Origin: Candidatus Magasanikbacteria bacterium RIFCSPHIGHO2_02_FULL_48_18
Lineage (GTDB): Bacteria > Patescibacteriota > Patescibacteriia > Magasanikbacterales > UBA922
Direction: 5' to 3'
DNA length: 64,000 nucleotides
Assembly (NCBI GenBank): GCA_001784285.1
Contig: MFQC01000001.1
Coordinates: 29,780 to 93,779 of the forward strand
Below the pieces are notes generated by a model. It saw nothing but the letters and a program-made list of their open reading frames with translations, searched no databases and had not been told where the DNA came from. Position numbers and translations under genes: made by a program. Shown here piece by piece: positions 1 to 64,000 of the stretch; positions within the stretch are counted from its first letter, which is position 1, and the number at the start of each line of letters is the position of its first letter.

Positions 1-326
1 TATTCTTGTCGAGATGCTTGTTTCCGGTAATGATCGATAATCGCGTTTCTCGCGATCTGATATATCAATCCGCGAAAACTGCGTATGTGCTTTTCATCGT
101 TTGCACTCCTCGTTAAATACTCCCATACACGCAAAAAGACATCACCGGTAATATCTTCCGCTTCTTCGCGTTTTGACACTTTAAATGCCACAAAGCGATA
201 CATCCGCTCAATATACAAATCATACAGTTCTGAAAAGGCTTCCGTATCTTTTTCTTTCGTGATTCGAATCACGAGCATCTGTTCGTGAAGCCTGTGTCGA
301 GGGGGTTGTGACAAGGAGCTGTTCAT
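1..326 (-). CDS. RNA polymerase sigma-70 family (ECF-type) sigma factor, N-terminal part; the gene continues beyond the window start
   Basis: Minus-strand translation from the ATG at 326 gives MNSSLSQPPRHRLHEQMLVIRITKEKDTEAFSELYDLYIERMYRFVAFKVSKREEAEDITGDVFLRVWEYL..., matching sigma-70 region 2 (the GD..AF..LY and D.TQ-E-FLRVW pattern). There is no stop before position 1. This ORF is missing from the ORF track because it runs off the edge. Confidence 0.6.
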   Translation of the reverse strand, partial: MNSSLSQPPRHRLHEQMLVIRITKEKDTEAFSELYDLYIERMYRFVAFKVSKREEAEDITGDVFLRVWEYLTRSANDEKHIRSFRGLIYQIARNAIIDHYRKQASRQE

Positions 327-619
327 ATAAGGAGACGTCCCAAAAAGAAAAACGTTACAGATGACCCGGCGCCGATACCCTATCCTAATCCCTAGAACCT
401 ATCTCAAAAATAAAAATTCCCCCGCAGGGATTGCCCAAATAAAGAAAATTCGCCAAAAAGTATATCAAAAAGAAAAAAAAAATTCAAACAAATAACAAGT
501 AATCCAATAAAAACGCATTACAACACCTCTGACAAATAATCATAGAAAAGGCAACCATATCCATGGTTAACATTGTTGTGATTATTATACTTGATACTTG
601 CCAAATTTTGTGTAAGCAC

Positions 620-805
620 ACTAAATTGTATACAATAATATATACTTTTTAATAATTTTTAGCTTTACAAAAATAAAAAAATAATATGTATATTTGTATA
701 CATTATTGTATACTTTTTTATATTTTTTCCATAAATTGTACTATATCAAAAATCAGAACACCCATTATTGACAAATAAAGAAATAAAGGGTATATTTGTA
801 TACAC
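620..805. promoter_or_regulatory. AT-rich intergenic region with four copies of a palindromic TTGTATAC(A) motif, a putative operator/promoter array upstream of the HTH gene
   Basis: TTGTATACAA is at about 625-634 as a perfect 10-bp palindrome. TTGTATACAT is at about 693-702, TTGTATACTT at about 705-714 and TTGTATACAC at about 795-804, all within a roughly 500-bp AT-rich non-coding stretch. Confidence 0.45.
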
Positions 806-827
806 AAACATATACAAATATCATTGT

Positions 828-1190
828 ATGGTAAATGCCCCCAAAACAGAATCATCAAAAGAGATTATCCGTGTTTCCATTTCTGAAGCGGCAAGACTTT
901 TTGGCGTCAACCCCCAAACTATCCGACGCGCTATCAAAGCGCAAGAAATTACCTATATTGTGGTTGCCGGACGATATAAAATCAATTTTGAAAGCCTGGT
1001 CAAATGGTCACAACAAAAAACAAACGTCAAAAAAAAAGTGGAACAACGAGGAATTGGGCAATTTGTTGATAAATGGAAAATACATAATACTCTCTATTCT
1101 CCAAGCAAAAAAGCAGTTCCAAAAAATAAAGAAAAACAAAAAGACGCTTCAACTGATCAAGAAACGCATGATAAACAAAACAATGAATAA
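828..1190 (+). CDS. small DNA-binding protein with an excisionase/AlpA-family helix-turn-helix and a Lys-rich C-terminal tail
   Basis: SISEAARLFGVNPQTIRRAIKAQEITYIVVAGRYKI matches the HTH_17 / Xis-type pattern (IsEaAellgVs.stiyr.ik.gel....G.r.ri). The start was moved to the ATG at 828 (MVNAPKTE) because the longer ORF from 768 reads through the TTGTATAC repeats. Confidence 0.55.
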   Translation: MVNAPKTESSKEIIRVSISEAARLFGVNPQTIRRAIKAQEITYIVVAGRYKINFESLVKWSQQKTNVKKKVEQRGIGQFVDKWKIHNTLYSPSKKAVPKNKEKQKDASTDQETHDKQNNE

Positions 1191-1201
1191 ATTCCTTCTG
1201 C

Positions 1202-2617
1202 CTATGCGCCGGCTCTTGTATATTGACGAATCAGTGCCGTCAATTCTCGAGTTTTTTCCTCCAAAAGAGATTGGGATGACGCTTCTACGGTAAGCCGGAC
1301 GACCGGGTCATTGGCAGAAGGACGGACATTAAAATGCCACTCCGGATATTCCATGCTAACCCCATCTAATGTGAGGATTTTTCCTCCCTTGCCAGCGTAC
1401 GCTTCGCGTATCGCCGCAATGACGAGCGACGCATCGGTCACGTCAAAATTAATTTCTCCAGAAATATAATATGGGCCCAAATCTTGGACCATTTCCGACA
1501 GTGTTTTTCCTTTTTTGGAAAGCGCGGCCAGCAGAAGAAGCACAGGCGCAAATCCGTTTTCCATATACCGATTTTTGGCAAAATAATAATGACCGCTCAC
1601 TTCTCCGCCAAAAATTGACTGGGTTTCATTCATCTGGTGTTTGATATAGGTATGCCCCACCCGCCCCATGTGGGCCTTGCCGCCAGCCTTGGCGACCCAA
1701 TCGTTCAGCGCTCGGCTAAATCGAAGATCATACACAATGCCGCCTCCCGGGTGTTTTTCAAGCATTTCCAAAGCAAGGAGCGTTGCAACAAAATCTCCAT
1801 GAACATACGCCCCTGTTTCATCAATAAAATAGACGCGATCACAATCGGCATCCCATGCGATGCCCAAGTCAGCGCGCTCTTCTACCACGCGTCGCATAAT
1901 ATCGCGGCGATTTTCTTCTTCAATGGGGTTGGCTGGGTGATTGGGAAAAGTTCCGTCTGGCTCAAAATAAAGCGGAATAATCTCAACGGGCAAGCCCGCG
2001 AAAATCTTGCGCGCCACGACACCGCCCATCCCGTTCCCCGCGTCCATGACAATGCGGAACGGCTTGAGTCGGCCAACATCAATAAAACTTCTGGTAAAAT
2101 GCACAAAATCATCCCATATATCCTTTTTTGCGGTTGTCCCCGGCACAGATTTTTTTTCAACAATCGCATCCGAGAGGGCAAGACGCTCCAAATCTTCCAT
2201 GCCCAAACCCCTGCCAATGGGGGACAAGACCCCTCGTTCATCCAGCCGTAAAAATTTGAGACCATTGAATTGTTTGGGCATGTGCGACGCCGTAACCATG
2301 ACGCCTCCGTCATACCCATAAAACCACGCGGCAAAATACATGGCATCGGTTGAGACCATGCCAATATCAATAATCGAGATGCCACGCTCCAAAAGACCGC
2401 GGACGAGCGCATCCGTTAACGATGGAGACGACACGCGTGCGTCGTAGCCAACCACCACGCTTTGCGGATGGGCATACGCGGCATACGCGTGCGCCACGCG
2501 GTAGACAATGTCTTCGGTGAGATTGTGTCCGTATACGCCGCGAATATCATAATTTCGAAAAATGGTTTCTTGTGACATAGATCGTTTTTGTTGTATTTGC
2601 GTGCTCACGCCGGGCAT
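1202..2617 (-). CDS. alpha-D-phosphohexomutase family protein (phosphoglucomutase / phosphomannomutase / phosphoglucosamine mutase)
   Basis: N-terminal IFRNYDIRGVYG and the active-site Ser loop TASHMPKQFNGLKF (TASHNP-type motif). Four-domain length of 471 aa. An alternative start is MSQETIF at 2578. Confidence 0.8.
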   Translation of the reverse strand: MPGVSTQIQQKRSMSQETIFRNYDIRGVYGHNLTEDIVYRVAHAYAAYAHPQSVVVGYDARVSSPSLTDALVRGLLERGISIIDIGMVSTDAMYFAAWFYGYDGGVMVTASHMPKQFNGLKFLRLDERGVLSPIGRGLGMEDLERLALSDAIVEKKSVPGTTAKKDIWDDFVHFTRSFIDVGRLKPFRIVMDAGNGMGGVVARKIFAGLPVEIIPLYFEPDGTFPNHPANPIEEENRRDIMRRVVEERADLGIAWDADCDRVYFIDETGAYVHGDFVATLLALEMLEKHPGGGIVYDLRFSRALNDWVAKAGGKAHMGRVGHTYIKHQMNETQSIFGGEVSGHYYFAKNRYMENGFAPVLLLLAALSKKGKTLSEMVQDLGPYYISGEINFDVTDASLVIAAIREAYAGKGGKILTLDGVSMEYPEWHFNVRPSANDPVVRLTVEASSQSLLEEKTRELTALIRQYTRAGA

Positions 2618-2619
2618 CC

Positions 2620-2648
2620 TTGAAAATAGTCGAGAATACCTCTATACT
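2620..2648 (+). promoter_or_regulatory. sigma-70-type promoter for the ClpC-like gene (TTGAAA -17- TATACT)
   Basis: TTGAAA at 2620-2625, a 17-nt spacer, TATACT at 2643-2648. An AAAGGA Shine-Dalgarno sits just upstream of the ATG at 2667. Confidence 0.45.
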
Positions 2649-2666
2649 ACCTGCACAGAAAGGACA

Positions 2667-5273
2667 ATGCAACTCTCTATGAATTCTGACGACATTCTCA
2701 ACAAACTCTCGACCCACCTCAAAAACACCATCGCGAAAGCCATTTCATTTGCCGCGCATCTTGGCGATGAAGAAGTGTCGCCGCTCCATATTCTTTTTGC
2801 GCTTGCGGAAGAGGAAGGATCTATCGGCCGTGAAATACTCCAAAAAGCGGGGTTGACTTCAGAACATATCTTCCACTGGCTCAAAGGAAAAAAATCATAC
2901 CCCAAAAAATCAGAAACCCCAGGGAAAGCAAACACCAAAATGCTCGAACTCCCCGAACTCGATCCGACGTCAAAAAAAATCCTTGAAAAAGCAATGTATA
3001 TTTCATATGAGCATCGCCACTCCTACGTGGGGACCGAACATTTGCTTGCGGCATTGATTGAAAGCGACATACACGCGTTGAAACTGTTTTTTACGTCGCA
3101 AAAAATCAACCATGAGGCATTGGAAGACCACCTGGCAACCATTCTTGACAATACGTCCAATTTCCCCCATGTGGATGATGTCGTCGAAAGCATTACCCAT
3201 ATGCAACACACGCTTGATCAGGACGTTCATGATGACCACCCATTGCCCCAAGAGCCGCCGCAACAATCATCCGACGCGCCGCTCCACATTGGACGAAAAA
3301 AAATGAACAAAAAAGCATCCCGGCGGTCGCCCACCGCTCTTGATGTGTTTACGGTTGATCTCACGCAAAAGAAAAATCAAACGCTGATTGACACCGTCGT
3401 CGGCCGAGAAGAAGAAATAGACCGGCTTATTCATATTTTGTGCCGCCGAAAAAAAAATAATCCGGTGCTCGTGGGAGAGCCGGGCGTGGGAAAAACCGCA
3501 ATTGTGGAAGGCCTGGCAAAACGCATCTCCGAGGGCGACGTGCCCGACATTTTGAAACGAAAAAAAATCCTTTCTCTTGATCTCACCCTCCTTATTGCCG
3601 GAACCGTCTATCGAGGAGAATTTGAAGGGCGAATCAAACAACTCATTGATGAATTGGCGGAGCGGCCGGACTCTATCCTCTTTATTGACGAAATCCACAA
3701 CATTATCGGGGCAGGATCAAACCAAGGCACGATGGATGCGGCAAATATTCTGAAACCCGCTCTGGCGCGAGGACAACTGCGATGCATTGGAGCGACGACG
3801 ATTGACGAATATAAAAAATACATCAGTTCCGACCCCGCGCTTGAACGACGGCTTCAGCCAATTGATATTGACGAACCGACCGCCGAACAAACGATACAGA
3901 TGCTCGATGGGATAAAAGCATCATACGAGGCCTACCACGGCGTTTCCATACCTCGCGAAGCCATTGAAACAGCGGTTCGCTTGAGCGACAAAATGATCCA
4001 CGACAATTTTTTTCCGGACAAAGCTATAGACATCATTGACGAGGCGGCGGCGGCGGTCAGGACGAAAAAACGCGCCAATAAACAAGAACAGCACATCCGC
4101 AATCTGGAACGCATGGTCGAACAATGGGAGGACCAAAAAGAAGAGGCTATTCAAAAAGAAGAATTTGACGCCGCAATTCAGCTCAAGGAAACCATTGCCG
4201 AGACACGAAAAGAAATAGCCTCGCTCATAAAAAAACAAGCAAAACAAAAACAACGAAAACTCCCTGTTGGCAAAGAAGATGTTGCCGAGGTCGTGGCAAA
4301 ACGATTCCATGTGGACGCGGCAATGCTCTTGTCTGAAGAGAGAGAGCATCTGGAACGAACCAAAAAAAATCTCCGCGAGCATATTGTGGGACAGGACGCC
4401 GCGATTGACCAAATTATCCAAACGCTCCAAAAAACATATCTCAAACTCCCTGCTTCCAAACGGCCGGCCGCGTCGCTGTTTTTTGTCGGTCCAAGCGGGG
4501 TGGGAAAAACCGAGCTGGCAAAACGTCTTGCCAAAGAATTGACCTTTGACGACCGGGCGCTCATTCGTCTCGATATGAGCGAATTTTCCGAAGGGCATGG
4601 AACATCAAAGTTGCTCGGGTCGCCGGCAGGATATGTCGGCTATAAAGAAAGAAATTTGTTTTTGGAACAGCTCAAAAAACGCCCGCACTCCGTGGTCTTG
4701 TTTGATGAAATAGACAAAGCCCACAGGGACGTGCGCAAACTGCTTCTTCAAATTTTGGATGAAGGAGAATTGACCGATAGCAATGGAAAAAAAACATCCT
4801 TCCGGCATGCGATTGTTATTTTGACGAGCAACATCGGCGCGGAACTCTATGCCTCCCCCGGCATCGGATTTGGAGCCAAAGACAGCCCGGCCGTGAATGG
4901 CATCCCGGACGACCGAAAGAAGGCTCTGCTTCAAAAACTGACAGAAGAATTCGGCGCCGAATGGATAGGGCGCATTGACAACGTCTGCCTGTTTTCGCCT
5001 CTCCAAAATGAGCACCTGACGCGTATTATTGAAAAACAAATTCAAAAAATAAGCGGCCACCTGACCGAAACAAAGCAAATTGCCGTGACGATTGATGAAT
5101 CGGCGATTGCGGCCATTGTCCGCCAAGGGCATACCACAGAAGTCGGAGCCCGGCATATTGGACAAGCGGTGGAACAAGCGATTCATGAGGCCGCATGGTC
5201 GCTTTTTCAAAAACAAAAAAGGAAGCAACACTACACGCTCAAATACGCGGAAGGCCTGTATCATTTGAAATAA
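2667..5273 (+). CDS. clpC: ClpB/ClpC-family AAA+ chaperone ATPase (Clp N-domain, two AAA modules, middle coiled coil) carrying an unusual His/Gln/Pro-rich insertion after the N-domain
   Basis: Clp_N repeats ([23 protein letters not shown]). First Walker [16 protein letters not shown], Walker B ILFIDEIH. Second Walker [18 protein letters not shown], Walker [12 protein letters not shown]. The start was placed at the ATG at 2667 (MQLSMNS), which has an upstream promoter and SD; the ORF-track start at 2562 would overlap the divergent mutase gene. Confidence 0.85.
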
Positions 5274-5280
5274 ACATTGT

Positions 5281-5790
5281 GTGTCCCTCTTTGGGCATCT
5301 CTTTACTTTCGTCTTTTGTATGGCACGGCGACCCCCAAAAAGAAACAACCAACAGTCGGCGATCTACGGCCGACCTAGCGCATGGGAGGAAAACGCGCCG
5401 TCGGGAATGGCCGATGCCAATCTAGAAAATGAAGCGCTTGAAAGAGACACTCAAGAAAAAAACTGGGCCAACCAATTACGGCGCTCCCAACAGCAGGAAC
5501 AAAACGACCAATCCCAAAACCAGGCCGAACCCCAACAGCCGTCCCCCGCGCCACAGTCTGGATCGAAAAAAACTAGCGGAAAAAAACCACAACCGACAAC
5601 AAAAAAAATGGATGCGCTGATGAAAAAAATACAAATAGCCCTTTTTGCGCTTTTTCTTATCTGTCTTGCGACGATTTTACCGATGTTTACACCGCTTCCG
5701 TTTATGCTTCTTGCCGCGATTGGCGCGATTTTTGGCTATAGAAAAATAGTAAAAGGAGCAGAAATCGTCCAAAGCGGTGGTAAAAAATAA
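5281..5790 (+). CDS. hypothetical protein with a Gln/Glu-rich low-complexity N-terminal region and two C-terminal transmembrane helices
   Basis: Translation QQQEQNDQSQNQAEPQQPSPAPQ followed by hydrophobic IALFALFLICLATILPMF and LPFMLLAAIGAIFGY. No recognisable domain. The start is uncertain. Confidence 0.35.
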   Translation: MSLFGHLFTFVFCMARRPPKRNNQQSAIYGRPSAWEENAPSGMADANLENEALERDTQEKNWANQLRRSQQQEQNDQSQNQAEPQQPSPAPQSGSKKTSGKKPQPTTKKMDALMKKIQIALFALFLICLATILPMFTPLPFMLLAAIGAIFGYRKIVKGAEIVQSGGKK

Positions 5791-5815
5791 CGGAAAAAAC
5801 ATTTAATAACATCCT

Positions 5816-7042
5816 ATGGATAAAAAACGAATTATCTTTGCCATTCTTTTTATCATCGTCACGATCCTCCTCGGCTACCTCATGTATCGTGTTTTTTTTG
5901 CAAAAAAAACGCCAAAACCTCCGACACCGCAAACGCAAGAACAACTCCCGGGCGGCCAATTTCCCATAATTGGAGAAGGGGGCCAGCCCGGACAAATTGT
6001 AACCGGCACAATCCAGTTGCCAACCGCAGGATTTGTTCCTCCTCAAACCCCCGCGTTGCCTCCGCCTCCCGCGCAAACACCCCTTGTCCAAAAGCTGGCC
6101 AACGACATCGTGGTTTCTCCCGCGGCAGACTCGTTTGGCGGCGCAAAATTTTACAATGCGCAAGACGGAAAATTTTACCGCCTCCTTCCAGACGGCACAT
6201 TGGCGCTTTTGAGCGATGATGTTTTTTTTGGGGTAGAAAATGTCTCTTGGTCGCCAAAAACAGAAGAAGCCATCATTGAATATCCTGACGGAGCAAACAT
6301 TTATTTTGATTTTGAAACCAAAAAACAAGTGACACTTCCCAAACATTGGGAGAACTTTTCATTTTCTCCGACAGCGACAAAAATTGCGGCAAAGAGCATT
6401 GGCCTCTCTCCGGAAACTCGATGGCTTATCACCGCAGACCCGCAGGGAAATAACATCACCCTTGTGGAACCCATGGGGCAAAACGCAGACAAGGTTGATG
6501 TCAATTGGTCTCCCAACCAACAAATCGTGGCGACCTCCCTCACCGGCAAACCCATGGGGGGCAACCGCGAACAAGTTCTTATGATCGGCCTTCACGGAGA
6601 AGTGTTCAAAGCCATTATTGCAGAAGGCCAATTTTTGGATAGCGCATGGTCGAAAACCGGAGAAAAACTCCTTTTTAGTTCGTACAGCACGGCAAGCGAT
6701 TATAAACCGGAGCTGTGGATAAGCAACGCCGCAGGAGATCTTATCGGCACCGGCAGAAAACCTCTCGGACTCAACACCTGGGCGGAAAAATGTACCTTTG
6801 CTGATGACCGTTTTGTGTATTGCGCCGTTCCAAAAACCCTTCCTACCGGATCCGGCTTTGAACAAAGCCTTGCGGACGCCATTGAAGATGACCTCTATAA
6901 GATAGACACTCAAACGGGCATAAAATCAAAATTACTGCTCGAAGAAGGGCACGTCATTGACACGATTCTCGTGAATGGCGACACCGACGCGCTGTACTTT
7001 ACGGACAAAAATCAAAAAGGCATCTTTACGATTGCTCTATGA
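5816..7042 (+). CDS. membrane-anchored PD40/TolB-like beta-propeller protein (N-terminal TM helix, Pro-rich linker, WSP-type blades)
   Basis: N-terminal TM IIFAILFIIVTILLGYLMY, then a PPxP-rich linker. Repeated W/FSP blades: VSWSPKTEEAII, FSFSPTATKIAAKS, VNWSPNQQIVATS. Confidence 0.5.
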   Translation: MDKKRIIFAILFIIVTILLGYLMYRVFFAKKTPKPPTPQTQEQLPGGQFPIIGEGGQPGQIVTGTIQLPTAGFVPPQTPALPPPPAQTPLVQKLANDIVVSPAADSFGGAKFYNAQDGKFYRLLPDGTLALLSDDVFFGVENVSWSPKTEEAIIEYPDGANIYFDFETKKQVTLPKHWENFSFSPTATKIAAKSIGLSPETRWLITADPQGNNITLVEPMGQNADKVDVNWSPNQQIVATSLTGKPMGGNREQVLMIGLHGEVFKAIIAEGQFLDSAWSKTGEKLLFSSYSTASDYKPELWISNAAGDLIGTGRKPLGLNTWAEKCTFADDRFVYCAVPKTLPTGSGFEQSLADAIEDDLYKIDTQTGIKSKLLLEEGHVIDTILVNGDTDALYFTDKNQKGIFTIAL

Positions 7043-7689
7043 TACGCACAAGACAATTGCTTTTTCTTTTTGTCCCGGCCATTGTATTTGCGGGCTTTGC
7101 CGTATTTATTCGGTACGTCGAATATCACAACGCCGCAACGCCGAGCGCTCCCGCGCCGTCGTCCGAACCGCTCGCGCTGGTGCCCATATATCCTGAGGAT
7201 CCGATTATCGGAGAAAAAAAAGCGCCCCTCACCGTTATCGGATTTGAAGACTTTGGGTGCAAAGGATGCCAAATCCAAATGGCAATGCTCGACGAACTGC
7301 AACAGTCTTTTCCCGAAAAAATAAAAATTATTTGGAAAGGCCTTCCGGTCATGAAGTTTCCATACGACAGCCACCTCGCGCACGAATACGCGTTTTGCAT
7401 GAATCAAGAAGGACGATTTGACGCGTTTAAAAACTTTGCGTTTGCAAATGGAGACAATCTTTCTCTTGCGGTATTGGGCCAAAGCATTGCCGCGGCGGGA
7501 GCGGAACAAACCGTCTTCGAGGCCTGCATAAATTCGCCGGAGCCAAAACAATACATTGAAACCATCGAACTCATGGCCCAGTCGCTCAATATCCAATCCG
7601 TCCCGACTTTTTTTATTGATAACAAACAAATTGAAACGCCGCAAACCAAAGAAGCGTGGGCGGCGCTCTTGGGATTGTCCTCGCTATAA
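7039..7689 (+). CDS. DsbA-family thiol:disulfide oxidoreductase, membrane-anchored
   Basis: N-terminal TM LLFLFVPAIVFAGFAVFI. CxxC active site in FGCKGCQ. Thioredoxin-fold length. The start overlaps the upstream gene by 4 nt (ATGA). Confidence 0.6.
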   Translation: MIRTRQLLFLFVPAIVFAGFAVFIRYVEYHNAATPSAPAPSSEPLALVPIYPEDPIIGEKKAPLTVIGFEDFGCKGCQIQMAMLDELQQSFPEKIKIIWKGLPVMKFPYDSHLAHEYAFCMNQEGRFDAFKNFAFANGDNLSLAVLGQSIAAAGAEQTVFEACINSPEPKQYIETIELMAQSLNIQSVPTFFIDNKQIETPQTKEAWAALLGLSSL

Positions 7690-7695
7690 CAACGT

Positions 7696-8850
7696 ATGCT
7701 ATCAAAATTTTATTTTTTTCTTTTTCTCGTTTTGAGCGTTTTTACCGTGAACGCATTTGCTATTCCCGCTGTGGTGATGGCGGAGAATGACACACAGAAT
7801 GAATTGGAGGACCTGCTCAAAAAACCGGATCTCAAAATCCATATTCCGGGACTCGACTTTACCGATCCGGACGATTTGTCAACCGTACAGGACGAACGAG
7901 GCAATCAATATATTCTTATTCCATACCTTGGCGAATATCTCGCGGCGGTCTATCGCTATGCGGTCGTGGCCGTTTCCGTCCTCTCCGTCGTCATTCTCAT
8001 TTTTGCCGGCATTCAATGGATGATCCCTGCAGGAGAAGGAGGATCAAAAGACAGCGCGAAAAAACGGATTGCCGGAGCAATGACCGGATTGGTAATTACC
8101 ATAGGGTCATATACACTGCTTTATACCATCAACCCAAATTTGGTGGAATTTAAAAATTTGAAAGTGTTATATGTAAATAGAAAAGATCTCGATGAATTTG
8201 AAAGCGTGTCATTTGAATTTGAAAATTATGCGCTCTCTGCTCATGGAAAAATTATAGAACAGCTCATTGGGCCAAACACGCTTCCTCCCTGCTCAAAAGA
8301 AGCGGCACAAGCCGCGGCCACCGCCCTCCATAATAAACAAATTTGCGTCGGCCCATGTCATTGTGCCTATTCCGCATCGAATTTTTTGAACTACATCGGC
8401 TGTACCGATGTCTATAGCGGTCTCGCCAATAAACTACCGGAAAAATTAAAAGAAAAAGGATGGGTGGAAACACCGATTGATCCCAGCAACCTTGGCAATC
8501 TTCCCGTGGGGTTGTTATGGAAAGATGGACATGTGGGCGTATCCATTGGCAATGGTATGGACTTTGAATCTGGAAGCGGGACACGAGACTTCGACCGGCT
8601 GAACAAAGAAACAAAAAATAATTGCCCTTCTTCCTTTGTGGAGGCAATGAAAGACCCCCAAGCCTGCGCGTTTTGTTCCAAAATTCCAGAAGAGTCCCCG
8701 GCGTCAGGGCATTTTGGCGCGCCAGCGCTTGGAGGTACCGGAGGCGGCGGCTCTTGTAAAAGTAATCAAGGATGGTCAAAGGGAAAAATGTCTGACCGAA
8801 AAGGAAAATCAAGCTGGGTAAACGTTGTTCACCCGCCCATCAGTCAATAA
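7696..8850 (+). CDS. signal peptide, two-helix pilin-like membrane module, and a Cys-rich NlpC/P60 (CHAP-like) cell-wall hydrolase domain
   Basis: Signal peptide MLSKFYFFLFLVLSVFTVNAFA. Helix pair AAVYRYAVVAVSVLSVVILIFAGIQWM and RIAGAMTGLVITIGSYTLLYTI with a GGSKDSAKK loop between them. C-terminal GLLWKDGHVGVSIGNG is a typical NlpC/P60 His motif. Many Cys residues (CVGPCHC, CPSS, CAFC). Confidence 0.45.
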   Translation: MLSKFYFFLFLVLSVFTVNAFAIPAVVMAENDTQNELEDLLKKPDLKIHIPGLDFTDPDDLSTVQDERGNQYILIPYLGEYLAAVYRYAVVAVSVLSVVILIFAGIQWMIPAGEGGSKDSAKKRIAGAMTGLVITIGSYTLLYTINPNLVEFKNLKVLYVNRKDLDEFESVSFEFENYALSAHGKIIEQLIGPNTLPPCSKEAAQAAATALHNKQICVGPCHCAYSASNFLNYIGCTDVYSGLANKLPEKLKEKGWVETPIDPSNLGNLPVGLLWKDGHVGVSIGNGMDFESGSGTRDFDRLNKETKNNCPSSFVEAMKDPQACAFCSKIPEESPASGHFGAPALGGTGGGGSCKSNQGWSKGKMSDRKGKSSWVNVVHPPISQ

Positions 8851-8874
8851 TAACCAATTGGCAATACCCCCCTA

Positions 8875-9966
8875 ATGAACACACTCCGTATTAAAAAAAA
8901 AATTTTCTTCCTTTTTGGTTCAATTCTTCTTTTGAGTTTTTTTTTAATTGGATTCGCGCTTTGGTCCAAAAATCGAGAAATCCTTGTCAGCCAGCCGGAA
9001 AAAATATCCCTGCCGCAAGGACTCTTTTTTTCGTTCACGAAACAACAGCATCTTCTTTTTTGGAACAATGAAAAATACCTGCTTTCTTTTTTGGATATAT
9101 CAAACAATATCCTGCCTAAACAGATGCTCTTTACAGAAAAAATAGTTGGCATTACCAATATTGTTTGGTCGCCGACAGAAAACGGCGCCTCCATTGAAAC
9201 AACGAATGGAAAATTTGTTCTTTTATTTGATGATGAAAAAACAATACCACTCCCAAAAGGCGCCATAGGCGTCACCTGGTCGCCGGATGGGCAATTCCTC
9301 GCGTATCAAACATTCTCATCGGAGAGCCAATATACAAGCGTTATTTCCATTCTTGACATTGCAGACCAAAACGTCCTTTCTGAATATATGATTGATATGT
9401 CTGATCATCCAGAAACAACCGGGCAAGTATTGTTATACTGGATTGAAAAAGACAGACTCTGGTATGCTCCGGAAGTGACTGATGGCGGGGTGCCATTTTG
9501 GTATCCCATTGAAAAAAATACCATTGAAAAAAGAAAAAATTTTGACCGAAAAAATATTGGCATTGTTGACGTATCCCCAGATGGGAGTTATCTTTTATAT
9601 ACCAAACCAACGGAAGATATTGATCGCTCGGACTTTATCTATGGAATTTTGAACCGGGAAACCGAAGCCGAAATAAATATGGACCTTACAGCGACCAATA
9701 CCACCTGTGCATGGCAGACGAATTCAGCGCTCCTCTGCCTGAAAAAAGAAAACCAATATTTTATCTTTGGGACTGTTGATTTTAAGAAAGAAGAATATGT
9801 ACTTCAAAATATTTTTCCCGAATCAGAAAGCACCGTGTCCATCACCTCCTTTCTTTTTAATGAAAAAACAAATACAATTTATTTTCTGAATATAAGGGAT
9901 GAACTATACGCCGCCAACACACTCAAAACAAAACCTATCTTTCAACTATCTGAAACAAACGACTGA
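8875..9966 (+). CDS. membrane-anchored PD40/TolB-like beta-propeller protein (paralog of 5816-7042)
   Basis: N-terminal TM IFFLFGSILLLSFFLIGFALW. Blades IVWSPTENGASIE, GVTWSPDGQFLAYQ, VDVSPDGSYLLYTKP. Confidence 0.5.
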   Translation: MNTLRIKKKIFFLFGSILLLSFFLIGFALWSKNREILVSQPEKISLPQGLFFSFTKQQHLLFWNNEKYLLSFLDISNNILPKQMLFTEKIVGITNIVWSPTENGASIETTNGKFVLLFDDEKTIPLPKGAIGVTWSPDGQFLAYQTFSSESQYTSVISILDIADQNVLSEYMIDMSDHPETTGQVLLYWIEKDRLWYAPEVTDGGVPFWYPIEKNTIEKRKNFDRKNIGIVDVSPDGSYLLYTKPTEDIDRSDFIYGILNRETEAEINMDLTATNTTCAWQTNSALLCLKKENQYFIFGTVDFKKEEYVLQNIFPESESTVSITSFLFNEKTNTIYFLNIRDELYAANTLKTKPIFQLSETND

Positions 9967-11290
9967 ACAACTTTTTCTCTGTACCAACTGCGACGCCCAA
10001 TACACCAAATGGGCGGGCAGGTGTTTGGAATGCGGAAAATGGGGAACAATTGAAAATTTTCAAGCTCCAATGTCCAAAAGACAAGATAAAACATCCGAAT
10101 ACCCACCCACAAAAACACAAACGCTCAAAGATATTGCGTCACAACATACGGTAAGGAAAAAAACCGGCATACATGAACTCGACACCGTGCTTGGCGGCGG
10201 CATTGTGCCGGGAAGCCTTCTGTTAATGGGAGGTGAGCCGGGCATTGGAAAATCAACGCTCGCTCTCCAATTGGCCGCCCTTGTCTCGCCCGCACTCTAT
10301 ATTTCGGGCGAAGAGTCACTGGGCCAGATAAAAATGCGGGCTGACCGGCTCAATATTCACGCGCAAGGTCTTTCGCTTGCCAATGAAACCAATGTGGAGC
10401 GTATTGCCGCGACCATTCGGGAACAAAAACCCGCCATAGCGATTATTGATTCCATCCAAACCATTTTTTCTGATGAGGTAAGCGGCGAAATTGGGGGTGT
10501 AAACCAAGTACGCGTCTGCGCCACAAAACTCCTTGACGTTGCAAAATCATCAGGGGTCGCAGTCATTATTATTGGACATGTCACCAAAGACGGTTCGGTC
10601 GCCGGACCAAAAACCTTGGAACATTTGGTTGATACGGTCCTCTCGTTTGAAGGAGAAAAAGACCAGCAATACCGCATTCTCCGAGCAACCAAGAACAGAT
10701 TCGGGCCGACCGATGAAGTGGGTATTTTTGAAATGATCGAAACCGGCCTTGCGGAAGTGAAAAACGCGTCCGCGTGTTTTTTGAAAGATCGCGGCGACGA
10801 TGTGCCGGGCAACATTGTGACCTGCCTTATGGAAGGCAAACGGCCGCTCCTCGTTGAAATCCAAGCGTTGGTCAACAAAACCGCGTTTGGCTACCCGGTC
10901 CGCAAAGCCAGTGGTTTTGATCTCAACCGGCTCCATGTATTGGTTGCTGTTCTTCAAAAGCGCGCCAACATCAATTTGGCCCAATATGATATTCATATCA
11001 ACGTCGTTGGCGGCATCAAAGCCGAAGAACCGGCGTCCGACCTCGCGGTCTGTTTGGCGATTGTGAGCAGTTACAAAGACAAACCGCTTGGCAAAGACGT
11101 GGTGGTGTTTGGGGAGGTTGGTTTGGGTGGTGAAGTGCGAGCCGTGTCACATCGAGACAAACGCATCAAAGAATGTGAGGCGCTACAGATGAAGAAAATT
11201 ATTACCGCGCAAGCCAAAAAGAAAACCGCTGAACACACGATTACCATTATAGGAGTAAAAAATATCCAAGAACTTATAACCCAGACCTAA
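9899..11290 (+). CDS. radA: DNA repair protein RadA/Sms
   Basis: Zinc finger CTNCDAQYTKWAGRCLECGKWG. Walker A GGEPGIGKSTL. KNRFG motif (ATKNRFGPTDEVGIFEM). Lon-protease-like C-terminus. The only ATG start gives a 68-nt overlap with the upstream gene. Confidence 0.85.
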   Translation: MNYTPPTHSKQNLSFNYLKQTTEQLFLCTNCDAQYTKWAGRCLECGKWGTIENFQAPMSKRQDKTSEYPPTKTQTLKDIASQHTVRKKTGIHELDTVLGGGIVPGSLLLMGGEPGIGKSTLALQLAALVSPALYISGEESLGQIKMRADRLNIHAQGLSLANETNVERIAATIREQKPAIAIIDSIQTIFSDEVSGEIGGVNQVRVCATKLLDVAKSSGVAVIIIGHVTKDGSVAGPKTLEHLVDTVLSFEGEKDQQYRILRATKNRFGPTDEVGIFEMIETGLAEVKNASACFLKDRGDDVPGNIVTCLMEGKRPLLVEIQALVNKTAFGYPVRKASGFDLNRLHVLVAVLQKRANINLAQYDIHINVVGGIKAEEPASDLAVCLAIVSSYKDKPLGKDVVVFGEVGLGGEVRAVSHRDKRIKECEALQMKKIITAQAKKKTAEHTITIIGVKNIQELITQT

Positions 11291-11300
11291 AAAATAGGAA

Positions 11301-13472
11301 TTATTCTAAATGTACTTTTTCTTCCCATTCTTTTACTCTTTCTTTTAATTGTGGGAATTGCGCAAAATCAATGTCTCTCGCGAGCTTTCGCGCGAGCTGA
11401 ATAATGGACCCATCTTTCATGGTTGCCAGACGAAACTGCATCATGCCGCTTTGCGCCGTGCCATACACGTCTCCGGGACCGCGCGTTTGCAAATCATATT
11501 CGGCAAGTAAAAACCCATCCGTTGTTTTTTCAAAAAAAGCAAGCCGCTCCCGAACGGTTTCCGTATCGTTATCCGTAAACAAAAAACAATAGGATTGGTG
11601 GTTACTCCTGCCCACGCGGCCACGAAATTGATGCAGTTGTGCCAAGCCAAAACGCTCTGCCCCTTCAATCATCATGACTGATGCGTTGGGAATATCCACG
11701 CCGACTTCGACGACTGATGTTGACACAAGAACATTAGTCTCCCCTTTTTGAAATAACGCCATAACGTCATCTTTTTCTTTGGTCTTCATTTTGCCGTGAA
11801 GATACGCGACCTTGAGATCTGGAAAAATAGTTTCTGATAATTTTTTGTATTCCGATAAAACAGATTTTTTTTCTAACTGATAGTTTATATCTTGTGTCTT
11901 AGAATGTGATTCTTTTTCTTCTATCAACGGACAAATAACAAACACCTGTCTCCCATTCTTCACCTGTTCTCGAATAAACGCGTACGCCTTACCCCGATTG
12001 TGAGGATCAACCAGTCTGGTTTTGATCGGTTTTCTTCCCGCGGGCATTTCGTTGATAATGGATAGGTCCAGATCGCCATAGAGCGTCAATGCGAAGGTCC
12101 GCGGAATTGGCGTTGCCGTCATACTCAAAAAATGCGGCGTTGTTGTGGTATGTCCGGATTTATCCCGAATTATTTTTCGCTGTTCCACGCCAAAACGATG
12201 CTGTTCGTCGATAATAACAAGACCGAGATTTTTGAATTGGACATCCCCGTTCAGCAATGCATGCGTCCCAACAATAATATGAGCACCGCCAGAACGAATA
12301 TGCTCAATGACATTTCTTTTTCGCGATGCCAATGATGTAGGCTGTTTTTTTGTTTTTAAACTTTCATCTTGACCGCTGATAATATGTTGGCTTTGACCTT
12401 CTTTTTCTTCAACACTGCCCCCTGTCAACAGCCCCAGAGAAATATCAAGAGCACAAAACAGCCCACGCAACGATTCAAAATGTTGTTTTGCCAATATCTC
12501 GGTCGGCGCCATAAGTATGGCCTGTTGGCCATTCAGTATCGTGTTGTACAAGGACAGCGCGGCAACAATCGTTTTTCCCGAACCCACATCCCCCTCAAGA
12601 AGACGATTCATGGGTGTTGTTTTTTCCACATCTTGAAGTATTTCCCATGCCGCAATTTTTTGCGCTTTGGTAAGCTGAAATGGCAGTCCATCCACAAAAT
12701 TTTTTATTTCTTTTTGGTGAAAAATCAAAGATGGCGCAACCTCGCGCTTGATGGTCTGGCGTATCATCTCCGCTCGAAGTTGCAGGACAAAAATTTCATC
12801 AAACTTCAGTCGTTTTTCCGCATGAAGCAAATCCGTGCTGTCTTCTGGAAAATGAATGGCGCGTATGGCGTTTTGAATGGGGACAAGGTCGGCCTCTTCC
12901 ACAATGGTTTCCGGAAGCCATTCCGGAATGTTTTCCGAAAGAGCGATCACCTGGCTCACGAGAAAACGGAGCTGTTTTTGCGTCATCCCCGCGGTCAAAG
13001 AATACATAGGCACAATGCGCGCCGTGTGCGTCGTGTCTGTGCGGTCAGTCGGCGTTGACTGGTGTACTTTTTCGTACGCCGGACTTTTCATAACCATACC
13101 AATCATGTCGCTCCCCACTTTGCCCGAAAAATAAACCGAATTACCCGCACGAAGACTTTGTGTTAAAAACGGCTGGCCAAACCACACCACGCGAAGTTGA
13201 CCCGAGTCATCCGATACCAACGCTTCGGTAATAATGGTTCGTTTCCTCGGGCTCCGTTTGTTGGCAATTAATTCTATTTTTCCACGTACGGTTACCAGCT
13301 CACCCTCCTTCTGCGAGAGCTCACGGATAGCAACCGTTTGACTAAAATCTTCATAGCGAAACGGAAAATACCACAACAAATCCCGGACCGTGCGAATACC
13401 AAGATGACTTAGTTTTTTCCCTAAGGTTTTTCCAACACGATTGAGAGCGGCAACCGAAGTGTCAAGATGCAT
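11301..13472 (-). CDS. recG: ATP-dependent DNA helicase RecG
   Basis: N-terminal wedge/OB region. Walker A DVGSGKT, DEQHRFGV (DEQH box), and C-terminal helicase motifs HGKMKTKEKDDVM and QLHQFRGRVGR. Confidence 0.85.
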   Translation of the reverse strand: MHLDTSVAALNRVGKTLGKKLSHLGIRTVRDLLWYFPFRYEDFSQTVAIRELSQKEGELVTVRGKIELIANKRSPRKRTIITEALVSDDSGQLRVVWFGQPFLTQSLRAGNSVYFSGKVGSDMIGMVMKSPAYEKVHQSTPTDRTDTTHTARIVPMYSLTAGMTQKQLRFLVSQVIALSENIPEWLPETIVEEADLVPIQNAIRAIHFPEDSTDLLHAEKRLKFDEIFVLQLRAEMIRQTIKREVAPSLIFHQKEIKNFVDGLPFQLTKAQKIAAWEILQDVEKTTPMNRLLEGDVGSGKTIVAALSLYNTILNGQQAILMAPTEILAKQHFESLRGLFCALDISLGLLTGGSVEEKEGQSQHIISGQDESLKTKKQPTSLASRKRNVIEHIRSGGAHIIVGTHALLNGDVQFKNLGLVIIDEQHRFGVEQRKIIRDKSGHTTTTPHFLSMTATPIPRTFALTLYGDLDLSIINEMPAGRKPIKTRLVDPHNRGKAYAFIREQVKNGRQVFVICPLIEEKESHSKTQDINYQLEKKSVLSEYKKLSETIFPDLKVAYLHGKMKTKEKDDVMALFQKGETNVLVSTSVVEVGVDIPNASVMMIEGAERFGLAQLHQFRGRVGRSNHQSYCFLFTDNDTETVRERLAFFEKTTDGFLLAEYDLQTRGPGDVYGTAQSGMMQFRLATMKDGSIIQLARKLARDIDFAQFPQLKERVKEWEEKVHLE

Positions 13473-13480
13473 ATGAAGAC

Positions 13481-13489
13481 ATCATACCA
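13481..13489 (-). promoter_or_regulatory. extended -10 element (TGGTATGAT) immediately upstream of recG; possibly a leaderless transcript
   Basis: Minus-strand TGGTATGAT lies 8 nt upstream of the recG ATG. Confidence 0.25.
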
Positions 13490-13576
13490 TATTGAAAAAA
13501 CAATAAAAACGATCAAAAAAAGACGGAAAATTACAATCCGACTTTTTGAGACAGTCAAAATTTGACTTTTCCTTTC

Positions 13577-13651
13577 TGGTGCTCCCGGCAGGAATCGAAC
13601 CTACATTGCAAGATCCGCAATCTTGTGTCCTATCCATTGAACGACGAGAGC
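13577..13651 (-). tRNA. tRNA-Arg (anticodon GCG), CCA encoded
   Basis: Hand-folded cloverleaf: acceptor GCTCTCG/CGGGAGC, D-stem GTTC/GGAC, anticodon stem CAAGA/TCTTG with loop TTGCGGA, T-arm GTAGG-TTCGATT-CCTGC, discriminator A, CCA. Confidence 0.7.
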
Positions 13652-13734
13652 CTTCAAAAACTCCAAAGCCGACCAAAGTATAGCCAAAAAAACAAAAACC
13701 GTCAACCCAGTGTGACGGCTCTGCCGGAAAAAAA

Positions 13735-14238
13735 CTAATGCAACATCCATTGCCGCGCAATCATATCGGCAAACGGCTCTTCTTCTTTTTCAATGTCTTC
13801 TTTGAGATACGGGACAAGCGTGTCACGAATTTCAACAGGATTTTGTTCCAAAAGAGGAATACGTAATTTTGGACGAGCCGGACTTTTGGTTTCGAAAAAA
13901 AGCGTTTTGACGAAAGGAGGGTTATATACAATATAAAATGTCTCAAGTTCGGAATAGGTATAAAAGCGATTACTAATGACGATGCCAAATTCCGTGATGC
14001 CAATAGTTACTTTGAGGGGTTCCTGTTTTCCTTGAAGAAATAAAATAATCGCGGCCAAAATAATGACAAGCGCAAACAAAAAATTGCCGCTGAAAACCGC
14101 ATACCCAAGGAGGAGAAGGGCAACGATACTCATAAGCGCGTACCACGCTCGGCTTCGGTTATGCGTTTCATATTCTGGAGCGGTCCATGTATGAAGGACA
14201 TCCCCAATAATGGTATGTTGATCAATGACTTTGGGCAT
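13735..14238 (-). CDS. hypothetical small membrane protein (two TM helices) between two tRNA genes
   Basis: The ORF-track start at 14307 overlaps tRNA-Val, so the start was moved to MPKVIDQH at 14238. Hydrophobic segments AWYALMSIVALLLLGYAVF and FLFALVIILAAIILFL. Confidence 0.4.
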   Translation of the reverse strand: MPKVIDQHTIIGDVLHTWTAPEYETHNRSRAWYALMSIVALLLLGYAVFSGNFLFALVIILAAIILFLQGKQEPLKVTIGITEFGIVISNRFYTYSELETFYIVYNPPFVKTLFFETKSPARPKLRIPLLEQNPVEIRDTLVPYLKEDIEKEEEPFADMIARQWMLH

Positions 14239-14261
14239 AGAATCGAGAGAAATGTCAATAG

Positions 14262-14335
14262 TGCACACGCCTGGATTCGAACCAGGGACCTCATGAATGT
14301 GAATCATGCGCTCTAACCAACTGAGCTACGTATGC
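14262..14335 (-). tRNA. tRNA-Val (anticodon CAC), CCA not encoded
   Basis: Hand-folded: acceptor GCATACG/CGTGTGC, D-arm GCTC-AGTTGGTTA-GAGC, anticodon stem CATGA/TCATG with loop TTCACAT, T-arm CCTGG-TTCGAAT-CCAGG, discriminator A followed by CTA. Confidence 0.7.
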
Positions 14336-14455
14336 CTTTTCAGGCATATACATCGGAATTGACATTTAACCCAAATAAATGGTCAAGTTAATTTTGTCAA
14401 TTGTCAATTGTTAATAGAATACCATAATACCGAGGAAAAAGGCAAGAATATCATA

Positions 14456-14484
14456 TTGAAAAATAACGCCAACTCCAGTATACT
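14456..14484 (+). promoter_or_regulatory. sigma-70-type promoter (TTGAAA -17- TATACT) for the LytR-CpsA-Psr gene, with a very short 5' UTR
   Basis: TTGAAA at 14456-14461, a 17-nt spacer, TATACT at 14479-14484. The ATG is at 14500. Several TTGACA/TTGTCA boxes lie upstream at 14357-14407 in the divergent region. Confidence 0.4.
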
Positions 14485-14499
14485 AGACGTGCTCGCACT

Positions 14500-15921
14500 A
14501 TGGAACAAGCTCCTATTAATTTTTTGCACCAAGGAGAACCCGGCCTTCCATTGCAACCAAGGAGAAAACGGGTTATTTTTTTATTGATCCTCGCGTTCAT
14601 CGGGTGTCTTTTTATTGCAAGAGCTGTTATAAAAGCGCAATTGCCGGAAGATCCAAAGGCGTATGACCCCGTAACCTTAGAGCCCATCAAGCCAAAAGGG
14701 TTATTTAAAAAAATAACCGGTCTGGTATTTGGAGAACAAGAACCGCTGGAGGGCCAACGCTCGGACCGCATCAACATGCTTCTCACCGGCATGGGCGGCC
14801 CCGGGCATGATGGACCATTTTTGACCGATACCATTATGGTCGTGAGCGTAAAACCCTCGACGAAACAAGTTGCGATGATTTCCATTCCTCGCGATCTCGG
14901 CATCGAAATTCCAGGGCACGGATGGAAAAAAATCAACGCCGCCAATGCCATCGGCGAAGCACAGAAAAAAAATCTTGGCGGGGCGTATGCGGCGCAAGTG
15001 ATCCAAGAAGCATTCAACACGGATATCCATTATTATGTACGCATCGACTTTGCGGCATTTGAAGAAATCATTGACGAACTTGACGGCATAAAAATTGATG
15101 TGGAAAATGGATTTACGGATCCGATGTATCCGGCGGAAAATGAAGAATATCAAACCGTCACGTTCGCAAAAGGAGTAGAAACCATGAATGGAAAACGCGC
15201 GCTCATTTTTGCGCGCTCGCGGCATGGAAACAACGGCGAGGGATCGGATTTTGCGCGAGCCAAGCGACAACAAAAAGTATTGTTGGCGCTCAAAGAAAAA
15301 GCACTCACCTTCAATACGCTGACGAACCCGGTGCATGTGCACAATATTTTGAAGAGTCTCGACAAGCATCTCACAACCAACATGGAATTTTCCGACATCA
15401 TTGCGATGATGAAATTGGCAAAAGAACTCGATACGAGCCACATTATCACGACGGTCCTCGACAATGGCACCGACGGCTACCTTGTCAACGGAACCAGCCC
15501 GGACGGCGCGTTTATTCTTCAGCCCAAAACAGGAAATTTTGATGAAATCAACTCCCTCATGGAACATATTTTTGACCAAGAAACCCTGACCACCGAAAAT
15601 AGCACCCCTGTCCAAGATCCGCCCACGTACCAAGACACCAATATTGAAATTCAAAATGGGACATGGCAGGCCGGATTGGCCGCACGAGCGGCAAAATATA
15701 TTCAGGATAAAGGATTTTTCGTCGCGGCGATCGGCAACACCGCGGTCCGCCCCCAAGGAAAAAGCGCGATTATTTACGTCAAAAAAGGACCTCCGCCAGA
15801 GGCCTTGAAAGCGCTTCAAGAAACGCTGAAAATCCCCATTATCGAACACCTCCCTGAATCAGAATCGGCCACCACGACCGCGGATATTTTGGTTATTCTC
15901 GGAGATGATTATCAAGAATGA
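14500..15921 (+). CDS. LytR-CpsA-Psr (LCP) family protein with C-terminal LytR_C-like domain
   Basis: N-terminal TM. LCP core RINMLLTGMGG...DTIMVVSV...ISIPRDL...NAANAIG...NGKRALIFARSRHG. Confidence 0.8.
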   Translation: MEQAPINFLHQGEPGLPLQPRRKRVIFLLILAFIGCLFIARAVIKAQLPEDPKAYDPVTLEPIKPKGLFKKITGLVFGEQEPLEGQRSDRINMLLTGMGGPGHDGPFLTDTIMVVSVKPSTKQVAMISIPRDLGIEIPGHGWKKINAANAIGEAQKKNLGGAYAAQVIQEAFNTDIHYYVRIDFAAFEEIIDELDGIKIDVENGFTDPMYPAENEEYQTVTFAKGVETMNGKRALIFARSRHGNNGEGSDFARAKRQQKVLLALKEKALTFNTLTNPVHVHNILKSLDKHLTTNMEFSDIIAMMKLAKELDTSHIITTVLDNGTDGYLVNGTSPDGAFILQPKTGNFDEINSLMEHIFDQETLTTENSTPVQDPPTYQDTNIEIQNGTWQAGLAARAAKYIQDKGFFVAAIGNTAVRPQGKSAIIYVKKGPPPEALKALQETLKIPIIEHLPESESATTTADILVILGDDYQE

Positions 15922-15928
15922 CTCTCAT

Positions 15929-17368
15929 ATGGAACAAAAACCCAAAATACACAAAGACTCGTTGCCAACCATTGCGCTCGTCGGCCGGGTGAATGTTGGA
16001 AAATCAACATTGTTCAACACGCTTATTGAAGAAAACAAAGCTATTGTGTCTTCTGTCGCCGGAACAACGCGAACCAGCAATGAAGGCATTATTCTTTGGC
16101 GCGGAAAAGAACTCCGCATCATTGATACCGGCGGACTCACGTTTACGGATGAGGTACCGCTTGAAGCAGACATTATCAAACAAACGGAGCACGCGATGAA
16201 TATCGCCGATATTGTCGTGTTTATCACCGACGCGAAAGCAGGCATTTTGCCGCAAGAACGAGAACTTGCCCGCCGACTCAGAAAAATCATCATAAAACCG
16301 GTCCTCTTGGTTGCAAATAAAGCAGACAGCAAAAAAATAGATCGCGAGATGGATATTGGCGCCTGGCTCAAGCTCGGACTCGGCGAACCGTTTCTATTGT
16401 CCGCGACAAGCGGAAAAAATCTTGGCGATTTCCTCGATGCCATACACACGCTTCTTGAAACACTGTCAAAACCAGCGCAAGACAGAAAAGAACCAAACGC
16501 AGACATTGTGCAGATAACGATTATTGGAAAACCAAATGTTGGAAAATCATCCCTCTTTAACAAACTTATTGGACAAGAAAAAGTTATCGTGAGCGACATG
16601 CCGCACACCACGCGGGAACCATATGATACCTTGGTGACATATCACTATACCGACTGGCAAGAACAGGAAGAAAAAACGGCGACGAATACGTCACCGAACC
16701 AAAAAGAGAAAACACTGCTCATTAATTTTATTGACACCGCGGGCATTCGGCGAAAAACAAAAGTGTCGGGAGAGTTGGAACAAAAAGGCATCATGAAAAG
16801 CATTCAACGCATTGAAACATCGGACATCATTCTTTTTGTATTGGATGGATCGGAAACCATCTCAAGCCAAGATAAACAACTGGGCGGCCTTATTGAGCGG
16901 CGAGGAAAAAGCGTCATAATTCTTGTAAACAAATGGGATCTGGCAACCGACACCAGCGACAGCAAAAGAAACGCAGTAAAAAAAATGATATACGCGCAGT
17001 TCCCCCATCTGGATTTTGCGCCGATTCTCTTTGTGAGCGGCAAAACCGGGTATCGCGTACACGCAATATTTCCGGAACTCGCTCATGTGTGGCAGGCGCG
17101 GCACACGAAGCCGCCGGTCAAAGGCCTCGAATACGTCCTCAAGCAAACTATTGCGTCGCACCTTCCCTCACGAGGAAAAGGAACACGGTTTCCAAAAATC
17201 CTTGGCATCCGGCAGATCGGCGTCGCACCGCCAGTGATTGAGCTTGTAATAAAACACAAAACATCTCTCCACGAGTCCTATACGCATTTTTTGGAACGAA
17301 ATCTTCGCGAGCATTTTGACTTTACCGGCGTTCCCGTTATAATAACCTTGCGAAAACAAAAAAAATAA
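15929..17368 (+). CDS. der: ribosome-associated GTPase Der/EngA (tandem GTPase domains plus KH-like domain)
   Basis: First G domain GRVNVGKSTLFN / DTGG / NKAD. Second G domain GKPNVGKSSLFN / DTAG / NKWD. The start was placed at MEQKPKI; an alternative upstream ATG at 15905 would overlap the LCP gene by 17 nt. Confidence 0.9.
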   Translation: MEQKPKIHKDSLPTIALVGRVNVGKSTLFNTLIEENKAIVSSVAGTTRTSNEGIILWRGKELRIIDTGGLTFTDEVPLEADIIKQTEHAMNIADIVVFITDAKAGILPQERELARRLRKIIIKPVLLVANKADSKKIDREMDIGAWLKLGLGEPFLLSATSGKNLGDFLDAIHTLLETLSKPAQDRKEPNADIVQITIIGKPNVGKSSLFNKLIGQEKVIVSDMPHTTREPYDTLVTYHYTDWQEQEEKTATNTSPNQKEKTLLINFIDTAGIRRKTKVSGELEQKGIMKSIQRIETSDIILFVLDGSETISSQDKQLGGLIERRGKSVIILVNKWDLATDTSDSKRNAVKKMIYAQFPHLDFAPILFVSGKTGYRVHAIFPELAHVWQARHTKPPVKGLEYVLKQTIASHLPSRGKGTRFPKILGIRQIGVAPPVIELVIKHKTSLHESYTHFLERNLREHFDFTGVPVIITLRKQKK

Positions 17369-17373
17369 CCGCT

Positions 17374-17928
17374 ATGAAAGCCATTATCGGCCTTGGAAAT
17401 CCCGGAAAAGCGTACGAAAAAACCAGACACAACGTTGGATTTATGGTTCTCGATACGCTTATAACATCCGCATCCTGGTCATCCTTCCCGGATTGGTCGT
17501 TGAGCAAAAAATACAATGCGCTCGTTTCCGAAGGAACAAAAGAGGGGGAGAAAATACTCTGCGCCAAACCAATGACGTTTATGAACGCCTCCGGCCAAAG
17601 CGTTCAATTGATCGCTCATTTTTATCACCTCTCTCTCGACGACATCCTCGTGGTCCACGACGACAAAGATTTGCTTCTCGGGGAAGTCAAAATGCAAAAA
17701 GATCGGGGAGACGCGGGGCACAATGGCGTGCGCTCCATCATGGATTTGCTCGGAACCAAAAATTTTACGCGGGTGAGAGTGGGCGTTCATCCGGCGGACA
17801 ACAAAAAAATGACAGACACGGCGGCATTTGTATTGCGCAAATTTGCTTTTTCAGAACGAACCATAGTCAAAAACGCGATTCAAAAAAGTATTACCCATAT
17901 TGAAACATTTCTTCAGGCACGATCATAA
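17374..17928 (+). CDS. pth: peptidyl-tRNA hydrolase
   Basis: MKAIIGLGNPGKAYEKTRHNVGFMVLD and HNGVRS motifs. Confidence 0.9.
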   Translation: MKAIIGLGNPGKAYEKTRHNVGFMVLDTLITSASWSSFPDWSLSKKYNALVSEGTKEGEKILCAKPMTFMNASGQSVQLIAHFYHLSLDDILVVHDDKDLLLGEVKMQKDRGDAGHNGVRSIMDLLGTKNFTRVRVGVHPADNKKMTDTAAFVLRKFAFSERTIVKNAIQKSITHIETFLQARS

Positions 17929-17942
17929 TTGTTGAAGGAGGT

Positions 17943-19025
17943 ATGAAAAAGGAGGTATTGCTCTCGTATTTTCCCAAAATGACGGTCTCGCGATACCGCC
18001 GCATTATGGTTGCCTTTTCCACGCTCGACCATTTGTGGGACAGCTCGACAAAGGAGATGCGCGCCCGACTTCCGTTTGAAGAACAAATAAAAGAAGAATT
18101 TATTGCTTGGAAGAATGAACTCCAAGAAGAAACCATAGAGTCAGCGCTTAAAGAAAGCCAAATAGACTGTGTTACCATTGATGATCCCTCCTACCCCGCT
18201 CTCTTGCGGCAAATTTATGACCCGCCGCTTTGTCTGTTTGTGCGCGGCATGTTGGACACATTCTCTCGTCCGATTGCAGTGGTCGGGAGCAGACAGCATT
18301 CACCATACGGAAAAAAAATCGCAGAAGATTTTGTGTCTGTTTTGGTTCAACACCACTGTACCATTGTCAGTGGTCTTGCGCGCGGCATTGACGGGATAGC
18401 GCATGAAGCGGCGCTCCATGAACATGGAAAAACGACTGCCGTCCTCGGGTCCGGTATTGACCCAGAGCACATCTACCCATCACAACACTGCGCCCTCGCC
18501 GACCGCATTATTGATTCTGGCGGTGTCGTCCTTTCAGAATACCCGCCGGGAACCGAGCCTACTCGCTACTCATTTCCCAAACGAAATCGCATTATTTCAG
18601 GACTCTCGCTCGGCGTCGTTGTCATTGAAGCCGGAAAAAATTCCGGCGCACTCGTCACCGCCCAGTCAGCGCTTGAACAAAACCGTGAAGTATTTGCCAT
18701 CCCTCAAAATATTACCTCCCCCACCAGTGCGGGAACCAACACGCTTATCCAAATGGGAGCGCACGCCGTTATTGCCCCGCAAAACATCCTTGAGGCATTT
18801 TCATTTGACATAATGGCGAGAGAACCACAGGCCAAAGAGAAACCCGCGCCAGAATCCCCGCTTGAAGGCATATTACTTCAATATATTTCCGACGCGCCTA
18901 TTCACATTGACGAGCTTATCCGACAATCCGGAGCGGAAAGCAAGACCGTTATGAGCCTTCTTGCCCTCATGGAAATGCAACAAAAAATTCGCGACGTGGG
19001 AGGGATGATGTACACATTGTATTGA
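17943..19025 (+). CDS. dprA: DNA processing protein DprA (Smf)
   Basis: Rossmann-like core VVGSRQHSPYGKKIA...SGLARGIDGIAHEAAL...AVLGSGID...ALADRII. Confidence 0.85.
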   Translation: MKKEVLLSYFPKMTVSRYRRIMVAFSTLDHLWDSSTKEMRARLPFEEQIKEEFIAWKNELQEETIESALKESQIDCVTIDDPSYPALLRQIYDPPLCLFVRGMLDTFSRPIAVVGSRQHSPYGKKIAEDFVSVLVQHHCTIVSGLARGIDGIAHEAALHEHGKTTAVLGSGIDPEHIYPSQHCALADRIIDSGGVVLSEYPPGTEPTRYSFPKRNRIISGLSLGVVVIEAGKNSGALVTAQSALEQNREVFAIPQNITSPTSAGTNTLIQMGAHAVIAPQNILEAFSFDIMAREPQAKEKPAPESPLEGILLQYISDAPIHIDELIRQSGAESKTVMSLLALMEMQQKIRDVGGMMYTLY

Positions 19026-19036
19026 AAAAAAGAAAA

Positions 19037-19065
19037 TTGACGGCGTCAAAACCCCATGGTATTCT
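19037..19065 (+). promoter_or_regulatory. sigma-70-type promoter (TTGACG -17- TGgTATTCT); the -35 sits inside the palindrome TTGACGgCGTCAA
   Basis: TTGACG at 19037-19042, a 17-nt spacer, extended -10 TGGTATTCT ending at 19065. The downstream gene starts at 19099. Confidence 0.4.
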
Positions 19066-19098
19066 TTAAAAGATAATTTTTACTTTTTCTCTATCTCT

Positions 19099-19764
19099 AT
19101 GAAGGAAAAACAAAAAAAAATATTCTACACCGGTTTTATCGCGATTGGACTCTTTACCATGCAAATACCATTCAGCCAATTGCTCGGCGTGCAGAATCTG
19201 CGTTTTAGTCTCTTTGATTTTTATGGACCCATTGCCGGCGCATTCATAGGGTCCGGGGCAGGTCTTCTCACTGTGCTTGGCATTCAAGCAGTAAATTGGG
19301 CGATACACGGGTTCGCGCTTGATCTTGGAACATTGCTACGTTTCTTGCCGGTTTTATTTGGGGTCTTATACTTTGCCAAATCAAGCAAATGGATCCTCGC
19401 AGTTCCGATTATCGCCATGATAGGATTTTGGTTGCACCCCGAAGGCCGCACGGCCTGGTACTTTGCGCTGTACTGGACTATTCCGCTTTTCATGCATTTT
19501 TTGCGCGACAAATACGTCTTTGCGCGGGCGATCGGCGCCACGTTTACCCAGCACAGCGTGGGCGGACTGTTGTGGATATATGCGTTTAACATGAAAGCAG
19601 TCGTCTGGGTTGGACTTGTGCCGATTGTGTGGAAAGAACGGCTTGTTATGGCCGGAGGGATTACACTCACATATATTGCGTTCAACTACCTCTTCAGCCT
19701 CATTTCGGAAAAGACGAAATTCAAAATTCCTTTTGTCCAAATACATGAACGGTTCCGCGCCTGA
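19099..19764 (+). CDS. polytopic membrane protein, possibly an ECF-transporter S-component-like vitamin/folate uptake protein
   Basis: About six hydrophobic helices and a Gly-rich motif FYGPIAGAFIGSGAGLL. It sits directly upstream of a FolC-like gene. The functional assignment is an inference. Confidence 0.35.
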   Translation: MKEKQKKIFYTGFIAIGLFTMQIPFSQLLGVQNLRFSLFDFYGPIAGAFIGSGAGLLTVLGIQAVNWAIHGFALDLGTLLRFLPVLFGVLYFAKSSKWILAVPIIAMIGFWLHPEGRTAWYFALYWTIPLFMHFLRDKYVFARAIGATFTQHSVGGLLWIYAFNMKAVVWVGLVPIVWKERLVMAGGITLTYIAFNYLFSLISEKTKFKIPFVQIHERFRA

Positions 19765-19770
19765 TCTCCT

Positions 19771-21087
19771 ATGACTGCGAATGAAGCCGAACAATTTCTC
19801 TTTTCTCTTTTTAATCTTCCGAGAAAAGAATATATGGCTTCTCCAAAAAAGAGCGCAATCTATCTTCAGCGCCTGCAATTTTTTTTGGATATTCTTGAAA
19901 ACCCGGAAAAACGCATCCCGCATTACATCCATGTGACCGGCACGAGCGGAAAAGGATCTGTGGTGAATTTTATTCACAGCATTTTTTTTGCCGCTGGAAA
20001 GCGCGTCGGATCCACGACGTCCCCTCATCCAACCATATTGCGAGAACGATGGCGTGTTGGCAAGACAATGATGAGTGAAAGTGATTTTGTAAACATTGTG
20101 GCTCGCATAAAAATGGCGCTCGACACCTACATACGGACATCACCGTATGATATAATTTCCTATTTTGAACTCACAACCGCGATCGCGCTTTTGTATTTTG
20201 CGCAAAAAAAAGTCTCATATGCAGTTGTGGAAGTCGGTTGCGGCGGACGCTTCGACGGCACAAACATTATTCCCCATAAAGATATCGCCATTATAACGAA
20301 CATCGGGACTGATCATGCCGATATCATTGGGCCAACAAAAAAAGATATCGCCCGTGAAAAAGCCGGTATTATCTCAAAAAAATGTACCGTTTTTTCGTCT
20401 ATCAAAGAATCTTGGTTAGAAGAGATAGTCAAAAAAGAAGTAACAAAAAAAAATGCAACGTACCGGCATGTGAACATACCCAGCAAGGCTATCACCATGA
20501 ATACAACGGGAACGTCATTCCCGTTTGGAGGCGAGCGCTACCATCTTTCGGTTATCGGCAAACACCAAGCGACAAACGCGGCGCTTGCCATAACCGCAGC
20601 ACTTGAGCTCGGTATTCAAAAAAAGGCCATCCATCGGGGTCTCGCGCAGACCAACCATTCATGTGCGCTTGAACGATTCAATACGAAATCGGGACTCGTT
20701 CTTCTTGATAGCGCGCACAATGAACAAAAGATGAAAACAACGGTGGACGCTCTCCGAGAATGGTATCCAGATCATCCGATTGCGCTTTTGGTTGGATTTT
20801 CCGAAAACAAGCCGGTACGAAAAATGGTGCGCCAGCTCCGCGAGCTCAATCTCGACTCAGTCGCGTGTACGCGCAATTCGGTGAACCCATTCCGAAAAGT
20901 AGCGCCGCCGCAAGACATTGCCGCCCTCTTTTGTGGCGCCGTGCCGGCAAAAAAAATTACCTCACACCTTGATCCCAGAGACGCGCTCACCGCGCTGAAT
21001 ACATTCAAAGAAAAAAAAACCATTCTCCTTATTACAGGGTCCCTCTTTCTGGCCGGCCAACTTCGGCCGATCATAAAAAACATCTGA
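19771..21087 (+). CDS. folC: Mur-ligase-family folylpolyglutamate synthase / dihydrofolate synthase (FolC-like)
   Basis: P-loop HVTGTSGKGSV (Mur ligase GTNGKGS type), central domain DSAHN, and a C-terminal domain. Length 438 aa. Confidence 0.7.
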   Translation: MTANEAEQFLFSLFNLPRKEYMASPKKSAIYLQRLQFFLDILENPEKRIPHYIHVTGTSGKGSVVNFIHSIFFAAGKRVGSTTSPHPTILRERWRVGKTMMSESDFVNIVARIKMALDTYIRTSPYDIISYFELTTAIALLYFAQKKVSYAVVEVGCGGRFDGTNIIPHKDIAIITNIGTDHADIIGPTKKDIAREKAGIISKKCTVFSSIKESWLEEIVKKEVTKKNATYRHVNIPSKAITMNTTGTSFPFGGERYHLSVIGKHQATNAALAITAALELGIQKKAIHRGLAQTNHSCALERFNTKSGLVLLDSAHNEQKMKTTVDALREWYPDHPIALLVGFSENKPVRKMVRQLRELNLDSVACTRNSVNPFRKVAPPQDIAALFCGAVPAKKITSHLDPRDALTALNTFKEKKTILLITGSLFLAGQLRPIIKNI

Positions 21088-21139
21088 TACAAAGCAATGA
21101 GTTGACAGTGAGCTCATTCTCCTCTATGCTGTCCTTCAT

Positions 21140-23449
21140 ATGAAAAAAACGCTCGTGATCGTTGAGAGCCCCACCAAAGCAAAGACCATTGCAAAATTTC
21201 TTGGCAATGACTTCAGTGTCGAGTCCTCGTTTGGACACGTGAGAGACCTCCCGAAAAGCAAAATGGGGGTTGATATCGACGGCGGCACGTTTGAACCGCA
21301 GTACGCCATTTCGCGAGAGAAAACCGCGCAGGTAAAAAAACTGAAAGACCTCGCCAAACAAGCAACGACCATCATCTTCGCCACAGATGAAGATCGAGAA
21401 GGCGAAGCCATTGCGTGGCATCTCACCCATATTCTCGGCATTGATCCAAAAAAGGCAGAACGCATGGTTTTTCATGAAATTACCAAAACCGCAATTGACG
21501 AAGCGCTCAAACATCCGCGGCATATCGATCAGCGACTGGTTGACGCCCAACAAGCGCGACGGGTGCTCGATCGGCTGGTTGGGTATGAATTATCTCCCCT
21601 CTTATGGAAAAAAGTTGCGCGAGGACTTTCTGCCGGCCGCGTCCAATCGGTTGCGGTGCGTCTCATTGTGGAACGCGAACGAGAAATCAAGGCATTTATC
21701 CCAAAAGAATTTTGGACCATCCACGGACTCTTTCAGAATGCGCGCGCATCGCTCCCCCAGCCGCTCAAATCGGTCCTTCATAGTCTTGACGAAAAAAAAA
21801 TACAAAAATTCGATTTTGGATCCAAAGAATCGGTTACCCCCATTGTCGATGATATTCAAAAAACACCATACGCGGTTGAAAAAATTGAAAAAAAAGAAAC
21901 CAAACGCACGCCGCCGCCGCCGTTTACCACCTCAACACTGCAACAAAGCGCCAATCAAAAACTTGGGTATTCGAGCAAGCAAACCATGGTTCTCGCCCAA
22001 CAACTTTACGAAGGCATCCCGCTTGGAAGTGAAGGTTCTGTTGGTCTCATTACCTACATGCGAACGGATTCGGTAAACCTTTCACAAAAATTTCTTCAAG
22101 AATGTACCGCGTTTTTAGAAAACCGTTACGGCCCGACATACGCATTGACCCAGCCCCGTGTATACAAGACAAAATCAAAAGGCGCCCAAGAAGCGCATGA
22201 AGCAATCCGGCCGACCGACCCAGCCCGCACACCCGAAGCCATCAAAAACTACCTTGACCCTCGCCAACTCAAACTGTACACCCTCATTTGGAAACGCGCC
22301 GTTGCGACACAAATGGCTGAAGCGCGTCTCAATAAAACCAATGTTCACATCTCCGGAAAAGGGATGCTCCACACGTACACATTCCGCGCAAACGGACAAT
22401 CCATGACGTTTGACGGATGGCTTGCGCTCTATCCGCAGGCGATAAAAGAAGAAATGCTTCCTGATGTAACAGAAAAAGAAGCGATGACACTTGAAACATT
22501 GAACAGCGAACAATCCTTTACCGAGCCGCCCGCGCGATATTCTGACGCAACCCTGGTCAAGGCGCTCGAAGAACAAGGCATTGGACGACCATCAACCTAC
22601 GCCCCGACCATCGCAACGATTGAAGCGAGAAACTATGTCGAAAGGGACGATGACAAACGTCTTTCGCCAACCGACATCGCGCTCGTCGTGAATGATTTAT
22701 TGGTTGAACACTTTAGTGATATTGTTGATTATGGGTTTACCGCGCAAATGGAAGAAAACTTGGATGACATCGCGGAAGGGAAAAAAGATTGGCAGCCAAT
22801 TATTGCGACATTTTATCATCCATTCCACAAAAATATTGAAGAAAAAACCGACCAACTCTCCAAAGAAAATGTAGTTGGCGCAAAAGACCTCGGCGTTGAT
22901 CCGGAATCCGGAAAAAAAATTTCCGTTCGCGTAGGCCGGTACGGGCCGTTTGTGCAAAAAGGCACAAAAGATGATGATAAAAAACCAACGTTCGCGTCTC
23001 TTCCAAAAAACGTTCGTATTGACGACGTGACGCTTTCACAAGCGCTCACGTGGTTGCGGTTGCCACGGGTGCTCGGAACCGACAATGAGGGGCATGCCAT
23101 TATTGCGAATGTGGGCCGCTTTGGCCCCTATGTGCAGGTAGAAAAAAAATATTATAGTTTGAAAGATGACGACCCATATACGATTGACCTTGTCCGCGCA
23201 AATGAAATCATCGCAGAAAAAAAAGAAGCCGAAGCAAAAGCCATCATCAAGACGTTTAACGACACCAATATTGTGGTAAGGCAAGGGCGCTATGGGCCAT
23301 ATATTACGGATGGCGCGACGAACGCAAAAATTCCAAAGACAACCGACCCCTCATCGCTTGATGAAGCGTCCTGCCGAGAGCTTCTTGAAGAAGCGGCAAA
23401 AAAACCGAAAGGAAGAGGCCGCGCTCGAACAAAAAAAACCGCAAAATAA
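21140..23449 (+). CDS. topA: DNA topoisomerase I
   Basis: Toprim start LVIVESPTKAKTIAKFLG. Catalytic region GLITYMRTDS. C-terminal repeats GRYGPFVQ / GRFGPYVQ / GRYGPYIT and a Lys-rich tail. Confidence 0.9.
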   Translation: MKKTLVIVESPTKAKTIAKFLGNDFSVESSFGHVRDLPKSKMGVDIDGGTFEPQYAISREKTAQVKKLKDLAKQATTIIFATDEDREGEAIAWHLTHILGIDPKKAERMVFHEITKTAIDEALKHPRHIDQRLVDAQQARRVLDRLVGYELSPLLWKKVARGLSAGRVQSVAVRLIVEREREIKAFIPKEFWTIHGLFQNARASLPQPLKSVLHSLDEKKIQKFDFGSKESVTPIVDDIQKTPYAVEKIEKKETKRTPPPPFTTSTLQQSANQKLGYSSKQTMVLAQQLYEGIPLGSEGSVGLITYMRTDSVNLSQKFLQECTAFLENRYGPTYALTQPRVYKTKSKGAQEAHEAIRPTDPARTPEAIKNYLDPRQLKLYTLIWKRAVATQMAEARLNKTNVHISGKGMLHTYTFRANGQSMTFDGWLALYPQAIKEEMLPDVTEKEAMTLETLNSEQSFTEPPARYSDATLVKALEEQGIGRPSTYAPTIATIEARNYVERDDDKRLSPTDIALVVNDLLVEHFSDIVDYGFTAQMEENLDDIAEGKKDWQPIIATFYHPFHKNIEEKTDQLSKENVVGAKDLGVDPESGKKISVRVGRYGPFVQKGTKDDDKKPTFASLPKNVRIDDVTLSQALTWLRLPRVLGTDNEGHAIIANVGRFGPYVQVEKKYYSLKDDDPYTIDLVRANEIIAEKKEAEAKAIIKTFNDTNIVVRQGRYGPYITDGATNAKIPKTTDPSSLDEASCRELLEEAAKKPKGRGRARTKKTAK

Positions 23450-23453
23450 AACA

Positions 23454-23482
23454 ATCCCGCCATGTGGCGGGGTTGTTTGTGT
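23454..23482 (+). terminator. rho-independent terminator of topA
   Basis: Hairpin ATCCCGCC-ATGT-GGCGGGGT followed by TTGTTTGTGT, starting 5 nt after the TAA stop. Confidence 0.6.
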
Positions 23483-23660
23483 AGCGAGAAGGAATTCCCC
23501 AATGCCTAGGGTGATGTTAGGGCCCTTACCTCGCTACAAGCTACAGTATATCAAAAATTCTTATTTTGTACAGCAGTAATAAAGAGAAAACCCCGCCCTG
23601 GTAAAAGGATGGGGTTTTCTTTCGGCGTTTGGGTTTTTCCCTAACATCACTAAAAAAACT
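23483..23660 (+). other. candidate small structured RNA between two terminator-like hairpins
   Basis: GTAGCGAG (23481-23488) pairs with CTCGCTAC (23530-23537). GGGTGATGTTAGGG (about 23509) pairs at long range with CCCTAACATCAC (about 23640). A second hairpin AAAACCCC...GGGGTTTT (23587-23618) is followed by a T-run. No ORF is present. Confidence 0.25.
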
Positions 23661-23806
23661 ATAACATAAAACATTCCTTTTGTCAAGAGGGCAAAAAATA
23701 AAAAAAATTGCTCTATAAAGCAAAAAAAAAATTAAAAAAAAGCCCTTGCAAAGGGAAAAAGGTCAGGATACACTATAATGAGACAAAAAGTCCGTTTTCT
23801 TCAAAT

Positions 23807-25300
23807 ATGAAAAAAATAGCACCACAAACAATTGATACTCTCCTGTCAATCATTCAGCACTACCATAAAGACCCAAATCGGCAAGCGGATCTGGATTTGG
23901 TACGCCGCGCATATGACTTTGCACATACCGCGCATAACGGTCAAACCCGGCGGAGCGGCGATCCGTATATTGTGCACCCCCTTGCCGCGGCCCATATTTT
24001 GGCAAACATGCATATTGATCCTGTTATTATCGCGGCAACGCTCCTTCATGATGTTCCGGAAGACACAGGGATCACCTTGGAAGAAATTGAACAACAATTT
24101 GGCGAAGAAATTACCTCTCTCGTCCGAGGGATCACCAAGCTCGGAAAACTCAAGTATCGAGGCGTTGAGCGGTATATTGAAAATCTCCGAAAAATGTTTG
24201 TCGCCATGGCCGAAGATGTCCGAGTCATGATTATCAAATTTGCCGACCGTATTCACAACCTCCAGACGCTCGACGCGCTTCCCCCTCAAAAACAATATCG
24301 GATTGCCCTTGAAAGTTTGGAAATTTACGCGCCGATCGCAAATCGACTCGGCATGGACAATATTAAAGGAACGCTGGAAAATCTCTCGTTTCGATATGTC
24401 TACCCCAAAGAATACGAACGCGTTAAAAAACTCCGGCAAGAAAAATTAAAAGGAAAAGAGCAATATCTCCAAGAAATGGTTAAACGAGCGGAAGAAGAAA
24501 TCAAAATGGCGGGCATCCGCATGGTGTCAATCCGTGGAAGAAACAAGCGGCTCTACAGCTTTTATCAAAAACTCATCCGAAAAGACAACCAAGTGGCAAA
24601 AATTTACGATCTTGTAGCGCTCCGCATTATTGTGCCGACCATTGCTGATTGCTACGCGACGCTCGGCATTCTGCACAATGTGTGGAAGCCGGTCAAGGGC
24701 CGCATCAAAGATTATATCTCCCAACCAAAACCAAATGGCTACCAATCGCTCCATACCAGCGTCTTCGCGGAAGACGGAGAAATCGTTGAATTCCAAATAC
24801 GCACCTCGGAAATGGAGGAAACCGCGGAGTATGGAACTGCGGCGCATTGGCGCTATGACGAAAGCGGCCACGGACGGGCGGCAAAACGAGAAATTCAGTG
24901 GGCAAAAGAACTTGCGGAAATCCAAAAAGACATTTTAGGAAAATTATCCGATCTTGAAGAAATAAAAATTGATTTTTTGCAAACTCGCATTTTTGTGTTT
25001 ACCCCGCGTGGAGATGTGATTGACCTCCCGGAAGGAGCAACGCCGGTTGACTTTGCGTATCACATTCATACGGACATCGGCAACAAATGCAGTGCCGCCA
25101 TTATCAATGACAAAATCGCCCGCCTTGATACCGAACTCAAAAATGGAGACGTCGTTGAAATCATCACGGAAAAAAACAGAAAAGGACCAAACCAAGACTG
25201 GCTCAAATTCGTCAAAACCCACACGGCCCGCTACCACATCAAAAGCCAACAAAAAAACAAACTCAGCGGATGGTTTAAGTCCGTTTTGCCAAAAAAATAA
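23807..25300 (+). CDS. rel: short bifunctional (p)ppGpp synthetase/hydrolase of the Rel/SpoT family (HD, synthetase and TGS domains; no C-terminal ACT/RRM regulatory region)
   Basis: HD domain HTAHNGQTRRSGDPYIVHPL...LLHDVPEDT. Synthetase domain YDLVALRIIV...GYQSLHTSV. TGS domain IFVFTPRGDVIDLPEGATPVDFAYHIH. The protein ends about 45 aa after the TGS domain. The start was placed at MKKIAPQT (23807); the ORF-track start at 23708 reads through an A-rich upstream region. A -10 TATAAT lies at 23774-23779. Confidence 0.8.
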   Translation: MKKIAPQTIDTLLSIIQHYHKDPNRQADLDLVRRAYDFAHTAHNGQTRRSGDPYIVHPLAAAHILANMHIDPVIIAATLLHDVPEDTGITLEEIEQQFGEEITSLVRGITKLGKLKYRGVERYIENLRKMFVAMAEDVRVMIIKFADRIHNLQTLDALPPQKQYRIALESLEIYAPIANRLGMDNIKGTLENLSFRYVYPKEYERVKKLRQEKLKGKEQYLQEMVKRAEEEIKMAGIRMVSIRGRNKRLYSFYQKLIRKDNQVAKIYDLVALRIIVPTIADCYATLGILHNVWKPVKGRIKDYISQPKPNGYQSLHTSVFAEDGEIVEFQIRTSEMEETAEYGTAAHWRYDESGHGRAAKREIQWAKELAEIQKDILGKLSDLEEIKIDFLQTRIFVFTPRGDVIDLPEGATPVDFAYHIHTDIGNKCSAAIINDKIARLDTELKNGDVVEIITEKNRKGPNQDWLKFVKTHTARYHIKSQQKNKLSGWFKSVLPKK

Positions 25301-25324
25301 GTTTCCAGAGCGAGTTCAGTTCAC

Positions 25325-26185
25325 TTACGATATGAGTTCTTCAATGAGACGCTTCAACTCTGGCCGCGAATAATATTCGATAGTAATGGTTCCCTGCTCC
25401 CCTTTTTGTGTAATGTGCACTCTCGTGCCAAAGCGATCCTCTATCAATTGCTCTTGCGCGATAATATTGGGATCGCGCCGCACCGATCCTTTGCGGGATG
25501 GAGCTCCTTTTTGCGCCACCGCTCGCTCCACATCACGAACGCTCATCGCTTCTCCCATCATGCTTTTGAAAACGGACCGTTGCTCTTTTTCGCTTTTGAG
25601 ACTCAATAAGGCACGCGCCTTCCCCATGGCCAGTTTTCCGTCAACCAACGCCTTTTGGATTTCATCCGGCAAATCCAAGAGACGGACGATATTTGCAACC
25701 GCAGACCGGCTTTTCCCCACTTGATCGGCTACCTCTTGTTGCGTCAACCCAAACTCATCCATGAGTCTTTGATACGCAAACGCTTCTTCAATAGGGTTCA
25801 AATTTTGTCGTTGGATATTCTCGATAAGAGCGAGCTCCAGCTTTTCTTTTTGCGTGGCCGTGCGAACAAGACACGGAATGGTCGAGAGCCCGGCAATCTG
25901 TGACGCGCGCAGGCGTCTTTCACCGGCAACCAATTCATACCCCCCATCGGCTTTTTCGGTGACGATAATGGGCTGTAAAACGCCGTGGGCGCGTATTGAC
26001 GCCGTCAAATCTTCCAATTCCTGATGAGAAAAAATTTTTCGCGGTTGTTCGGCATTGGGGACAATTTCAGAAAGAGGAATATGCCATATTCGATCGGCGT
26101 GTTGTTCTGTCGATGCCTGCTCTTTTTTCTTTTCTTTTATTTTTTGTTGAGGAATCAATGATTGCAGTCCTTTTCCTAATGCCAT
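25325..26185 (-). CDS. parB: chromosome partitioning protein ParB/Spo0J
   Basis: GLQSLIP start. ParB box EQPRKIFSHQELEDLTASIRAHGVLQPIIV and an HTH region. Confidence 0.85.
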   Translation of the reverse strand: MALGKGLQSLIPQQKIKEKKKEQASTEQHADRIWHIPLSEIVPNAEQPRKIFSHQELEDLTASIRAHGVLQPIIVTEKADGGYELVAGERRLRASQIAGLSTIPCLVRTATQKEKLELALIENIQRQNLNPIEEAFAYQRLMDEFGLTQQEVADQVGKSRSAVANIVRLLDLPDEIQKALVDGKLAMGKARALLSLKSEKEQRSVFKSMMGEAMSVRDVERAVAQKGAPSRKGSVRRDPNIIAQEQLIEDRFGTRVHITQKGEQGTITIEYYSRPELKRLIEELIS

Positions 26186-26217
26186 ACAACACAAAAAGAA
26201 ATAAATAACCTTGCATG

Positions 26218-26994
26218 CTAGATCGCATGATTTTCATGCCGTTCAATAACTTCTCTTGCCAATTTTTCGTACGCCCGCGCGCCCTTGCCTTTGGGATCAT
26301 AGTGCGCGATGGATTGGCCAAAGCTCGGCGCTTCCGCCAAACGAACGGTTCGCGGAATAACGGAACGGAAAATACCGTCCGGGAAATATTTGTACAATTC
26401 ATGCATAATTTCTTCGGAGAGCCGGGTACGTTTGTCAAACATGGTAATCACCGCGCCCAATATGGATAATTCCGGCTTGAGGTGCTCTCGCACGAGCTCA
26501 ATCGTGCGTACCAATTGTCCCAAGCCCTCAAGCGCGTAATATTCCGCCTGGACAGGAATAAGCACCTCATCCGACGCGACGAGGCTATTTATGGTAAGCA
26601 ACCCAAGAGACGGCGGACAGTCGACGATAATATAATCATACGCGTGCGTGACTTCGTCCAACAAATCATGCAACCGGTATTCCCGCCGGTCCATGGTCAC
26701 AAGTTCGATATTTGCCCCGGCCAAATTCATGGTTGCCGGTAACACACGAAGCCCGTCATGAGCGGTATTGTTGACCACGTCATGAATCCGTTTTTCTCCG
26801 GCCAAGGCCTCATACAGGCCATGCGACAAATCATCGCGGGAAATACCCAAACCGCTTGTGGCGTTGCCCTGCGGGTCCATGTCGACCAGCAATACAAACT
26901 TGCCCATATCGGCAAGATACGCCGCCAAATTCATGGCCGTAGTGGTCTTTCCCACCCCCCCTTTTTGGTTGACAATCGCAATGGTTCGATGCAT
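26218..26994 (-). CDS. parA: chromosome partitioning ATPase ParA/Soj
   Basis: Deviant Walker A KGGVGKTTTAMNLAA and DCPPSLG motifs. Confidence 0.9.
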   Translation of the reverse strand: MHRTIAIVNQKGGVGKTTTAMNLAAYLADMGKFVLLVDMDPQGNATSGLGISRDDLSHGLYEALAGEKRIHDVVNNTAHDGLRVLPATMNLAGANIELVTMDRREYRLHDLLDEVTHAYDYIIVDCPPSLGLLTINSLVASDEVLIPVQAEYYALEGLGQLVRTIELVREHLKPELSILGAVITMFDKRTRLSEEIMHELYKYFPDGIFRSVIPRTVRLAEAPSFGQSIAHYDPKGKGARAYEKLAREVIERHENHAI

Positions 26995-27027
26995 AGAGAA
27001 ACAGACTCTCTTTCAGTATACAGGAAA

Positions 27028-27056
27028 TTGACAAACCAAACAATGGACGGTATACT
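27028..27056 (+). promoter_or_regulatory. sigma-70-type promoter for tRNA-Leu (TTGACA -17- TATACT)
   Basis: TTGACA at 27028-27033, a 17-nt spacer, TATACT at 27051-27056. The tRNA 5' end is at 27075. Confidence 0.5.
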
Positions 27057-27074
27057 TTTTTTTGCTCGAGACAC

Positions 27075-27156
27075 GCCGATGTGATGAAATTGGTAAACAT
27101 GCACGACTCAAAATCGTGTGCCGCAAGGCTTGTGGGTTCGATTCCCACCATCGGCA
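27075..27156 (+). tRNA. tRNA-Leu (anticodon CAA), long variable arm, CCA not encoded
   Basis: Hand-folded: acceptor GCCGATG/CATCGGC, anticodon stem CACGA/TCGTG with loop CTCAAAA, a 13-nt variable arm TGCCGCAAGGCTT, T-arm GTGGG-TTCGATT-CCCAC. Confidence 0.7.
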
Positions 27157-27172
27157 CAAATGTTGAGAAACT

Positions 27173-27676
27173 TTATAACAGCCACCGCAATGCGCCGCCG
27201 GCAAAGAGCGTTATCGCGGTTACAATGGTCGCCGCCATGCATACCCCGGCCAAAATGAGCGGAAACGATTTCCGAAACGGGATATTAAAAATAAACGCCA
27301 CGAGCGACCCCGACCACGAACCTGTGAATGGAAGCGGAATCCCCACAAAAACCACAAGTGCCACTTCGCCGTATCGTTCATATTTTCCGGAAAACGCCTT
27401 TTCTGCGCTCTCCATTTTTTTGGTGAGGAGCTTCCCCAGAAATTTTCTCCGAATCATCCACGCGTGCAGTCGAGGAACTAAAAATAAAATAAATATTGCC
27501 GGAAGCATGTCTCCCAATACCGAAAGCACCCATACTTTCCATATAGGAAGCCCATACACTTCAATACCAACCGGTATGGACACGCGCAGTTCGGTAATGG
27601 GAATCATGGAAATAAAAAAAACCGCCCATTCCGGAGAAAGATTTGCAAATAGCGAAAGAGAAAACAAATCAAACAT
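27173..27676 (-). CDS. small polytopic membrane protein, putatively of the small multidrug-export (COG2426-like) family
   Basis: Start set at MFDLFSL (27676), directly after the stop of the upstream carboxypeptidase gene. The ORF-track start at 27841 would overlap that gene. Four hydrophobic helices. Confidence 0.35.
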   Translation of the reverse strand: MFDLFSLSLFANLSPEWAVFFISMIPITELRVSIPVGIEVYGLPIWKVWVLSVLGDMLPAIFILFLVPRLHAWMIRRKFLGKLLTKKMESAEKAFSGKYERYGEVALVVFVGIPLPFTGSWSGSLVAFIFNIPFRKSFPLILAGVCMAATIVTAITLFAGGALRWLL

Positions 27677-27677
27677 A

Positions 27678-28808
27678 TCATTGGCGCGTTTCTTGAATTG
27701 GCGCATCGGATAGCACATCGGCCTCTCCCGGCCATTCATAATTTTGAAACGCCCACTCTGCCGCATCGCGCGCTTCGGTAAAGCGCGCCTCATGGCTATG
27801 GGCGCCCAATACCACCACATCCACCGCATGATGATTGTCATCCGATACTTGAACGGTCAAATTATATAACGCGGCAGGAATATAACCGGTCTTGCCGCCG
27901 GCAATTTCAGCAAAATTATTTTCAATCCATCCCAAAAGCAACCAATTGGTATTCCAAATATGGTGACGCACGTTGCGCTCTTTGGAATACAGCGTCACTT
28001 CCCGAATGGTGAGCGCGTCATAAATTTTTTTTTGCGACAAAGCTTCTCTCAAGAGAAGTGCGACATCGGAAGCGGTGGAGACATTTCCCGCAGAGAGGCC
28101 GGTGACATCCACGAACATTGTGTCCGCCATCCCCAATTCGAGAGCTTTTTGATTCATACGCTCAATAAATGCCTCTCTGGTCCATTCCGTTGAGTCGGCA
28201 AGCGTGGTAATGGCTTTGTTGGACGATCCAATCAGGGCGGCCTGCCACAATTCATCACGGGCATACGTGTCGCCCGCGTACATGTGCGTATCAATAAGCT
28301 CGTCCGAAACCACGGAAAGAGGCGCCGACCAATCAAGGGAGTGCTCCAATAAGACAAGCGCGCTCATGAGTTTGGTCATGCTCGCGATAGGCCACGGTTC
28401 ATACTCGTTTTTCTGATATAACACAAACCCGGTCGCGTGGTCTTTGACCAAAAGCGACCGAGCGCTGAGCGTGTCGGGAGAAAGCCAGGCTCCTTTGAAC
28501 GCCGGCAAAGACGGCGCGACGCTGATTGGACGCTCGACCGCCACGTCGCCGCCCTCCTCGGCGGAAACGTTTTCGAGCGCGCGAACCGAAAAATTTTTTA
28601 ACGGCGCGGCAATGCCGTCCGCGCGAAAAAATATCTGGTTTCGCCACACCGTCCCAACAATGACAATCCCAAAAACCACAAAGAGCGCGGCCAAATTCCG
28701 CCATTTATTATGAAACGATGATTCACTATATTCGGAAATATGATCAGAAAGCATACAATGGTTATTCTTCCTTTGGCGGGATAGAATCATGGGCAGACAA
28801 AACGTCAA
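27678..28808 (-). CDS. dacA: D-alanyl-D-alanine carboxypeptidase (S11 penicillin-binding protein family), membrane-anchored
   Basis: SxxK motif IASMTKLMSALVLLE, SGN-like SSN (GSSNKAIT), and KTG motif GKTGYIPAA. N-terminal TM. An alternative start MLSDH at 28754 would avoid overlap with scpB. Confidence 0.75.
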   Translation of the reverse strand: MTFCLPMILSRQRKNNHCMLSDHISEYSESSFHNKWRNLAALFVVFGIVIVGTVWRNQIFFRADGIAAPLKNFSVRALENVSAEEGGDVAVERPISVAPSLPAFKGAWLSPDTLSARSLLVKDHATGFVLYQKNEYEPWPIASMTKLMSALVLLEHSLDWSAPLSVVSDELIDTHMYAGDTYARDELWQAALIGSSNKAITTLADSTEWTREAFIERMNQKALELGMADTMFVDVTGLSAGNVSTASDVALLLREALSQKKIYDALTIREVTLYSKERNVRHHIWNTNWLLLGWIENNFAEIAGGKTGYIPAALYNLTVQVSDDNHHAVDVVVLGAHSHEARFTEARDAAEWAFQNYEWPGEADVLSDAPIQETRQ

Positions 28809-29292
28809 AATTGGGAAGCTCAGACGTGTTCGTTACTGCAAGCTGGCGCAACGCTTCCATGGAAATATGATACACAGGGAGGAGTTCGCTATCGCGCTCT
28901 TTTTCCTCAACAAGACCGCGAATCATCAAATTTCGTATGATGACCGCGCAATTGACGCCGCGAATTTGTTCCAATTCCGGCCTCGTGATGGGTCCTTTAT
29001 ACGCAATCACGGTCAGACTCTCAAGCTGAGCTTTGGTCAGTTCTCCGGCAATCTCATCCTTTAAAAATAATTCGGTTGTTTCATAGACACCAGGATTTGT
29101 CGCCATTTGTACCGTTCCGTCCTGGAAAAGAATATGAATACCGGATTCCGGCGTATTGTGCATGACACACAGATCCTGTATAACTTTTTCCACCGACAAA
29201 GGATCGGCGCTGAGCGCGCGGGCGATATCGTTGACGCCAAGCGGCTTTGAGGCGACAAATAAAATGGATTCAATGCGAGGTTTGAGTGACAT
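28762..29292 (-). CDS. scpB: segregation and condensation protein B (ScpB)
   Basis: MSLKPRIESILFVASKPLGVNDIARAL...LEQIRGVNCAVIIRNLMIRGLVEE (tandem winged helix). Start set at MSLKPRI. Confidence 0.75.
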   Translation of the reverse strand: MSLKPRIESILFVASKPLGVNDIARALSADPLSVEKVIQDLCVMHNTPESGIHILFQDGTVQMATNPGVYETTELFLKDEIAGELTKAQLESLTVIAYKGPITRPELEQIRGVNCAVIIRNLMIRGLVEEKERDSELLPVYHISMEALRQLAVTNTSELPNFDVLSAHDSIPPKEE

Positions 29293-29293
29293 A

Positions 29294-30991
29294 TTATTCG
29301 ATACGAAATGCCATAAGCTGTTCTCCCGTATAATAGACAAGAAATATATGGTTGCCGGTTTTTTGAAATGCCTGAACCGCATCTTCTGAAAAAATAACTG
29401 AAATCGATGTCCCCGTGTGATTTGATTTCTGAAATTCGTGCAATGCGGCCGTCAAAAATTCATTTGCATATGTTGGAAAACCGGTAAACATCCTCTCTTG
29501 GCTATTTTCTTTTGGGGACAATACAATGGCATGCGGATCACATTGCCGCGCGGCCACATATTCTCCCGGGGAAGACTCTTCCGGAAAAAATGTATACATC
29601 GGGATGCGTTCACCTTTGGGCCTCTCCCTTCCGGCATTGATTGCAATGGCTTCTCGAATGGCATTTCGAAATACCTGCGCCCCTCCCAAAGAATCAGGAA
29701 GCCCCACAAAAAAAACGGCATCATTTTCTTCTATGCCAAGGGCCTGATACTGGCTCGTTATGCCCGCCGCCATCTCCCCGGCTCTCTTCCACACGATATT
29801 CTTTTGAAACAAGATATATCCGCCAAGAATCGCGAGAACAGAAAAAACTATTCTGCCAATGACGCGTCCGTGTTTTGAAATTTTCTCAAAAAGAACAGTA
29901 CAAAAAAGAACAAAAACAGAGACCGCAAATACGGACGGAAGATACGTATACCTCTCCCCTTCATTATTCCGTGGATTGAGGAGAAGATTCAAAAAAGGGA
30001 GTGACACCAGTATATAGGAAAATCCCAAAAAGACAAAACCGCGCCACGCACATTTTTTCCTGACGAAACAAAAAAAGAATAAGACAAAAAGAATACATGC
30101 GGCGATTGGGAGAACAAAAAGGATATGATCCATAAAAATGGCATACAGGCGTCCCCGCAATGGAAAATCCAAAAACAATGATAGGGCAAGCGCTATCCCT
30201 TGGCGTCCATATTGGAGTAGATCAAAAGACAGCTCGGCCTGCCCATAATACCCAAAAAGCACCCCGGTCGCGTATTGGCGCACCGCGAGATAGGCGCCTA
30301 TAATACCAAGAGGCGCAAGAAAACGCAGAAGGATATTTTTGCACTGAACAAAAAAAGTGTTCACTGTCCACTGACGAAAAATCGCTTCAATAAGGAAAAA
30401 AACAGCAAGAAATGTAATCGCAATTTCTTTTACCAAAAGCGAAAAAATGATACTGAGGAGAGAAAAAATGTAATATCGTTTTTTCCCCGATTGGAAGAAG
30501 AGAAAATAACACATAATCCCCACCATATACCCAAGCGTTCCCAACAAATGGGGCACGGCCGCAATCCAGCTGACCGCTTCGCTGTGCGCCGGAAGAACCC
30601 CAAAGAGAAGAGCCGCAAAAAAGCTCGGCTCTTTTTTCTTGGTTAAAACAAAAAAAAGCGCAAAAACCGTGGAAGATACAGCAAGATGGAGTATAACGGA
30701 AAGAAGATGATACGGAAAAGGATGGCGTCCAAAGAAAAATACTGCCACGGTATACCAAAGATTCAAAAACGGGGCATACGCTCCTCCTTGTCGAGATCCA
30801 AGATAATTGGTGGAAAAATAATGCCATACCCCCGACTGGCGCATGGTGTTATAGACAAAATCGTAATCATCGCTTAAAAATCCCGCAAAGAGCGCAGGAA
30901 AATACACCACTCCGACGACAACAAAAAATAAAATGCCAAGCAAGAGGACGGAATGTTGAGAGAAAAAATGTCGTGTCTTCAAAAATGCCAT
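29294..30991 (-). CDS. large polytopic membrane protein, GT-C-fold glycosyltransferase-like (ArnT/PMT/YfhO-like), inserted between scpA and scpB
   Basis: At least 12 predicted TM helices across 565 aa. An acidic DDYDF motif follows the first TM (GT-C-like first-loop acidic motif). No soluble domain is recognisable. Confidence 0.4.
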   Translation of the reverse strand: MAFLKTRHFFSQHSVLLLGILFFVVVGVVYFPALFAGFLSDDYDFVYNTMRQSGVWHYFSTNYLGSRQGGAYAPFLNLWYTVAVFFFGRHPFPYHLLSVILHLAVSSTVFALFFVLTKKKEPSFFAALLFGVLPAHSEAVSWIAAVPHLLGTLGYMVGIMCYFLFFQSGKKRYYIFSLLSIIFSLLVKEIAITFLAVFFLIEAIFRQWTVNTFFVQCKNILLRFLAPLGIIGAYLAVRQYATGVLFGYYGQAELSFDLLQYGRQGIALALSLFLDFPLRGRLYAIFMDHILFVLPIAACILFVLFFFCFVRKKCAWRGFVFLGFSYILVSLPFLNLLLNPRNNEGERYTYLPSVFAVSVFVLFCTVLFEKISKHGRVIGRIVFSVLAILGGYILFQKNIVWKRAGEMAAGITSQYQALGIEENDAVFFVGLPDSLGGAQVFRNAIREAIAINAGRERPKGERIPMYTFFPEESSPGEYVAARQCDPHAIVLSPKENSQERMFTGFPTYANEFLTAALHEFQKSNHTGTSISVIFSEDAVQAFQKTGNHIFLVYYTGEQLMAFRIE

Positions 30992-30996
30992 CTGTT

Positions 30997-31695
30997 TTAC
31001 GCAAGCTCAATGACAATATCATTGAATATTCCTTCTTGGCGCAAAAGCACGGATTCTGACTTCATCAATTCCAAAAGCGCCAAAAAACTGACAATCATAT
31101 TTGTTTTGTGTTTTTCAGGCCCAACAACATCAAAAAATGTCAGCCGTTTTTTTGCCTTAAGGAGCGTCTGAATATCCATAATTTTTTGTTTGAGCGAGAT
31201 AGCTCGGTCAATGGTGGCTATGGGGAGCGCCTTCAAGGGCTTGAGGCGCCACAGCACCGCTTCCATCGCACGCGCCAATGAATCCGGAGAAACATTGGCC
31301 GGCCACACAAACCCCGGCGGCTTCCGCGGCGGCTCTATGCGGCTATACGACCGCCGAGGATCGAGCCAGCGCTTCTCCACATCTTTGCTTGCCTTTTGAA
31401 AGGCTTGGTACAGGCGAAGCTGTTCTTCAAGGCTCTGCTCGTCTTGTTCTTCCGGGAAAAAATGCGGCAAGAGAGACTGCGATTTGAGCAAAAGCAATTT
31501 TGCGGCAACCACCAAAAAGTCGGCCAATTGAACAGGATCGAGCCTCTTTTCCCGTTCCACAAACGCCATATACTGTTCGGTAACGCGAGAAAGCGCCACA
31601 TCGCTCACCGACATCTTTTTTTCTTGAATTAAAGACAGCAAGAGATCGAGCGGGCCGGAAAATTGCTCCAACGTGATTGTCGTCGGCGTCGGCAT
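30997..31695 (-). CDS. scpA: segregation and condensation protein A (ScpA)
   Basis: LEQFSGPLDLLLSLIQEKKMSVSDVALSRVTEQYMAFV is the ScpA N-terminal signature. Length 232 aa. Confidence 0.8.
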   Translation of the reverse strand: MPTPTTITLEQFSGPLDLLLSLIQEKKMSVSDVALSRVTEQYMAFVEREKRLDPVQLADFLVVAAKLLLLKSQSLLPHFFPEEQDEQSLEEQLRLYQAFQKASKDVEKRWLDPRRSYSRIEPPRKPPGFVWPANVSPDSLARAMEAVLWRLKPLKALPIATIDRAISLKQKIMDIQTLLKAKKRLTFFDVVGPEKHKTNMIVSFLALLELMKSESVLLRQEGIFNDIVIELA

Positions 31696-31697
31696 AG

Positions 31698-32813
31698 TTA
31701 GAACGTCAAAGAAAATTCGAACAAGGAACCGTTGTGACTAAGGAGAAGATTCCGGTCTCCATGATCGGCAATAAACAGCTCTGTTTCCTCTTCGGTTGAA
31801 TCAAACGAAACAAGCGGTTGCCACGATAATCCATCACGAGAAAACAGCACGCCATAGGACAGACGCTCATGGTTCGTGTTGTTTTCCACATGCGTTGCGG
31901 CGTAATAACGTCCTTCTTTTTCCATCATACTATAGATATATCCCGGCCATCCCGAGGGCGGCGTCCAAACATCCACAGTCTCTCCGGTAGAAAAATTATG
32001 CCAGGCAATGCCAAATCCACCCACCCGATCCGCACCAAGAAATACACCATCCATTCCCGCGTCAAACATATGCGCGGTAAATCCCTCATTCCATATCGGG
32101 GTCCACGCATCTTCTTGATTATTCCAACAAACACCGTACCGGTCAATATCGCCTGTTCCGACGCACACGGCGCTGTCGGGTCTTACAAAGACGTCATGAA
32201 GATGCCGCATGCGAAACCGATCGTCCCCTTCCGCGTACGGCAGGGCGCTATCGGGAAATTCTTGTGAAAAATTTTTCCACAGCATCCATGAATTTCCATC
32301 ATCTTCACTCCGATAGAGATACGGCTGATTATGCGACCATAACGCCGCATACACAAGACTGCCCGGGCCATCTGCCATACTCCAAAACACGCCAACGTCC
32401 TCAGTAACGATCTGCCACGTACGTCCATAATCTTCTGAACGGTACAATCGGGCAGGCGCGTTACTGTTGTAATAGAGGACGCCTTTTTGATTTAAAAAAA
32501 TATGTCCGGTAAAAAAAGTCCCGTCAGAAACGCGCAAACGCTCATGAAACGTATTCTCCCCATCAATTTCCCACACGCCGTGTGAGCCGTCGCCCAGTTT
32601 TGCGACAATAAAAATTCTTCCATTTTTTGGATCAGAAACCATTCTCCCAACCGCATCAATGTCCGGTGGAAGCGATACAAACAGCGGCTTTGCGGGCGCA
32701 TCCGGCGCAGGATCTTTCTCAAGAGAGATGCGTTTTTGAAAGAAAAAAAACCATCCGACCGCGAAAAAACAAAGAAAAGAAACACTCAACGGCAGAATGA
32801 CATTTTTTTTCAT
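31698..32813 (-). CDS. membrane-anchored BNR/Asp-box repeat beta-propeller protein
   Basis: TM VILPLSVSFLCFFAVGWFFFF. Asp-box repeats YRSEDYGRTWQIV and YRSEDDGNSWMLW. Start set at MKKNVIL. Confidence 0.5.
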   Translation of the reverse strand: MKKNVILPLSVSFLCFFAVGWFFFFQKRISLEKDPAPDAPAKPLFVSLPPDIDAVGRMVSDPKNGRIFIVAKLGDGSHGVWEIDGENTFHERLRVSDGTFFTGHIFLNQKGVLYYNSNAPARLYRSEDYGRTWQIVTEDVGVFWSMADGPGSLVYAALWSHNQPYLYRSEDDGNSWMLWKNFSQEFPDSALPYAEGDDRFRMRHLHDVFVRPDSAVCVGTGDIDRYGVCWNNQEDAWTPIWNEGFTAHMFDAGMDGVFLGADRVGGFGIAWHNFSTGETVDVWTPPSGWPGYIYSMMEKEGRYYAATHVENNTNHERLSYGVLFSRDGLSWQPLVSFDSTEEETELFIADHGDRNLLLSHNGSLFEFSLTF

Positions 32814-32844
32814 ACACTTTTTCTCCAGGTTCTCCAGGCACGAA

Positions 32845-33792
32845 TTATTCCCCCGCTTTTGGCACGCGACGGATTGGCTGAGTGGAAACGTCTTCATCCA
32901 TCTCCGCCGGAGGAACCACCACAACGCGGCCGTTCACTTCCCCGTACGCGGCAAAAAATGTTGAACAGCGTTTTCGTGTTTTTTCAATATCCATGAGGGC
33001 GCTCACCACTCCCGCATCGGCTCTCGCCGCTTCCTCATCTTGGAGAATGAGCTCCCGAGCTCGATCAATTTCCTGAGAGAGAACGACAAATTGCTCACGC
33101 AACCCTTCAATTTCTGACCGAAACGCGCCTTTGTTCTGACGAAATTCCAAGCCGCCTTCTTGCACGGCATCAAAAGAGCCCTGATATCCTTCCACTTGCG
33201 ACGCGAGAGATTCCAAAACAGGCTGAACGCGGCCAATATAGCCAAGAATATTCTTGACTCGATCGTTGATGAGCGCATCTTGACTGCTTTGAAATCGGGT
33301 CCCCCCAACACCGCCAAGCTCCAAATCACTCAAACGACGCTCTGATTCTTCTCTCAGCGCCTGTACCGGACTCTTGACCTCGGCCGTCTGAGTGCGAGAT
33401 TCCTTGGCGTTATTTTTTTTCATCCTTCCTTTCTGTTCTCTTCGAAGCGCATTAAGCTGAAGCGCAACCATTTCATATGGTGTCTTTTTCCATATATCAA
33501 GCGACATCGGAGCTAACAATCCTTCTCTGGTTGATACCGCACCGCCTTCCGCTTCACGTTTTACAGCCGCGGCCAAAAGGATATTAGCCAGTTTTGTTAT
33601 TTCTTGAGTCAACTCTTCATCACTCAAACTCTCCGGGTCTCTCCGTTCAAATGCGAGAGGATCAAAAACATCTCCCCCAGAAGAAGCGGTCGGAGCGGAC
33701 CCCTGCTCTGGCGGTTTGCGTATAAACCAATCCTTCAATCCTTGAAAAAACCCTTTTTCTCCAGCCATAATAGTCAATAACATTATAAACAA
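32845..33792 (-). CDS. hypothetical coiled-coil protein
   Basis: Charged helical sequence with no recognisable domain. The start is ambiguous (M1, M4 or M9). Confidence 0.4.
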   Translation of the reverse strand: MFIMLLTIMAGEKGFFQGLKDWFIRKPPEQGSAPTASSGGDVFDPLAFERRDPESLSDEELTQEITKLANILLAAAVKREAEGGAVSTREGLLAPMSLDIWKKTPYEMVALQLNALRREQKGRMKKNNAKESRTQTAEVKSPVQALREESERRLSDLELGGVGGTRFQSSQDALINDRVKNILGYIGRVQPVLESLASQVEGYQGSFDAVQEGGLEFRQNKGAFRSEIEGLREQFVVLSQEIDRARELILQDEEAARADAGVVSALMDIEKTRKRCSTFFAAYGEVNGRVVVVPPAEMDEDVSTQPIRRVPKAGE

Positions 33793-35550
33793 TTATTCAA
33801 CGACCTTAATATGCAATTCTTGCAACTGTTTGTCCGTGACCTCGCTCGGGCTACCGGTCATCGGTTCTTCAGCTTTTTGATTTTTTGGAAACGGGACGAC
33901 AGCCCGGATATTTGACTCGTTCAGCAAAAGCATGGCGAGGCGTTCGATACCCGGCGCAAAACCGCAGTGCGGCGGTGCGCCAAACTGAAACGCGCGGATC
34001 ATGTGCCCAAATTTTTGATCCACGTCTTCTTTGGCGTATCCGGCGATACGAAAGGCTTCATACATTACTTCCGGATCTTTATTTCGAACCGCGCCGGACG
34101 ATAATTCCAACCCATTGGCAATAATATCGTACTGAAACGCCAAAATATCGAGCGGGTCTTTGGTTTTGAGCGCGTCAAGGCCACCTTGCGGCATGGAAAA
34201 AGGATTATGCCCAAAATCGATTTTTTGCTCCTGTTCATTCCATTCATACATGGGAAAATCCACCACCCAGACCCAGGCGATACTGTTTGAATCGATGAGA
34301 TTGAGTTTTTCCGCCGCACGCTGGCGCACGGGTCCAAGCGCGCTACACGACACTTTCCAACTATCCGCCACAAAAAAGAGAATACTGTTTTCTTGCGGCA
34401 GGGAAAGTGTTTCACACAACGCGCGAAAGGCATCTTTCGAAATGAGTTTTGCTATACCGCCTTCGCACATGCCGTTGACAATCTTGGTCCACGCCAACCC
34501 TTTGGCATGCGCGCGTTTCGCCAAATCAGTAAATTCATCATCGATTTCTTTTCGGGTAAACCGATCGCCGCCGGAAACCACGAGCGCGCGAACCATGTCG
34601 GCATTCTGAAAAATGTGAATATTGCTTTCTTTGGCCCATGCGGTCACATCCGCAATCGGCAATCCAAACCGCAAATCCGGACGGTCGCTACCATAGGTTT
34701 CCATAATGGTTTTATAGGGAATCCTGGGGAACGGTTTTTGAAGGACTTTTTTGCCCGCGAGTTCTTCCGTTAACCCAATAAACAGCGGCTCCATGAGCAT
34801 AAAAAACTCATCTTGGGTCATAAAACTGACCTCGCAATCGAGCTGGTAAAATTCACCGGGTGAACGATCCGCGCGCGGATCTTCGTCGCGCATGCATGGC
34901 GCAATTTGATAATACCGGTCAATGCCCGCAACCATCAATAACTGTTTGTACTGTTGCGGCGCCTGCGGCAACGCATAAAATTTGCCCGGATGCAAACGGC
35001 TCGGCACGAGAAAATCTCTCGCGCCCTCCGGGGAAGAAACGGTCAAAATGGGCGTCGCGGTGTTCATAAAGCCGCGATCTTCCATATAGTCGCGAATATA
35101 TCGTTCCATTTTCGCGCGGAACAACATATTGTTTTTCAATTTTTCCCTTCGCAATTCAAGAAACCGATACCGAAGCCGGAGTTCTTCATCTTCTTCTCCT
35201 TTGTTTGTTTCAAAAATTTCAAACGGCATGGCCATGGCTTCGCTCAGCACATCCGCGCGGGTTGCCATAAGCTCAATAGTTCCGGTTGCAAGCCCGCTAT
35301 TTTTTGTCTTTTCTTCTCTTTCCCGAACCTTGCCCTCGACACGAATAACATACTCGTACTTGAGCAATTCCGTGACTTCAAAATTTTCAACCACGTCAGG
35401 ATTGAAAACGACCTGCGTTATGCCATAGCGGTCGCGAAGATCAACAAAAACAAGCCCGCCCAAATTTCGGCGACGATGAACCCAGCCCGAAAGAATAGCG
35501 TTCTCCCCGGCATGGGTGTCTCGCAATTCGCCGCACGTATGTGTTCGATA
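33793..35550 (-). CDS. aspS: aspartyl-tRNA synthetase
   Basis: MYRTHTCGELRD start. OB fold FVDLRDRYGITQVV. Class II motifs QAPQQYKQLLMVAGIDRYYQIAPCMRDED and GFAPGIERLAMLL. Confidence 0.9.
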   Translation of the reverse strand, partial: YRTHTCGELRDTHAGENAILSGWVHRRRNLGGLVFVDLRDRYGITQVVFNPDVVENFEVTELLKYEYVIRVEGKVREREEKTKNSGLATGTIELMATRADVLSEAMAMPFEIFETNKGEEDEELRLRYRFLELRREKLKNNMLFRAKMERYIRDYMEDRGFMNTATPILTVSSPEGARDFLVPSRLHPGKFYALPQAPQQYKQLLMVAGIDRYYQIAPCMRDEDPRADRSPGEFYQLDCEVSFMTQDEFFMLMEPLFIGLTEELAGKKVLQKPFPRIPYKTIMETYGSDRPDLRFGLPIADVTAWAKESNIHIFQNADMVRALVVSGGDRFTRKEIDDEFTDLAKRAHAKGLAWTKIVNGMCEGGIAKLISKDAFRALCETLSLPQENSILFFVADSWKVSCSALGPVRQRAAEKLNLIDSNSIAWVWVVDFPMYEWNEQEQKIDFGHNPFSMPQGGLDALKTKDPLDILAFQYDIIANGLELSSGAVRNKDPEVMYEAFRIAGYAKEDVDQKFGHMIRAFQFGAPPHCGFAPGIERLAMLLLNESNIRAVVPFPKNQKAEEPMTGSPSEVTDKQLQELHIKVVE

Positions 35551-35603
35551 CATAAAAAAGAGTAATTCTTGCGGAGGTAGTGTATCAAAAAAAAGGCCGC
35601 CAT

Positions 35604-36923
35604 TCAAGAGGAACTCCCTATTCGTACCCGATCATCCAGCCCGTACTCCTCCTGCAATATCCTGTACCGATCACGAGACAAAAATTCGGTAAATCGATCC
35701 TGCAAATAAAGATCCAAGGCTTCACCGGTCTCGTCCAAAAAAACAGATTCAGGAAACGGAATATTATCCGGCCGTTTCAAATGAGTGAAGGCATCCGCAA
35801 ATGCGCGCCGGTATCCTTGCGATTTTTCAAAAAATGTCTTCCGTTCTTCCCAGCACCATGGCAGAACGGCGTGAGACACGGATAAAATATATACCCCATC
35901 CATGGTATAACGGATGGTGCCGGAAAAAAATCCGGTTCGATTCATTTTTTCCCAATCTTTTACGCGCTCTATAGAACGGGTCACGGCAACGGCCGCTCCT
36001 GTTTCCACAAATTCTCTCCGCGCGTTTTCTTCAGAAGAAAGCGAGGATTGCCCCGCGTCCTTTTTTTCTTTATCCAAAACCGCCGGTGTTTTGGTATCGC
36101 TCCGCTCATGCATGCCGGCGGGCTCCTCCGCCTCTTCGTCCTCCTCGTGCCGGCCATCCCTTTCCTCCTCTCCTTCCTCTCGTTCCATTTTGTCTTTTAC
36201 AAGATCCCGCTCGGTCGTTTTCAAAAAAACAAGCAGATGTTCAAGCGCCTCGATTCTCTTTTCCTGAGGATCTTCAGCGGTTTCCGCGTCCTTTTTTTCC
36301 GATGGCGCCAAAAATAAAACAAAAAATGAATCAATACATTGGCCGCTTTTCTCACGCACCGTCTCATGCAGAGCAAGAATGTCCGCGGTTCTCTTATACC
36401 CCGCGCTGTGTTGAGCGCTGAGCTCTTGTTTCAAGGCTTCCAAAGCGGAAAAAACTGCCAAAAATCCCGCCGCTTCACGCGGATAGGTTTTTTTCAATTG
36501 TTCAACAGCGTCGGCCGGCTTCAATGCTTCATCATCCGCGTCTTCTTCGGATTCATGAAGCGGAAACAGCCGCGCCATGTATGTTTCAAGAAAAGCCAAT
36601 GGCCCGCGAAACGCCAACAAAGCGCGTTCTTCTTCGGTTTTATCCCCCATCTCAAGCGCATACAACGCGTCAAAATCGGCCGCATCCCCGGCCTTTGCTT
36701 TTTGATACGCTGTTTCAATTGCTTGGAAAAATCCCTCATCATCAATATGATTGGGCTCGCAGGCAAACAAAAATTCCTGATACTTTTGCGCCAATGCAAC
36801 TTCCTCTCGTTTTTTTTCCTCTTCTCCAGAAAACATATCAGGGTCATGTAAACCAAAGGTCTCCTCGTCAGGAAGAGGTTGAGATGCATCATGCCGAGCG
36901 GTATGTTCAGGAGAATCATTCAT
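35604..36923 (-). CDS. hypothetical highly acidic (Glu/Asp-rich) cytoplasmic protein between aspS and asnS
   Basis: A 440-aa ORF from MNDSPEH with no TM and no recognisable domain. Long acidic stretches (EREEGEEERDGRHEEDEEAEEP). Confidence 0.4.
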   Translation of the reverse strand: MNDSPEHTARHDASQPLPDEETFGLHDPDMFSGEEEKKREEVALAQKYQEFLFACEPNHIDDEGFFQAIETAYQKAKAGDAADFDALYALEMGDKTEEERALLAFRGPLAFLETYMARLFPLHESEEDADDEALKPADAVEQLKKTYPREAAGFLAVFSALEALKQELSAQHSAGYKRTADILALHETVREKSGQCIDSFFVLFLAPSEKKDAETAEDPQEKRIEALEHLLVFLKTTERDLVKDKMEREEGEEERDGRHEEDEEAEEPAGMHERSDTKTPAVLDKEKKDAGQSSLSSEENARREFVETGAAVAVTRSIERVKDWEKMNRTGFFSGTIRYTMDGVYILSVSHAVLPWCWEERKTFFEKSQGYRRAFADAFTHLKRPDNIPFPESVFLDETGEALDLYLQDRFTEFLSRDRYRILQEEYGLDDRVRIGSSS

Positions 36924-36930
36924 AAGACGA

Positions 36931-38223
36931 CTACGGACGAACCCGATTGATAAGACGCGGAAACGGAATGGTTTCTCGAATATGTTCAACGCCGCAAATC
37001 CATCCCACCGTGCGTTCAAGTCCCAACCCAAAGCCGGAATGAGGGACCGACCCATACTTTCGCAAATCCAGATACCATTGATATTCCGGGCCTTTCAGCC
37101 CTTCCTTTTCAATCGCGGCCTTGAGTTTTTCATAATTATCTTCGCGCTCGGAGCCGCCGATCAATTCTCCTGATCCCTCAATGCCAATAAGATCATTATT
37201 CAATACCAAATCCGGATTTTCCGGATCTTGTTTCATATAAAATGGTTTGATGGATTTTGGCCATTTGTGAATAAAAACAGGGAGATCCGAATCTTTGGTC
37301 AGGAGCCCCTCATCGTCGTTCCCCAAATCTTCTCCAAATTGAATATCAGACCCCAACTCACGGAGTTTTTGGATTGCGTCCGCATAGGTCAAACGCGGAA
37401 ATGACGGCTTTATTTTTTCCAATGGTCCAATGGGGCGTTCCAATAGTTCAAATTCCATCCGGCATGTTTCGAGACATCGTGTGACGATAAAACAAAGCAT
37501 GGCTTCCTGAATAGCCATGCTTTCTTCATGCTCAACAAACGCCGCCTCCGCGTCCATCATCCAAAATTCGGTCAAGTGTCTTTTGGTTTTGCTTTTTTCG
37601 GCGCGGAATGTCGGGCCAAAATCAAATGCCCGGCCAACCGACATAATGGCGGCCTCAAGATACAGCTGGCCTGATTGGGAAAGATACACTTCGCCTTCGT
37701 CAAAATACTCAATTGCAAAAAGCGTGGTCGCCCCCTCGCAGGCATTGGGTGTTATAATGGGCGTGTCAATTTTAATAAATCCTTGCTCGTGATAAAAATC
37801 ATACACTGCCTGAATAACGACATCGCGAACACGCTGAATGGCCCATTGTTTTTTGCTCCGAAGCCAAAGATGGCGGTGATCCAAAAGAAAATCCGGCCCA
37901 TGCTCTTTTTTTGAAATAGGATATTCCTCTGCCAACTGAACAATTTTTATGTTCGATATCTGGAGTTCCACTATCCCCTCTTTTTTTGGATGCTCTGTAA
38001 TCTTTCCTATCACTTTGACTGATGATTCTTGAGTTAATTTTTCCGCGTTTTCCCATACTAAAGCAGAAACTCCATTTTTGACGACAATTCCCTGCACAAA
38101 GCCCGACCCGTCCCGAAGCTCCAAAAACGCAATCGAGCCTGACGAACGCTTGTTATAGAGCCAACCCTTTATCTCCGCTTCTTCACCAATATGGTGCACC
38201 ATGTGTTCAATACGTATTTCCAT
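36931..38223 (-). CDS. asnS: asparaginyl-tRNA synthetase
   Basis: OB fold [15 protein letters not shown]. Class II motifs [21 protein letters not shown] and [15 protein letters not shown]. Confidence 0.9.
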
Positions 38224-38253
38224 ATCTTCTCTCTCATTACATTGACAAAAAGA

Positions 38254-39693
38254 TTATACAATTTGTTTTACTTCAAGTAGATTAACATGGCCCGCGTGGC
38301 CGACCGGCTCCCCTGCCGCAACAATAATATTATCATGAGCCTTGATGGCTTTTTGTTTTTTTAAGGCGCTGATTGACCGTTCGATCAACTCTTCAATCGA
38401 ATTGCACGGAACGAGAAGAAACGGTTTAATACCCCACGACACATTTAACTGGTGGCGCACTCGTTCACTGCTGGTCGCAACCACAATGGGCAACTCCGGT
38501 CTATGCCGACTAATAAGCCTTCCAGTATCCCCGGTAATCGACGCCGCAAGAATAAGTTTTGCGGAAACGTCCTCTGCCAAAATTTTTGATAATTCGCTGA
38601 TCACGTCGTCAATACTGCGTTTTTTTGCGCCAAAACTGCGTGACGGCATGTTGTCGTACACCGACTGTTCGGTTTTGAGAATGATATCCGCCATCGTTTG
38701 TACGGCTTCAACCGGAAATTGGCCGGTCGCGGTTTCGTTCGACAGCATAACCGCGTCAGTATGGTCAATAACGGCGTTCGCGACGTCCGACACCTCGGCT
38801 CTCGTAGGCCGCGGGTGCGACTGCATGGAATCGAGCATCTGCGTCGCCACAATCACCGGTTTTGCGGCGTCAAGCGCTTTGTCAATCAACTGTTTTTGAA
38901 TCAACGGAACATCTTCAGCCGGCACCTCGATACCCAAGTCTCCGCGCGCGATCATAATGCCATCCGCCGCGTCCAAAATTTCTTCTATATGTTTCACGGC
39001 CTCATGGCGCTCTATTTTGGCAATAATGCGGACCGGCATTTCACGCGACACGCCAAAATCTTTTTCGTATTGTTCAATCACATATTTGAGGTCAAAGACG
39101 TCTTTTGCGCTCATCACAAATGACAGCGCAATCGTATCAATGCCGTGCTGTACGCCAAACGCCACATCGTTTTTGTCTTTGTCGGTTAACGCGCTCACCT
39201 CAAGAGTGGAATCCGGCACATTGATGCCTTTGTGCGATGTCAAAAACCCCCCGTGGACCACGGTCACGATTATGGCCGACCCGCGCACTTCTTTGATCGC
39301 GGTTTCAATTTTTCCGTCGTCCAAAAGCAACCTCTCGCCAACACGGACATGCTGGTGCAAAGCCTCGTAATCAACGGGAATGACGCCGGGCGCGTATGCT
39401 TTTTGCGATGTGTCAAAACACACGACCGCATGGTCTGTGAGGACGACCCCCTCTTTGGGAAGCGCGCCAACGCGAATCTTCGGACCCTGGAGGTCTTGTA
39501 TGATGAGAATCGGCTCTCCGGTCTTTTTTTCCACCTGCCGCACGCGCTCAATAAGCATGGCGTGGTGCTCGCGGGTGCCGTGAGAAAAATTCAATCGTGC
39601 CACATTCATGCCGCTTTTTACCATGTCGGTTATCGTTGTAACGGTCTCGGACGATGGGCCAAGCGTGCATACAATTTTTGTTCTTTTGCGCAT
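38254..39693 (-). CDS. pyk: pyruvate kinase
   Basis: MRKRTKIVCTLGPSS start. MIARGDLGIEVP and VATQMLDSM motifs. Confidence 0.9.
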   Translation of the reverse strand: MRKRTKIVCTLGPSSETVTTITDMVKSGMNVARLNFSHGTREHHAMLIERVRQVEKKTGEPILIIQDLQGPKIRVGALPKEGVVLTDHAVVCFDTSQKAYAPGVIPVDYEALHQHVRVGERLLLDDGKIETAIKEVRGSAIIVTVVHGGFLTSHKGINVPDSTLEVSALTDKDKNDVAFGVQHGIDTIALSFVMSAKDVFDLKYVIEQYEKDFGVSREMPVRIIAKIERHEAVKHIEEILDAADGIMIARGDLGIEVPAEDVPLIQKQLIDKALDAAKPVIVATQMLDSMQSHPRPTRAEVSDVANAVIDHTDAVMLSNETATGQFPVEAVQTMADIILKTEQSVYDNMPSRSFGAKKRSIDDVISELSKILAEDVSAKLILAASITGDTGRLISRHRPELPIVVATSSERVRHQLNVSWGIKPFLLVPCNSIEELIERSISALKKQKAIKAHDNIIVAAGEPVGHAGHVNLLEVKQIV

Positions 39694-39710
39694 AAAAAAA
39701 CACTTGTGAT

Positions 39711-40973
39711 TTATTCCGTATCTGCCGGGTATTCTTCCAAGGTGACCGAAACGTCTTTTTCTTTTCCATCATGAAGAATTTTCAGCATTATCTGTTCTTC
39801 GACGCCATACCCCGCGATTTTTTTCGACAAAGAATCTTTATCTTCAAGTTTTTCTCCATTGATCTCAAGAATAATATCATTTTCCTCAAGGCCTGCCTTA
39901 TCCGCGGGCGATCCCGGAATAACGCCCAACTGTTCCGGCGTGTCACCGCGGACAACGAGGACGCCATAGGTAACCGGCAAAGCATTTTCTTCCGCAAGCC
40001 GGGGTGTTACCGGAATATATCGAATGCCAAGCCACGGGCGAACAATGCGTCCGGTTGCAATAACGCTCTCAATGCTTCGTTTAACCGTATTGATGGGTAT
40101 GGCGAATCCGACCAATTGTCCTTGGCGAGAAACCGCGGTATTGATCCCAATCACCTGGCCGGCGAGGTTGAGAAGCGGTCCGCCCGAATTTCCTGGATTG
40201 ATGGCCGCGTCGGTCTGAATGGCCTCTTCAAGAATTTCGCTTTGCCCCAATCCATCACCCGCTTCAACGCGACGATTGACGCCGCTCACGACACCGCGCG
40301 TGACCGTATTGCCAAATTCTGCGAGTGCATTGCCAATGGCGATCACGGTCTGCCCTAATTGCACGCTCTCCGAGTCTCCAAGGGCCAACACCGGAAAAGT
40401 ATCTCCTTCAATACGAAGGAGGGCCACGTCAAAGACCGGATCTTTTGCAACCACGGTCGCATTATATTCTGTGCCATCGGTCAAAATAACCGTATAAACC
40501 GCTGTCTCGTCTTCCACCACATGACGATTGGTCACCACCAGTCCATCTTTGGTAACCAAAAAACCGCTACCCCCGCCAACCTGCTGGAGTTTATTTTTTT
40601 CTTCTGTCTTTTTTTGATCATCCGGCTCGCCTCCTTGAGGCACATCAAAAAAAGGAAATCCAAAAAAATCATCAAACGGAAATGATTGGATATTTGGTTC
40701 AAGCGTTGAAATATCTTTTTTGATTGCAATACTCACCACGGCCTGATTCGCCGAGCGAACGACGTCAATCGTCGCAGATTCTTCATCAAGATACCCGGTT
40801 TCCCGAAGAGTGCCGGCGTCATCTCCTCCCGATAACCACTGCCTTTCGATCGGCGTCTTTATCCCAATAAGAGAAACAGTTGCCAGGGTTACGACAACAC
40901 TGACCACGACCGTACCGGCAAAAAGAAAAAAAGGGAGAAAAAAGAATCTGTGTTGTTTCATATAATAATGCAA
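39711..40973 (-). CDS. htrA: HtrA/DegP-family serine protease with a C-terminal PDZ domain
   Basis: N-terminal TM. Catalytic GNSGGPLLNLAGQVIGINTA. PDZ-like VTYGVLVVRGDTPEQLGVIPGSPADKAGLEENDIILEINGEKL. Confidence 0.85.
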   Translation of the reverse strand: MHYYMKQHRFFFLPFFLFAGTVVVSVVVTLATVSLIGIKTPIERQWLSGGDDAGTLRETGYLDEESATIDVVRSANQAVVSIAIKKDISTLEPNIQSFPFDDFFGFPFFDVPQGGEPDDQKKTEEKNKLQQVGGGSGFLVTKDGLVVTNRHVVEDETAVYTVILTDGTEYNATVVAKDPVFDVALLRIEGDTFPVLALGDSESVQLGQTVIAIGNALAEFGNTVTRGVVSGVNRRVEAGDGLGQSEILEEAIQTDAAINPGNSGGPLLNLAGQVIGINTAVSRQGQLVGFAIPINTVKRSIESVIATGRIVRPWLGIRYIPVTPRLAEENALPVTYGVLVVRGDTPEQLGVIPGSPADKAGLEENDIILEINGEKLEDKDSLSKKIAGYGVEEQIMLKILHDGKEKDVSVTLEEYPADTE

Positions 40974-41003
40974 TATGTATCGGGGCTGAGAGAACAGGCG
41001 CCC

Positions 41004-41339
41004 TTATTGTTTTTGTTTTTCAAGCTGACGGACGAATTCCTCAAGTTGCGCGTTCCCCGCCTTAGAAAACATCTCGGAAAATACCGACGTATTCGATGAT
41101 GGGTTGATTAATCCCGTCAGCTGATTGTATTGATTCCAAAACTGTTTCAGCAAAGAAGGCAGGTAAATCACACCCAAAATAATGGGAACGAGAATGAACA
41201 ATAATCGAATATAATTCCCCCAGACCATTGCCGTGAGCCGCCGTTGAATTTTTTTCTGCTGGAGAATCACTTGTTCGGTCAAGACGATATTTTTTTGAAC
41301 CAAGGATGCCATGTCGTTTGTTTGGTCTGTTGGTGTCAT
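41004..41339 (-). CDS. hypothetical small single-pass membrane protein
   Basis: TM LFILVPIILGVIYLP. No recognisable domain. Confidence 0.3.
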   Translation of the reverse strand: MTPTDQTNDMASLVQKNIVLTEQVILQQKKIQRRLTAMVWGNYIRLLFILVPIILGVIYLPSLLKQFWNQYNQLTGLINPSSNTSVFSEMFSKAGNAQLEEFVRQLEKQKQ

Positions 41340-41348
41340 ATGAAAAAA

Positions 41349-41834
41349 TTAAGAACGGGACGTATCTCGATTCTTTTTTTGAAGCAGGGCAATTTCATCT
41401 TGAAATGTCGCCACGTCTTCAAACGCCCGGTAGATAGACGCAAAACGGATATACGCCACCTTATCAAATCGTTTGAGATGCTTCATCACCACCTCGCCCA
41501 CTTCGGCGCTGGTGATTTCTCTTTTTTTCTTTTTTTGGATATCTCGCTCAATCGCATGGATCAGCCGGTCAAACCGCTCTTGCGTATACGGCCGCTTGGT
41601 CAAAGAATGAAGAATGCCCTGTTCAAGCTTGTTGCGAGCATAGGTTTCTCTCCGGCCGTCTCGTTTGACGACGACCACATCGAGCAGTTCCACTTCTTCC
41701 ACCGTTGAAAAACGGTACCCGCACAAGAGGCATTCGCGGCGCCGACGCACGGCGCTACCGTCTTGCGCCATACGAGAATCAATGACTTTGGTTTCTTTCG
41801 AATTGCAAACGGGACAATACATAGATGCCTCCAT
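41349..41834 (-). CDS. nrdR: transcriptional repressor NrdR
   Basis: Zinc ribbon MYCPVCNS...CLLCGYRF, then an ATP-cone (VVKRDGRRETYARNKLEQGI). Start at MEASMYCP (41834) or MYCP (41822). The ORF-track start at 42170 would overlap ftsZ and the terminator. Confidence 0.8.
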   Translation of the reverse strand: MEASMYCPVCNSKETKVIDSRMAQDGSAVRRRRECLLCGYRFSTVEEVELLDVVVVKRDGRRETYARNKLEQGILHSLTKRPYTQERFDRLIHAIERDIQKKKKREITSAEVGEVVMKHLKRFDKVAYIRFASIYRAFEDVATFQDEIALLQKKNRDTSRS

Positions 41835-41843
41835 TGTATCAAT

Positions 41844-41880
41844 AGAATAAAAAAAAGAAAACCCCTGTGAGAGGTTTTCA
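41844..41880 (-). terminator. rho-independent terminator downstream of ftsZ
   Basis: On the minus strand, GAAAACC-9 nt loop-GGTTTTC followed by TTTTTTTATTC, about 20 nt after the ftsZ stop. Confidence 0.55.
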
Positions 41881-41901
41881 AGAACTAATAATAACACCCC
41901 G

Positions 41902-43173
41902 CTACATTCCCATTTTCTTCCGAATAAAGGTGGGAATTTCCAAGTCATCTTTTGCATTTTTTGGATTTTTTGGCGCAGAGGTTCGAGATGGAGGCGCATC
42001 CCCGCCGAAAACGGATAGTTCGGGATCGTGCGATACTGGCTTTGCGAGAAATGGCGTTTTAGATTCTTTTTCTTCTGTTTCATCCGCCTCTCCCGCCTCT
42101 GGCGGAGGGTTAAACAGCGATTTTCGTTTGGTAAAAAGTCCGGGCGAGTAGACTGTTTTTTTCTTTCCAAACGATTGCGGCATGTCTTCGTCTGAAAGAG
42201 TCATCTTTCTTTCCCGCTCCCGATCTTCAAATCCTGTGGCAATGACCGTAATGCGGATGTCTTCGCCCATGGTTTCGTCAATCACCGCGCCAAAAATAAC
42301 TTTTGCGTTATCGTCGGCTGAGCTCGTAATAATTTTTGCCGCCTCAGCGACTTCTTGCATGCCGAGACTCGTGCCGCCGGTAATGGTAAAGAGAATACCG
42401 CGGGCGCCGTCAATCGAAATCTCGAGCAATGGGCTCGAAATGGCGGCATGAGCGGCATCGACGGCCCTGTTTTCTCCTGTCCCAATGCCAATACCCATAA
42501 GCGCGGAGCCGGTATCGCGCATGATGGTCTTGACATCGGCAAAGTCCACGTTGATAAGCCCCGGAACCGTAATGAGTTCAGAAATTCCCTGCACTCCCTG
42601 ACGAAGCACTTCATCAACCGTGGTAAATGCGTCAAGGAGCGATGTTTTTTTATCAATAATTTGGAGCACTCGATCGTTCGGAATCGTGATGATGGTATCC
42701 ACACTTCGGCAGAGCTCATTATACGCGCCCTCGGCAATGGCCGAACGTTGCGGCCCTTCAAACGTAAATGGTTTGGTGACAACCGCGACGGTGAGCGCTC
42801 CCACTTCTCGCGCGATTTCCGCGATGACCGGGCTTGCCCCAGAACCCGTGCCGCCGCCAAGACCGCAAGTGATAAACACCATGTCCGCATCTTTTAAGGC
42901 TTCCCGAATTTCATTTTGCGATTCTTCCGCACTGCGTTTTCCCATTTCGGGATCCATGCCCGCGCCCAACCCTCGCGTGACTGTCTTTCCAATATGGAGT
43001 TTGCGCGATGCGCCATTGTGATGCAATGCCTGGACATCGGTATTCATCGCAATAAATTCAACCCCTCGTATACCGCTCCGAACCATTCGGTCAACGGCAG
43101 AACCGCCCGAGCCGCCAACGCCAATAACAAGAATTTTTGCAAAGGTCTCTATTTCTGGTTTCACTTGGGGCAT
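41902..43173 (-). CDS. ftsZ: cell division GTPase FtsZ
   Basis: [13 protein letters not shown] and the tubulin signature [16 protein letters not shown]. Confidence 0.9.
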
Positions 43174-43220
43174 ACACGAAAAATTACGAGGAAAACCGAA
43201 CCAATGTTATTTCTGAACAC

Positions 43221-43303
43221 ATAAAGTGTTCAGAAAAGAAGAAAATAAAATACACGTGGCATCTTAGTACCAGTGTATAAGGTTTCTCTTGACGTGTCAA
43301 GAA
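43221..43303. promoter_or_regulatory. inverted repeats in the ftsA-ftsZ intergenic region (candidate regulator binding sites in the ftsZ promoter region)
   Basis: TGAACAC-ATAAA-GTGTTCA at 43221-43239. CTTGAC-GT-GTCAAG at 43290-43303. A further GTGTTCA copy lies near 43325. Confidence 0.3.
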
Positions 43304-43350
43304 AAATCAATTGTTTTGTGTATAAGTGTTCAAACCGGGCTGAAAAAACG

Positions 43351-44619
43351 CTATGGCATGAGTGACTTCCAAATTCCTTGCAGACTTTTGAGCACTTTAC
43401 CCGCGTGCTTTAAAGGAGAACGGGATGCGCGCGCTCCCTGATGATAGAGACGGCTCCCCCACGCCACCAAGCCAACAGAAGCAGTAAACGCGACATCATT
43501 CACCCGCGCATGCCCGCTCGTAATAAAGAGCGGGTAGCCAAGCGACGCAGGCAATTGCATGATTTCTTTTGCCAGCGGGACAAGCCCGTGTATTTTTGCT
43601 CCCCCGCCGGAAAAAATAACTCCTGCCGGCAGGCGTCCATCGCAATGAACCTGTGCAAGCTTTTGATTGACTTGCGACAGAATTTCCGCCATGCGATCCT
43701 CAATAATCTCGGCGATATAATACAAGGAAACGAGCTCACCGCGCTCGGACCCAAAATCCATGAGATCAATTTTTTGTTTTTTATTGACGTCTTTTGCCAC
43801 GCACGATCCATATTCCATTTTTATTTTTTCCGCGATATCAATGGTTGTTTTCAACAATAAGGCAATATCATTGGTCACATGTTCCGAGCCAAGAGGCAAA
43901 ACCGACGTCTCAACAATATCGCCCCCTTCATAGACCACAATGCTTGTCGTCGAACTCCCAATATTGACAACGGACGCTCCAAGCTCTCTCTGGCGCGGGG
44001 TAGTGACAATTTCTCCGGTCGCGAGAATAGAAAGGACCAAATCGTCAATATCAATGCCCGTGCGATAGACCGCTTTGGTGATATTTTTCATGTGAGCGGT
44101 GAGCCCGTAGATAATCTGCGTATCGACTTCCAGCCGGATGCCGGTCATGCCGACCGGGTCTTGGATGCCGGTTTGGCTATCCACATGAAACGTCCGAGGG
44201 ATAACATGAAGAATTTCATAATTGAGAGGCACAGCCACCGTTTTTGCCGCGTCAATAGCGCGGTCCACGTCTTCTGTTGATATTTCTCCATCCGATTTTG
44301 CAACCGCGACCACCCCTTTGCTCTGCTGAGAAAGAATATGAATGCCGGAAATGCCAATCCATGCGTGTTCGATGGGGACGCCGATAAGACGCTCAATTTC
44401 TTCAAGCGCATTCGACAGGGCGGAAACCGTTTCTTCAATACTCGATATGGCTCCTTTTTGGATTCCTTCGGACGGCACTTCCACCAACCCAATAATCTGG
44501 ACTTCCTCTCTTCCGTCCATGCCCATGGTCGGCTGTCCCACAGCCACGCGGATTGCCGTTGACCCAATATCAATGCCAACAATCAGTTCGGTAAATTGTT
44601 TTCCCTTTTTTGAAAACAT
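43351..44619 (-). CDS. ftsA: cell division protein FtsA
   Basis: Actin-fold phosphate-1 motif LIVGIDIGSTAIRVAVG, and C-terminal GGGAKIHGLVPLAKEIM. Start set at MFSKKGKQF. Confidence 0.85.
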   Translation of the reverse strand: MFSKKGKQFTELIVGIDIGSTAIRVAVGQPTMGMDGREEVQIIGLVEVPSEGIQKGAISSIEETVSALSNALEEIERLIGVPIEHAWIGISGIHILSQQSKGVVAVAKSDGEISTEDVDRAIDAAKTVAVPLNYEILHVIPRTFHVDSQTGIQDPVGMTGIRLEVDTQIIYGLTAHMKNITKAVYRTGIDIDDLVLSILATGEIVTTPRQRELGASVVNIGSSTTSIVVYEGGDIVETSVLPLGSEHVTNDIALLLKTTIDIAEKIKMEYGSCVAKDVNKKQKIDLMDFGSERGELVSLYYIAEIIEDRMAEILSQVNQKLAQVHCDGRLPAGVIFSGGGAKIHGLVPLAKEIMQLPASLGYPLFITSGHARVNDVAFTASVGLVAWGSRLYHQGARASRSPLKHAGKVLKSLQGIWKSLMP

Positions 44620-44645
44620 ACAAGACGTCATTGACCACAAGTGTA

Positions 44646-45008
44646 TCAAGGAGAAACGAAAAATTCAATCACATGCGGAAAAAAAATAATGATCCCGATG
44701 AGCGCGGCCCCGCAGGACGCGAGAAAAACCACGCCCGCCATGATATCTTTTGTAATTTCCACATGCATGCTCAGCCGCGGCTTCACAATATCCATAAACT
44801 TTTCGACCGCGCTATTCACCAATTCCAATACTAAAATAAAAAGGATGAGCCAGAGAATGACAATTATTTCATTGCGGCTGAGACGGAAAAAAACTCCTGC
44901 CCAAAATACCAAAAAGCCGATAGACAGCTGAATGCGAAAATTCTGTTCATGAGAAAACACGTATCGTATGCCCCGAGTTGCGGCATGGATGCTGTGAAAG
45001 AGTTTCAT
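44646..45008 (-). CDS. dgkA: diacylglycerol kinase / undecaprenol kinase (DgkA family)
   Basis: LELVNSAVEKFMD and ITKDIMAGVVFLAS match the prokaryotic DAGK pattern. Three TM helices. 120 aa. Confidence 0.75.
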   Translation of the reverse strand: MKLFHSIHAATRGIRYVFSHEQNFRIQLSIGFLVFWAGVFFRLSRNEIIVILWLILFILVLELVNSAVEKFMDIVKPRLSMHVEITKDIMAGVVFLASCGAALIGIIIFFPHVIEFFVSP

Positions 45009-45012
45009 ACAG

Positions 45013-45468
45013 TCAATTTTTTTTTCTGAAAAGCGCGCGCTTCAATATGGCCTCCTGAAGAGGAAACATTTTTTTTGCGTCCGAAGAAGTCATGTGGTCG
45101 TATCCAAAGAGATGAAGGACACCATGAATAACCATGCGTCGTGCTTCTTCGAGAGGAGAAACGCCAAATCGTTTTGCCTGTTGTACCACAAAGGGCACGC
45201 ATAAAAACAAGTCCCCCATGTCGCCCTTTGCGGCGGGATAAGCCGGTCCTTTGTTTCGCTTGCCTTCTTGCGTCGGAAAAGACAGCACATCGGTTGGCCG
45301 GTTCACCCCGCGATATTGTCTGTTCAATGTTTTTATTTTTTGTTCTCCAACAAAATGAATACTTGCCTCAAATGGTCCAAACTGTTTTTCGGCTTCTCTC
45401 AATACGGAAACAATGCTTTTTTTTGAAAAGGGCAAGCGCCGGAGCGAACAAAACATATTCCAAGGCAT
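45013..45468 (-). CDS. ybeY: rRNA maturation endoribonuclease YbeY
   Basis: Metal-binding HGVLHLFGYDH motif. 151 aa. The ybeY-dgkA adjacency is a typical arrangement. Confidence 0.8.
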   Translation of the reverse strand: MPWNMFCSLRRLPFSKKSIVSVLREAEKQFGPFEASIHFVGEQKIKTLNRQYRGVNRPTDVLSFPTQEGKRNKGPAYPAAKGDMGDLFLCVPFVVQQAKRFGVSPLEEARRMVIHGVLHLFGYDHMTSSDAKKMFPLQEAILKRALFRKKN

Positions 45469-45482
45469 ACCAAAAGCGACAC

Positions 45483-46598
45483 TTACGCAGAAGGGATATC
45501 GAGCAAAACCTGATCCGGGATTTCAACCGACGTTTGCTCGGGGCGAAAACTTTGTATCATCATTTGCATGACTTGCCGAAAAAAGATATTGGGCGTCTGC
45601 GCCGGATGATAGATAATGATAAAGACGCGAGCCTCGAGGGCCGCGTAGGCAACCATGCCATCTTTGCGGACAAATAAATCCTCCTCAAATCGATTGACGA
45701 CAGAACTCAAATCGCTATACAACTGATCGCTTGCGTGGGCGCCAAACCATGCGGAGAACGACTCTTCTGCTTTTTTCTCTATGGTATAGAGAGCGATATA
45801 ATCACCCGACAAATCACTGAATAACACCTGGCTCGCCTGCGGATCAACCGCGCCAACGCCCCAGGTGCCCGGATAATACACCCGATATTGCCATTGGGGA
45901 TTGATATATTCCAAAATAAGTCCGGAATCAATAAGTTTTCTTGGGGCGAGTCCTTTGGGATTGTACAAATTATACACTTCCTGTCCGTCATAATACCCAT
46001 CCCCATCCGTATCCCACGATCCGCTATCCGTGCCAAAAATTTCTTCTTCAATATCCGTGAGCCCGTCATCGTCCACGTCATCGCTTCCGGTAAAATAAAA
46101 ATCAGGAAAAATGAGCGTGATGAGAGAAGCGCTTGATGTGGGAGATGCTGGAGGAATCTGTTCATCCGTTGTGGTCGTAACGCCGCTCTCTTCCAAGGCC
46201 TCTTGAACCGGAGAAGATGTTGCCACCGATTCCTGCGATGTTTGGATCGGCGCTGGTTTTTTTTGCGCGCTCGCGATTGGGTTCTCGCCCGAGGCATCCC
46301 GGATATAATACCACGTGGTGGCTACCGCAATAAGGCAAAAAAGGACCCCGCCGCCAATCATCATCACTTTTTTATTTCGAAAAAAATGAAACAAAAAAAG
46401 AGAGCTCGCTCCGCCTTTCTGGGCGGAAGGAGGAACAATTTTTTTCTTTTCCGAAACAATCGTCGTTGCGTCTTTTGCAGGAGCGGCATAGATATCCGGA
46501 TTTTTTCCTCCATAAAAAATATCGGGGATCGTATGAATCACGACGGACGCGAGGTGTTGATCGGGAATGGTTTTTTCTTTTTTTCGACCAAATATCAT
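45483..46598 (-). CDS. membrane-anchored protein with thrombospondin-type-3-like calcium-binding Asp-rich repeats
   Basis: A single TM (VMMIGGGVLFCLIAVATTWYYI). Ectodomain DDVDDDGLTDIEEEIFGTDSGSWDTDGDGYYDGQEVYNLYNP, plus a C-terminal region of unknown fold. Confidence 0.45.
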   Translation of the reverse strand: MIFGRKKEKTIPDQHLASVVIHTIPDIFYGGKNPDIYAAPAKDATTIVSEKKKIVPPSAQKGGASSLFLFHFFRNKKVMMIGGGVLFCLIAVATTWYYIRDASGENPIASAQKKPAPIQTSQESVATSSPVQEALEESGVTTTTDEQIPPASPTSSASLITLIFPDFYFTGSDDVDDDGLTDIEEEIFGTDSGSWDTDGDGYYDGQEVYNLYNPKGLAPRKLIDSGLILEYINPQWQYRVYYPGTWGVGAVDPQASQVLFSDLSGDYIALYTIEKKAEESFSAWFGAHASDQLYSDLSSVVNRFEEDLFVRKDGMVAYAALEARVFIIIYHPAQTPNIFFRQVMQMMIQSFRPEQTSVEIPDQVLLDIPSA

Positions 46599-46627
46599 AG
46601 TGCGTACAGCATATCGGCTCCCAAGGT

Positions 46628-47440
46628 CTATGATGACGTTGCAGGAGTGCCAACGTCAAAAATTCTTCCAGGGCCGGCCGGATTATACCCTGCTTTTACT
46701 TCTTGACCGTCGAGATACCCATCCCCATCAGTATCTGGATTCAGCGGATCAGTTTTCCATGCCAACACCTCGTCTCCGTCACTCAGCCCATCGCTATCCG
46801 AATCCCAATGGAGCGGATCGGTCCCCACATCTTTTTCATCCCCGTCACTGATGCCGTCACTGTCACTATCAATAGGTTCGCCAAATAATATTTGTTCATC
46901 AACTGAAAATTGCGGAGCCGGCGGTTGGGTGTTTTGTTCTCCGGACGGTACCGGCTGGCCGCTGGTTTCTCCGGTTTGCTCCGCTGTCTGGGTCGGCTGA
47001 ATATCGACCTCGTTTGTGTCTTGAATAAACACACGGTAGACGTACCATCCGGCAAAACCAAGAAATAATACCCCAACTCCGGCAATCAGCCCGATCGCCA
47101 GACCCCGGCTCAACAATGGCTCCTTCATTGGGTAGTCCATTTGTTCTTCCGGTGGTGTGATAATTTTGGGCGGGACATCCGGAGGCTGCGACGGCACCAT
47201 ATCTAATGATTCGGGAGACGATTTCGGTTTTAAAATTCCTGCTTGTATTGCTGTTTTTGGCGTGGAAAATTCCGGCGCGACACCGAACGAATCCGGATTT
47301 TTTTCTAACGGATTGGGCTCGCTTATCGGAACGGTTTCATCCGCAGATACATCGGTTTGACCAAAAATATCTTCCGGCTCTGCCGTGGGAAGATTGGGCG
47401 GGACAGAACCTTTTGGTTGGAGTGCTGAATCATCAAACAT
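46628..47440 (-). CDS. membrane-anchored protein with thrombospondin-type-3-like calcium-binding repeats (paralog of 45483-46598)
   Basis: Pro-rich N-terminus, a single TM (LAIGLIAGVGVLFLGFAGWYVY), and a C-terminal DSDSDGISDGDEKDVGTDPLHWDSDSDGLSDGDE...DTDGDGYLDGQEVKAGYNPAGPG. Confidence 0.45.
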   Translation of the reverse strand: MFDDSALQPKGSVPPNLPTAEPEDIFGQTDVSADETVPISEPNPLEKNPDSFGVAPEFSTPKTAIQAGILKPKSSPESLDMVPSQPPDVPPKIITPPEEQMDYPMKEPLLSRGLAIGLIAGVGVLFLGFAGWYVYRVFIQDTNEVDIQPTQTAEQTGETSGQPVPSGEQNTQPPAPQFSVDEQILFGEPIDSDSDGISDGDEKDVGTDPLHWDSDSDGLSDGDEVLAWKTDPLNPDTDGDGYLDGQEVKAGYNPAGPGRIFDVGTPATSS

Positions 47441-47482
47441 AGAAAAAATATTATGTATTATAGGAAAGTCAAAATAGTATCA

Positions 47483-50400
47483 TTATTGGAGCCCGCCGCT
47501 ATTGGGGCATTGATCCGTACCCGTAAGCGCACAAGAACCCGGATTCACCGCGTTTTGTACATCGCAAAAACAGGTCCGAATCTTTTGCTGGCTTTCTATT
47601 TTTATATCACCATTTCCATCTTTCACCAAATTAAACACATGCCAATACTCCGCGTTTTTGTTGGTGCTCGTTCCTTTTGCTTCGGTAATGGGAAATACTT
47701 GATCCGGAAGATACATCGCTGACAGTGGGTCGTCGGCGTTGGTAAAGGATTTTGGTTTGTATAATTCTACAATAAATGACGTATTGTTTTGATCTTCAAA
47801 AATTGAATGGGTAATATTCTTTACAAAAAACCCAAGCTTGTCCCCATTGTTGAGCGGATTGGTGTTGATGGTGAAGGATTGCGCGTTGATTTGACCAATC
47901 TGTCCATAGGGATGAACAAAAATACTTCCGCCATACCCGGAACATCCGTCCGGATACCAATATTTTATAGCGTTACTCGTTGTTTGTTTTATGGTATCAC
48001 AAAAATTTTGGCTGGCGGCAAGTGGATTTACGGTCGGGTAGGACCCAGATTTTATTTGGGGGCCGGTGGCGGGATCGTGATACACGTGTGGAAGAATATC
48101 ATTTTTCCCAAAACTGTTCCCCCACCGTACTACCACGCGATACGTATTTGGTGGCGTTGCCGGAGAAAGCAGGAATTCGTTCTTGATATCCGCGCCGGAG
48201 ACATTGAGTGGGTATGGAAAATAACTGCTGTTTGCCACGGAAGAAAAAGTAGTTTTGTACGCGGCGGAACAAAGCGCGCTCCCTTCAATAAGAGGACTCC
48301 CGCTAAAGGTATTATAATCCATAAATGCAGCGGGCATATCTTTCTCTGAACCAATTTTCTTTTTGTTCGCCCCGTCCGGTCCTACTTTGTACAACGACAA
48401 TTTCATTTTTTTTCTCCACTCGTCACCCATCTGAACGCTGTTACCGAGCATAACATTCATAACTGACCACTGTGCTTTCTTTCCTGTAGTGGCTTCTCCG
48501 CACAGCACGCAGCCACTCACTAAATTGAGGCATTGATTTTCGCAAGCAAAACTCCCGTAGCCATACTTCGGGTCTGTAGTTGCATCGCCATCATCGGTAT
48601 AAAGGCTCTCACACGTAATTGGACTCGCAAGATTGCCCACCTTCTTTTGAACCACCTGGCCGGTTGCGGCAACCATGTCACACTGTTCACTGCTGCCAGT
48701 ATTCACTTTTGCGTCACCACAATATCCGGTTGCCGGCTTGGTTATTTCGGTACATTCTTTGGTACAATAGGTACATTCAAGATTATACCCCGGCGTGCAT
48801 TCTTTCCCGTTGGCACTTCCGAGGTCGCACTGTTCGCCCTCGTCAAGCGTTCCATTGCCGCATCCGGTTTCCGACTGCGTTCCCTGAGCCGCTCCCGCGT
48901 ATATGCCATCGCAAATCAGGGCGACACTTTTCAGTGATTGGTCCTGAGCCGCCGTCTTATCTGTTAAATTTTGTGGACAATATTGCGGCCCTTCGGGCGG
49001 GTCGACTCCAACCACAAAGCCAAGACATCCCAATCCATACGCGCGACAAATATCAGTACCTGTTGTTTCGGAAACACACGCAGAAATGGGCGTTCCCTGA
49101 AAAGAAGTTGGCGCGTCATAATCGCCTTTGCCAAGATAGATCCATGTGGTATTGGCCGCGGCATTCTTCACTTCCTTGAGATACGGATTTTGCGCTTTAC
49201 ACGCCACATTTTCTTTTTGGCATGCGGGCGTACAGCCATCAAGCGCGGTATCGTTGCCGTCATCACACGCTTCATATTGCGCATTGACCTTTCCGTCACC
49301 GCAATATCCGCCATAACTGGTGCAATCCCAAGAACATGAAAGCTCTTTAATAGTGTGATAGGTCGGGCCTGAAGAAACGTTCTTGACACAACTGCCTTTA
49401 TCTTCCACAGTGGGAGTAAACAAAGAATCAATATATGTTTGTTCATTAAACGACTGATTATTCGCGGCTTTTGTCAAATTTTCTATGGAGAGCAGTTTGG
49501 TTGCCACAGGGACATTTTCACAATCGATGGATTTGTCGCAGAGAATGCCGGGATCTTTAAAACAACGGCCCGTAAATTTAGTGCACTCCTCAGGGTAAAT
49601 GGAAAAACCAAAGTCATTATCATCCCCGAACGAGCCCAACAATCCATCGAAGAGAGCGCTAAATACTTTTGCGATGCTATAATTGTTAAACGCGAACGAC
49701 TTTGTATTGAGATAGGTAAACGCGTTTTGGCAATCTACTTTTGAATTCAATCCGGTGAAGCATTGGAGAAGCCATTGTTCAAAATTTGCATCGCATTGCA
49801 TGCGCGTGTAGGTGTTATTATTGGCAGGAAGAACAAACGCCGGCGCCGCGGAAAGTTTTTCACATAATAAGCCCACATTGTTAAAGTATTTGCCGTCGCC
49901 GCATTTGGACTGTTCAAACTGGCATATCGCACTGCATCCGTCTAAGGAAGCGGTGTTTCCATCGTCGCATCCTTCTCCAAGCTCCACTTTACTGTTACCG
50001 CATTCTGCGATTGGTTTGCATGACGGCGATTCTGCCCAGGCGCAATCCGCGCCGCACAAACCAATATAGGCCTCGCTAAACGCACAATTGCCACCTGCCA
50101 CATACACCGTGCTATTTGGCGATTCGCATTCTTCTCCTTGATTGAGATTTCCATCACCACATACGCCGGCAAATGGACTCATAAACGTCCCCGGCTGACA
50201 CGCCTGCGCCGTGGTATAGAAACTCGTCATGTAGGCCTGGCCTTCGCAGTTATCATGGAACCCATTATTATTACTGTCTTGTGCTGGATTGTTTGGAATA
50301 AGACTCAACCCTAAAAATGATACGTCTGATACATTTATTATGCCATCGCAGTTAAGGTCTGCCTCTTCAACCGATACAGAAAGACAGTCTTTCGTCCCAT

Positions 50401-53400
50401 CCCATTGATATGGGCTAAGACTTGCCGGAATTATTCCGTTCTGAACGCCTTCCACATAAAGATTCAGCTGGTTCAAACAAGTTTGATCCTCGGAATTGAC
50501 AACATTATCCCCGTTAATATCCCCGGGAATATATTGCTTATCCGCATACCCGAGAATAGTAAACTCTTTAAATTGTTTTAAATCAGTATTGGAAAAATAT
50601 TCCATTGGCGCGTGAAACGCATATTTCTTATTTGACGGGGCAAAGGTGTATTCATAGATGCTTGATTGGAGCGGACAATGAAACGCCGGCGTTTTGCTTT
50701 CCCAACAGGTTTGCTGATCTTCTGGATCACATTCGGACCACTGATTGAGCGGATCATTGGGCATCCCGAAGGTAATTTCTTTCGAGAGGGTCTGCACCCA
50801 CGACGGCCAGCGGGAATTGGTATAGTATGGAATAAAAGTCCCGGCCTGAAGATCGGGGTAAACATTGCCATGCATGCTGTAATATTGGAACATGGCTTCC
50901 TGCACATCCCGAATATCTTCGAGACGCGACAAATCTCGCTTCAATTTTGTCCGATAATTATGGCAGGTGGTGAGTGGAACGGTTTCGACGATTTCCGGTG
51001 CATATCCAAGACAGGTATTAAACCCGCTACAATCCGTATTGACACTGCAAGACAGCGGCGGAAGGGTGTTGGTCAGGACCAATCCCTTTTCCCCGACGAC
51101 CCATATCGTGTCCTTGTCTTTCGCAAAAAGCCCCAAATATTTTCCCATGACGGCATTCGCCCCCTGATTCCAAATGACGTGCCATGTGTTTCCGCCATCC
51201 GTCGTCTCCACCAAACGGCGCTGTTCTGACAAAGCGAGCACATACTGGCCATCGGGTGAAACAAAGATATCTTTAAATGTAAGCTGTTTTACTTGAATTG
51301 CATTCAATCCATCAACGGTATTCTTTAATGCCCATGTTTTCCCTCCATCATTGGTAAACAACAACTTGCCCCCGTCGCCAACGACCCATCCATTGGTTTT
51401 CGATGAAAAATGCACTCCATAAAGCTCGGAATCCACATTGCTATTTTGCACTATCCATGTTTTTCCTCCATTTGTGGTTGCCAATATTGTCCCTTCCGAA
51501 CCAACAACCCACCCATAGTTTCTATCAAAAAAGAAAACCCCATGAAAATAGACCGACTCTTTTCCTTTTGGCGGTTGTTGTTTTTGCCAAGTTTTCCCAG
51601 TATCCCAAGTCCAAAGAATAATTCCATTCGTTCCCGCAACCCACCCTGTCGATGCATCGCCAAAACTTATTGCTTCGAGTGATGTGCCGGGATCGGTAAT
51701 AAACCTTTTCGTGTCAATGGATTCCCACGTTGTGCCACCATCGGTTGTCTCCATAAATGTTCCCACCCTTCCGGCAAGCCACCCATGATTTTCATTCAAA
51801 AAAAGAACGTCTTCAATAATAATAATACCGGAGCCAGGAAGATTGGGAATGGTAATAGGAGCCCACGTCTTGCCGCTGTCCTCGGTTTTAAGTATTTTTA
51901 CTTCTCCAGATTCGGTTCCAATCCACCCCTTGTCTCCAACAAAAGTTATCGTATTGAGACCAACCGAGACACCGTCCACAACAACTTGAGCATACCCTTC
52001 ATCCACCATACATGCCCCCGCTTGTTCTTCGGTCACATTTTGAATCACGGCATCTTTGCAGGACAAATCTGAATCGCACGAAAGCGACTGGGCGATATTG
52101 ACGTTCGTCCCGTCCCCACAATACGGATCATCGGGAATATTGATATTAAAGGTTAAAGAATTGATGATTTGTGTAAAGACGTTTTTTGTGCTCGCCTGCG
52201 CGTCGGTATTGATACTAAATAAATAGATATTACTGTACCACTTGTTATTCGCGTCATCTTTGTTGAGAACATTGATATAATAATTGGATCCGTCGGTAAT
52301 CGCCTGGTAGCCATCCACTTCAACCGCTTGAAACCCCCCGACCTGAAACCCTTTGTATTCTTTGAGCCAGGCAATCGGCGAAAGCCGTTTTGGATTTTTA
52401 AATATCTGGAGACCGACGAGATCGTCATTTTGATTATTGAAAAAGCCAAGTTTGATAATTGACAACGGATCCTGCGTCGCGAGCGTGGTTTCGACATTCA
52501 AGAATGGCAGGTCATCAAGCGCCGTTCCGGGGGCTCCTGCGTCCGAACAATACCACATGGCGACATGAAACGCGCTCGGATCGGCTTCGGACCATGGTTT
52601 CCACGTCCCGTCGGACTTTTTTGCAGGCCACGGTTTTTCACAAAACACGGCAAACAAATCGGTAGACGCGGAAAATACTTTACCAACGTGGTTATTGGTA
52701 ACCTCCGCATCGGCAACGACGGTCGCGTTGACAAAACCGGTTGCCTCTCCTTGAACGGTTTTCGAGCCAATCGCAATCGTATCGGTCTTCCCATCAGGAT
52801 CCGGAGAGTCAGGATGCGGAATGGTAAACAGTTCATTTTCTTTTGGACCCCAATCCCATTCCCAATCATACACAGACGAAATTGGAACAATCTGCTGATT
52901 GTTTTGTGAGTTTGTTATAGCATGAAACGTGGACGTGGTATTTGGCGCGTCAAACAAATAACTGTCCGGCTCTATGGAAACTCCGGCTAATTTACACACG
53001 GCATTTCCGGTTTGAAACACCCATATATCGTCTCGGCTCGTGTTTCCCGACTCCGGATTTTTGATACCAACCCCTTTTACATCCGCGATACCGCCCAATC
53101 CGCCTCGAAGCATCACCGCGTACACCGTGTCGAATTGTAACAGTTTGTTGATCACCAATGAAACCGTACTTGAAACCACCTTGTCGTCACTATTTTTTGT
53201 ATAGGCCACCTTTGGCACTGCGGTCACGCTGCCGCTGCACCACACACTCATGTCATCGACTGCATTTGCAAATTCGGTTGCTAATACATCGCGTCCAAAT
53301 AATTTGGCAAAAAATTGTTTCACGTGGTTCCATAATTTCACGAAAAAACTCTGCTCAGAACCGACATCGTTATACGCAAATGTGGCCTGTACCATATCCG

Positions 53401-56400
53401 TAACATCTGCTTCTCCTTGAGCGGCACAATCAAAATTTTTATCTTCATGACCATTGGTAATCACAAAATTGCCGGGAACGGTGAGTGTATTTTCGTCAAT
53501 CGCGCCGTCAAATGTTACTTCAATATACGTATTTGGACACGCCGGCTCATCGGCTAGACCGGTGCCGTCTTGCGGATATTCTGAGGTTCGTTTCGGTCGT
53601 GGATAGCAACAGGAATTTTTTCCAACACCAAATTCATTATCCGGATTCTCCACACAATTATTATAGTCATCATTGTCATCCGGTGCTTGAAATTCGGTAA
53701 AACCGCATTGAAGACTATAGTCTGCCAAACCGGTAATCGAAACGCCCGGTGTCGTACTGGTATACCACCCATCGAGGGTTGCCTCTATCTGCGTACTTTG
53801 CGCGAATGAAACCGGATCAACCGCTCCATTTCCCACTGCGGTAACCAATTGGAGCGGATTATTTCCATGAGTATTTCCCGTGGCAGAAACTTCACACATG
53901 GCATATTCTCCGGCGTCTACAATGGTATTGCCGCAAAGCGATGGCTCCGGGTACAAAAGCGACGAACCCGCAAACGTACAATCTTTCAAACAGCCAGCGT
54001 CCTGCGTTGGATCACATTGTTCAAGGGCCGTACCACACACATCTTGCAAGAGACAGCTTGCGCCGCATTGTTCTTCTGACGCGTTGACAACTGTTTCTAC
54101 AAAATTGCCCGACCCGTTGACTATCCATTTCTTTATTTGCGTTTCACTCTGCACTTCGCATTCTTCTCCCTTTTCAAGGTAACCATTTCCACAGACGCTC
54201 GCGGATTCTTTGCAAAGAGGCGAAGAGGATCCTTCACAAAGCCATGCTTGCGGCTGCGTCCCGGTGTGAACACACGTATTGGTACAATTTATTTTTGAAT
54301 TCCATGGCGTTGCTCCAGCTTTTTCGAGAGAAATCCCTATGTCGCATGCTTCGCCAAGCGTAAGCTGCCCATCGCCACACCAGGATTGACCCACTTTGGT
54401 CGGGTCAAAAAGACTGTATGGTTCGGACCCCACCAATCCCTCTGCTGTGGCTTTGCTTTCGGTGAACAAACAGGATTCCGTACAGTAGTCGGTCGGGTCC
54501 ATGCCCCAATCACAATCTTCTCCCGGATCCTGGGTGCCATTGCCACATAGATAGAGCGATTCTGCTTCTTTTGCCGTAAAAACACTCCCTTTGGGAAGAC
54601 AATTTTTGGTACAAAACGGCTGCAACGATGCCGGAGAAATAAAATTGGTCACGGACGCGACATTCTGGTTCAGCGTACCCCATGCGTAGCCATAATCCCA
54701 CTGATTTAACAATTGGCCGTACTTGCTGCATTCATTGGGGCTTGCCTTTGGCTGCGCAGTAAAGAGTGTTTTTTCACCAATCACATATGCAGAAAAGGGA
54801 TTGGGCAAGACATTCAACCCATCCGCCGTACAGGGCACGGTACTGTCTTTTGTTTTAAATACCCAAGAGGTTGGCGGTAATTGTTTCCCTACTTTTGCCA
54901 GATCATTTTTTGACCCTGCGGACATAATACCAATCTGCCCGTCATAGATTCCGGCAACCGGCGACACGGTTTGGCCGCCCACCGTGTTTTCTTCATTTAA
55001 TGCCACTTTATAATACGTATTTGGCTTGAGCATTTCGCCGGGATTTAAGGTCGCTCGCAAAATAAAATTGGTTTGAAGAGCGGGATTGAGCGGCACGAAG
55101 AGATTGGTCACATTCGTCAAATTCGCACAATTGGCGTTGGCGCACTCAAACACGGCAAATCCATTGGCATAGGTCGTTTTATCCATGTAGGTATCAAATT
55201 GAACCATAATCCCTCCATTGATACAGGCTTCCGCGCAGTTTGGTTCAAAATATGAAACGCTGGGATTGCTCAAGTTGATAGTGAGCTCGCTGGGGATTGC
55301 ATTCAGAATTTCCGTTATGTTGCTTCCAACATCAAGAAAATCAGTATCAATGCCAGCAGTATTATTTTTGATTGAAAAATTACTGACTGCCGTTATATCG
55401 ACAAAACCAGGCGTGGTATTTTCAAGAGCGATTGCATTCCCAAAATCATCATGATTTGGGATATTTTGTACGACAAGCGCGGTTGCCTTTGCTTCGTCGC
55501 TCGTTGCCCATTGCCACCCCAACCCATTCACTTCAAGCACATTGCATGCTTTATCGCTTTTTCCCATAAGCATGTAATAGAACAGGGCATTGGGATCATT
55601 TTTTGTTGCGGTCAATACATCATTCACCGTAAAAAGACCTTTCAGATTCGCCGTGTCATCATTGGCAAACGCCTGCCCCAATAATACGCCAAGATACGAC
55701 ACTTCTTTTTCCGGGGGTTCGATGCCAACGGATGAGAGTACGCATGATGAGCCGGTCTTGAATTCAAAACAATAGACCGTATCCTCCGCATTCAACGGAT
55801 CACAGTGAAGAACAGCACTCTTCCCCAGAGGAATAGTGACATTTTCTTTTCCTGGCCCCAAATTTTGCGGCGCGCTCTGTATGCCGGAGAGAAGCTCGAC
55901 CCTATACCACACGCCGGGATCCAAATTGCCTTGGCTAAAATCGCCCTTAATGATTTTCAAAATATCTTGTCCGCCGCCAATATATTCCAATCCCTTTTCC
56001 TCTAAAGATGCAAAAGGAATCAGGATGGGATTATCACCGCAATCGCTTTGTTCTCCACTGCCGCAGGTATATATTTTGACCGTCTCTTCATTGAAACTCG
56101 CGGCATCCATGGGCATGGTAAATTGGACCGCCACCGTGCCATTCACGCAGGCGTCTGCGCCGCCTTCCCAACCGCTCCATGGCACCGGCGAGGGAAATGG
56201 AACAGCGACACCGGCAACATTCCAATTCAATACGTCACACTGTTCCACCACATGCGGCGAAACCGGAATTTTGCCCGTAGAAAACCGCCAGACATACCCT
56301 GCCTCTCGACTACCACCGGCACAGAGCGCGTTTTTAAGCTTCCACTGTCCAACGTCGCCGCCGGTCTCACAACATTGATATTGCGCGGCGTACTGATTTT

Positions 56401-59400
56401 TGAGGTCCTGGCCCGCGTTTCGGCAATCCGCGGCCTCATACATCACCCAGTTGCTTTGTTCGGTGTCAACCTGCACCTGTATTGGTCCTTTTTTCATGGA
56501 ATACCCACCAAGGGACGCGTCTTTGACAGGAAACAGCGTTTGAATTTCTCCATCGGTCCACGCGGGAATATCCTCGGCCACCAATGGCGGGTTTATAAAA
56601 CCCGGTATCAACTCGGAAATATCTTTATTAGGATCAAACCAATCATTGTGCGTCGCGGAAAGCCATGTTGATGGCGTTGTTGTGACGGCTCCTTGCGTCC
56701 AAAAATACGTTATGGCGCTTCCTGAACCAAAATTTTTCCCAACAATTTTTACTTTTTTATTGATATCCAAAATCGGCGAGTTACCCGCCTTGGGCGTCAA
56801 ACTGCAGATGCTTGGTTTTGGCGCGCCATTCTGCACTTCAAATGTTTTTGCCCCATCAGTAGAAAATAAACTGTTATTGATAAGCGCAAGCGCATATTCC
56901 TGAAAACCCACTTCCGGAACCTCCACAATCACTTGGGTGTTGGTCCATGTTTCAGAACACCCAAGCGGAAATTGCTGGCCCATTTCGAAACACCCATCTG
57001 CTGCTGTCGGCGTTTGATTATTTGCTTTTTTCTGAACACACCCAAGCACGGCCTCCTGATCTTCGGCAAGATACACCTGGCCCGACGTGCCAAACCCTTT
57101 CCCAAAAATTGTCACGTAACTTTTTGGCGTGGATGTCGGCGGGTTGATGCTCTCAATAACCGGCTGAAGATCTTCCGTATTTTTTACAACGGTAAATGGA
57201 ACGCCGTTACTGTTTTCTCCGCCCACGGTCACGACAACCCCGACTGCAAGGCTCTCCGCTCCTTGGGTGTCAATCGAGGGAACAGTGGTTTTGATATTTT
57301 CAGAAGACCAATCACCGGTTTTGACAGACGCAGGGATGTTGCCAAAGGCAATCGCGCTTTCATTTTGAGTATTTTGAAACCCGCTTCCTTCGGCTAAAAC
57401 CGGCGTATTGACGGTTCCGGCGGTCTGTCCGGTTGAGACGCCATTTTCATCGAGAACTGTAACCCCGCAAAGACCAGGCCGTTCTACGGTATTTTTTTCA
57501 AACATGCCCACGTATGGCAAGTGGTCATCCACTGTTGAGTCTGTCATAGGGGCAACAATCCCCGCAGGTTTTTCCGAGGCGGCTCTTTCAATTTGAATTC
57601 CGCTCTGAGACGATTGCGGCAAAACAGTATCCTCTGGAACTTCGGCAATAATCCAGGAATCACGCCAGGTATCGGTATTACAAGAAACAATCTCTCCGGA
57701 AATAGCATAGCCTTCACCATCCTGGGACACAATTTCTCCATCGTCATTGGTATCTATGCCAAATCGAATTTGTCCGGCATCGTCGCCAAAATGGGCGCCG
57801 AGGATGGTCACCCAATTTCCTGACGCGCCGTCGAGAGGATCCACGCCCGTAATGGTCGGCCACTCGGTACAGGTACATTCGGCTTTAGGAGTGCCGGAAC
57901 AAAACTCTCCAGACGTATTATCAATACATTTTTCATCCGCCGGGCACTGTGCGTCCGTCGTGCAATCATTGCCGGAGGTAAACGGACAAAGCGAAGGATC
58001 CACGCCCGGAAGCGGTTTTCCAAATTGATCACACTCTCCGGAACCCCCATTGACCATAAACGGAATACTCTTTTTTGTTTCATTACCGTCGATATCGTGG
58101 GCGGCAATCACCAACCAATATGTTTTGCCAACCGTAAATGTTTGCCAGACATAATCCACGATATCAATAGGAAACGGTTGCGAAGAGCCAATACTCACGA
58201 CAGGGCCGTCCACATAATAATTTTGAAAAAGCGACGGACCATTCGGACCAGTCGCGCTCACATGAACCAACGCATAACTCACTCCCCCAAAATTGTTTGG
58301 GGCATAATCGTCAACCACAGTCTTGAGTGTATATTGACTGCCTTTTTGCAATAACAGTGGAGCGTTGCCGATTACTTTCATGCCGTTGACAAACACATCG
58401 CCAATGGTGGGTTTGACAAAGTCAAAATAAATTTGATCTGCCAAAAAAGACGCACTTAAAGGATACGAAACGCCCTCCTCATCCATATTTTCAAGAACAT
58501 CGCCTGCCGCGTTTGTTACCGTATCATTGATCTGAATCGCATAGTCTGCGTTTGTATCAAACGGAAGACAGACATCGCTTGATACTCCCAAACTTTTCTC
58601 TGCGAAGTATTGCTGTACCTGTGCCGCGGACAATCCTTGCGGCAAGCTCTGGAATGAAAAGAGGGTGTAATCAACACCGGCCATTTTTTCAGCAATCTTC
58701 CAAGGAGCGGCCGACGGGACAAACGGCGGAGGAACCTCTTTTGATTCATCAATAAGCTGGCCGGCCTTATTATACATTTTTAAACTATTGTTCTCCCAGG
58801 TGATAATATACTGATTCGGCTGTCCCACGACAAAAGATGATTTCTTATCACACACATGTGGAGAATTTTGCGTGGTCGGATTGTTTATCGCATACTGGCT
58901 GATAAAACAAAATCCGCCTCCGCCCGCGAAAAAAAGGAAGCCATATTCCATAAAATTTGGCGTATTCCCATTTTTATAAATCAACCGCTCTACGCCGCCG
59001 CCTGCGGGCAGTGGATCGTCAAGTTGGAGCGTCAATTCCATGGTCATGGGCTGGGCCATATACGGCAACAGATCTTCTCCCGGAACCGTTTTTGTTTTTG
59101 ACACACTGTCGACAAGGTATCCTTCTTCTCCGGGATCAATACCGGACACCTGAAGCAAATCAACCCATGGCAGGTCATGAATGAGAGGTTCCGGAAAACT
59201 GCAGGAATCACCGCCGGCGTACACTCCCTCGGCGACATAACTTTTTTCTTTTAGCGCAGTCTGCAAATCATAAGACTGACCATTTTTTTCAAGATGAAAA
59301 ATCGTATTCGCGTCGATAGAGCCGATGGGCTGACTAAAAATAGCCCGAACACGAATATTGTTCATTTTTGTTCCCGGAGGAGCCGCCGGCGTGCTTGGCG

Positions 59401-59956
59401 TAATACTCTTGACATAAAACGTATCCGCGCACCAAGACGGCTTTTTAAATCCTTCTTCCAGCTCACAGGCACACAATGGGTCAATCATGGGATCGCAGGT
59501 AAACGGTGTTTTCGGACAATCCGGCCCCACACAGCCCCCGCCCCCGTCTCCTCCACCGCCGGTAAGTGCTTTCAGTAAAAATTGAACAATCGTAAGGGCG
59601 GAAAGAATAATAACAAGCCCAATCACGCCATTGATAATAGTTTGTTTTGCTCGAGTTATTTTGTCTTCTTCACCCTGCGAGGTCATGTAGAGGTACCCGC
59701 CATACAAAATAATCCCCAACAAAACAATCCCAACAAGGCCCAGAAGAACACGAATGATCTTCCCGATAATAATACGAATATCGGTCCCATTGAGCGAAAT
59801 GCCCTGCTCCACCTCGCTCACGCCAAAATCGGTTTGAGCAAAAACCGTATCGACAGAATACGACACCGCCAATCCAAACAGAAACAGCGAAAAGAACAAC
59901 CCTAAAAAGAGAAAATGCCTCCTGTGTGTGCGTTGTCTCTTCTTTTGGAACGGCAT
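47483..59956 (-). CDS. giant (4157 aa) multi-domain cell-surface protein with an N-terminal pilin-like membrane anchor, poly-Gly stalk, IPT-like, myxococcal-type Cys-rich repeats, BNR propeller and dockerin-like repeats
   Basis: An uninterrupted 12.47-kb ORF. N-terminal module FGVSEVEQGISLNGTDIRIIIGKIIRVLLGLVGIVLLGIILYGGY...AKQTIINGVIGLVIILSALTIVQFLLKALTGGGGDGGGG. The rest is extremely Cys-rich, with the sub-domains listed as separate features below. Confidence 0.85.
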   Translation of the reverse strand: MPFQKKRQRTHRRHFLFLGLFFSLFLFGLAVSYSVDTVFAQTDFGVSEVEQGISLNGTDIRIIIGKIIRVLLGLVGIVLLGIILYGGYLYMTSQGEEDKITRAKQTIINGVIGLVIILSALTIVQFLLKALTGGGGDGGGGCVGPDCPKTPFTCDPMIDPLCACELEEGFKKPSWCADTFYVKSITPSTPAAPPGTKMNNIRVRAIFSQPIGSIDANTIFHLEKNGQSYDLQTALKEKSYVAEGVYAGGDSCSFPEPLIHDLPWVDLLQVSGIDPGEEGYLVDSVSKTKTVPGEDLLPYMAQPMTMELTLQLDDPLPAGGGVERLIYKNGNTPNFMEYGFLFFAGGGGFCFISQYAINNPTTQNSPHVCDKKSSFVVGQPNQYIITWENNSLKMYNKAGQLIDESKEVPPPFVPSAAPWKIAEKMAGVDYTLFSFQSLPQGLSAAQVQQYFAEKSLGVSSDVCLPFDTNADYAIQINDTVTNAAGDVLENMDEEGVSYPLSASFLADQIYFDFVKPTIGDVFVNGMKVIGNAPLLLQKGSQYTLKTVVDDYAPNNFGGVSYALVHVSATGPNGPSLFQNYYVDGPVVSIGSSQPFPIDIVDYVWQTFTVGKTYWLVIAAHDIDGNETKKSIPFMVNGGSGECDQFGKPLPGVDPSLCPFTSGNDCTTDAQCPADEKCIDNTSGEFCSGTPKAECTCTEWPTITGVDPLDGASGNWVTILGAHFGDDAGQIRFGIDTNDDGEIVSQDGEGYAISGEIVSCNTDTWRDSWIIAEVPEDTVLPQSSQSGIQIERAASEKPAGIVAPMTDSTVDDHLPYVGMFEKNTVERPGLCGVTVLDENGVSTGQTAGTVNTPVLAEGSGFQNTQNESAIAFGNIPASVKTGDWSSENIKTTVPSIDTQGAESLAVGVVVTVGGENSNGVPFTVVKNTEDLQPVIESINPPTSTPKSYVTIFGKGFGTSGQVYLAEDQEAVLGCVQKKANNQTPTAADGCFEMGQQFPLGCSETWTNTQVIVEVPEVGFQEYALALINNSLFSTDGAKTFEVQNGAPKPSICSLTPKAGNSPILDINKKVKIVGKNFGSGSAITYFWTQGAVTTTPSTWLSATHNDWFDPNKDISELIPGFINPPLVAEDIPAWTDGEIQTLFPVKDASLGGYSMKKGPIQVQVDTEQSNWVMYEAADCRNAGQDLKNQYAAQYQCCETGGDVGQWKLKNALCAGGSREAGYVWRFSTGKIPVSPHVVEQCDVLNWNVAGVAVPFPSPVPWSGWEGGADACVNGTVAVQFTMPMDAASFNEETVKIYTCGSGEQSDCGDNPILIPFASLEEKGLEYIGGGQDILKIIKGDFSQGNLDPGVWYRVELLSGIQSAPQNLGPGKENVTIPLGKSAVLHCDPLNAEDTVYCFEFKTGSSCVLSSVGIEPPEKEVSYLGVLLGQAFANDDTANLKGLFTVNDVLTATKNDPNALFYYMLMGKSDKACNVLEVNGLGWQWATSDEAKATALVVQNIPNHDDFGNAIALENTTPGFVDITAVSNFSIKNNTAGIDTDFLDVGSNITEILNAIPSELTINLSNPSVSYFEPNCAEACINGGIMVQFDTYMDKTTYANGFAVFECANANCANLTNVTNLFVPLNPALQTNFILRATLNPGEMLKPNTYYKVALNEENTVGGQTVSPVAGIYDGQIGIMSAGSKNDLAKVGKQLPPTSWVFKTKDSTVPCTADGLNVLPNPFSAYVIGEKTLFTAQPKASPNECSKYGQLLNQWDYGYAWGTLNQNVASVTNFISPASLQPFCTKNCLPKGSVFTAKEAESLYLCGNGTQDPGEDCDWGMDPTDYCTESCLFTESKATAEGLVGSEPYSLFDPTKVGQSWCGDGQLTLGEACDIGISLEKAGATPWNSKINCTNTCVHTGTQPQAWLCEGSSSPLCKESASVCGNGYLEKGEECEVQSETQIKKWIVNGSGNFVETVVNASEEQCGASCLLQDVCGTALEQCDPTQDAGCLKDCTFAGSSLLYPEPSLCGNTIVDAGEYAMCEVSATGNTHGNNPLQLVTAVGNGAVDPVSFAQSTQIEATLDGWYTSTTPGVSITGLADYSLQCGFTEFQAPDDNDDYNNCVENPDNEFGVGKNSCCYPRPKRTSEYPQDGTGLADEPACPNTYIEVTFDGAIDENTLTVPGNFVITNGHEDKNFDCAAQGEADVTDMVQATFAYNDVGSEQSFFVKLWNHVKQFFAKLFGRDVLATEFANAVDDMSVWCSGSVTAVPKVAYTKNSDDKVVSSTVSLVINKLLQFDTVYAVMLRGGLGGIADVKGVGIKNPESGNTSRDDIWVFQTGNAVCKLAGVSIEPDSYLFDAPNTTSTFHAITNSQNNQQIVPISSVYDWEWDWGPKENELFTIPHPDSPDPDGKTDTIAIGSKTVQGEATGFVNATVVADAEVTNNHVGKVFSASTDLFAVFCEKPWPAKKSDGTWKPWSEADPSAFHVAMWYCSDAGAPGTALDDLPFLNVETTLATQDPLSIIKLGFFNNQNDDLVGLQIFKNPKRLSPIAWLKEYKGFQVGGFQAVEVDGYQAITDGSNYYINVLNKDDANNKWYSNIYLFSINTDAQASTKNVFTQIINSLTFNINIPDDPYCGDGTNVNIAQSLSCDSDLSCKDAVIQNVTEEQAGACMVDEGYAQVVVDGVSVGLNTITFVGDKGWIGTESGEVKILKTEDSGKTWAPITIPNLPGSGIIIIEDVLFLNENHGWLAGRVGTFMETTDGGTTWESIDTKRFITDPGTSLEAISFGDASTGWVAGTNGIILWTWDTGKTWQKQQPPKGKESVYFHGVFFFDRNYGWVVGSEGTILATTNGGKTWIVQNSNVDSELYGVHFSSKTNGWVVGDGGKLLFTNDGGKTWALKNTVDGLNAIQVKQLTFKDIFVSPDGQYVLALSEQRRLVETTDGGNTWHVIWNQGANAVMGKYLGLFAKDKDTIWVVGEKGLVLTNTLPPLSCSVNTDCSGFNTCLGYAPEIVETVPLTTCHNYRTKLKRDLSRLEDIRDVQEAMFQYYSMHGNVYPDLQAGTFIPYYTNSRWPSWVQTLSKEITFGMPNDPLNQWSECDPEDQQTCWESKTPAFHCPLQSSIYEYTFAPSNKKYAFHAPMEYFSNTDLKQFKEFTILGYADKQYIPGDINGDNVVNSEDQTCLNQLNLYVEGVQNGIIPASLSPYQWDGTKDCLSVSVEEADLNCDGIINVSDVSFLGLSLIPNNPAQDSNNNGFHDNCEGQAYMTSFYTTAQACQPGTFMSPFAGVCGDGNLNQGEECESPNSTVYVAGGNCAFSEAYIGLCGADCAWAESPSCKPIAECGNSKVELGEGCDDGNTASLDGCSAICQFEQSKCGDGKYFNNVGLLCEKLSAAPAFVLPANNNTYTRMQCDANFEQWLLQCFTGLNSKVDCQNAFTYLNTKSFAFNNYSIAKVFSALFDGLLGSFGDDNDFGFSIYPEECTKFTGRCFKDPGILCDKSIDCENVPVATKLLSIENLTKAANNQSFNEQTYIDSLFTPTVEDKGSCVKNVSSGPTYHTIKELSCSWDCTSYGGYCGDGKVNAQYEACDDGNDTALDGCTPACQKENVACKAQNPYLKEVKNAAANTTWIYLGKGDYDAPTSFQGTPISACVSETTGTDICRAYGLGCLGFVVGVDPPEGPQYCPQNLTDKTAAQDQSLKSVALICDGIYAGAAQGTQSETGCGNGTLDEGEQCDLGSANGKECTPGYNLECTYCTKECTEITKPATGYCGDAKVNTGSSEQCDMVAATGQVVQKKVGNLASPITCESLYTDDGDATTDPKYGYGSFACENQCLNLVSGCVLCGEATTGKKAQWSVMNVMLGNSVQMGDEWRKKMKLSLYKVGPDGANKKKIGSEKDMPAAFMDYNTFSGSPLIEGSALCSAAYKTTFSSVANSSYFPYPLNVSGADIKNEFLLSPATPPNTYRVVVRWGNSFGKNDILPHVYHDPATGPQIKSGSYPTVNPLAASQNFCDTIKQTTSNAIKYWYPDGCSGYGGSIFVHPYGQIGQINAQSFTINTNPLNNGDKLGFFVKNITHSIFEDQNNTSFIVELYKPKSFTNADDPLSAMYLPDQVFPITEAKGTSTNKNAEYWHVFNLVKDGNGDIKIESQQKIRTCFCDVQNAVNPGSCALTGTDQCPNSGGLQ
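48690..50190 (-). repeat. second cluster of myxococcal-type Cys-rich repeats near the C-terminus of the giant protein
   Basis: CGDGNLNQGEECESPNS, CGNSKVELGEGCDDGNTASLDGCSAIC, CGDGKYFNNVGLLCE, CGDGKVNAQYEACDDGNDTALDGCTPAC, CGNGTLDEGEQCDLGSANGKEC, CGDAKVNTGSSEQCD. Confidence 0.5.
50290..50550 (-). other. dockerin-like pair of calcium-binding repeats within the giant protein
   Basis: GDINGDNVVNSEDQTCLNQ followed about 60 aa later by DLNCDGIINVSDVSFLGL, a type-I-dockerin-like D.N.DG.vn..D pattern. Confidence 0.4.
51180..51900 (-). repeat. BNR/Asp-box beta-propeller (six S/T-x-D-x-G-x-T-W repeats) within the giant protein
   Basis: TEDSGKTWAPI, TTDGGTTWESI, WDTGKTWQKQ, TTNGGKTWIVQ, TNDGGKTWALK, TTDGGNTWHVI, at regular spacing. 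Confidence 0.55.
53890..54560 (-). repeat. cluster of myxococcal-type Cys-rich repeats (DUF4215-like, CGNG..D.GEECD) within the giant protein
   Basis: CGNTIVDAGEYAMCE, CGNGYLEKGEECEVQ, CGDGQLTLGEACDIG, CGNGTQDPGEDCDWG. Confidence 0.5.
57780..57900 (-). other. IPT/TIG-like Ig-fold segment within the giant protein
   Basis: CTEWPTITGVDPLDGASGNWVTILGAHFG, a typical IPT first strand (P.I..v.P..G...G.T.vti.G.nF). Confidence 0.35.
59450..59956 (-). other. N-terminal two-helix membrane module with T4SS-pilin-like (TrbC/VirB2-type) topology, plus a poly-Gly linker
   Basis: Signal/TM segment, an exposed segment, a helix (GIVLLGIILYGGYLYM), a short polar loop (SQGEEDKITRAKQ), a second helix (INGVIGLVIILSALTIVQFLL), then GGGGDGGGG. 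The same module is found in the 59965-62235 and 7696-8850 products. Confidence 0.4.
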
Positions 59957-59964
59957 GCAAAAAA

Positions 59965-62235
59965 TTAAAGGCTCTTCGATTCCATATAGTCAAGGCAGAG
60001 CGGAATATTTTCTTTCAAAAGATCGGGGCTGTCATCGGTGAGCGTTTTACCGATAACAGACGTCACGGCACAGCCCGTATCTGTATTAGCCTCATATGCG
60101 GCCATCACACAGTTCCCGTTTGTGATGCCCGTGTTTTGATTGAATGTACATTCTTTCGACGACCCGCCGATATTTTCTTCCGGAGTTGCGCTAAATGGCC
60201 CGATGCCCGGATAAAGGCAATTTTGATATGCGTCCTTGAGGGTGCTCGAAACGGTTGGAAAATAGTACAAATCCGTGTCATACGGCCCAAATCCACGGCC
60301 GCCATATGGCTTGGCAAAGGCAATCGTGGTGGTTGGCCCATAGGCGGTCGTCATACTATTTCCAATGGAATGAGGCCACGTGCCATTCACATTTCCTGCC
60401 AAAAGACCTTGAAGTGTTATCGTATTTCCTTCCGCGTCTTCCCCAAGCTCAATTGATGCGGTGTCCATATCGGCTGGCGCATATTCTTTGACATCAATAT
60501 CATAGAGCGACGTGCTCAGCATGAGTTTGCTAAATTCAAGGGATAATGGTGCGTTTTCAACCACATCCTGACCGTCCGGTCCGGGTCGCACACGCTTTAT
60601 ATATGGCGCAATAAGATCTTTTTCGTTTTGTATGGTGTAATCCCAGCAGTAATTATCTTTTTTTGATTCTGGCGCACATTCCTGCTCATCAATCACGGCA
60701 CTATCTCCAATGGACGGCTTTCCATTTGCGATACCATTGACATTGCCGTCCAGGGCGTTCCCCGACGCATCGGTAATACCGGTAAACGGAAAGGACTTAA
60801 ACGAGGTAAGCGATGCGGTATTTATCAATTGGGCGGTTCTTAGCAGTGTCTGGTACCCATTGGTACACGACGTATCACCGGGCGTACAATCCAATTGGAT
60901 ACAATAAATTTGTTCCCCGCACGCGTTTTGACCGCAGGGATTGTTTGGGATGAATTCCACCGTGGTATAGCCATTTGAAATAATCCACTCTCCCGAAGGG
61001 AGTATGGCATTCCCCGTAGTGCTACCAAACGCAATATGAAAAAGCGTGGTATTTTCGGGATCCAATTGATCCACAATGCCTTGGACTTGGAGCGGATCCA
61101 TCGCCTCACTAAAATCGATCCGAAGAATCTTGTTGCTTTTATCGGTACTCCCCTGAACCGGTGTAACAAAAAGAACGGTGGGCGGTGTCTCATCAAACAC
61201 CGTATCGGTCTGAAAATTCCACGCGTAAAAACCGGCCGCGCCAAGGTACCCATCAGCAATCTCTCCGGTTTCCGGATGTTTTTTCAGCAGGCCTTTTTCC
61301 TGATCTTTGCCGCCGGTGATGCGGGCCGTATACCATAATTTTTCATTGTCATTGCCAAGCGGGCTATGTGGCTTCAAGACAAACGTGGTTGCGTTGTTTT
61401 TGGCGTCATACGTGGTCATCGCGGCAAACGGAAGAAAGTCATCTCCCGTAAGGTTAAGGAACGGCGTCGTGGTTGTTTGATACAGCCGAATGGTCCCCGG
61501 ATTTGCCTGGTCGCACTCCTCGCTCCAGTACGTATTCGCGTTAAATGGTTCTCCGGGATGCGTGTCTTCCCACAAAAGACAGTTGCCAAAAATACCGTCG
61601 GCATTGGTATCGAGAATAATACTTTCCGGAAGAATAGGCTCACGAAAAGTAATAAAAATTTGTGTGTCTCTTGGAACATCCACTTGCCCGGCAAACGGAT
61701 AATGATCTTTGATAAGGCCTCCCAGTCCTCCGCTCCCCCAAAAACTTTCAATGGCCGGCGGTTTGGGAGCGGTAATTCCTCCGCCGCCGCCGCCTTTATT
61801 GGTGAGGGCATTCAATAAAAATTGAACTATTGCCAATGAAGACAAAATAATCACCAGACCAATCACGCCATTCATGAGTATTTTCTTTCCTTGCTCAACT
61901 TTGTCCGCGTTTCCGCCCGATACCATAATGGTGTACCCGCCATACAAGATAATACCGAGCGCGATAATACCAAGAAGGCCAAGAAGAACGCGAATAATTT
62001 TCCCAACAATCACCCGAATATCAATACCACTTAAAGAAATGCCTTCTTCCACTTCTTGCACGCCAAAATCTTGCGGCGGTGCCTGATTGTCTACAAACTG
62101 CGCGGAGACAGAAAGAACGCCGGAAAAGAAAAAAAGGAAAAAACAAACAAAAAAAACCCGTCTTTTCCAAAATGGACTTAATAATGTTCTTGTGTCTTTT
62201 GCAAAATGATATTGCTTCATGATGAATGAAGACAA
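59965..62235 (-). CDS. 756-aa surface protein with the same N-terminal pilin-like module and poly-Gly linker; immediately upstream of the giant gene (8-bp gap) and probably co-transcribed
   Basis: N-terminal FGVQEVEEGISLSGIDIRVIVGKIIRVLLGLLGIIALGIILYGGY...AIVQFLLNALTNKGGGGGG closely parallels the giant-protein N-terminus, and the nucleotide sequences are also visibly similar. The ectodomain has an unknown fold. A -10 TATACT lies at 62252-62257. Confidence 0.75.
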   Translation of the reverse strand: MSSFIMKQYHFAKDTRTLLSPFWKRRVFFVCFFLFFFSGVLSVSAQFVDNQAPPQDFGVQEVEEGISLSGIDIRVIVGKIIRVLLGLLGIIALGIILYGGYTIMVSGGNADKVEQGKKILMNGVIGLVIILSSLAIVQFLLNALTNKGGGGGGITAPKPPAIESFWGSGGLGGLIKDHYPFAGQVDVPRDTQIFITFREPILPESIILDTNADGIFGNCLLWEDTHPGEPFNANTYWSEECDQANPGTIRLYQTTTTPFLNLTGDDFLPFAAMTTYDAKNNATTFVLKPHSPLGNDNEKLWYTARITGGKDQEKGLLKKHPETGEIADGYLGAAGFYAWNFQTDTVFDETPPTVLFVTPVQGSTDKSNKILRIDFSEAMDPLQVQGIVDQLDPENTTLFHIAFGSTTGNAILPSGEWIISNGYTTVEFIPNNPCGQNACGEQIYCIQLDCTPGDTSCTNGYQTLLRTAQLINTASLTSFKSFPFTGITDASGNALDGNVNGIANGKPSIGDSAVIDEQECAPESKKDNYCWDYTIQNEKDLIAPYIKRVRPGPDGQDVVENAPLSLEFSKLMLSTSLYDIDVKEYAPADMDTASIELGEDAEGNTITLQGLLAGNVNGTWPHSIGNSMTTAYGPTTTIAFAKPYGGRGFGPYDTDLYYFPTVSSTLKDAYQNCLYPGIGPFSATPEENIGGSSKECTFNQNTGITNGNCVMAAYEANTDTGCAVTSVIGKTLTDDSPDLLKENIPLCLDYMESKSL

Positions 62236-62298
62236 ATGCGTCGCGTACGCCCAGTATACAAAAAATTGTAATCAAAGTACAGTTATTCACCCATTTTT

Positions 62299-62751
62299 TT
62301 ATTTCTTTTCCGGCAAAAAATCCGTGACTATTTTTTTCACCCGCTCTCCGCTTGCCTCACCCCGGGCTTCTTTCATGACCGCGCCCATCACACGGCCAAA
62401 CTGCGACGCATCCGGATGACCCATCTCCCCAATAATTTTTGAAACCAGCGCCCGCAAGGCCTCATCGCTCATTTCGGTTGGGAGATAGGAACGCAACAGG
62501 GCAAGCTCATGTTCTGTCTTTCGCACCAAATCGTCTCTTCCTCCTTTTTGAAAATCCAGCAAGGCATCTTCGGACTGCTTTACCTGGCGGCGAATCACGG
62601 AAACAACATCGTCATCCAGCGCTTCCCGACGGGCGTCAATTTCCGCATTGCGGACGGCAGACCACATCATGCGCAATACGGACAATTTTTCTGTTTCCTT
62701 ATTTTTTAATGCCACCATCTGATCGCGCTGAATCTGTTCTTTGAGAGACAT
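62299..62751 (-). CDS. yqeY: YqeY/GatB-domain protein
   Basis: MSLKEQIQRDQMVALKNKETEKLSVLRMMWSAVRNAEI... aligns along its full length to the B. subtilis YqeY family (GatB_Yqey domain). Start set at MSLKEQ; the longer ORF-track start at 62865 adds a hydrophobic, non-conserved extension. Confidence 0.7.
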   Translation of the reverse strand: MSLKEQIQRDQMVALKNKETEKLSVLRMMWSAVRNAEIDARREALDDDVVSVIRRQVKQSEDALLDFQKGGRDDLVRKTEHELALLRSYLPTEMSDEALRALVSKIIGEMGHPDASQFGRVMGAVMKEARGEASGERVKKIVTDFLPEKK

Positions 62752-62866
62752 ATTTTCATTATTACGTTCCATGTGCATGATCCATATTTTTATAAATAGA
62801 GTATAACACAAAAACAAGTGAACGAAAACGTCACTTGTTTTTACATGCAATAAGGCAACAACCAAG

Positions 62867-63103
62867 TTATCGGCGGGGCATGTCTTCCGGGGGCAACTTG
62901 CCGATTTTACGCAAGTAATCCATTTTTGCGTGAAGAGAGGCGCGCTTTATCGCGTTTCGTCGTTGGACATTTTTGCTCTTTTTTGGTTCAAAAAATTGGA
63001 CTTTCCGAACCTGGAGCAATTTTCCAGAGCGCTGCCATCCCTGTTTGACACGGCGCATGAACGCCTCGAATGACTCGCCTTTTCGTCTTTTTAATTCTGA
63101 CAC
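62867..63103 (-). CDS. rpsU: 30S ribosomal protein S21 (GTG start)
   Basis: ESFEAFMRRVKQGWQRSGKLLQVRKVQFFEPKKSKNVQRRNAIKRASLHAKM aligns to the S21 family pattern (EPFD.ALRRFKR..EKAGVL.EVRRREFYEKP...RKR...A.KRHAKK). A strong SD AGGAGG (63112-63117) lies 8 nt upstream of an in-frame GTG. The longer ORF-track version would read through its own promoter and SD. Confidence 0.6.
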   Translation of the reverse strand: MSELKRRKGESFEAFMRRVKQGWQRSGKLLQVRKVQFFEPKKSKNVQRRNAIKRASLHAKMDYLRKIGKLPPEDMPRR

Positions 63104-63157
63104 AGGTTTCACCTCCTGAGATAAAAAATAAATATCTTCCCTTTTGGAAAGGCCTTT

Positions 63158-63187
63158 ACTATGCCACAGGCCCGGCGCCATTGTCAA
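63158..63187 (-). promoter_or_regulatory. sigma-70-type promoter for rpsU (TTGACA -18- CATAGT), followed by a consensus Shine-Dalgarno
   Basis: A perfect -35 TTGACA (minus strand, 63182-63187) and a -10-like CATAGT (63158-63163). Confidence 0.35.
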
Positions 63188-63193
63188 GGCGGG

Positions 63194-64000
63194 CTATGAT
63201 GCGGCTTGTTTTTCCAAAATCTTACGGAGTTCTCTTCGTAATTTTTTCTGGTCAATAATCTCCTGAATTCCTGAAGCCATATCGCGGATAATAATCGTGC
63301 CATCCTGAAGCTCTTTATGGCCCAAAATAACCGCGTGGCTCACATGTAATTTATTGGCCAACTCGAGCTGAGATTTGAGGGCAGGTTTTGCAACATTATG
63401 GTGCACCAGGATGCCATCTTGACGAAGATCCTCGATAAGCGGCAGAGCGCGCTGGCGTGCCTGCTCGCCAAGATGAGCAAAAAAGAATGGCGAACGCTGT
63501 TCCGGCAACCCGCCTGTTCCGTCTTCTTTTTGATATTGCTTTCGAACCAACGAAATCACACGCTCAAGTCCAAGCGCAAATCCTGCGCCGGGGGTCGGCT
63601 GACCGCCCAATTGTTCCACCAACAAATCGTACCGTCCGCCGCCGCCCAGCGCTTGCGCCGGCTCTGATGACGTCTCCCCTTCCGCTTCATATATTTCAAA
63701 TACCGTGTCCGTATAATAATCAAGCCCTCGAACCAGCGTGGGGCGGAGTGCGTACGGGATATTCAATGCGTCGAGATATTCCAACACCTGCATAAAATGT
63801 TTTTTCGATTCATCGGAAAGCCAGTCAACAATTTGAGGCGCTTCTTCAATAATGGGCTGGTCCTGTTCTTCTTTCGAATCCAACACCCGAAGCGGATTTT
63901 TGGTGATGCGTTTTTTGGACAATTCGGACAGATAGCTTCTTTTTGTGCGCAAATACGCCGTGAGTTCCACCACATAGCGTCCTCGATCTTCCGTATTGCC
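63194..64000 (-). CDS. hisS: histidyl-tRNA synthetase, C-terminal two thirds; the 5' end lies beyond the window
   Basis: RGLDYYTDTVFEIY (motif 2 region), GGGRYDLL, AGFALGLERV (motif 3), and an anticodon-binding domain. The reading frame is open through position 64000. Confidence 0.85.
   Translation of the reverse strand, partial: GNTEDRGRYVVELTAYLRTKRSYLSELSKKRITKNPLRVLDSKEEQDQPIIEEAPQIVDWLSDESKKHFMQVLEYLDALNIPYALRPTLVRGLDYYTDTVFEIYEAEGETSSEPAQALGGGGRYDLLVEQLGGQPTPGAGFALGLERVISLVRKQYQKEDGTGGLPEQRSPFFFAHLGEQARQRALPLIEDLRQDGILVHHNVAKPALKSQLELANKLHVSHAVILGHKELQDGTIIIRDMASGIQEIIDQKKLRRELRKILEKQAAS

What the first reader, a model, noticed from the sequence alone, without database searches (positions are those of the whole stretch)
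47483..62235. Two-gene operon: a 4157-aa multi-domain surface protein and a 756-aa partner, both anchored by the same pilin-like N-terminal module
A single uninterrupted 12.47-kb ORF takes up about a fifth of the window and is preceded, with only an 8-bp gap, by a 2.3-kb gene on the same strand. The giant protein is a mosaic: an N-terminal two-helix membrane module, a poly-Gly stalk, an IPT-like segment, two clusters of CGNG/CGDG-x-GEECD myxococcal-type Cys-rich repeats, a six-bladed BNR/Asp-box propeller and a dockerin-like Ca-binding pair. It has several hundred cysteines. This architecture fits an extracellular adhesin/attachment organelle, which in an ultra-small reduced-genome (CPR-like) organism would be a candidate host-attachment structure. 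Its exact combination of domains does not correspond to any named family.
Basis: partly seen in the sequence, partly recalled or inferred. Interest (0 to 1): 0.85.

Follow-up and report, generated by a model that had tools for sequence, protein, structure and literature searches.

The report
Giant surface protein on pilin-like anchor
An ultra-small groundwater bacterium (Candidatus Magasanikbacteria) spends over 1% of its genome on a 4157-residue adhesin-like surface protein and a 751-residue partner, each attached to a copy of the small two-helix subunit that normally builds conjugation-type (type IV secretion) pili; with two neighbouring membrane-protein genes they form a cassette found in hundreds of related species, and its function has not been tested.

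Summary
ORF A (47483-59956, minus strand, 4157 aa) and ORF B (59965-62220, 751 aa from the ATG) lie 8 bp apart. They share only an N-terminal module: a signal peptide, a two-helix hairpin and a Gly hinge (67% identity; Pfam T4SS_pilin above threshold in both). The identical 4157-aa protein sits on 17 contigs from at least four sources, so it is not a misassembly.

Corrections:
- A has 142 cysteines, not several hundred.
- The propeller has six Asp boxes but seven blade-like repeats.
- The dockerin match is below Pfam's threshold.
- The conserved unit is four genes: B, A and two Ca-binding-repeat membrane proteins.

The source is Candidatus Magasanikbacteria RIFCSPLOWO2_02_FULL_47_16 (1.11 Mb). 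At least 505 species genomes encode a B relative. In the loci examined, B is followed directly by a giant pilin-anchored gene and lies just downstream of hisS (yqeY detected in most).

A has a conserved Ig-like and Cys-rich stalk (aa 500-2620). Its add-on modules differ between lineages, and some lineages encode its distal third as a separate secreted protein. The A and B hairpins co-evolve within each genome.

Best reading: a hairpin-anchored fibrillar adhesin complex. A pilus-incorporated "modular VirB2 pilin" remains open. It is a new variant of known kinds.

The parts
59965..62220 (-). Gene B: 751-aa pilin-anchored Ig-like protein. An alternative TTG start at 62235 would give 756 aa.
   Evidence: ORF list. 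ATG start used by gene callers. T4SS_pilin and Big_5. 142 homologue clusters of about 650-760 aa.
62101..62220 (-). B signal peptide, aa 1-40, ending in SVSA before Q.
   Evidence: Hydrophobic segment. Helix 16-33 in the AF2 model. The cleavage site is inferred from the A-x-A/Q pattern seen in the window and in the L006 and L007 giants.
61804..62019 (-). B VirB2-like two-helix hairpin, aa 68-139.
   Evidence: Pfam T4SS_pilin 34.5 bits, above the 26.6 cut-off. AF2 helices 68-100 and 105-139, block-mean pLDDT 66-87.
59968..61725 (-). B ectodomain, aa 166-751: a string of Big_5/SbsA-type Ig-like domains behind a disordered Gly-rich hinge (aa 140-165).
   Evidence: AF2 beta-rich, many residues with pLDDT above 90. 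Foldseek hits to LdtMt2 BIg domains, S-layer proteins SbsC and Sap, titin and protocadherins.
47483..59956 (-). Gene A: 4157-aa pilin-anchored giant surface protein (OGH77887.1 / HAZ29089.1, annotated 'hypothetical protein').
59837..59956 (-). A signal peptide, aa 1-40, ending in TVFA before Q.
   Evidence: Hydrophobic segment 13-36. Cleavage site inferred.
59561..59785 (-). A VirB2-like two-helix hairpin, aa 58-132.
   Evidence: Pfam T4SS_pilin 39.6 bits, above the 26.6 cut-off. TrbC E 0.003. NF045849 32 bits, below its cut-off of 40. 67% identical to the B module.
59531..59560 (-). Gly hinge GGGGDGGGGC, aa 133-142.
   Evidence: Read directly from the sequence.
58460..59530 (-). Lineage-variable proximal region, aa 143-499.
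   Evidence: Mostly gapped in L007 and L008, low identity in L006. No Pfam match.
52097..58459 (-). Conserved stalk core, aa 500-2620: Big_5-like Ig domains, a Cys knot, 3-4 TIG domains (aa 700-1170) and the first CGNG/GEDCD repeat cluster (aa 1800-2010).
   Evidence: Conserved in all orthologues compared. TIG in 14 of 14 and Big_5 in 13 of 14 orthologues. Segment scans.
51059..51994 (-). Ycf48-like BNR beta-propeller, aa 2655-2966. A lineage-specific insertion.
   Evidence: PSII_BNR 102.5 bits. PDB Ycf48 hits at E 4e-18. Six Asp boxes. Absent from L007, L008 and 13 of 14 orthologues.
50537..51004 (-). Conserved helix-plus-sheet domain, aa 2985-3140 (K.KL.RD..RL.DL ... WPSW). The point at which the gene is split in other lineages.
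   Evidence: Found in 84 sequences. Split genes. AF2 pLDDT 58. No PDB match by sequence or fold.
50312..50527 (-). Dockerin-like pair of Ca-binding loops, aa 3144-3215.
   Evidence: Dockerin_1 19.0 bits, below the 22.9 cut-off, E 0.0017. The two D.N.DG..N..D loops can be read in the sequence.
47486..50173 (-). Variable distal region, aa 3262-4157: second Cys-rich repeat cluster and an unannotated C-terminal tail.
   Evidence: TIGR02232 47.6 bits. DUF4215 25.5 bits, just under its cut-off of 27. Only partly shared with L007.
46628..47440 (-). T1: 270-aa single-pass membrane protein with three bacterial TSP3 (Ca-binding) repeats. Third gene of the conserved cassette.
   Evidence: TSP3_bac 67.5 bits. 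Sequence. A homologue directly follows the giant gene (or its split distal gene) in 14 other loci.
45483..46598 (-). T2: 371-aa single-pass membrane protein with a TSP3-like motif and a C-terminal domain of unknown function. Fourth gene of the cassette.

Best explanation
This is a conserved cell-envelope cassette (B, A, T1, T2) of class ABY1 Patescibacteria. It displays a very long, fibrillar, adhesin-like protein on the cell surface.

Proposed mechanism:
1. A and B are made with cleavable Sec-type signal peptides.
2. The mature N-terminus is a VirB2/T4SS-pilin-type helical hairpin that sits in the cytoplasmic membrane with both ends outside.
3. A flexible Gly hinge follows, then the ectodomain.
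4. B carries about 590 aa of Ig-like (Big_5/SbsA-type) domains.
5. A carries a conserved stalk of about 2100 aa (Ig-like, TIG and disulfide-rich repeats). Beyond the stalk come exchangeable distal modules. Here these are a Ycf48-like propeller, a dockerin-like Ca site and more Cys-rich repeats. Elsewhere they are LamG lectin, VWA and others.
6. The two hairpins are kept matched to each other within each genome. I infer that they pack together, or dock on the same partner, so that B acts as the short base partner of the long A fibre.
7. The fibre most likely binds a partner cell or surface.

What is shown: the architecture, the conservation, the synteny, the co-variation of the hairpins and the separability of the distal third.
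What is inferred: the membrane topology, A-B pairing, disulfide bonding and the adhesive role.
For: - The pilin-type hairpin is above Pfam's threshold in both proteins, and the layout is signal peptide plus two transmembrane helices.
- The B ectodomain folds as tandem Ig-like domains with no enzyme fold found.
- In the A family, T4SS_pilin and TIG occur in 14 of 14 orthologues and Big_5 in 13 of 14. Accessory modules vary: LamG in 4, VWA in 2, the propeller and the dockerin-like pair only here, plus Kazal, MopE and SdrD_B.
- The conserved core versus variable ends is mapped.
- The B-then-giant pair is present in every locus where the contig continues, in the same hisS-proximal setting (hisS matched in 78 loci, yqeY in 56). 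At least 505 species genomes encode a B relative.
- T1 and T2 follow the giant gene in 14 loci.
- Within-genome identity of the A and B hairpins averages 62%. Between genomes it is 52% (A-A), 49% (B-B) and 49% (A-B). The excess is positive in 66 of 69 genomes.
- In the one genome where I could test it, its nine scored stand-alone pilins show no such excess, so base composition does not explain it there.
- There are no long identical DNA tracts between the two modules (third-position identity 47%, longest exact run 15 nt), so recent gene conversion is not the cause here.
- In 7 loci the part equivalent to A residues from about 3037 onward is a separate gene with its own signal peptide. That implies a module that associates with the stalk.
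- A membrane-anchored DsbA-like oxidoreductase is encoded in the window at 7039-7689.
- No T4SS machinery genes lie in the 64-kb window.
- In the cultivated relative Southlakia, dockerin-, VCBS- and FN3-domain surface proteins are essential for epibiotic growth (PMC10633639).
Against: - No binding, localisation or expression data exist.
- No recognised adhesive domain was identified with confidence in this protein. The propeller's ligand is unknown and the dockerin match is sub-threshold.
- Adhesins usually evolve fast and move around genomes. This cassette is core, syntenic and sits next to ybeY-dgkA-ftsA-ftsZ, which would also suit a structural envelope role.
- The within-genome similarity of the hairpins could come from old gene conversion between neighbouring paralogues rather than from physical pairing. 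Identical codons are 57% of identical residues against 37% expected.
- The hairpin belongs to a family whose known role is polymerisation into pili, and the genome has VirB4. A pure anchor role is therefore not the only reading.
Confidence: 0.55

Rival explanations
1. A and B are modular VirB2-type pilins. The T4SS elsewhere in the genome (VirB4 and partners) extracts their hairpins from the membrane. It builds them into, or at the tip or base of, a pilus made of the small stand-alone pilins, so the pilus carries a giant adhesin. This would be the T4SS counterpart of modular type IV pilins such as PilB.
For: - The hairpin is a T4SS_pilin family member by Pfam threshold.
- The closest relatives of the isolated module are 119-155-aa stand-alone pilins.
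- The genome is listed as VirB4-positive (PMC12102498 Table S1).
- A related Magasanikbacteria genome has both the cassette (L021) and a separate array of at least 10 small pilin genes (L089).
- In some genomes a stand-alone pilin-like ORF of 76-130 aa sits inside or beside the cassette (L008, L065, L079, L088).
- From established knowledge of VirB2/TraA pilus structures, both ends of the hairpin face the outside of the fibre, so a C-terminal graft is topologically possible.
- Modular type IV pilins set a precedent (PMC8179133).
Against: - The cassette is not next to T4SS genes in this 64-kb window.
- The A and B modules are much better conserved between genomes (about 50%) than array pilins (about 25% average identity within arrays, PMC12102498).
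- In the one genome tested, they co-vary with each other but not with that genome's small pilins.
- A 4000-aa graft cannot be tolerated at every subunit position.
- No VirB2-family pilin with a large graft turned up in the literature I searched.
Confidence: 0.22
2. The cassette is a structural envelope system rather than an adhesin. B would be an S-layer-like or spacer protein and A a scaffold. The hairpin anchors them, the Ca-binding T1 and T2 proteins hold them together, and they serve cell shape or division.
For: - The B ectodomain matches the S-layer proteins SbsC and Sap and is built of Big_5 (SbsA-type Ig) domains.
- The cassette is a core, syntenic feature in the loci examined, with ybeY-dgkA-ftsA immediately downstream in the five loci (including the window's own genome, L002) that extend that far.
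- The stalk is conserved from Magasanikbacteria to Uhrbacteria.
Against: - The Foldseek TM-scores are low (0.1-0.3) and show only generic tandem Ig-like resemblance.
- The distal modules of A are swapped between lineages (lectin, VWA, propeller). That pattern is typical of ligand binding, not of lattice building.
- A 4157-aa Cys-rich protein is unlike known S-layer subunits.
Confidence: 0.13
3. The long ORF is an assembly chimera of repeats or a decaying pseudogene.
For: One assembly has an N-terminally truncated call, identical to A residues 804-4157.
Against: - The identical full-length protein is on 17 contigs; the five shown come from four sources built with different pipelines.
- It is colinear with orthologues over 2000-3400 aa.
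- Its internal repeats are divergent, not identical.
- Fourteen orthologues share invariant Cys, Trp and Pro columns along the whole length.
Confidence: 0.02

Closest known systems
VirB2/TrbC-type T4SS pilins of Patescibacteria (Pfam PF18895; Quinonero-Coronel et al. 2025, PMC12102498; Wang et al. 2023, PMC10633639)
   Same: The same Pfam family for the signal-peptide-plus-hairpin module and the same phylum. The closest relatives of the isolated module are stand-alone pilins of 119-155 aa.
   Different: Known members are small stand-alone subunits. They often sit in arrays near virB4 and are highly divergent. Here the hairpin is the first 3% of a 4157-aa protein (and about 10% of a 751-aa one). 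It lies in a housekeeping neighbourhood without T4SS genes and is much better conserved. That paper reports finding no PrgB-like adhesins in Patescibacteria, and in the passages I read it does not describe fused forms.
Modular type IV pilins (PilB and PilC of Streptococcus sanguinis, CofB, TcpB; Raynaud et al. 2021, PMC8179133)
   Same: The same design logic: a small pilin module, a short linker, and a grafted functional module (VWA, lectin and others). They are frequent in CPR.
   Different: A different, unrelated pilin superfamily. Type IV pilins have a class III signal peptide and a single N-terminal helix, are processed by a prepilin peptidase and are assembled by the T4P machinery. The grafts here are up to about 5 times longer than the largest case cited there (860 aa).
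Fibrillar adhesins (Monzon and Bateman 2021, PMC8286594)
   Same: Long multidomain surface proteins with Ig-like stalk repeats (TIG, Big_x) and variable distal modules.
   Different: The anchor is N-terminal and is a VirB2-like hairpin. This is not among the anchors that study searched for (Gram-positive LPxTG anchor, SLH, LysM, CHU_C and others). A is also paired with a conserved partner that carries the same anchor.
Myxococcal Cys-rich repeat proteins (TIGR02232 / DUF4215) and Ycf48-type BNR propellers
   Same: Both repeat types are present above threshold (TIGR02232 47.6 bits; PSII_BNR 102.5 bits).
   Different: They are accessory pieces of a larger protein. The propeller is a lineage-specific insertion in a non-photosynthetic organism, so the Ycf48 function (photosystem II assembly) does not transfer.

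Membership tests
T4SS_pilin (PF18895) / VirB2-TrbC pilin superfamily | The profile HMM match reaches the curated threshold. | tested here: met
   A 39.6 bits and B 34.5 bits, cut-off 26.6. TrbC PF04956 reaches only 18.1 bits (cut-off 27.9) and NF045849 32.2 and 25.8 bits (cut-off 40).
T4SS_pilin (PF18895) / VirB2-TrbC pilin superfamily | A long signal peptide followed by two hydrophobic helices joined by a short polar loop. | tested here: met
   Three hydrophobic segments in both proteins. AF2 of B gives helices 16-33, 68-100 and 105-139.
T4SS_pilin (PF18895) / VirB2-TrbC pilin superfamily | A small protein that consists essentially of the hairpin. | tested here: not met
   4157 aa and 751 aa.
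T4SS_pilin (PF18895) / VirB2-TrbC pilin superfamily | Encoded with the T4SS machinery (virB4, virB3, virB6). | tested here: not met
   Pfam scans of the major ORFs of the 64-kb window found none of these. VirB4 is reported elsewhere in the genome.
T4SS_pilin (PF18895) / VirB2-TrbC pilin superfamily | Similarity to solved conjugative pilins. | tested here: inconclusive
   No PDB sequence hit for the module. The hairpin could not be searched by fold on its own, and the whole-B fold search was dominated by Ig domains.
T4SS_pilin (PF18895) / VirB2-TrbC pilin superfamily | Polymerises into a pilus by way of a T4SS. | not testable with these tools
   Needs pilus purification or cryo-ET.
Fibrillar adhesins | A long protein with repeated stalk domains. 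| tested here: met
   TIG x3 (49.5 bits), several Big_5-like domains and Cys-rich repeats. TIG in 14 of 14 and Big_5 in 13 of 14 orthologues.
Fibrillar adhesins | A recognised adhesive domain. | tested here: inconclusive
   This protein has a BNR propeller and a sub-threshold dockerin. Orthologues carry Laminin_G_3, VWA and SdrD_B. No ligand is known.
Fibrillar adhesins | A known cell anchor (LPxTG, SLH, LysM and others). | tested here: not met
   No such Pfam hit. The anchor is the N-terminal hairpin.
Modular type IV pilins | A class III signal peptide or N-methylation motif (IPR012902) and a single N-terminal helix. | tested here: not met
   No such Pfam or NCBIfam hit. The N-terminus is a Sec-type signal peptide plus a hairpin.
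Modular type IV pilins | A functional module grafted C-terminal to the pilin module by a linker. | tested here: met
   A Gly hinge followed by the ectodomain in both proteins. This is analogy only.
Type I dockerin | The Pfam Dockerin_1 match reaches threshold and a cohesin partner is present. | tested here: not met
   19.0 bits, below 22.9. No cohesin hit in any scanned window protein.
Ycf48 / PSII_BNR | Profile match above threshold. | tested here: met
   102.5 bits, cut-off 27. PDB Ycf48 at E 4e-18. The NCBIfam equivalog cut-off (326 bits) is not met (102.8 bits), so this is fold membership only, not function.

The most novel reading that the evidence does not exclude
A and B are the first modular VirB2-type pilins. 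The Patescibacterial T4SS, shown to be essential for epibiotic growth in Southlakia, would then build a pilus whose tip or base carries a fibrillar adhesin of roughly 100 nm (my rough length estimate), with a matched short partner. The lineage-specific distal modules would set host range. That would make the T4SS pilus the host-attachment organelle of a large part of the candidate phyla radiation.
Probability: 0.2. Interest if true: 0.85.

Novelty: new variant of a known kind. Interest (0 to 1): 0.62.

Why it matters
Patescibacteria make up a large share of bacterial diversity, and how most of them attach to hosts is unknown. Their T4SS and its VirB2-like pilins are essential in the one genetically tractable species, but no adhesin linked to that system has been reported.

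This cassette links the pilin fold physically to giant adhesin-like ectodomains. In one class it is found in at least 505 species genomes. It takes more than 1% of a 1.1-Mb genome.

It also gives concrete handles for experiments:
- a conserved stalk to raise antibodies against;
- variable distal modules to correlate with hosts;
- a pair of co-evolving hairpins on which to test assembly.

It adds a new anchor type to the catalogue of fibrillar adhesins. About half of the adhesin-like proteins detected in the 2021 survey had no identified anchor (PMC8286594).

Tried and rejected
1. A homologue search with the full 4157-aa protein timed out. A 640-aa core segment returned only 2 hits, so the word-index tool seems to miss the giant proteins. 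I recovered orthologues through synteny instead and through the representative search.

2. By eye, aa 3000-3060 (K.KL.RD..RL.DL...Y....YP) looked like the head of a type IV pilin or pseudopilin. This is not supported and I treat it as unexplained:
   - A profile of 18 orthologues found no pilin in the PDB by sequence.
   - The AF2 model shows a long helix plus a small sheet, but at pLDDT 58.
   - Foldseek found nothing below E 2.

3. PDB sequence searches found only the propeller for whole A and nothing for the hairpin.

4. Promoter and terminator scans around the cassette were at chance level (33 against 27.4 expected; 23 against 22.0), so they define no transcription unit.

5. Recent gene conversion as the cause of A-B module similarity is rejected for this genome (third-position identity 47%, longest identical run 15 nt). 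Older conversion is not excluded.

6. Genome composition as the cause is rejected by the small-pilin control in the one genome tested.

7. I looked for the A and B accessions among the VirB2 hits in the supplement of PMC12102498. They were not in the stored part of the file.

9. The idea that the C-terminal domain of the third fusion (7696-8850) is a CHAP/NlpC-type hydrolase comes from motif memory only. Pfam gave no hit.

Full report
**Observation**

The window has an uninterrupted minus-strand ORF at 47483-59956 (ATG start, 4157 aa). Eight bases upstream of its start codon ends a second minus-strand ORF, 59965-62235 (756 aa from a TTG). Gene callers start that second ORF at the ATG at 62220, giving 751 aa. 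I call them A and B.

Each begins with a hydrophobic signal-peptide-like segment, then two long hydrophobic helices, then a Gly run. BLASTP shows that this module (67% identity over 98 aa, E 4e-19) is the only thing A and B share.

Pfam places the module in T4SS_pilin (PF18895) above the curated threshold in both proteins: 39.6 and 34.5 bits against 26.6. There are weaker matches to TrbC/VirB2 and to the NCBIfam 'Mbov_0395 pilin-like conjugal transfer protein' model.

- TIG: three stretches, 49.5 bits on the excised segment.
- Big_5.
- PSII_BNR (Ycf48-like): 102.5 bits.
- TIGR02232 Cys-rich repeat: 47.6 bits.
- Eight CG[ND]G motifs in two clusters, and six Asp boxes.

- A has 142 cysteines (3.4%), not several hundred.
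- Dockerin_1 (19.0 bits) and DUF4215 are below their Pfam thresholds.
- The propeller region reads as seven blade-like repeats, six with an Asp box. This is my reading of the sequence and fits the Ycf48 fold.

**Is the ORF real?**

The exact 4157-aa sequence is encoded on 17 contigs. The five places shown come from ENA Rifle-aquifer assemblies, two NCBI MAGs (GCA_001783045.1 and GCA_003485625.1) and a Logan assembly of SRR2090155. Two further variants differ by one residue each. One assembly has an N-terminally truncated call identical to residues 804-4157.

Orthologues from other species are colinear with A: 45% identity over 3400 aa, 32% over 2300 aa and 25% over 2100 aa. Fourteen orthologues share invariant Cys, Trp, Pro and Gly columns along the whole length. 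Misassembly and pseudogene readings are effectively excluded.

**Source and surroundings**

[quoted passage not shown] This organism is in class ABY1, with a 1.11-Mb genome and 990 CDSs. A alone is 1.1% of the genome.

The neighbours are housekeeping genes. Upstream lie hisS, a small basic protein in the position where the Uhrbacteria locus L008 has a weak Ribosomal_S21 match, and yqeY. Downstream lie ybeY, dgkA, ftsA, ftsZ and nrdR. No T4SS machinery gene was found among the window's major ORFs. The genome is listed as VirB4-positive in Table S1 of Quinonero-Coronel et al. 2025.

Same-strand packing continues on both sides of A and B, with gaps of 14-78 bp. Promoter and terminator scans are at chance level. 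Operon limits therefore cannot be set from the sequence.

**A conserved four-gene cassette**

B belongs to a family of 142 clusters (at 90% identity) found at E <= 1e-5. Members are mostly 650-760 aa, nearly all carry T4SS_pilin plus Big_5, and nearly all are from Magasanikbacteria or 'Patescibacteria group'.

I scanned the 80 fetched loci, plus three found earlier, with HMMs built here. In every locus where the contig continues, B is followed directly by a giant gene with the A core. That gene carries the same N-terminal module except in three loci (L059, L080, L084). Complete giant-gene ORFs range from 928 to 3460 aa, the shortest being split or interrupted calls. Many more are cut off at more than 3450 aa by the end of the fetched locus.

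The pair sits in the same hisS-proximal setting. I matched hisS in 78 loci and yqeY in 56, and a signal-peptidase gene (lepB) lies upstream of hisS in the loci with called genes.

Two single-pass membrane proteins with bacterial TSP3 (Ca-binding) repeats lie just downstream in the window: T1 at 46628-47440 and T2 at 45483-46598. Homologues follow the giant gene (or its split distal gene) in 14 other loci. In the five loci (including the window's own genome, L002) that extend far enough, ybeY and dgkA come next, with ftsA matched in four.

The unit is therefore B-A-T1-T2. It extends from Magasanikbacteria to Uhrbacteria and Falkowbacteria.

The exhaustive representative search with the A module found 29,567 representative proteins at E <= 0.001 and 4,485 at E <= 1e-10. 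The top 150 include 29 N-terminally anchored giants of 2026-5289 aa besides A itself, and many B-type proteins. So A is a typical member of a large family, not an oddity.

**Anatomy of A**
- aa 1-200: signal peptide, hairpin and hinge. Conserved.
- aa 200-500: variable between lineages.
- aa 500-2620: conserved stalk. It contains Big_5-like Ig domains, a Cys knot, TIG repeats and the first Cys-rich repeat cluster.
- aa 2620-3000: the BNR propeller. Among the four giants aligned it is present only in A and its close relative L006, so it is a lineage-specific insertion.
- aa 3000-3100: conserved in all.
- aa 3100-4157: variable distal region.

Across 14 orthologues, T4SS_pilin and TIG occur in 14 of 14 and Big_5 in 13 of 14. 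The accessory modules differ: Laminin_G_3 in 4, VWA in 2, the PSII_BNR propeller and the dockerin-like pair only in this protein, plus Kazal, MopE, CarboxypepD_reg, SdrD_B and a sialidase N-terminal lectin. A conserved stalk with exchangeable distal modules is the pattern of fibrillar adhesins.

In seven loci the giant is split into two genes. Gene 1 ends just after a conserved helix (K-L/F-x-R-D-x-x-R-L...). Gene 2 starts with its own signal peptide followed by G-T/S-Y-...-W-P/S-S-W. This corresponds to A residues of about 3005-3025 and 3037-3055. The distal third of A is thus a separately secreted protein in those lineages, which implies that it associates with the end of the stalk.

**Anatomy of B**

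AlphaFold2 with 24 family members gave mean pLDDT 75 and pTM 0.72. The model has a signal-peptide helix (16-33), a helical hairpin (68-100 and 105-139), a disordered hinge (141-165) and a beta-rich ectodomain, much of it above pLDDT 90.

Foldseek against the PDB returns tandem Ig-like proteins: the BIg domains of LdtMt2, the S-layer proteins SbsC and Sap, titin and protocadherins. TM-scores are low, as expected for a flexible domain string. No enzyme fold appeared.

**The two hairpins co-evolve**

Over 69 genomes, the A and B modules of the same genome are on average 62% identical. Between genomes the values are 52% (A-A), 49% (B-B) and 49% (A-B). The excess is positive in 66 of 69 genomes.

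Two simple explanations were tested:
- Composition. In genome GCA_003510435.1 the A and B modules are 68% identical to each other. Nine scored small stand-alone pilins of that genome (its array has at least 10) are no closer to their own A and B modules (25-53%) than to those of other genomes (30-49%). This control covers one genome only.
- Recent gene conversion. In the window the module DNA is 67% identical, third positions 47%, and the longest identical run is 15 nt. Identical codons are somewhat enriched, 57% against 37% expected.

The two hairpins are therefore held similar to each other specifically. The cause is either co-adaptation (they pack together or dock on the same partner) or older conversion events.

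**Mechanism**

The topology follows from the parts. This is inference.
1. A cleaved signal peptide puts the mature N-terminus outside the cell.
2. The two helices form a hairpin with a cytoplasmic loop.
3. The C-terminal ectodomain ends up outside.

This fits its 142 cysteines and a membrane-anchored DsbA-like oxidoreductase encoded in the same window at 7039-7689.

My best reading (0.55) is a hairpin-anchored fibrillar adhesin complex. A is the long fibre and B its short Ig-like base partner, paired through the matched hairpins. T1 and T2 would be Ca-binding accessory proteins, and the distal modules would bind a partner cell or surface.

The main rival (0.22) is that the hairpins do what VirB2 pilins do, and that A and B are modular minor pilins of a T4SS pilus.
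- For it: family membership, a VirB4-positive genome, small pilin arrays in the same lineage, and stand-alone pilin-like ORFs inside or beside the cassette in four loci.
- Against it: no linkage to the T4SS in the window, much higher conservation than array pilins, and no co-variation with them in the one genome tested.

A structural envelope or S-layer-like role (0.13) fits the core synteny next to ftsA and ftsZ and the SbsC/Sap resemblance. It does not fit the swapping of distal modules.

**Comparison with what is known**

VirB2-like pilins and their arrays in Patescibacteria are described in PMC12102498, PMC10633639 and the review PMC12857230. They are treated there as small subunits. PMC12102498 states that no PrgB-like adhesins were detected.

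Modular type IV pilins (PMC8179133) are the closest concept, but they belong to an unrelated pilin superfamily.

Fibrillar adhesins (PMC8286594) match the ectodomain logic. The anchors that study searched for do not include this one, and nearly half of the proteins it detected had no identified anchor.

My literature searches found no description of VirB2-type hairpins fused to giant ectodomains, or of this cassette. The library is incomplete, so this is absence of evidence only.

I rate the finding a new variant of known kinds.

**Things that led nowhere**

See Tried and rejected. The main one is the type-IV-pilin-like look of aa 3000-3060, which was not supported by profile or fold searches.

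Noticed in passing
window 7696-8850 (+), with 7039-7689 (+): A third pilin-module fusion in the same window. It is a 384-aa protein with a signal peptide, a VirB2-like hairpin at aa 83-142 and a 240-aa Cys-containing C-terminal domain with no Pfam match. My family HMM scores it at E 2.7e-8; Pfam T4SS_pilin gives only 16.4 bits, below threshold. Six bases upstream ends a membrane-anchored DsbA-like thioredoxin gene (Thioredoxin_4 74 bits, CxxC motif). This could be the oxidase for the disulfide-rich ectodomains.
   Followed up: partly
L090:3001-8328 (+) (GCA_975902405.1, protein P0140): An uninterrupted 1775-aa ORF made of 16 tandem VirB2-like hairpin modules. Its neighbours look archaeal to me (ribosomal protein L39e, Cas4). 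The representative search listed many proteins with 2-10 tandem modules (for example P0171 and P0253). I am not aware of a description of such 'poly-pilin' polyproteins.
   Followed up: partly
L025, L026, L027, L030, L031, L032, L034 (giant gene plus the following gene): The giant gene is split inside a conserved domain. Gene 1 ends after the helix K-L/F-x-RD-xx-RL. Gene 2 begins with a new signal peptide and the WPSW (or WSSW) motif. Two sequence types of the junction suggest more than one fission or fusion event.
   Followed up: partly
L059, L080, L084: Here the B-like gene is followed by a 1647-1665-aa gene with the A core but no detectable pilin module. A third gene carries the domain equivalent to A residues 2985-3140. 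This is a different way of dividing the giant.
   Followed up: no
L008:9626-9856; L065:11752-12141; L079:11896-12267; L088:7071-7442: Small stand-alone pilin-like ORFs (76-130 aa) lie inside or just upstream of the cassette in some lineages. In the three loci where one sits between B and A, it is 49-51% identical to the own A module where that could be scored (L065, L088) and 36-39% to the own B module.
   Followed up: partly
L089:4202-10426 (GCA_003510435.1, the same genome as L021): An array of at least 10 small T4SS_pilin genes (117-178 aa), interleaved with unannotated genes of 185-219 aa, on another contig of a genome that also has the cassette. No virB4 lies within the 20 kb shown.
   Followed up: no
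loci L009, L015, L016, L025 and about 30 others: Many public MAG records that carry this Patescibacterial cassette are titled 'uncultured Gammaproteobacteria bacterium', and one is titled 'Candidatus Udaeobacter sp.'. These titles look like placeholder or wrong taxonomy.
   Followed up: no
window 29294-30991, 31698-32924, 32845-33792, 35604-37055 (all minus strand): Four sizeable minus-strand ORFs without a confident Pfam family lie between scpA and the aspartyl/asparaginyl-tRNA synthetase genes. ORF 31698-32924 has a weak Asp-box/Sortilin-type hit (E 4e-4) and a hydrophobic N-terminal segment. ORFs 32845-33792 and 35604-37055 overlap stronger neighbours and may not be genes.
   Followed up: no
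window 8875-9966 (+) and 5816-7042 (+): Two membrane-anchored proteins flank the DsbA and third-fusion pair. One has weak beta-propeller (PD40/WD40-like) hits. The other has a Pro-rich linker and no family match. They may form another small envelope gene group.
   Followed up: no
P0137 (909 aa), P0112 (1101 aa), P0129 (901 aa): Other proteins that combine T4SS_pilin with different ectodomains (fn3, LVIVD repeats) turned up in the searches. The hairpin may be a general anchor or carrier for surface proteins in this phylum.
   Followed up: no
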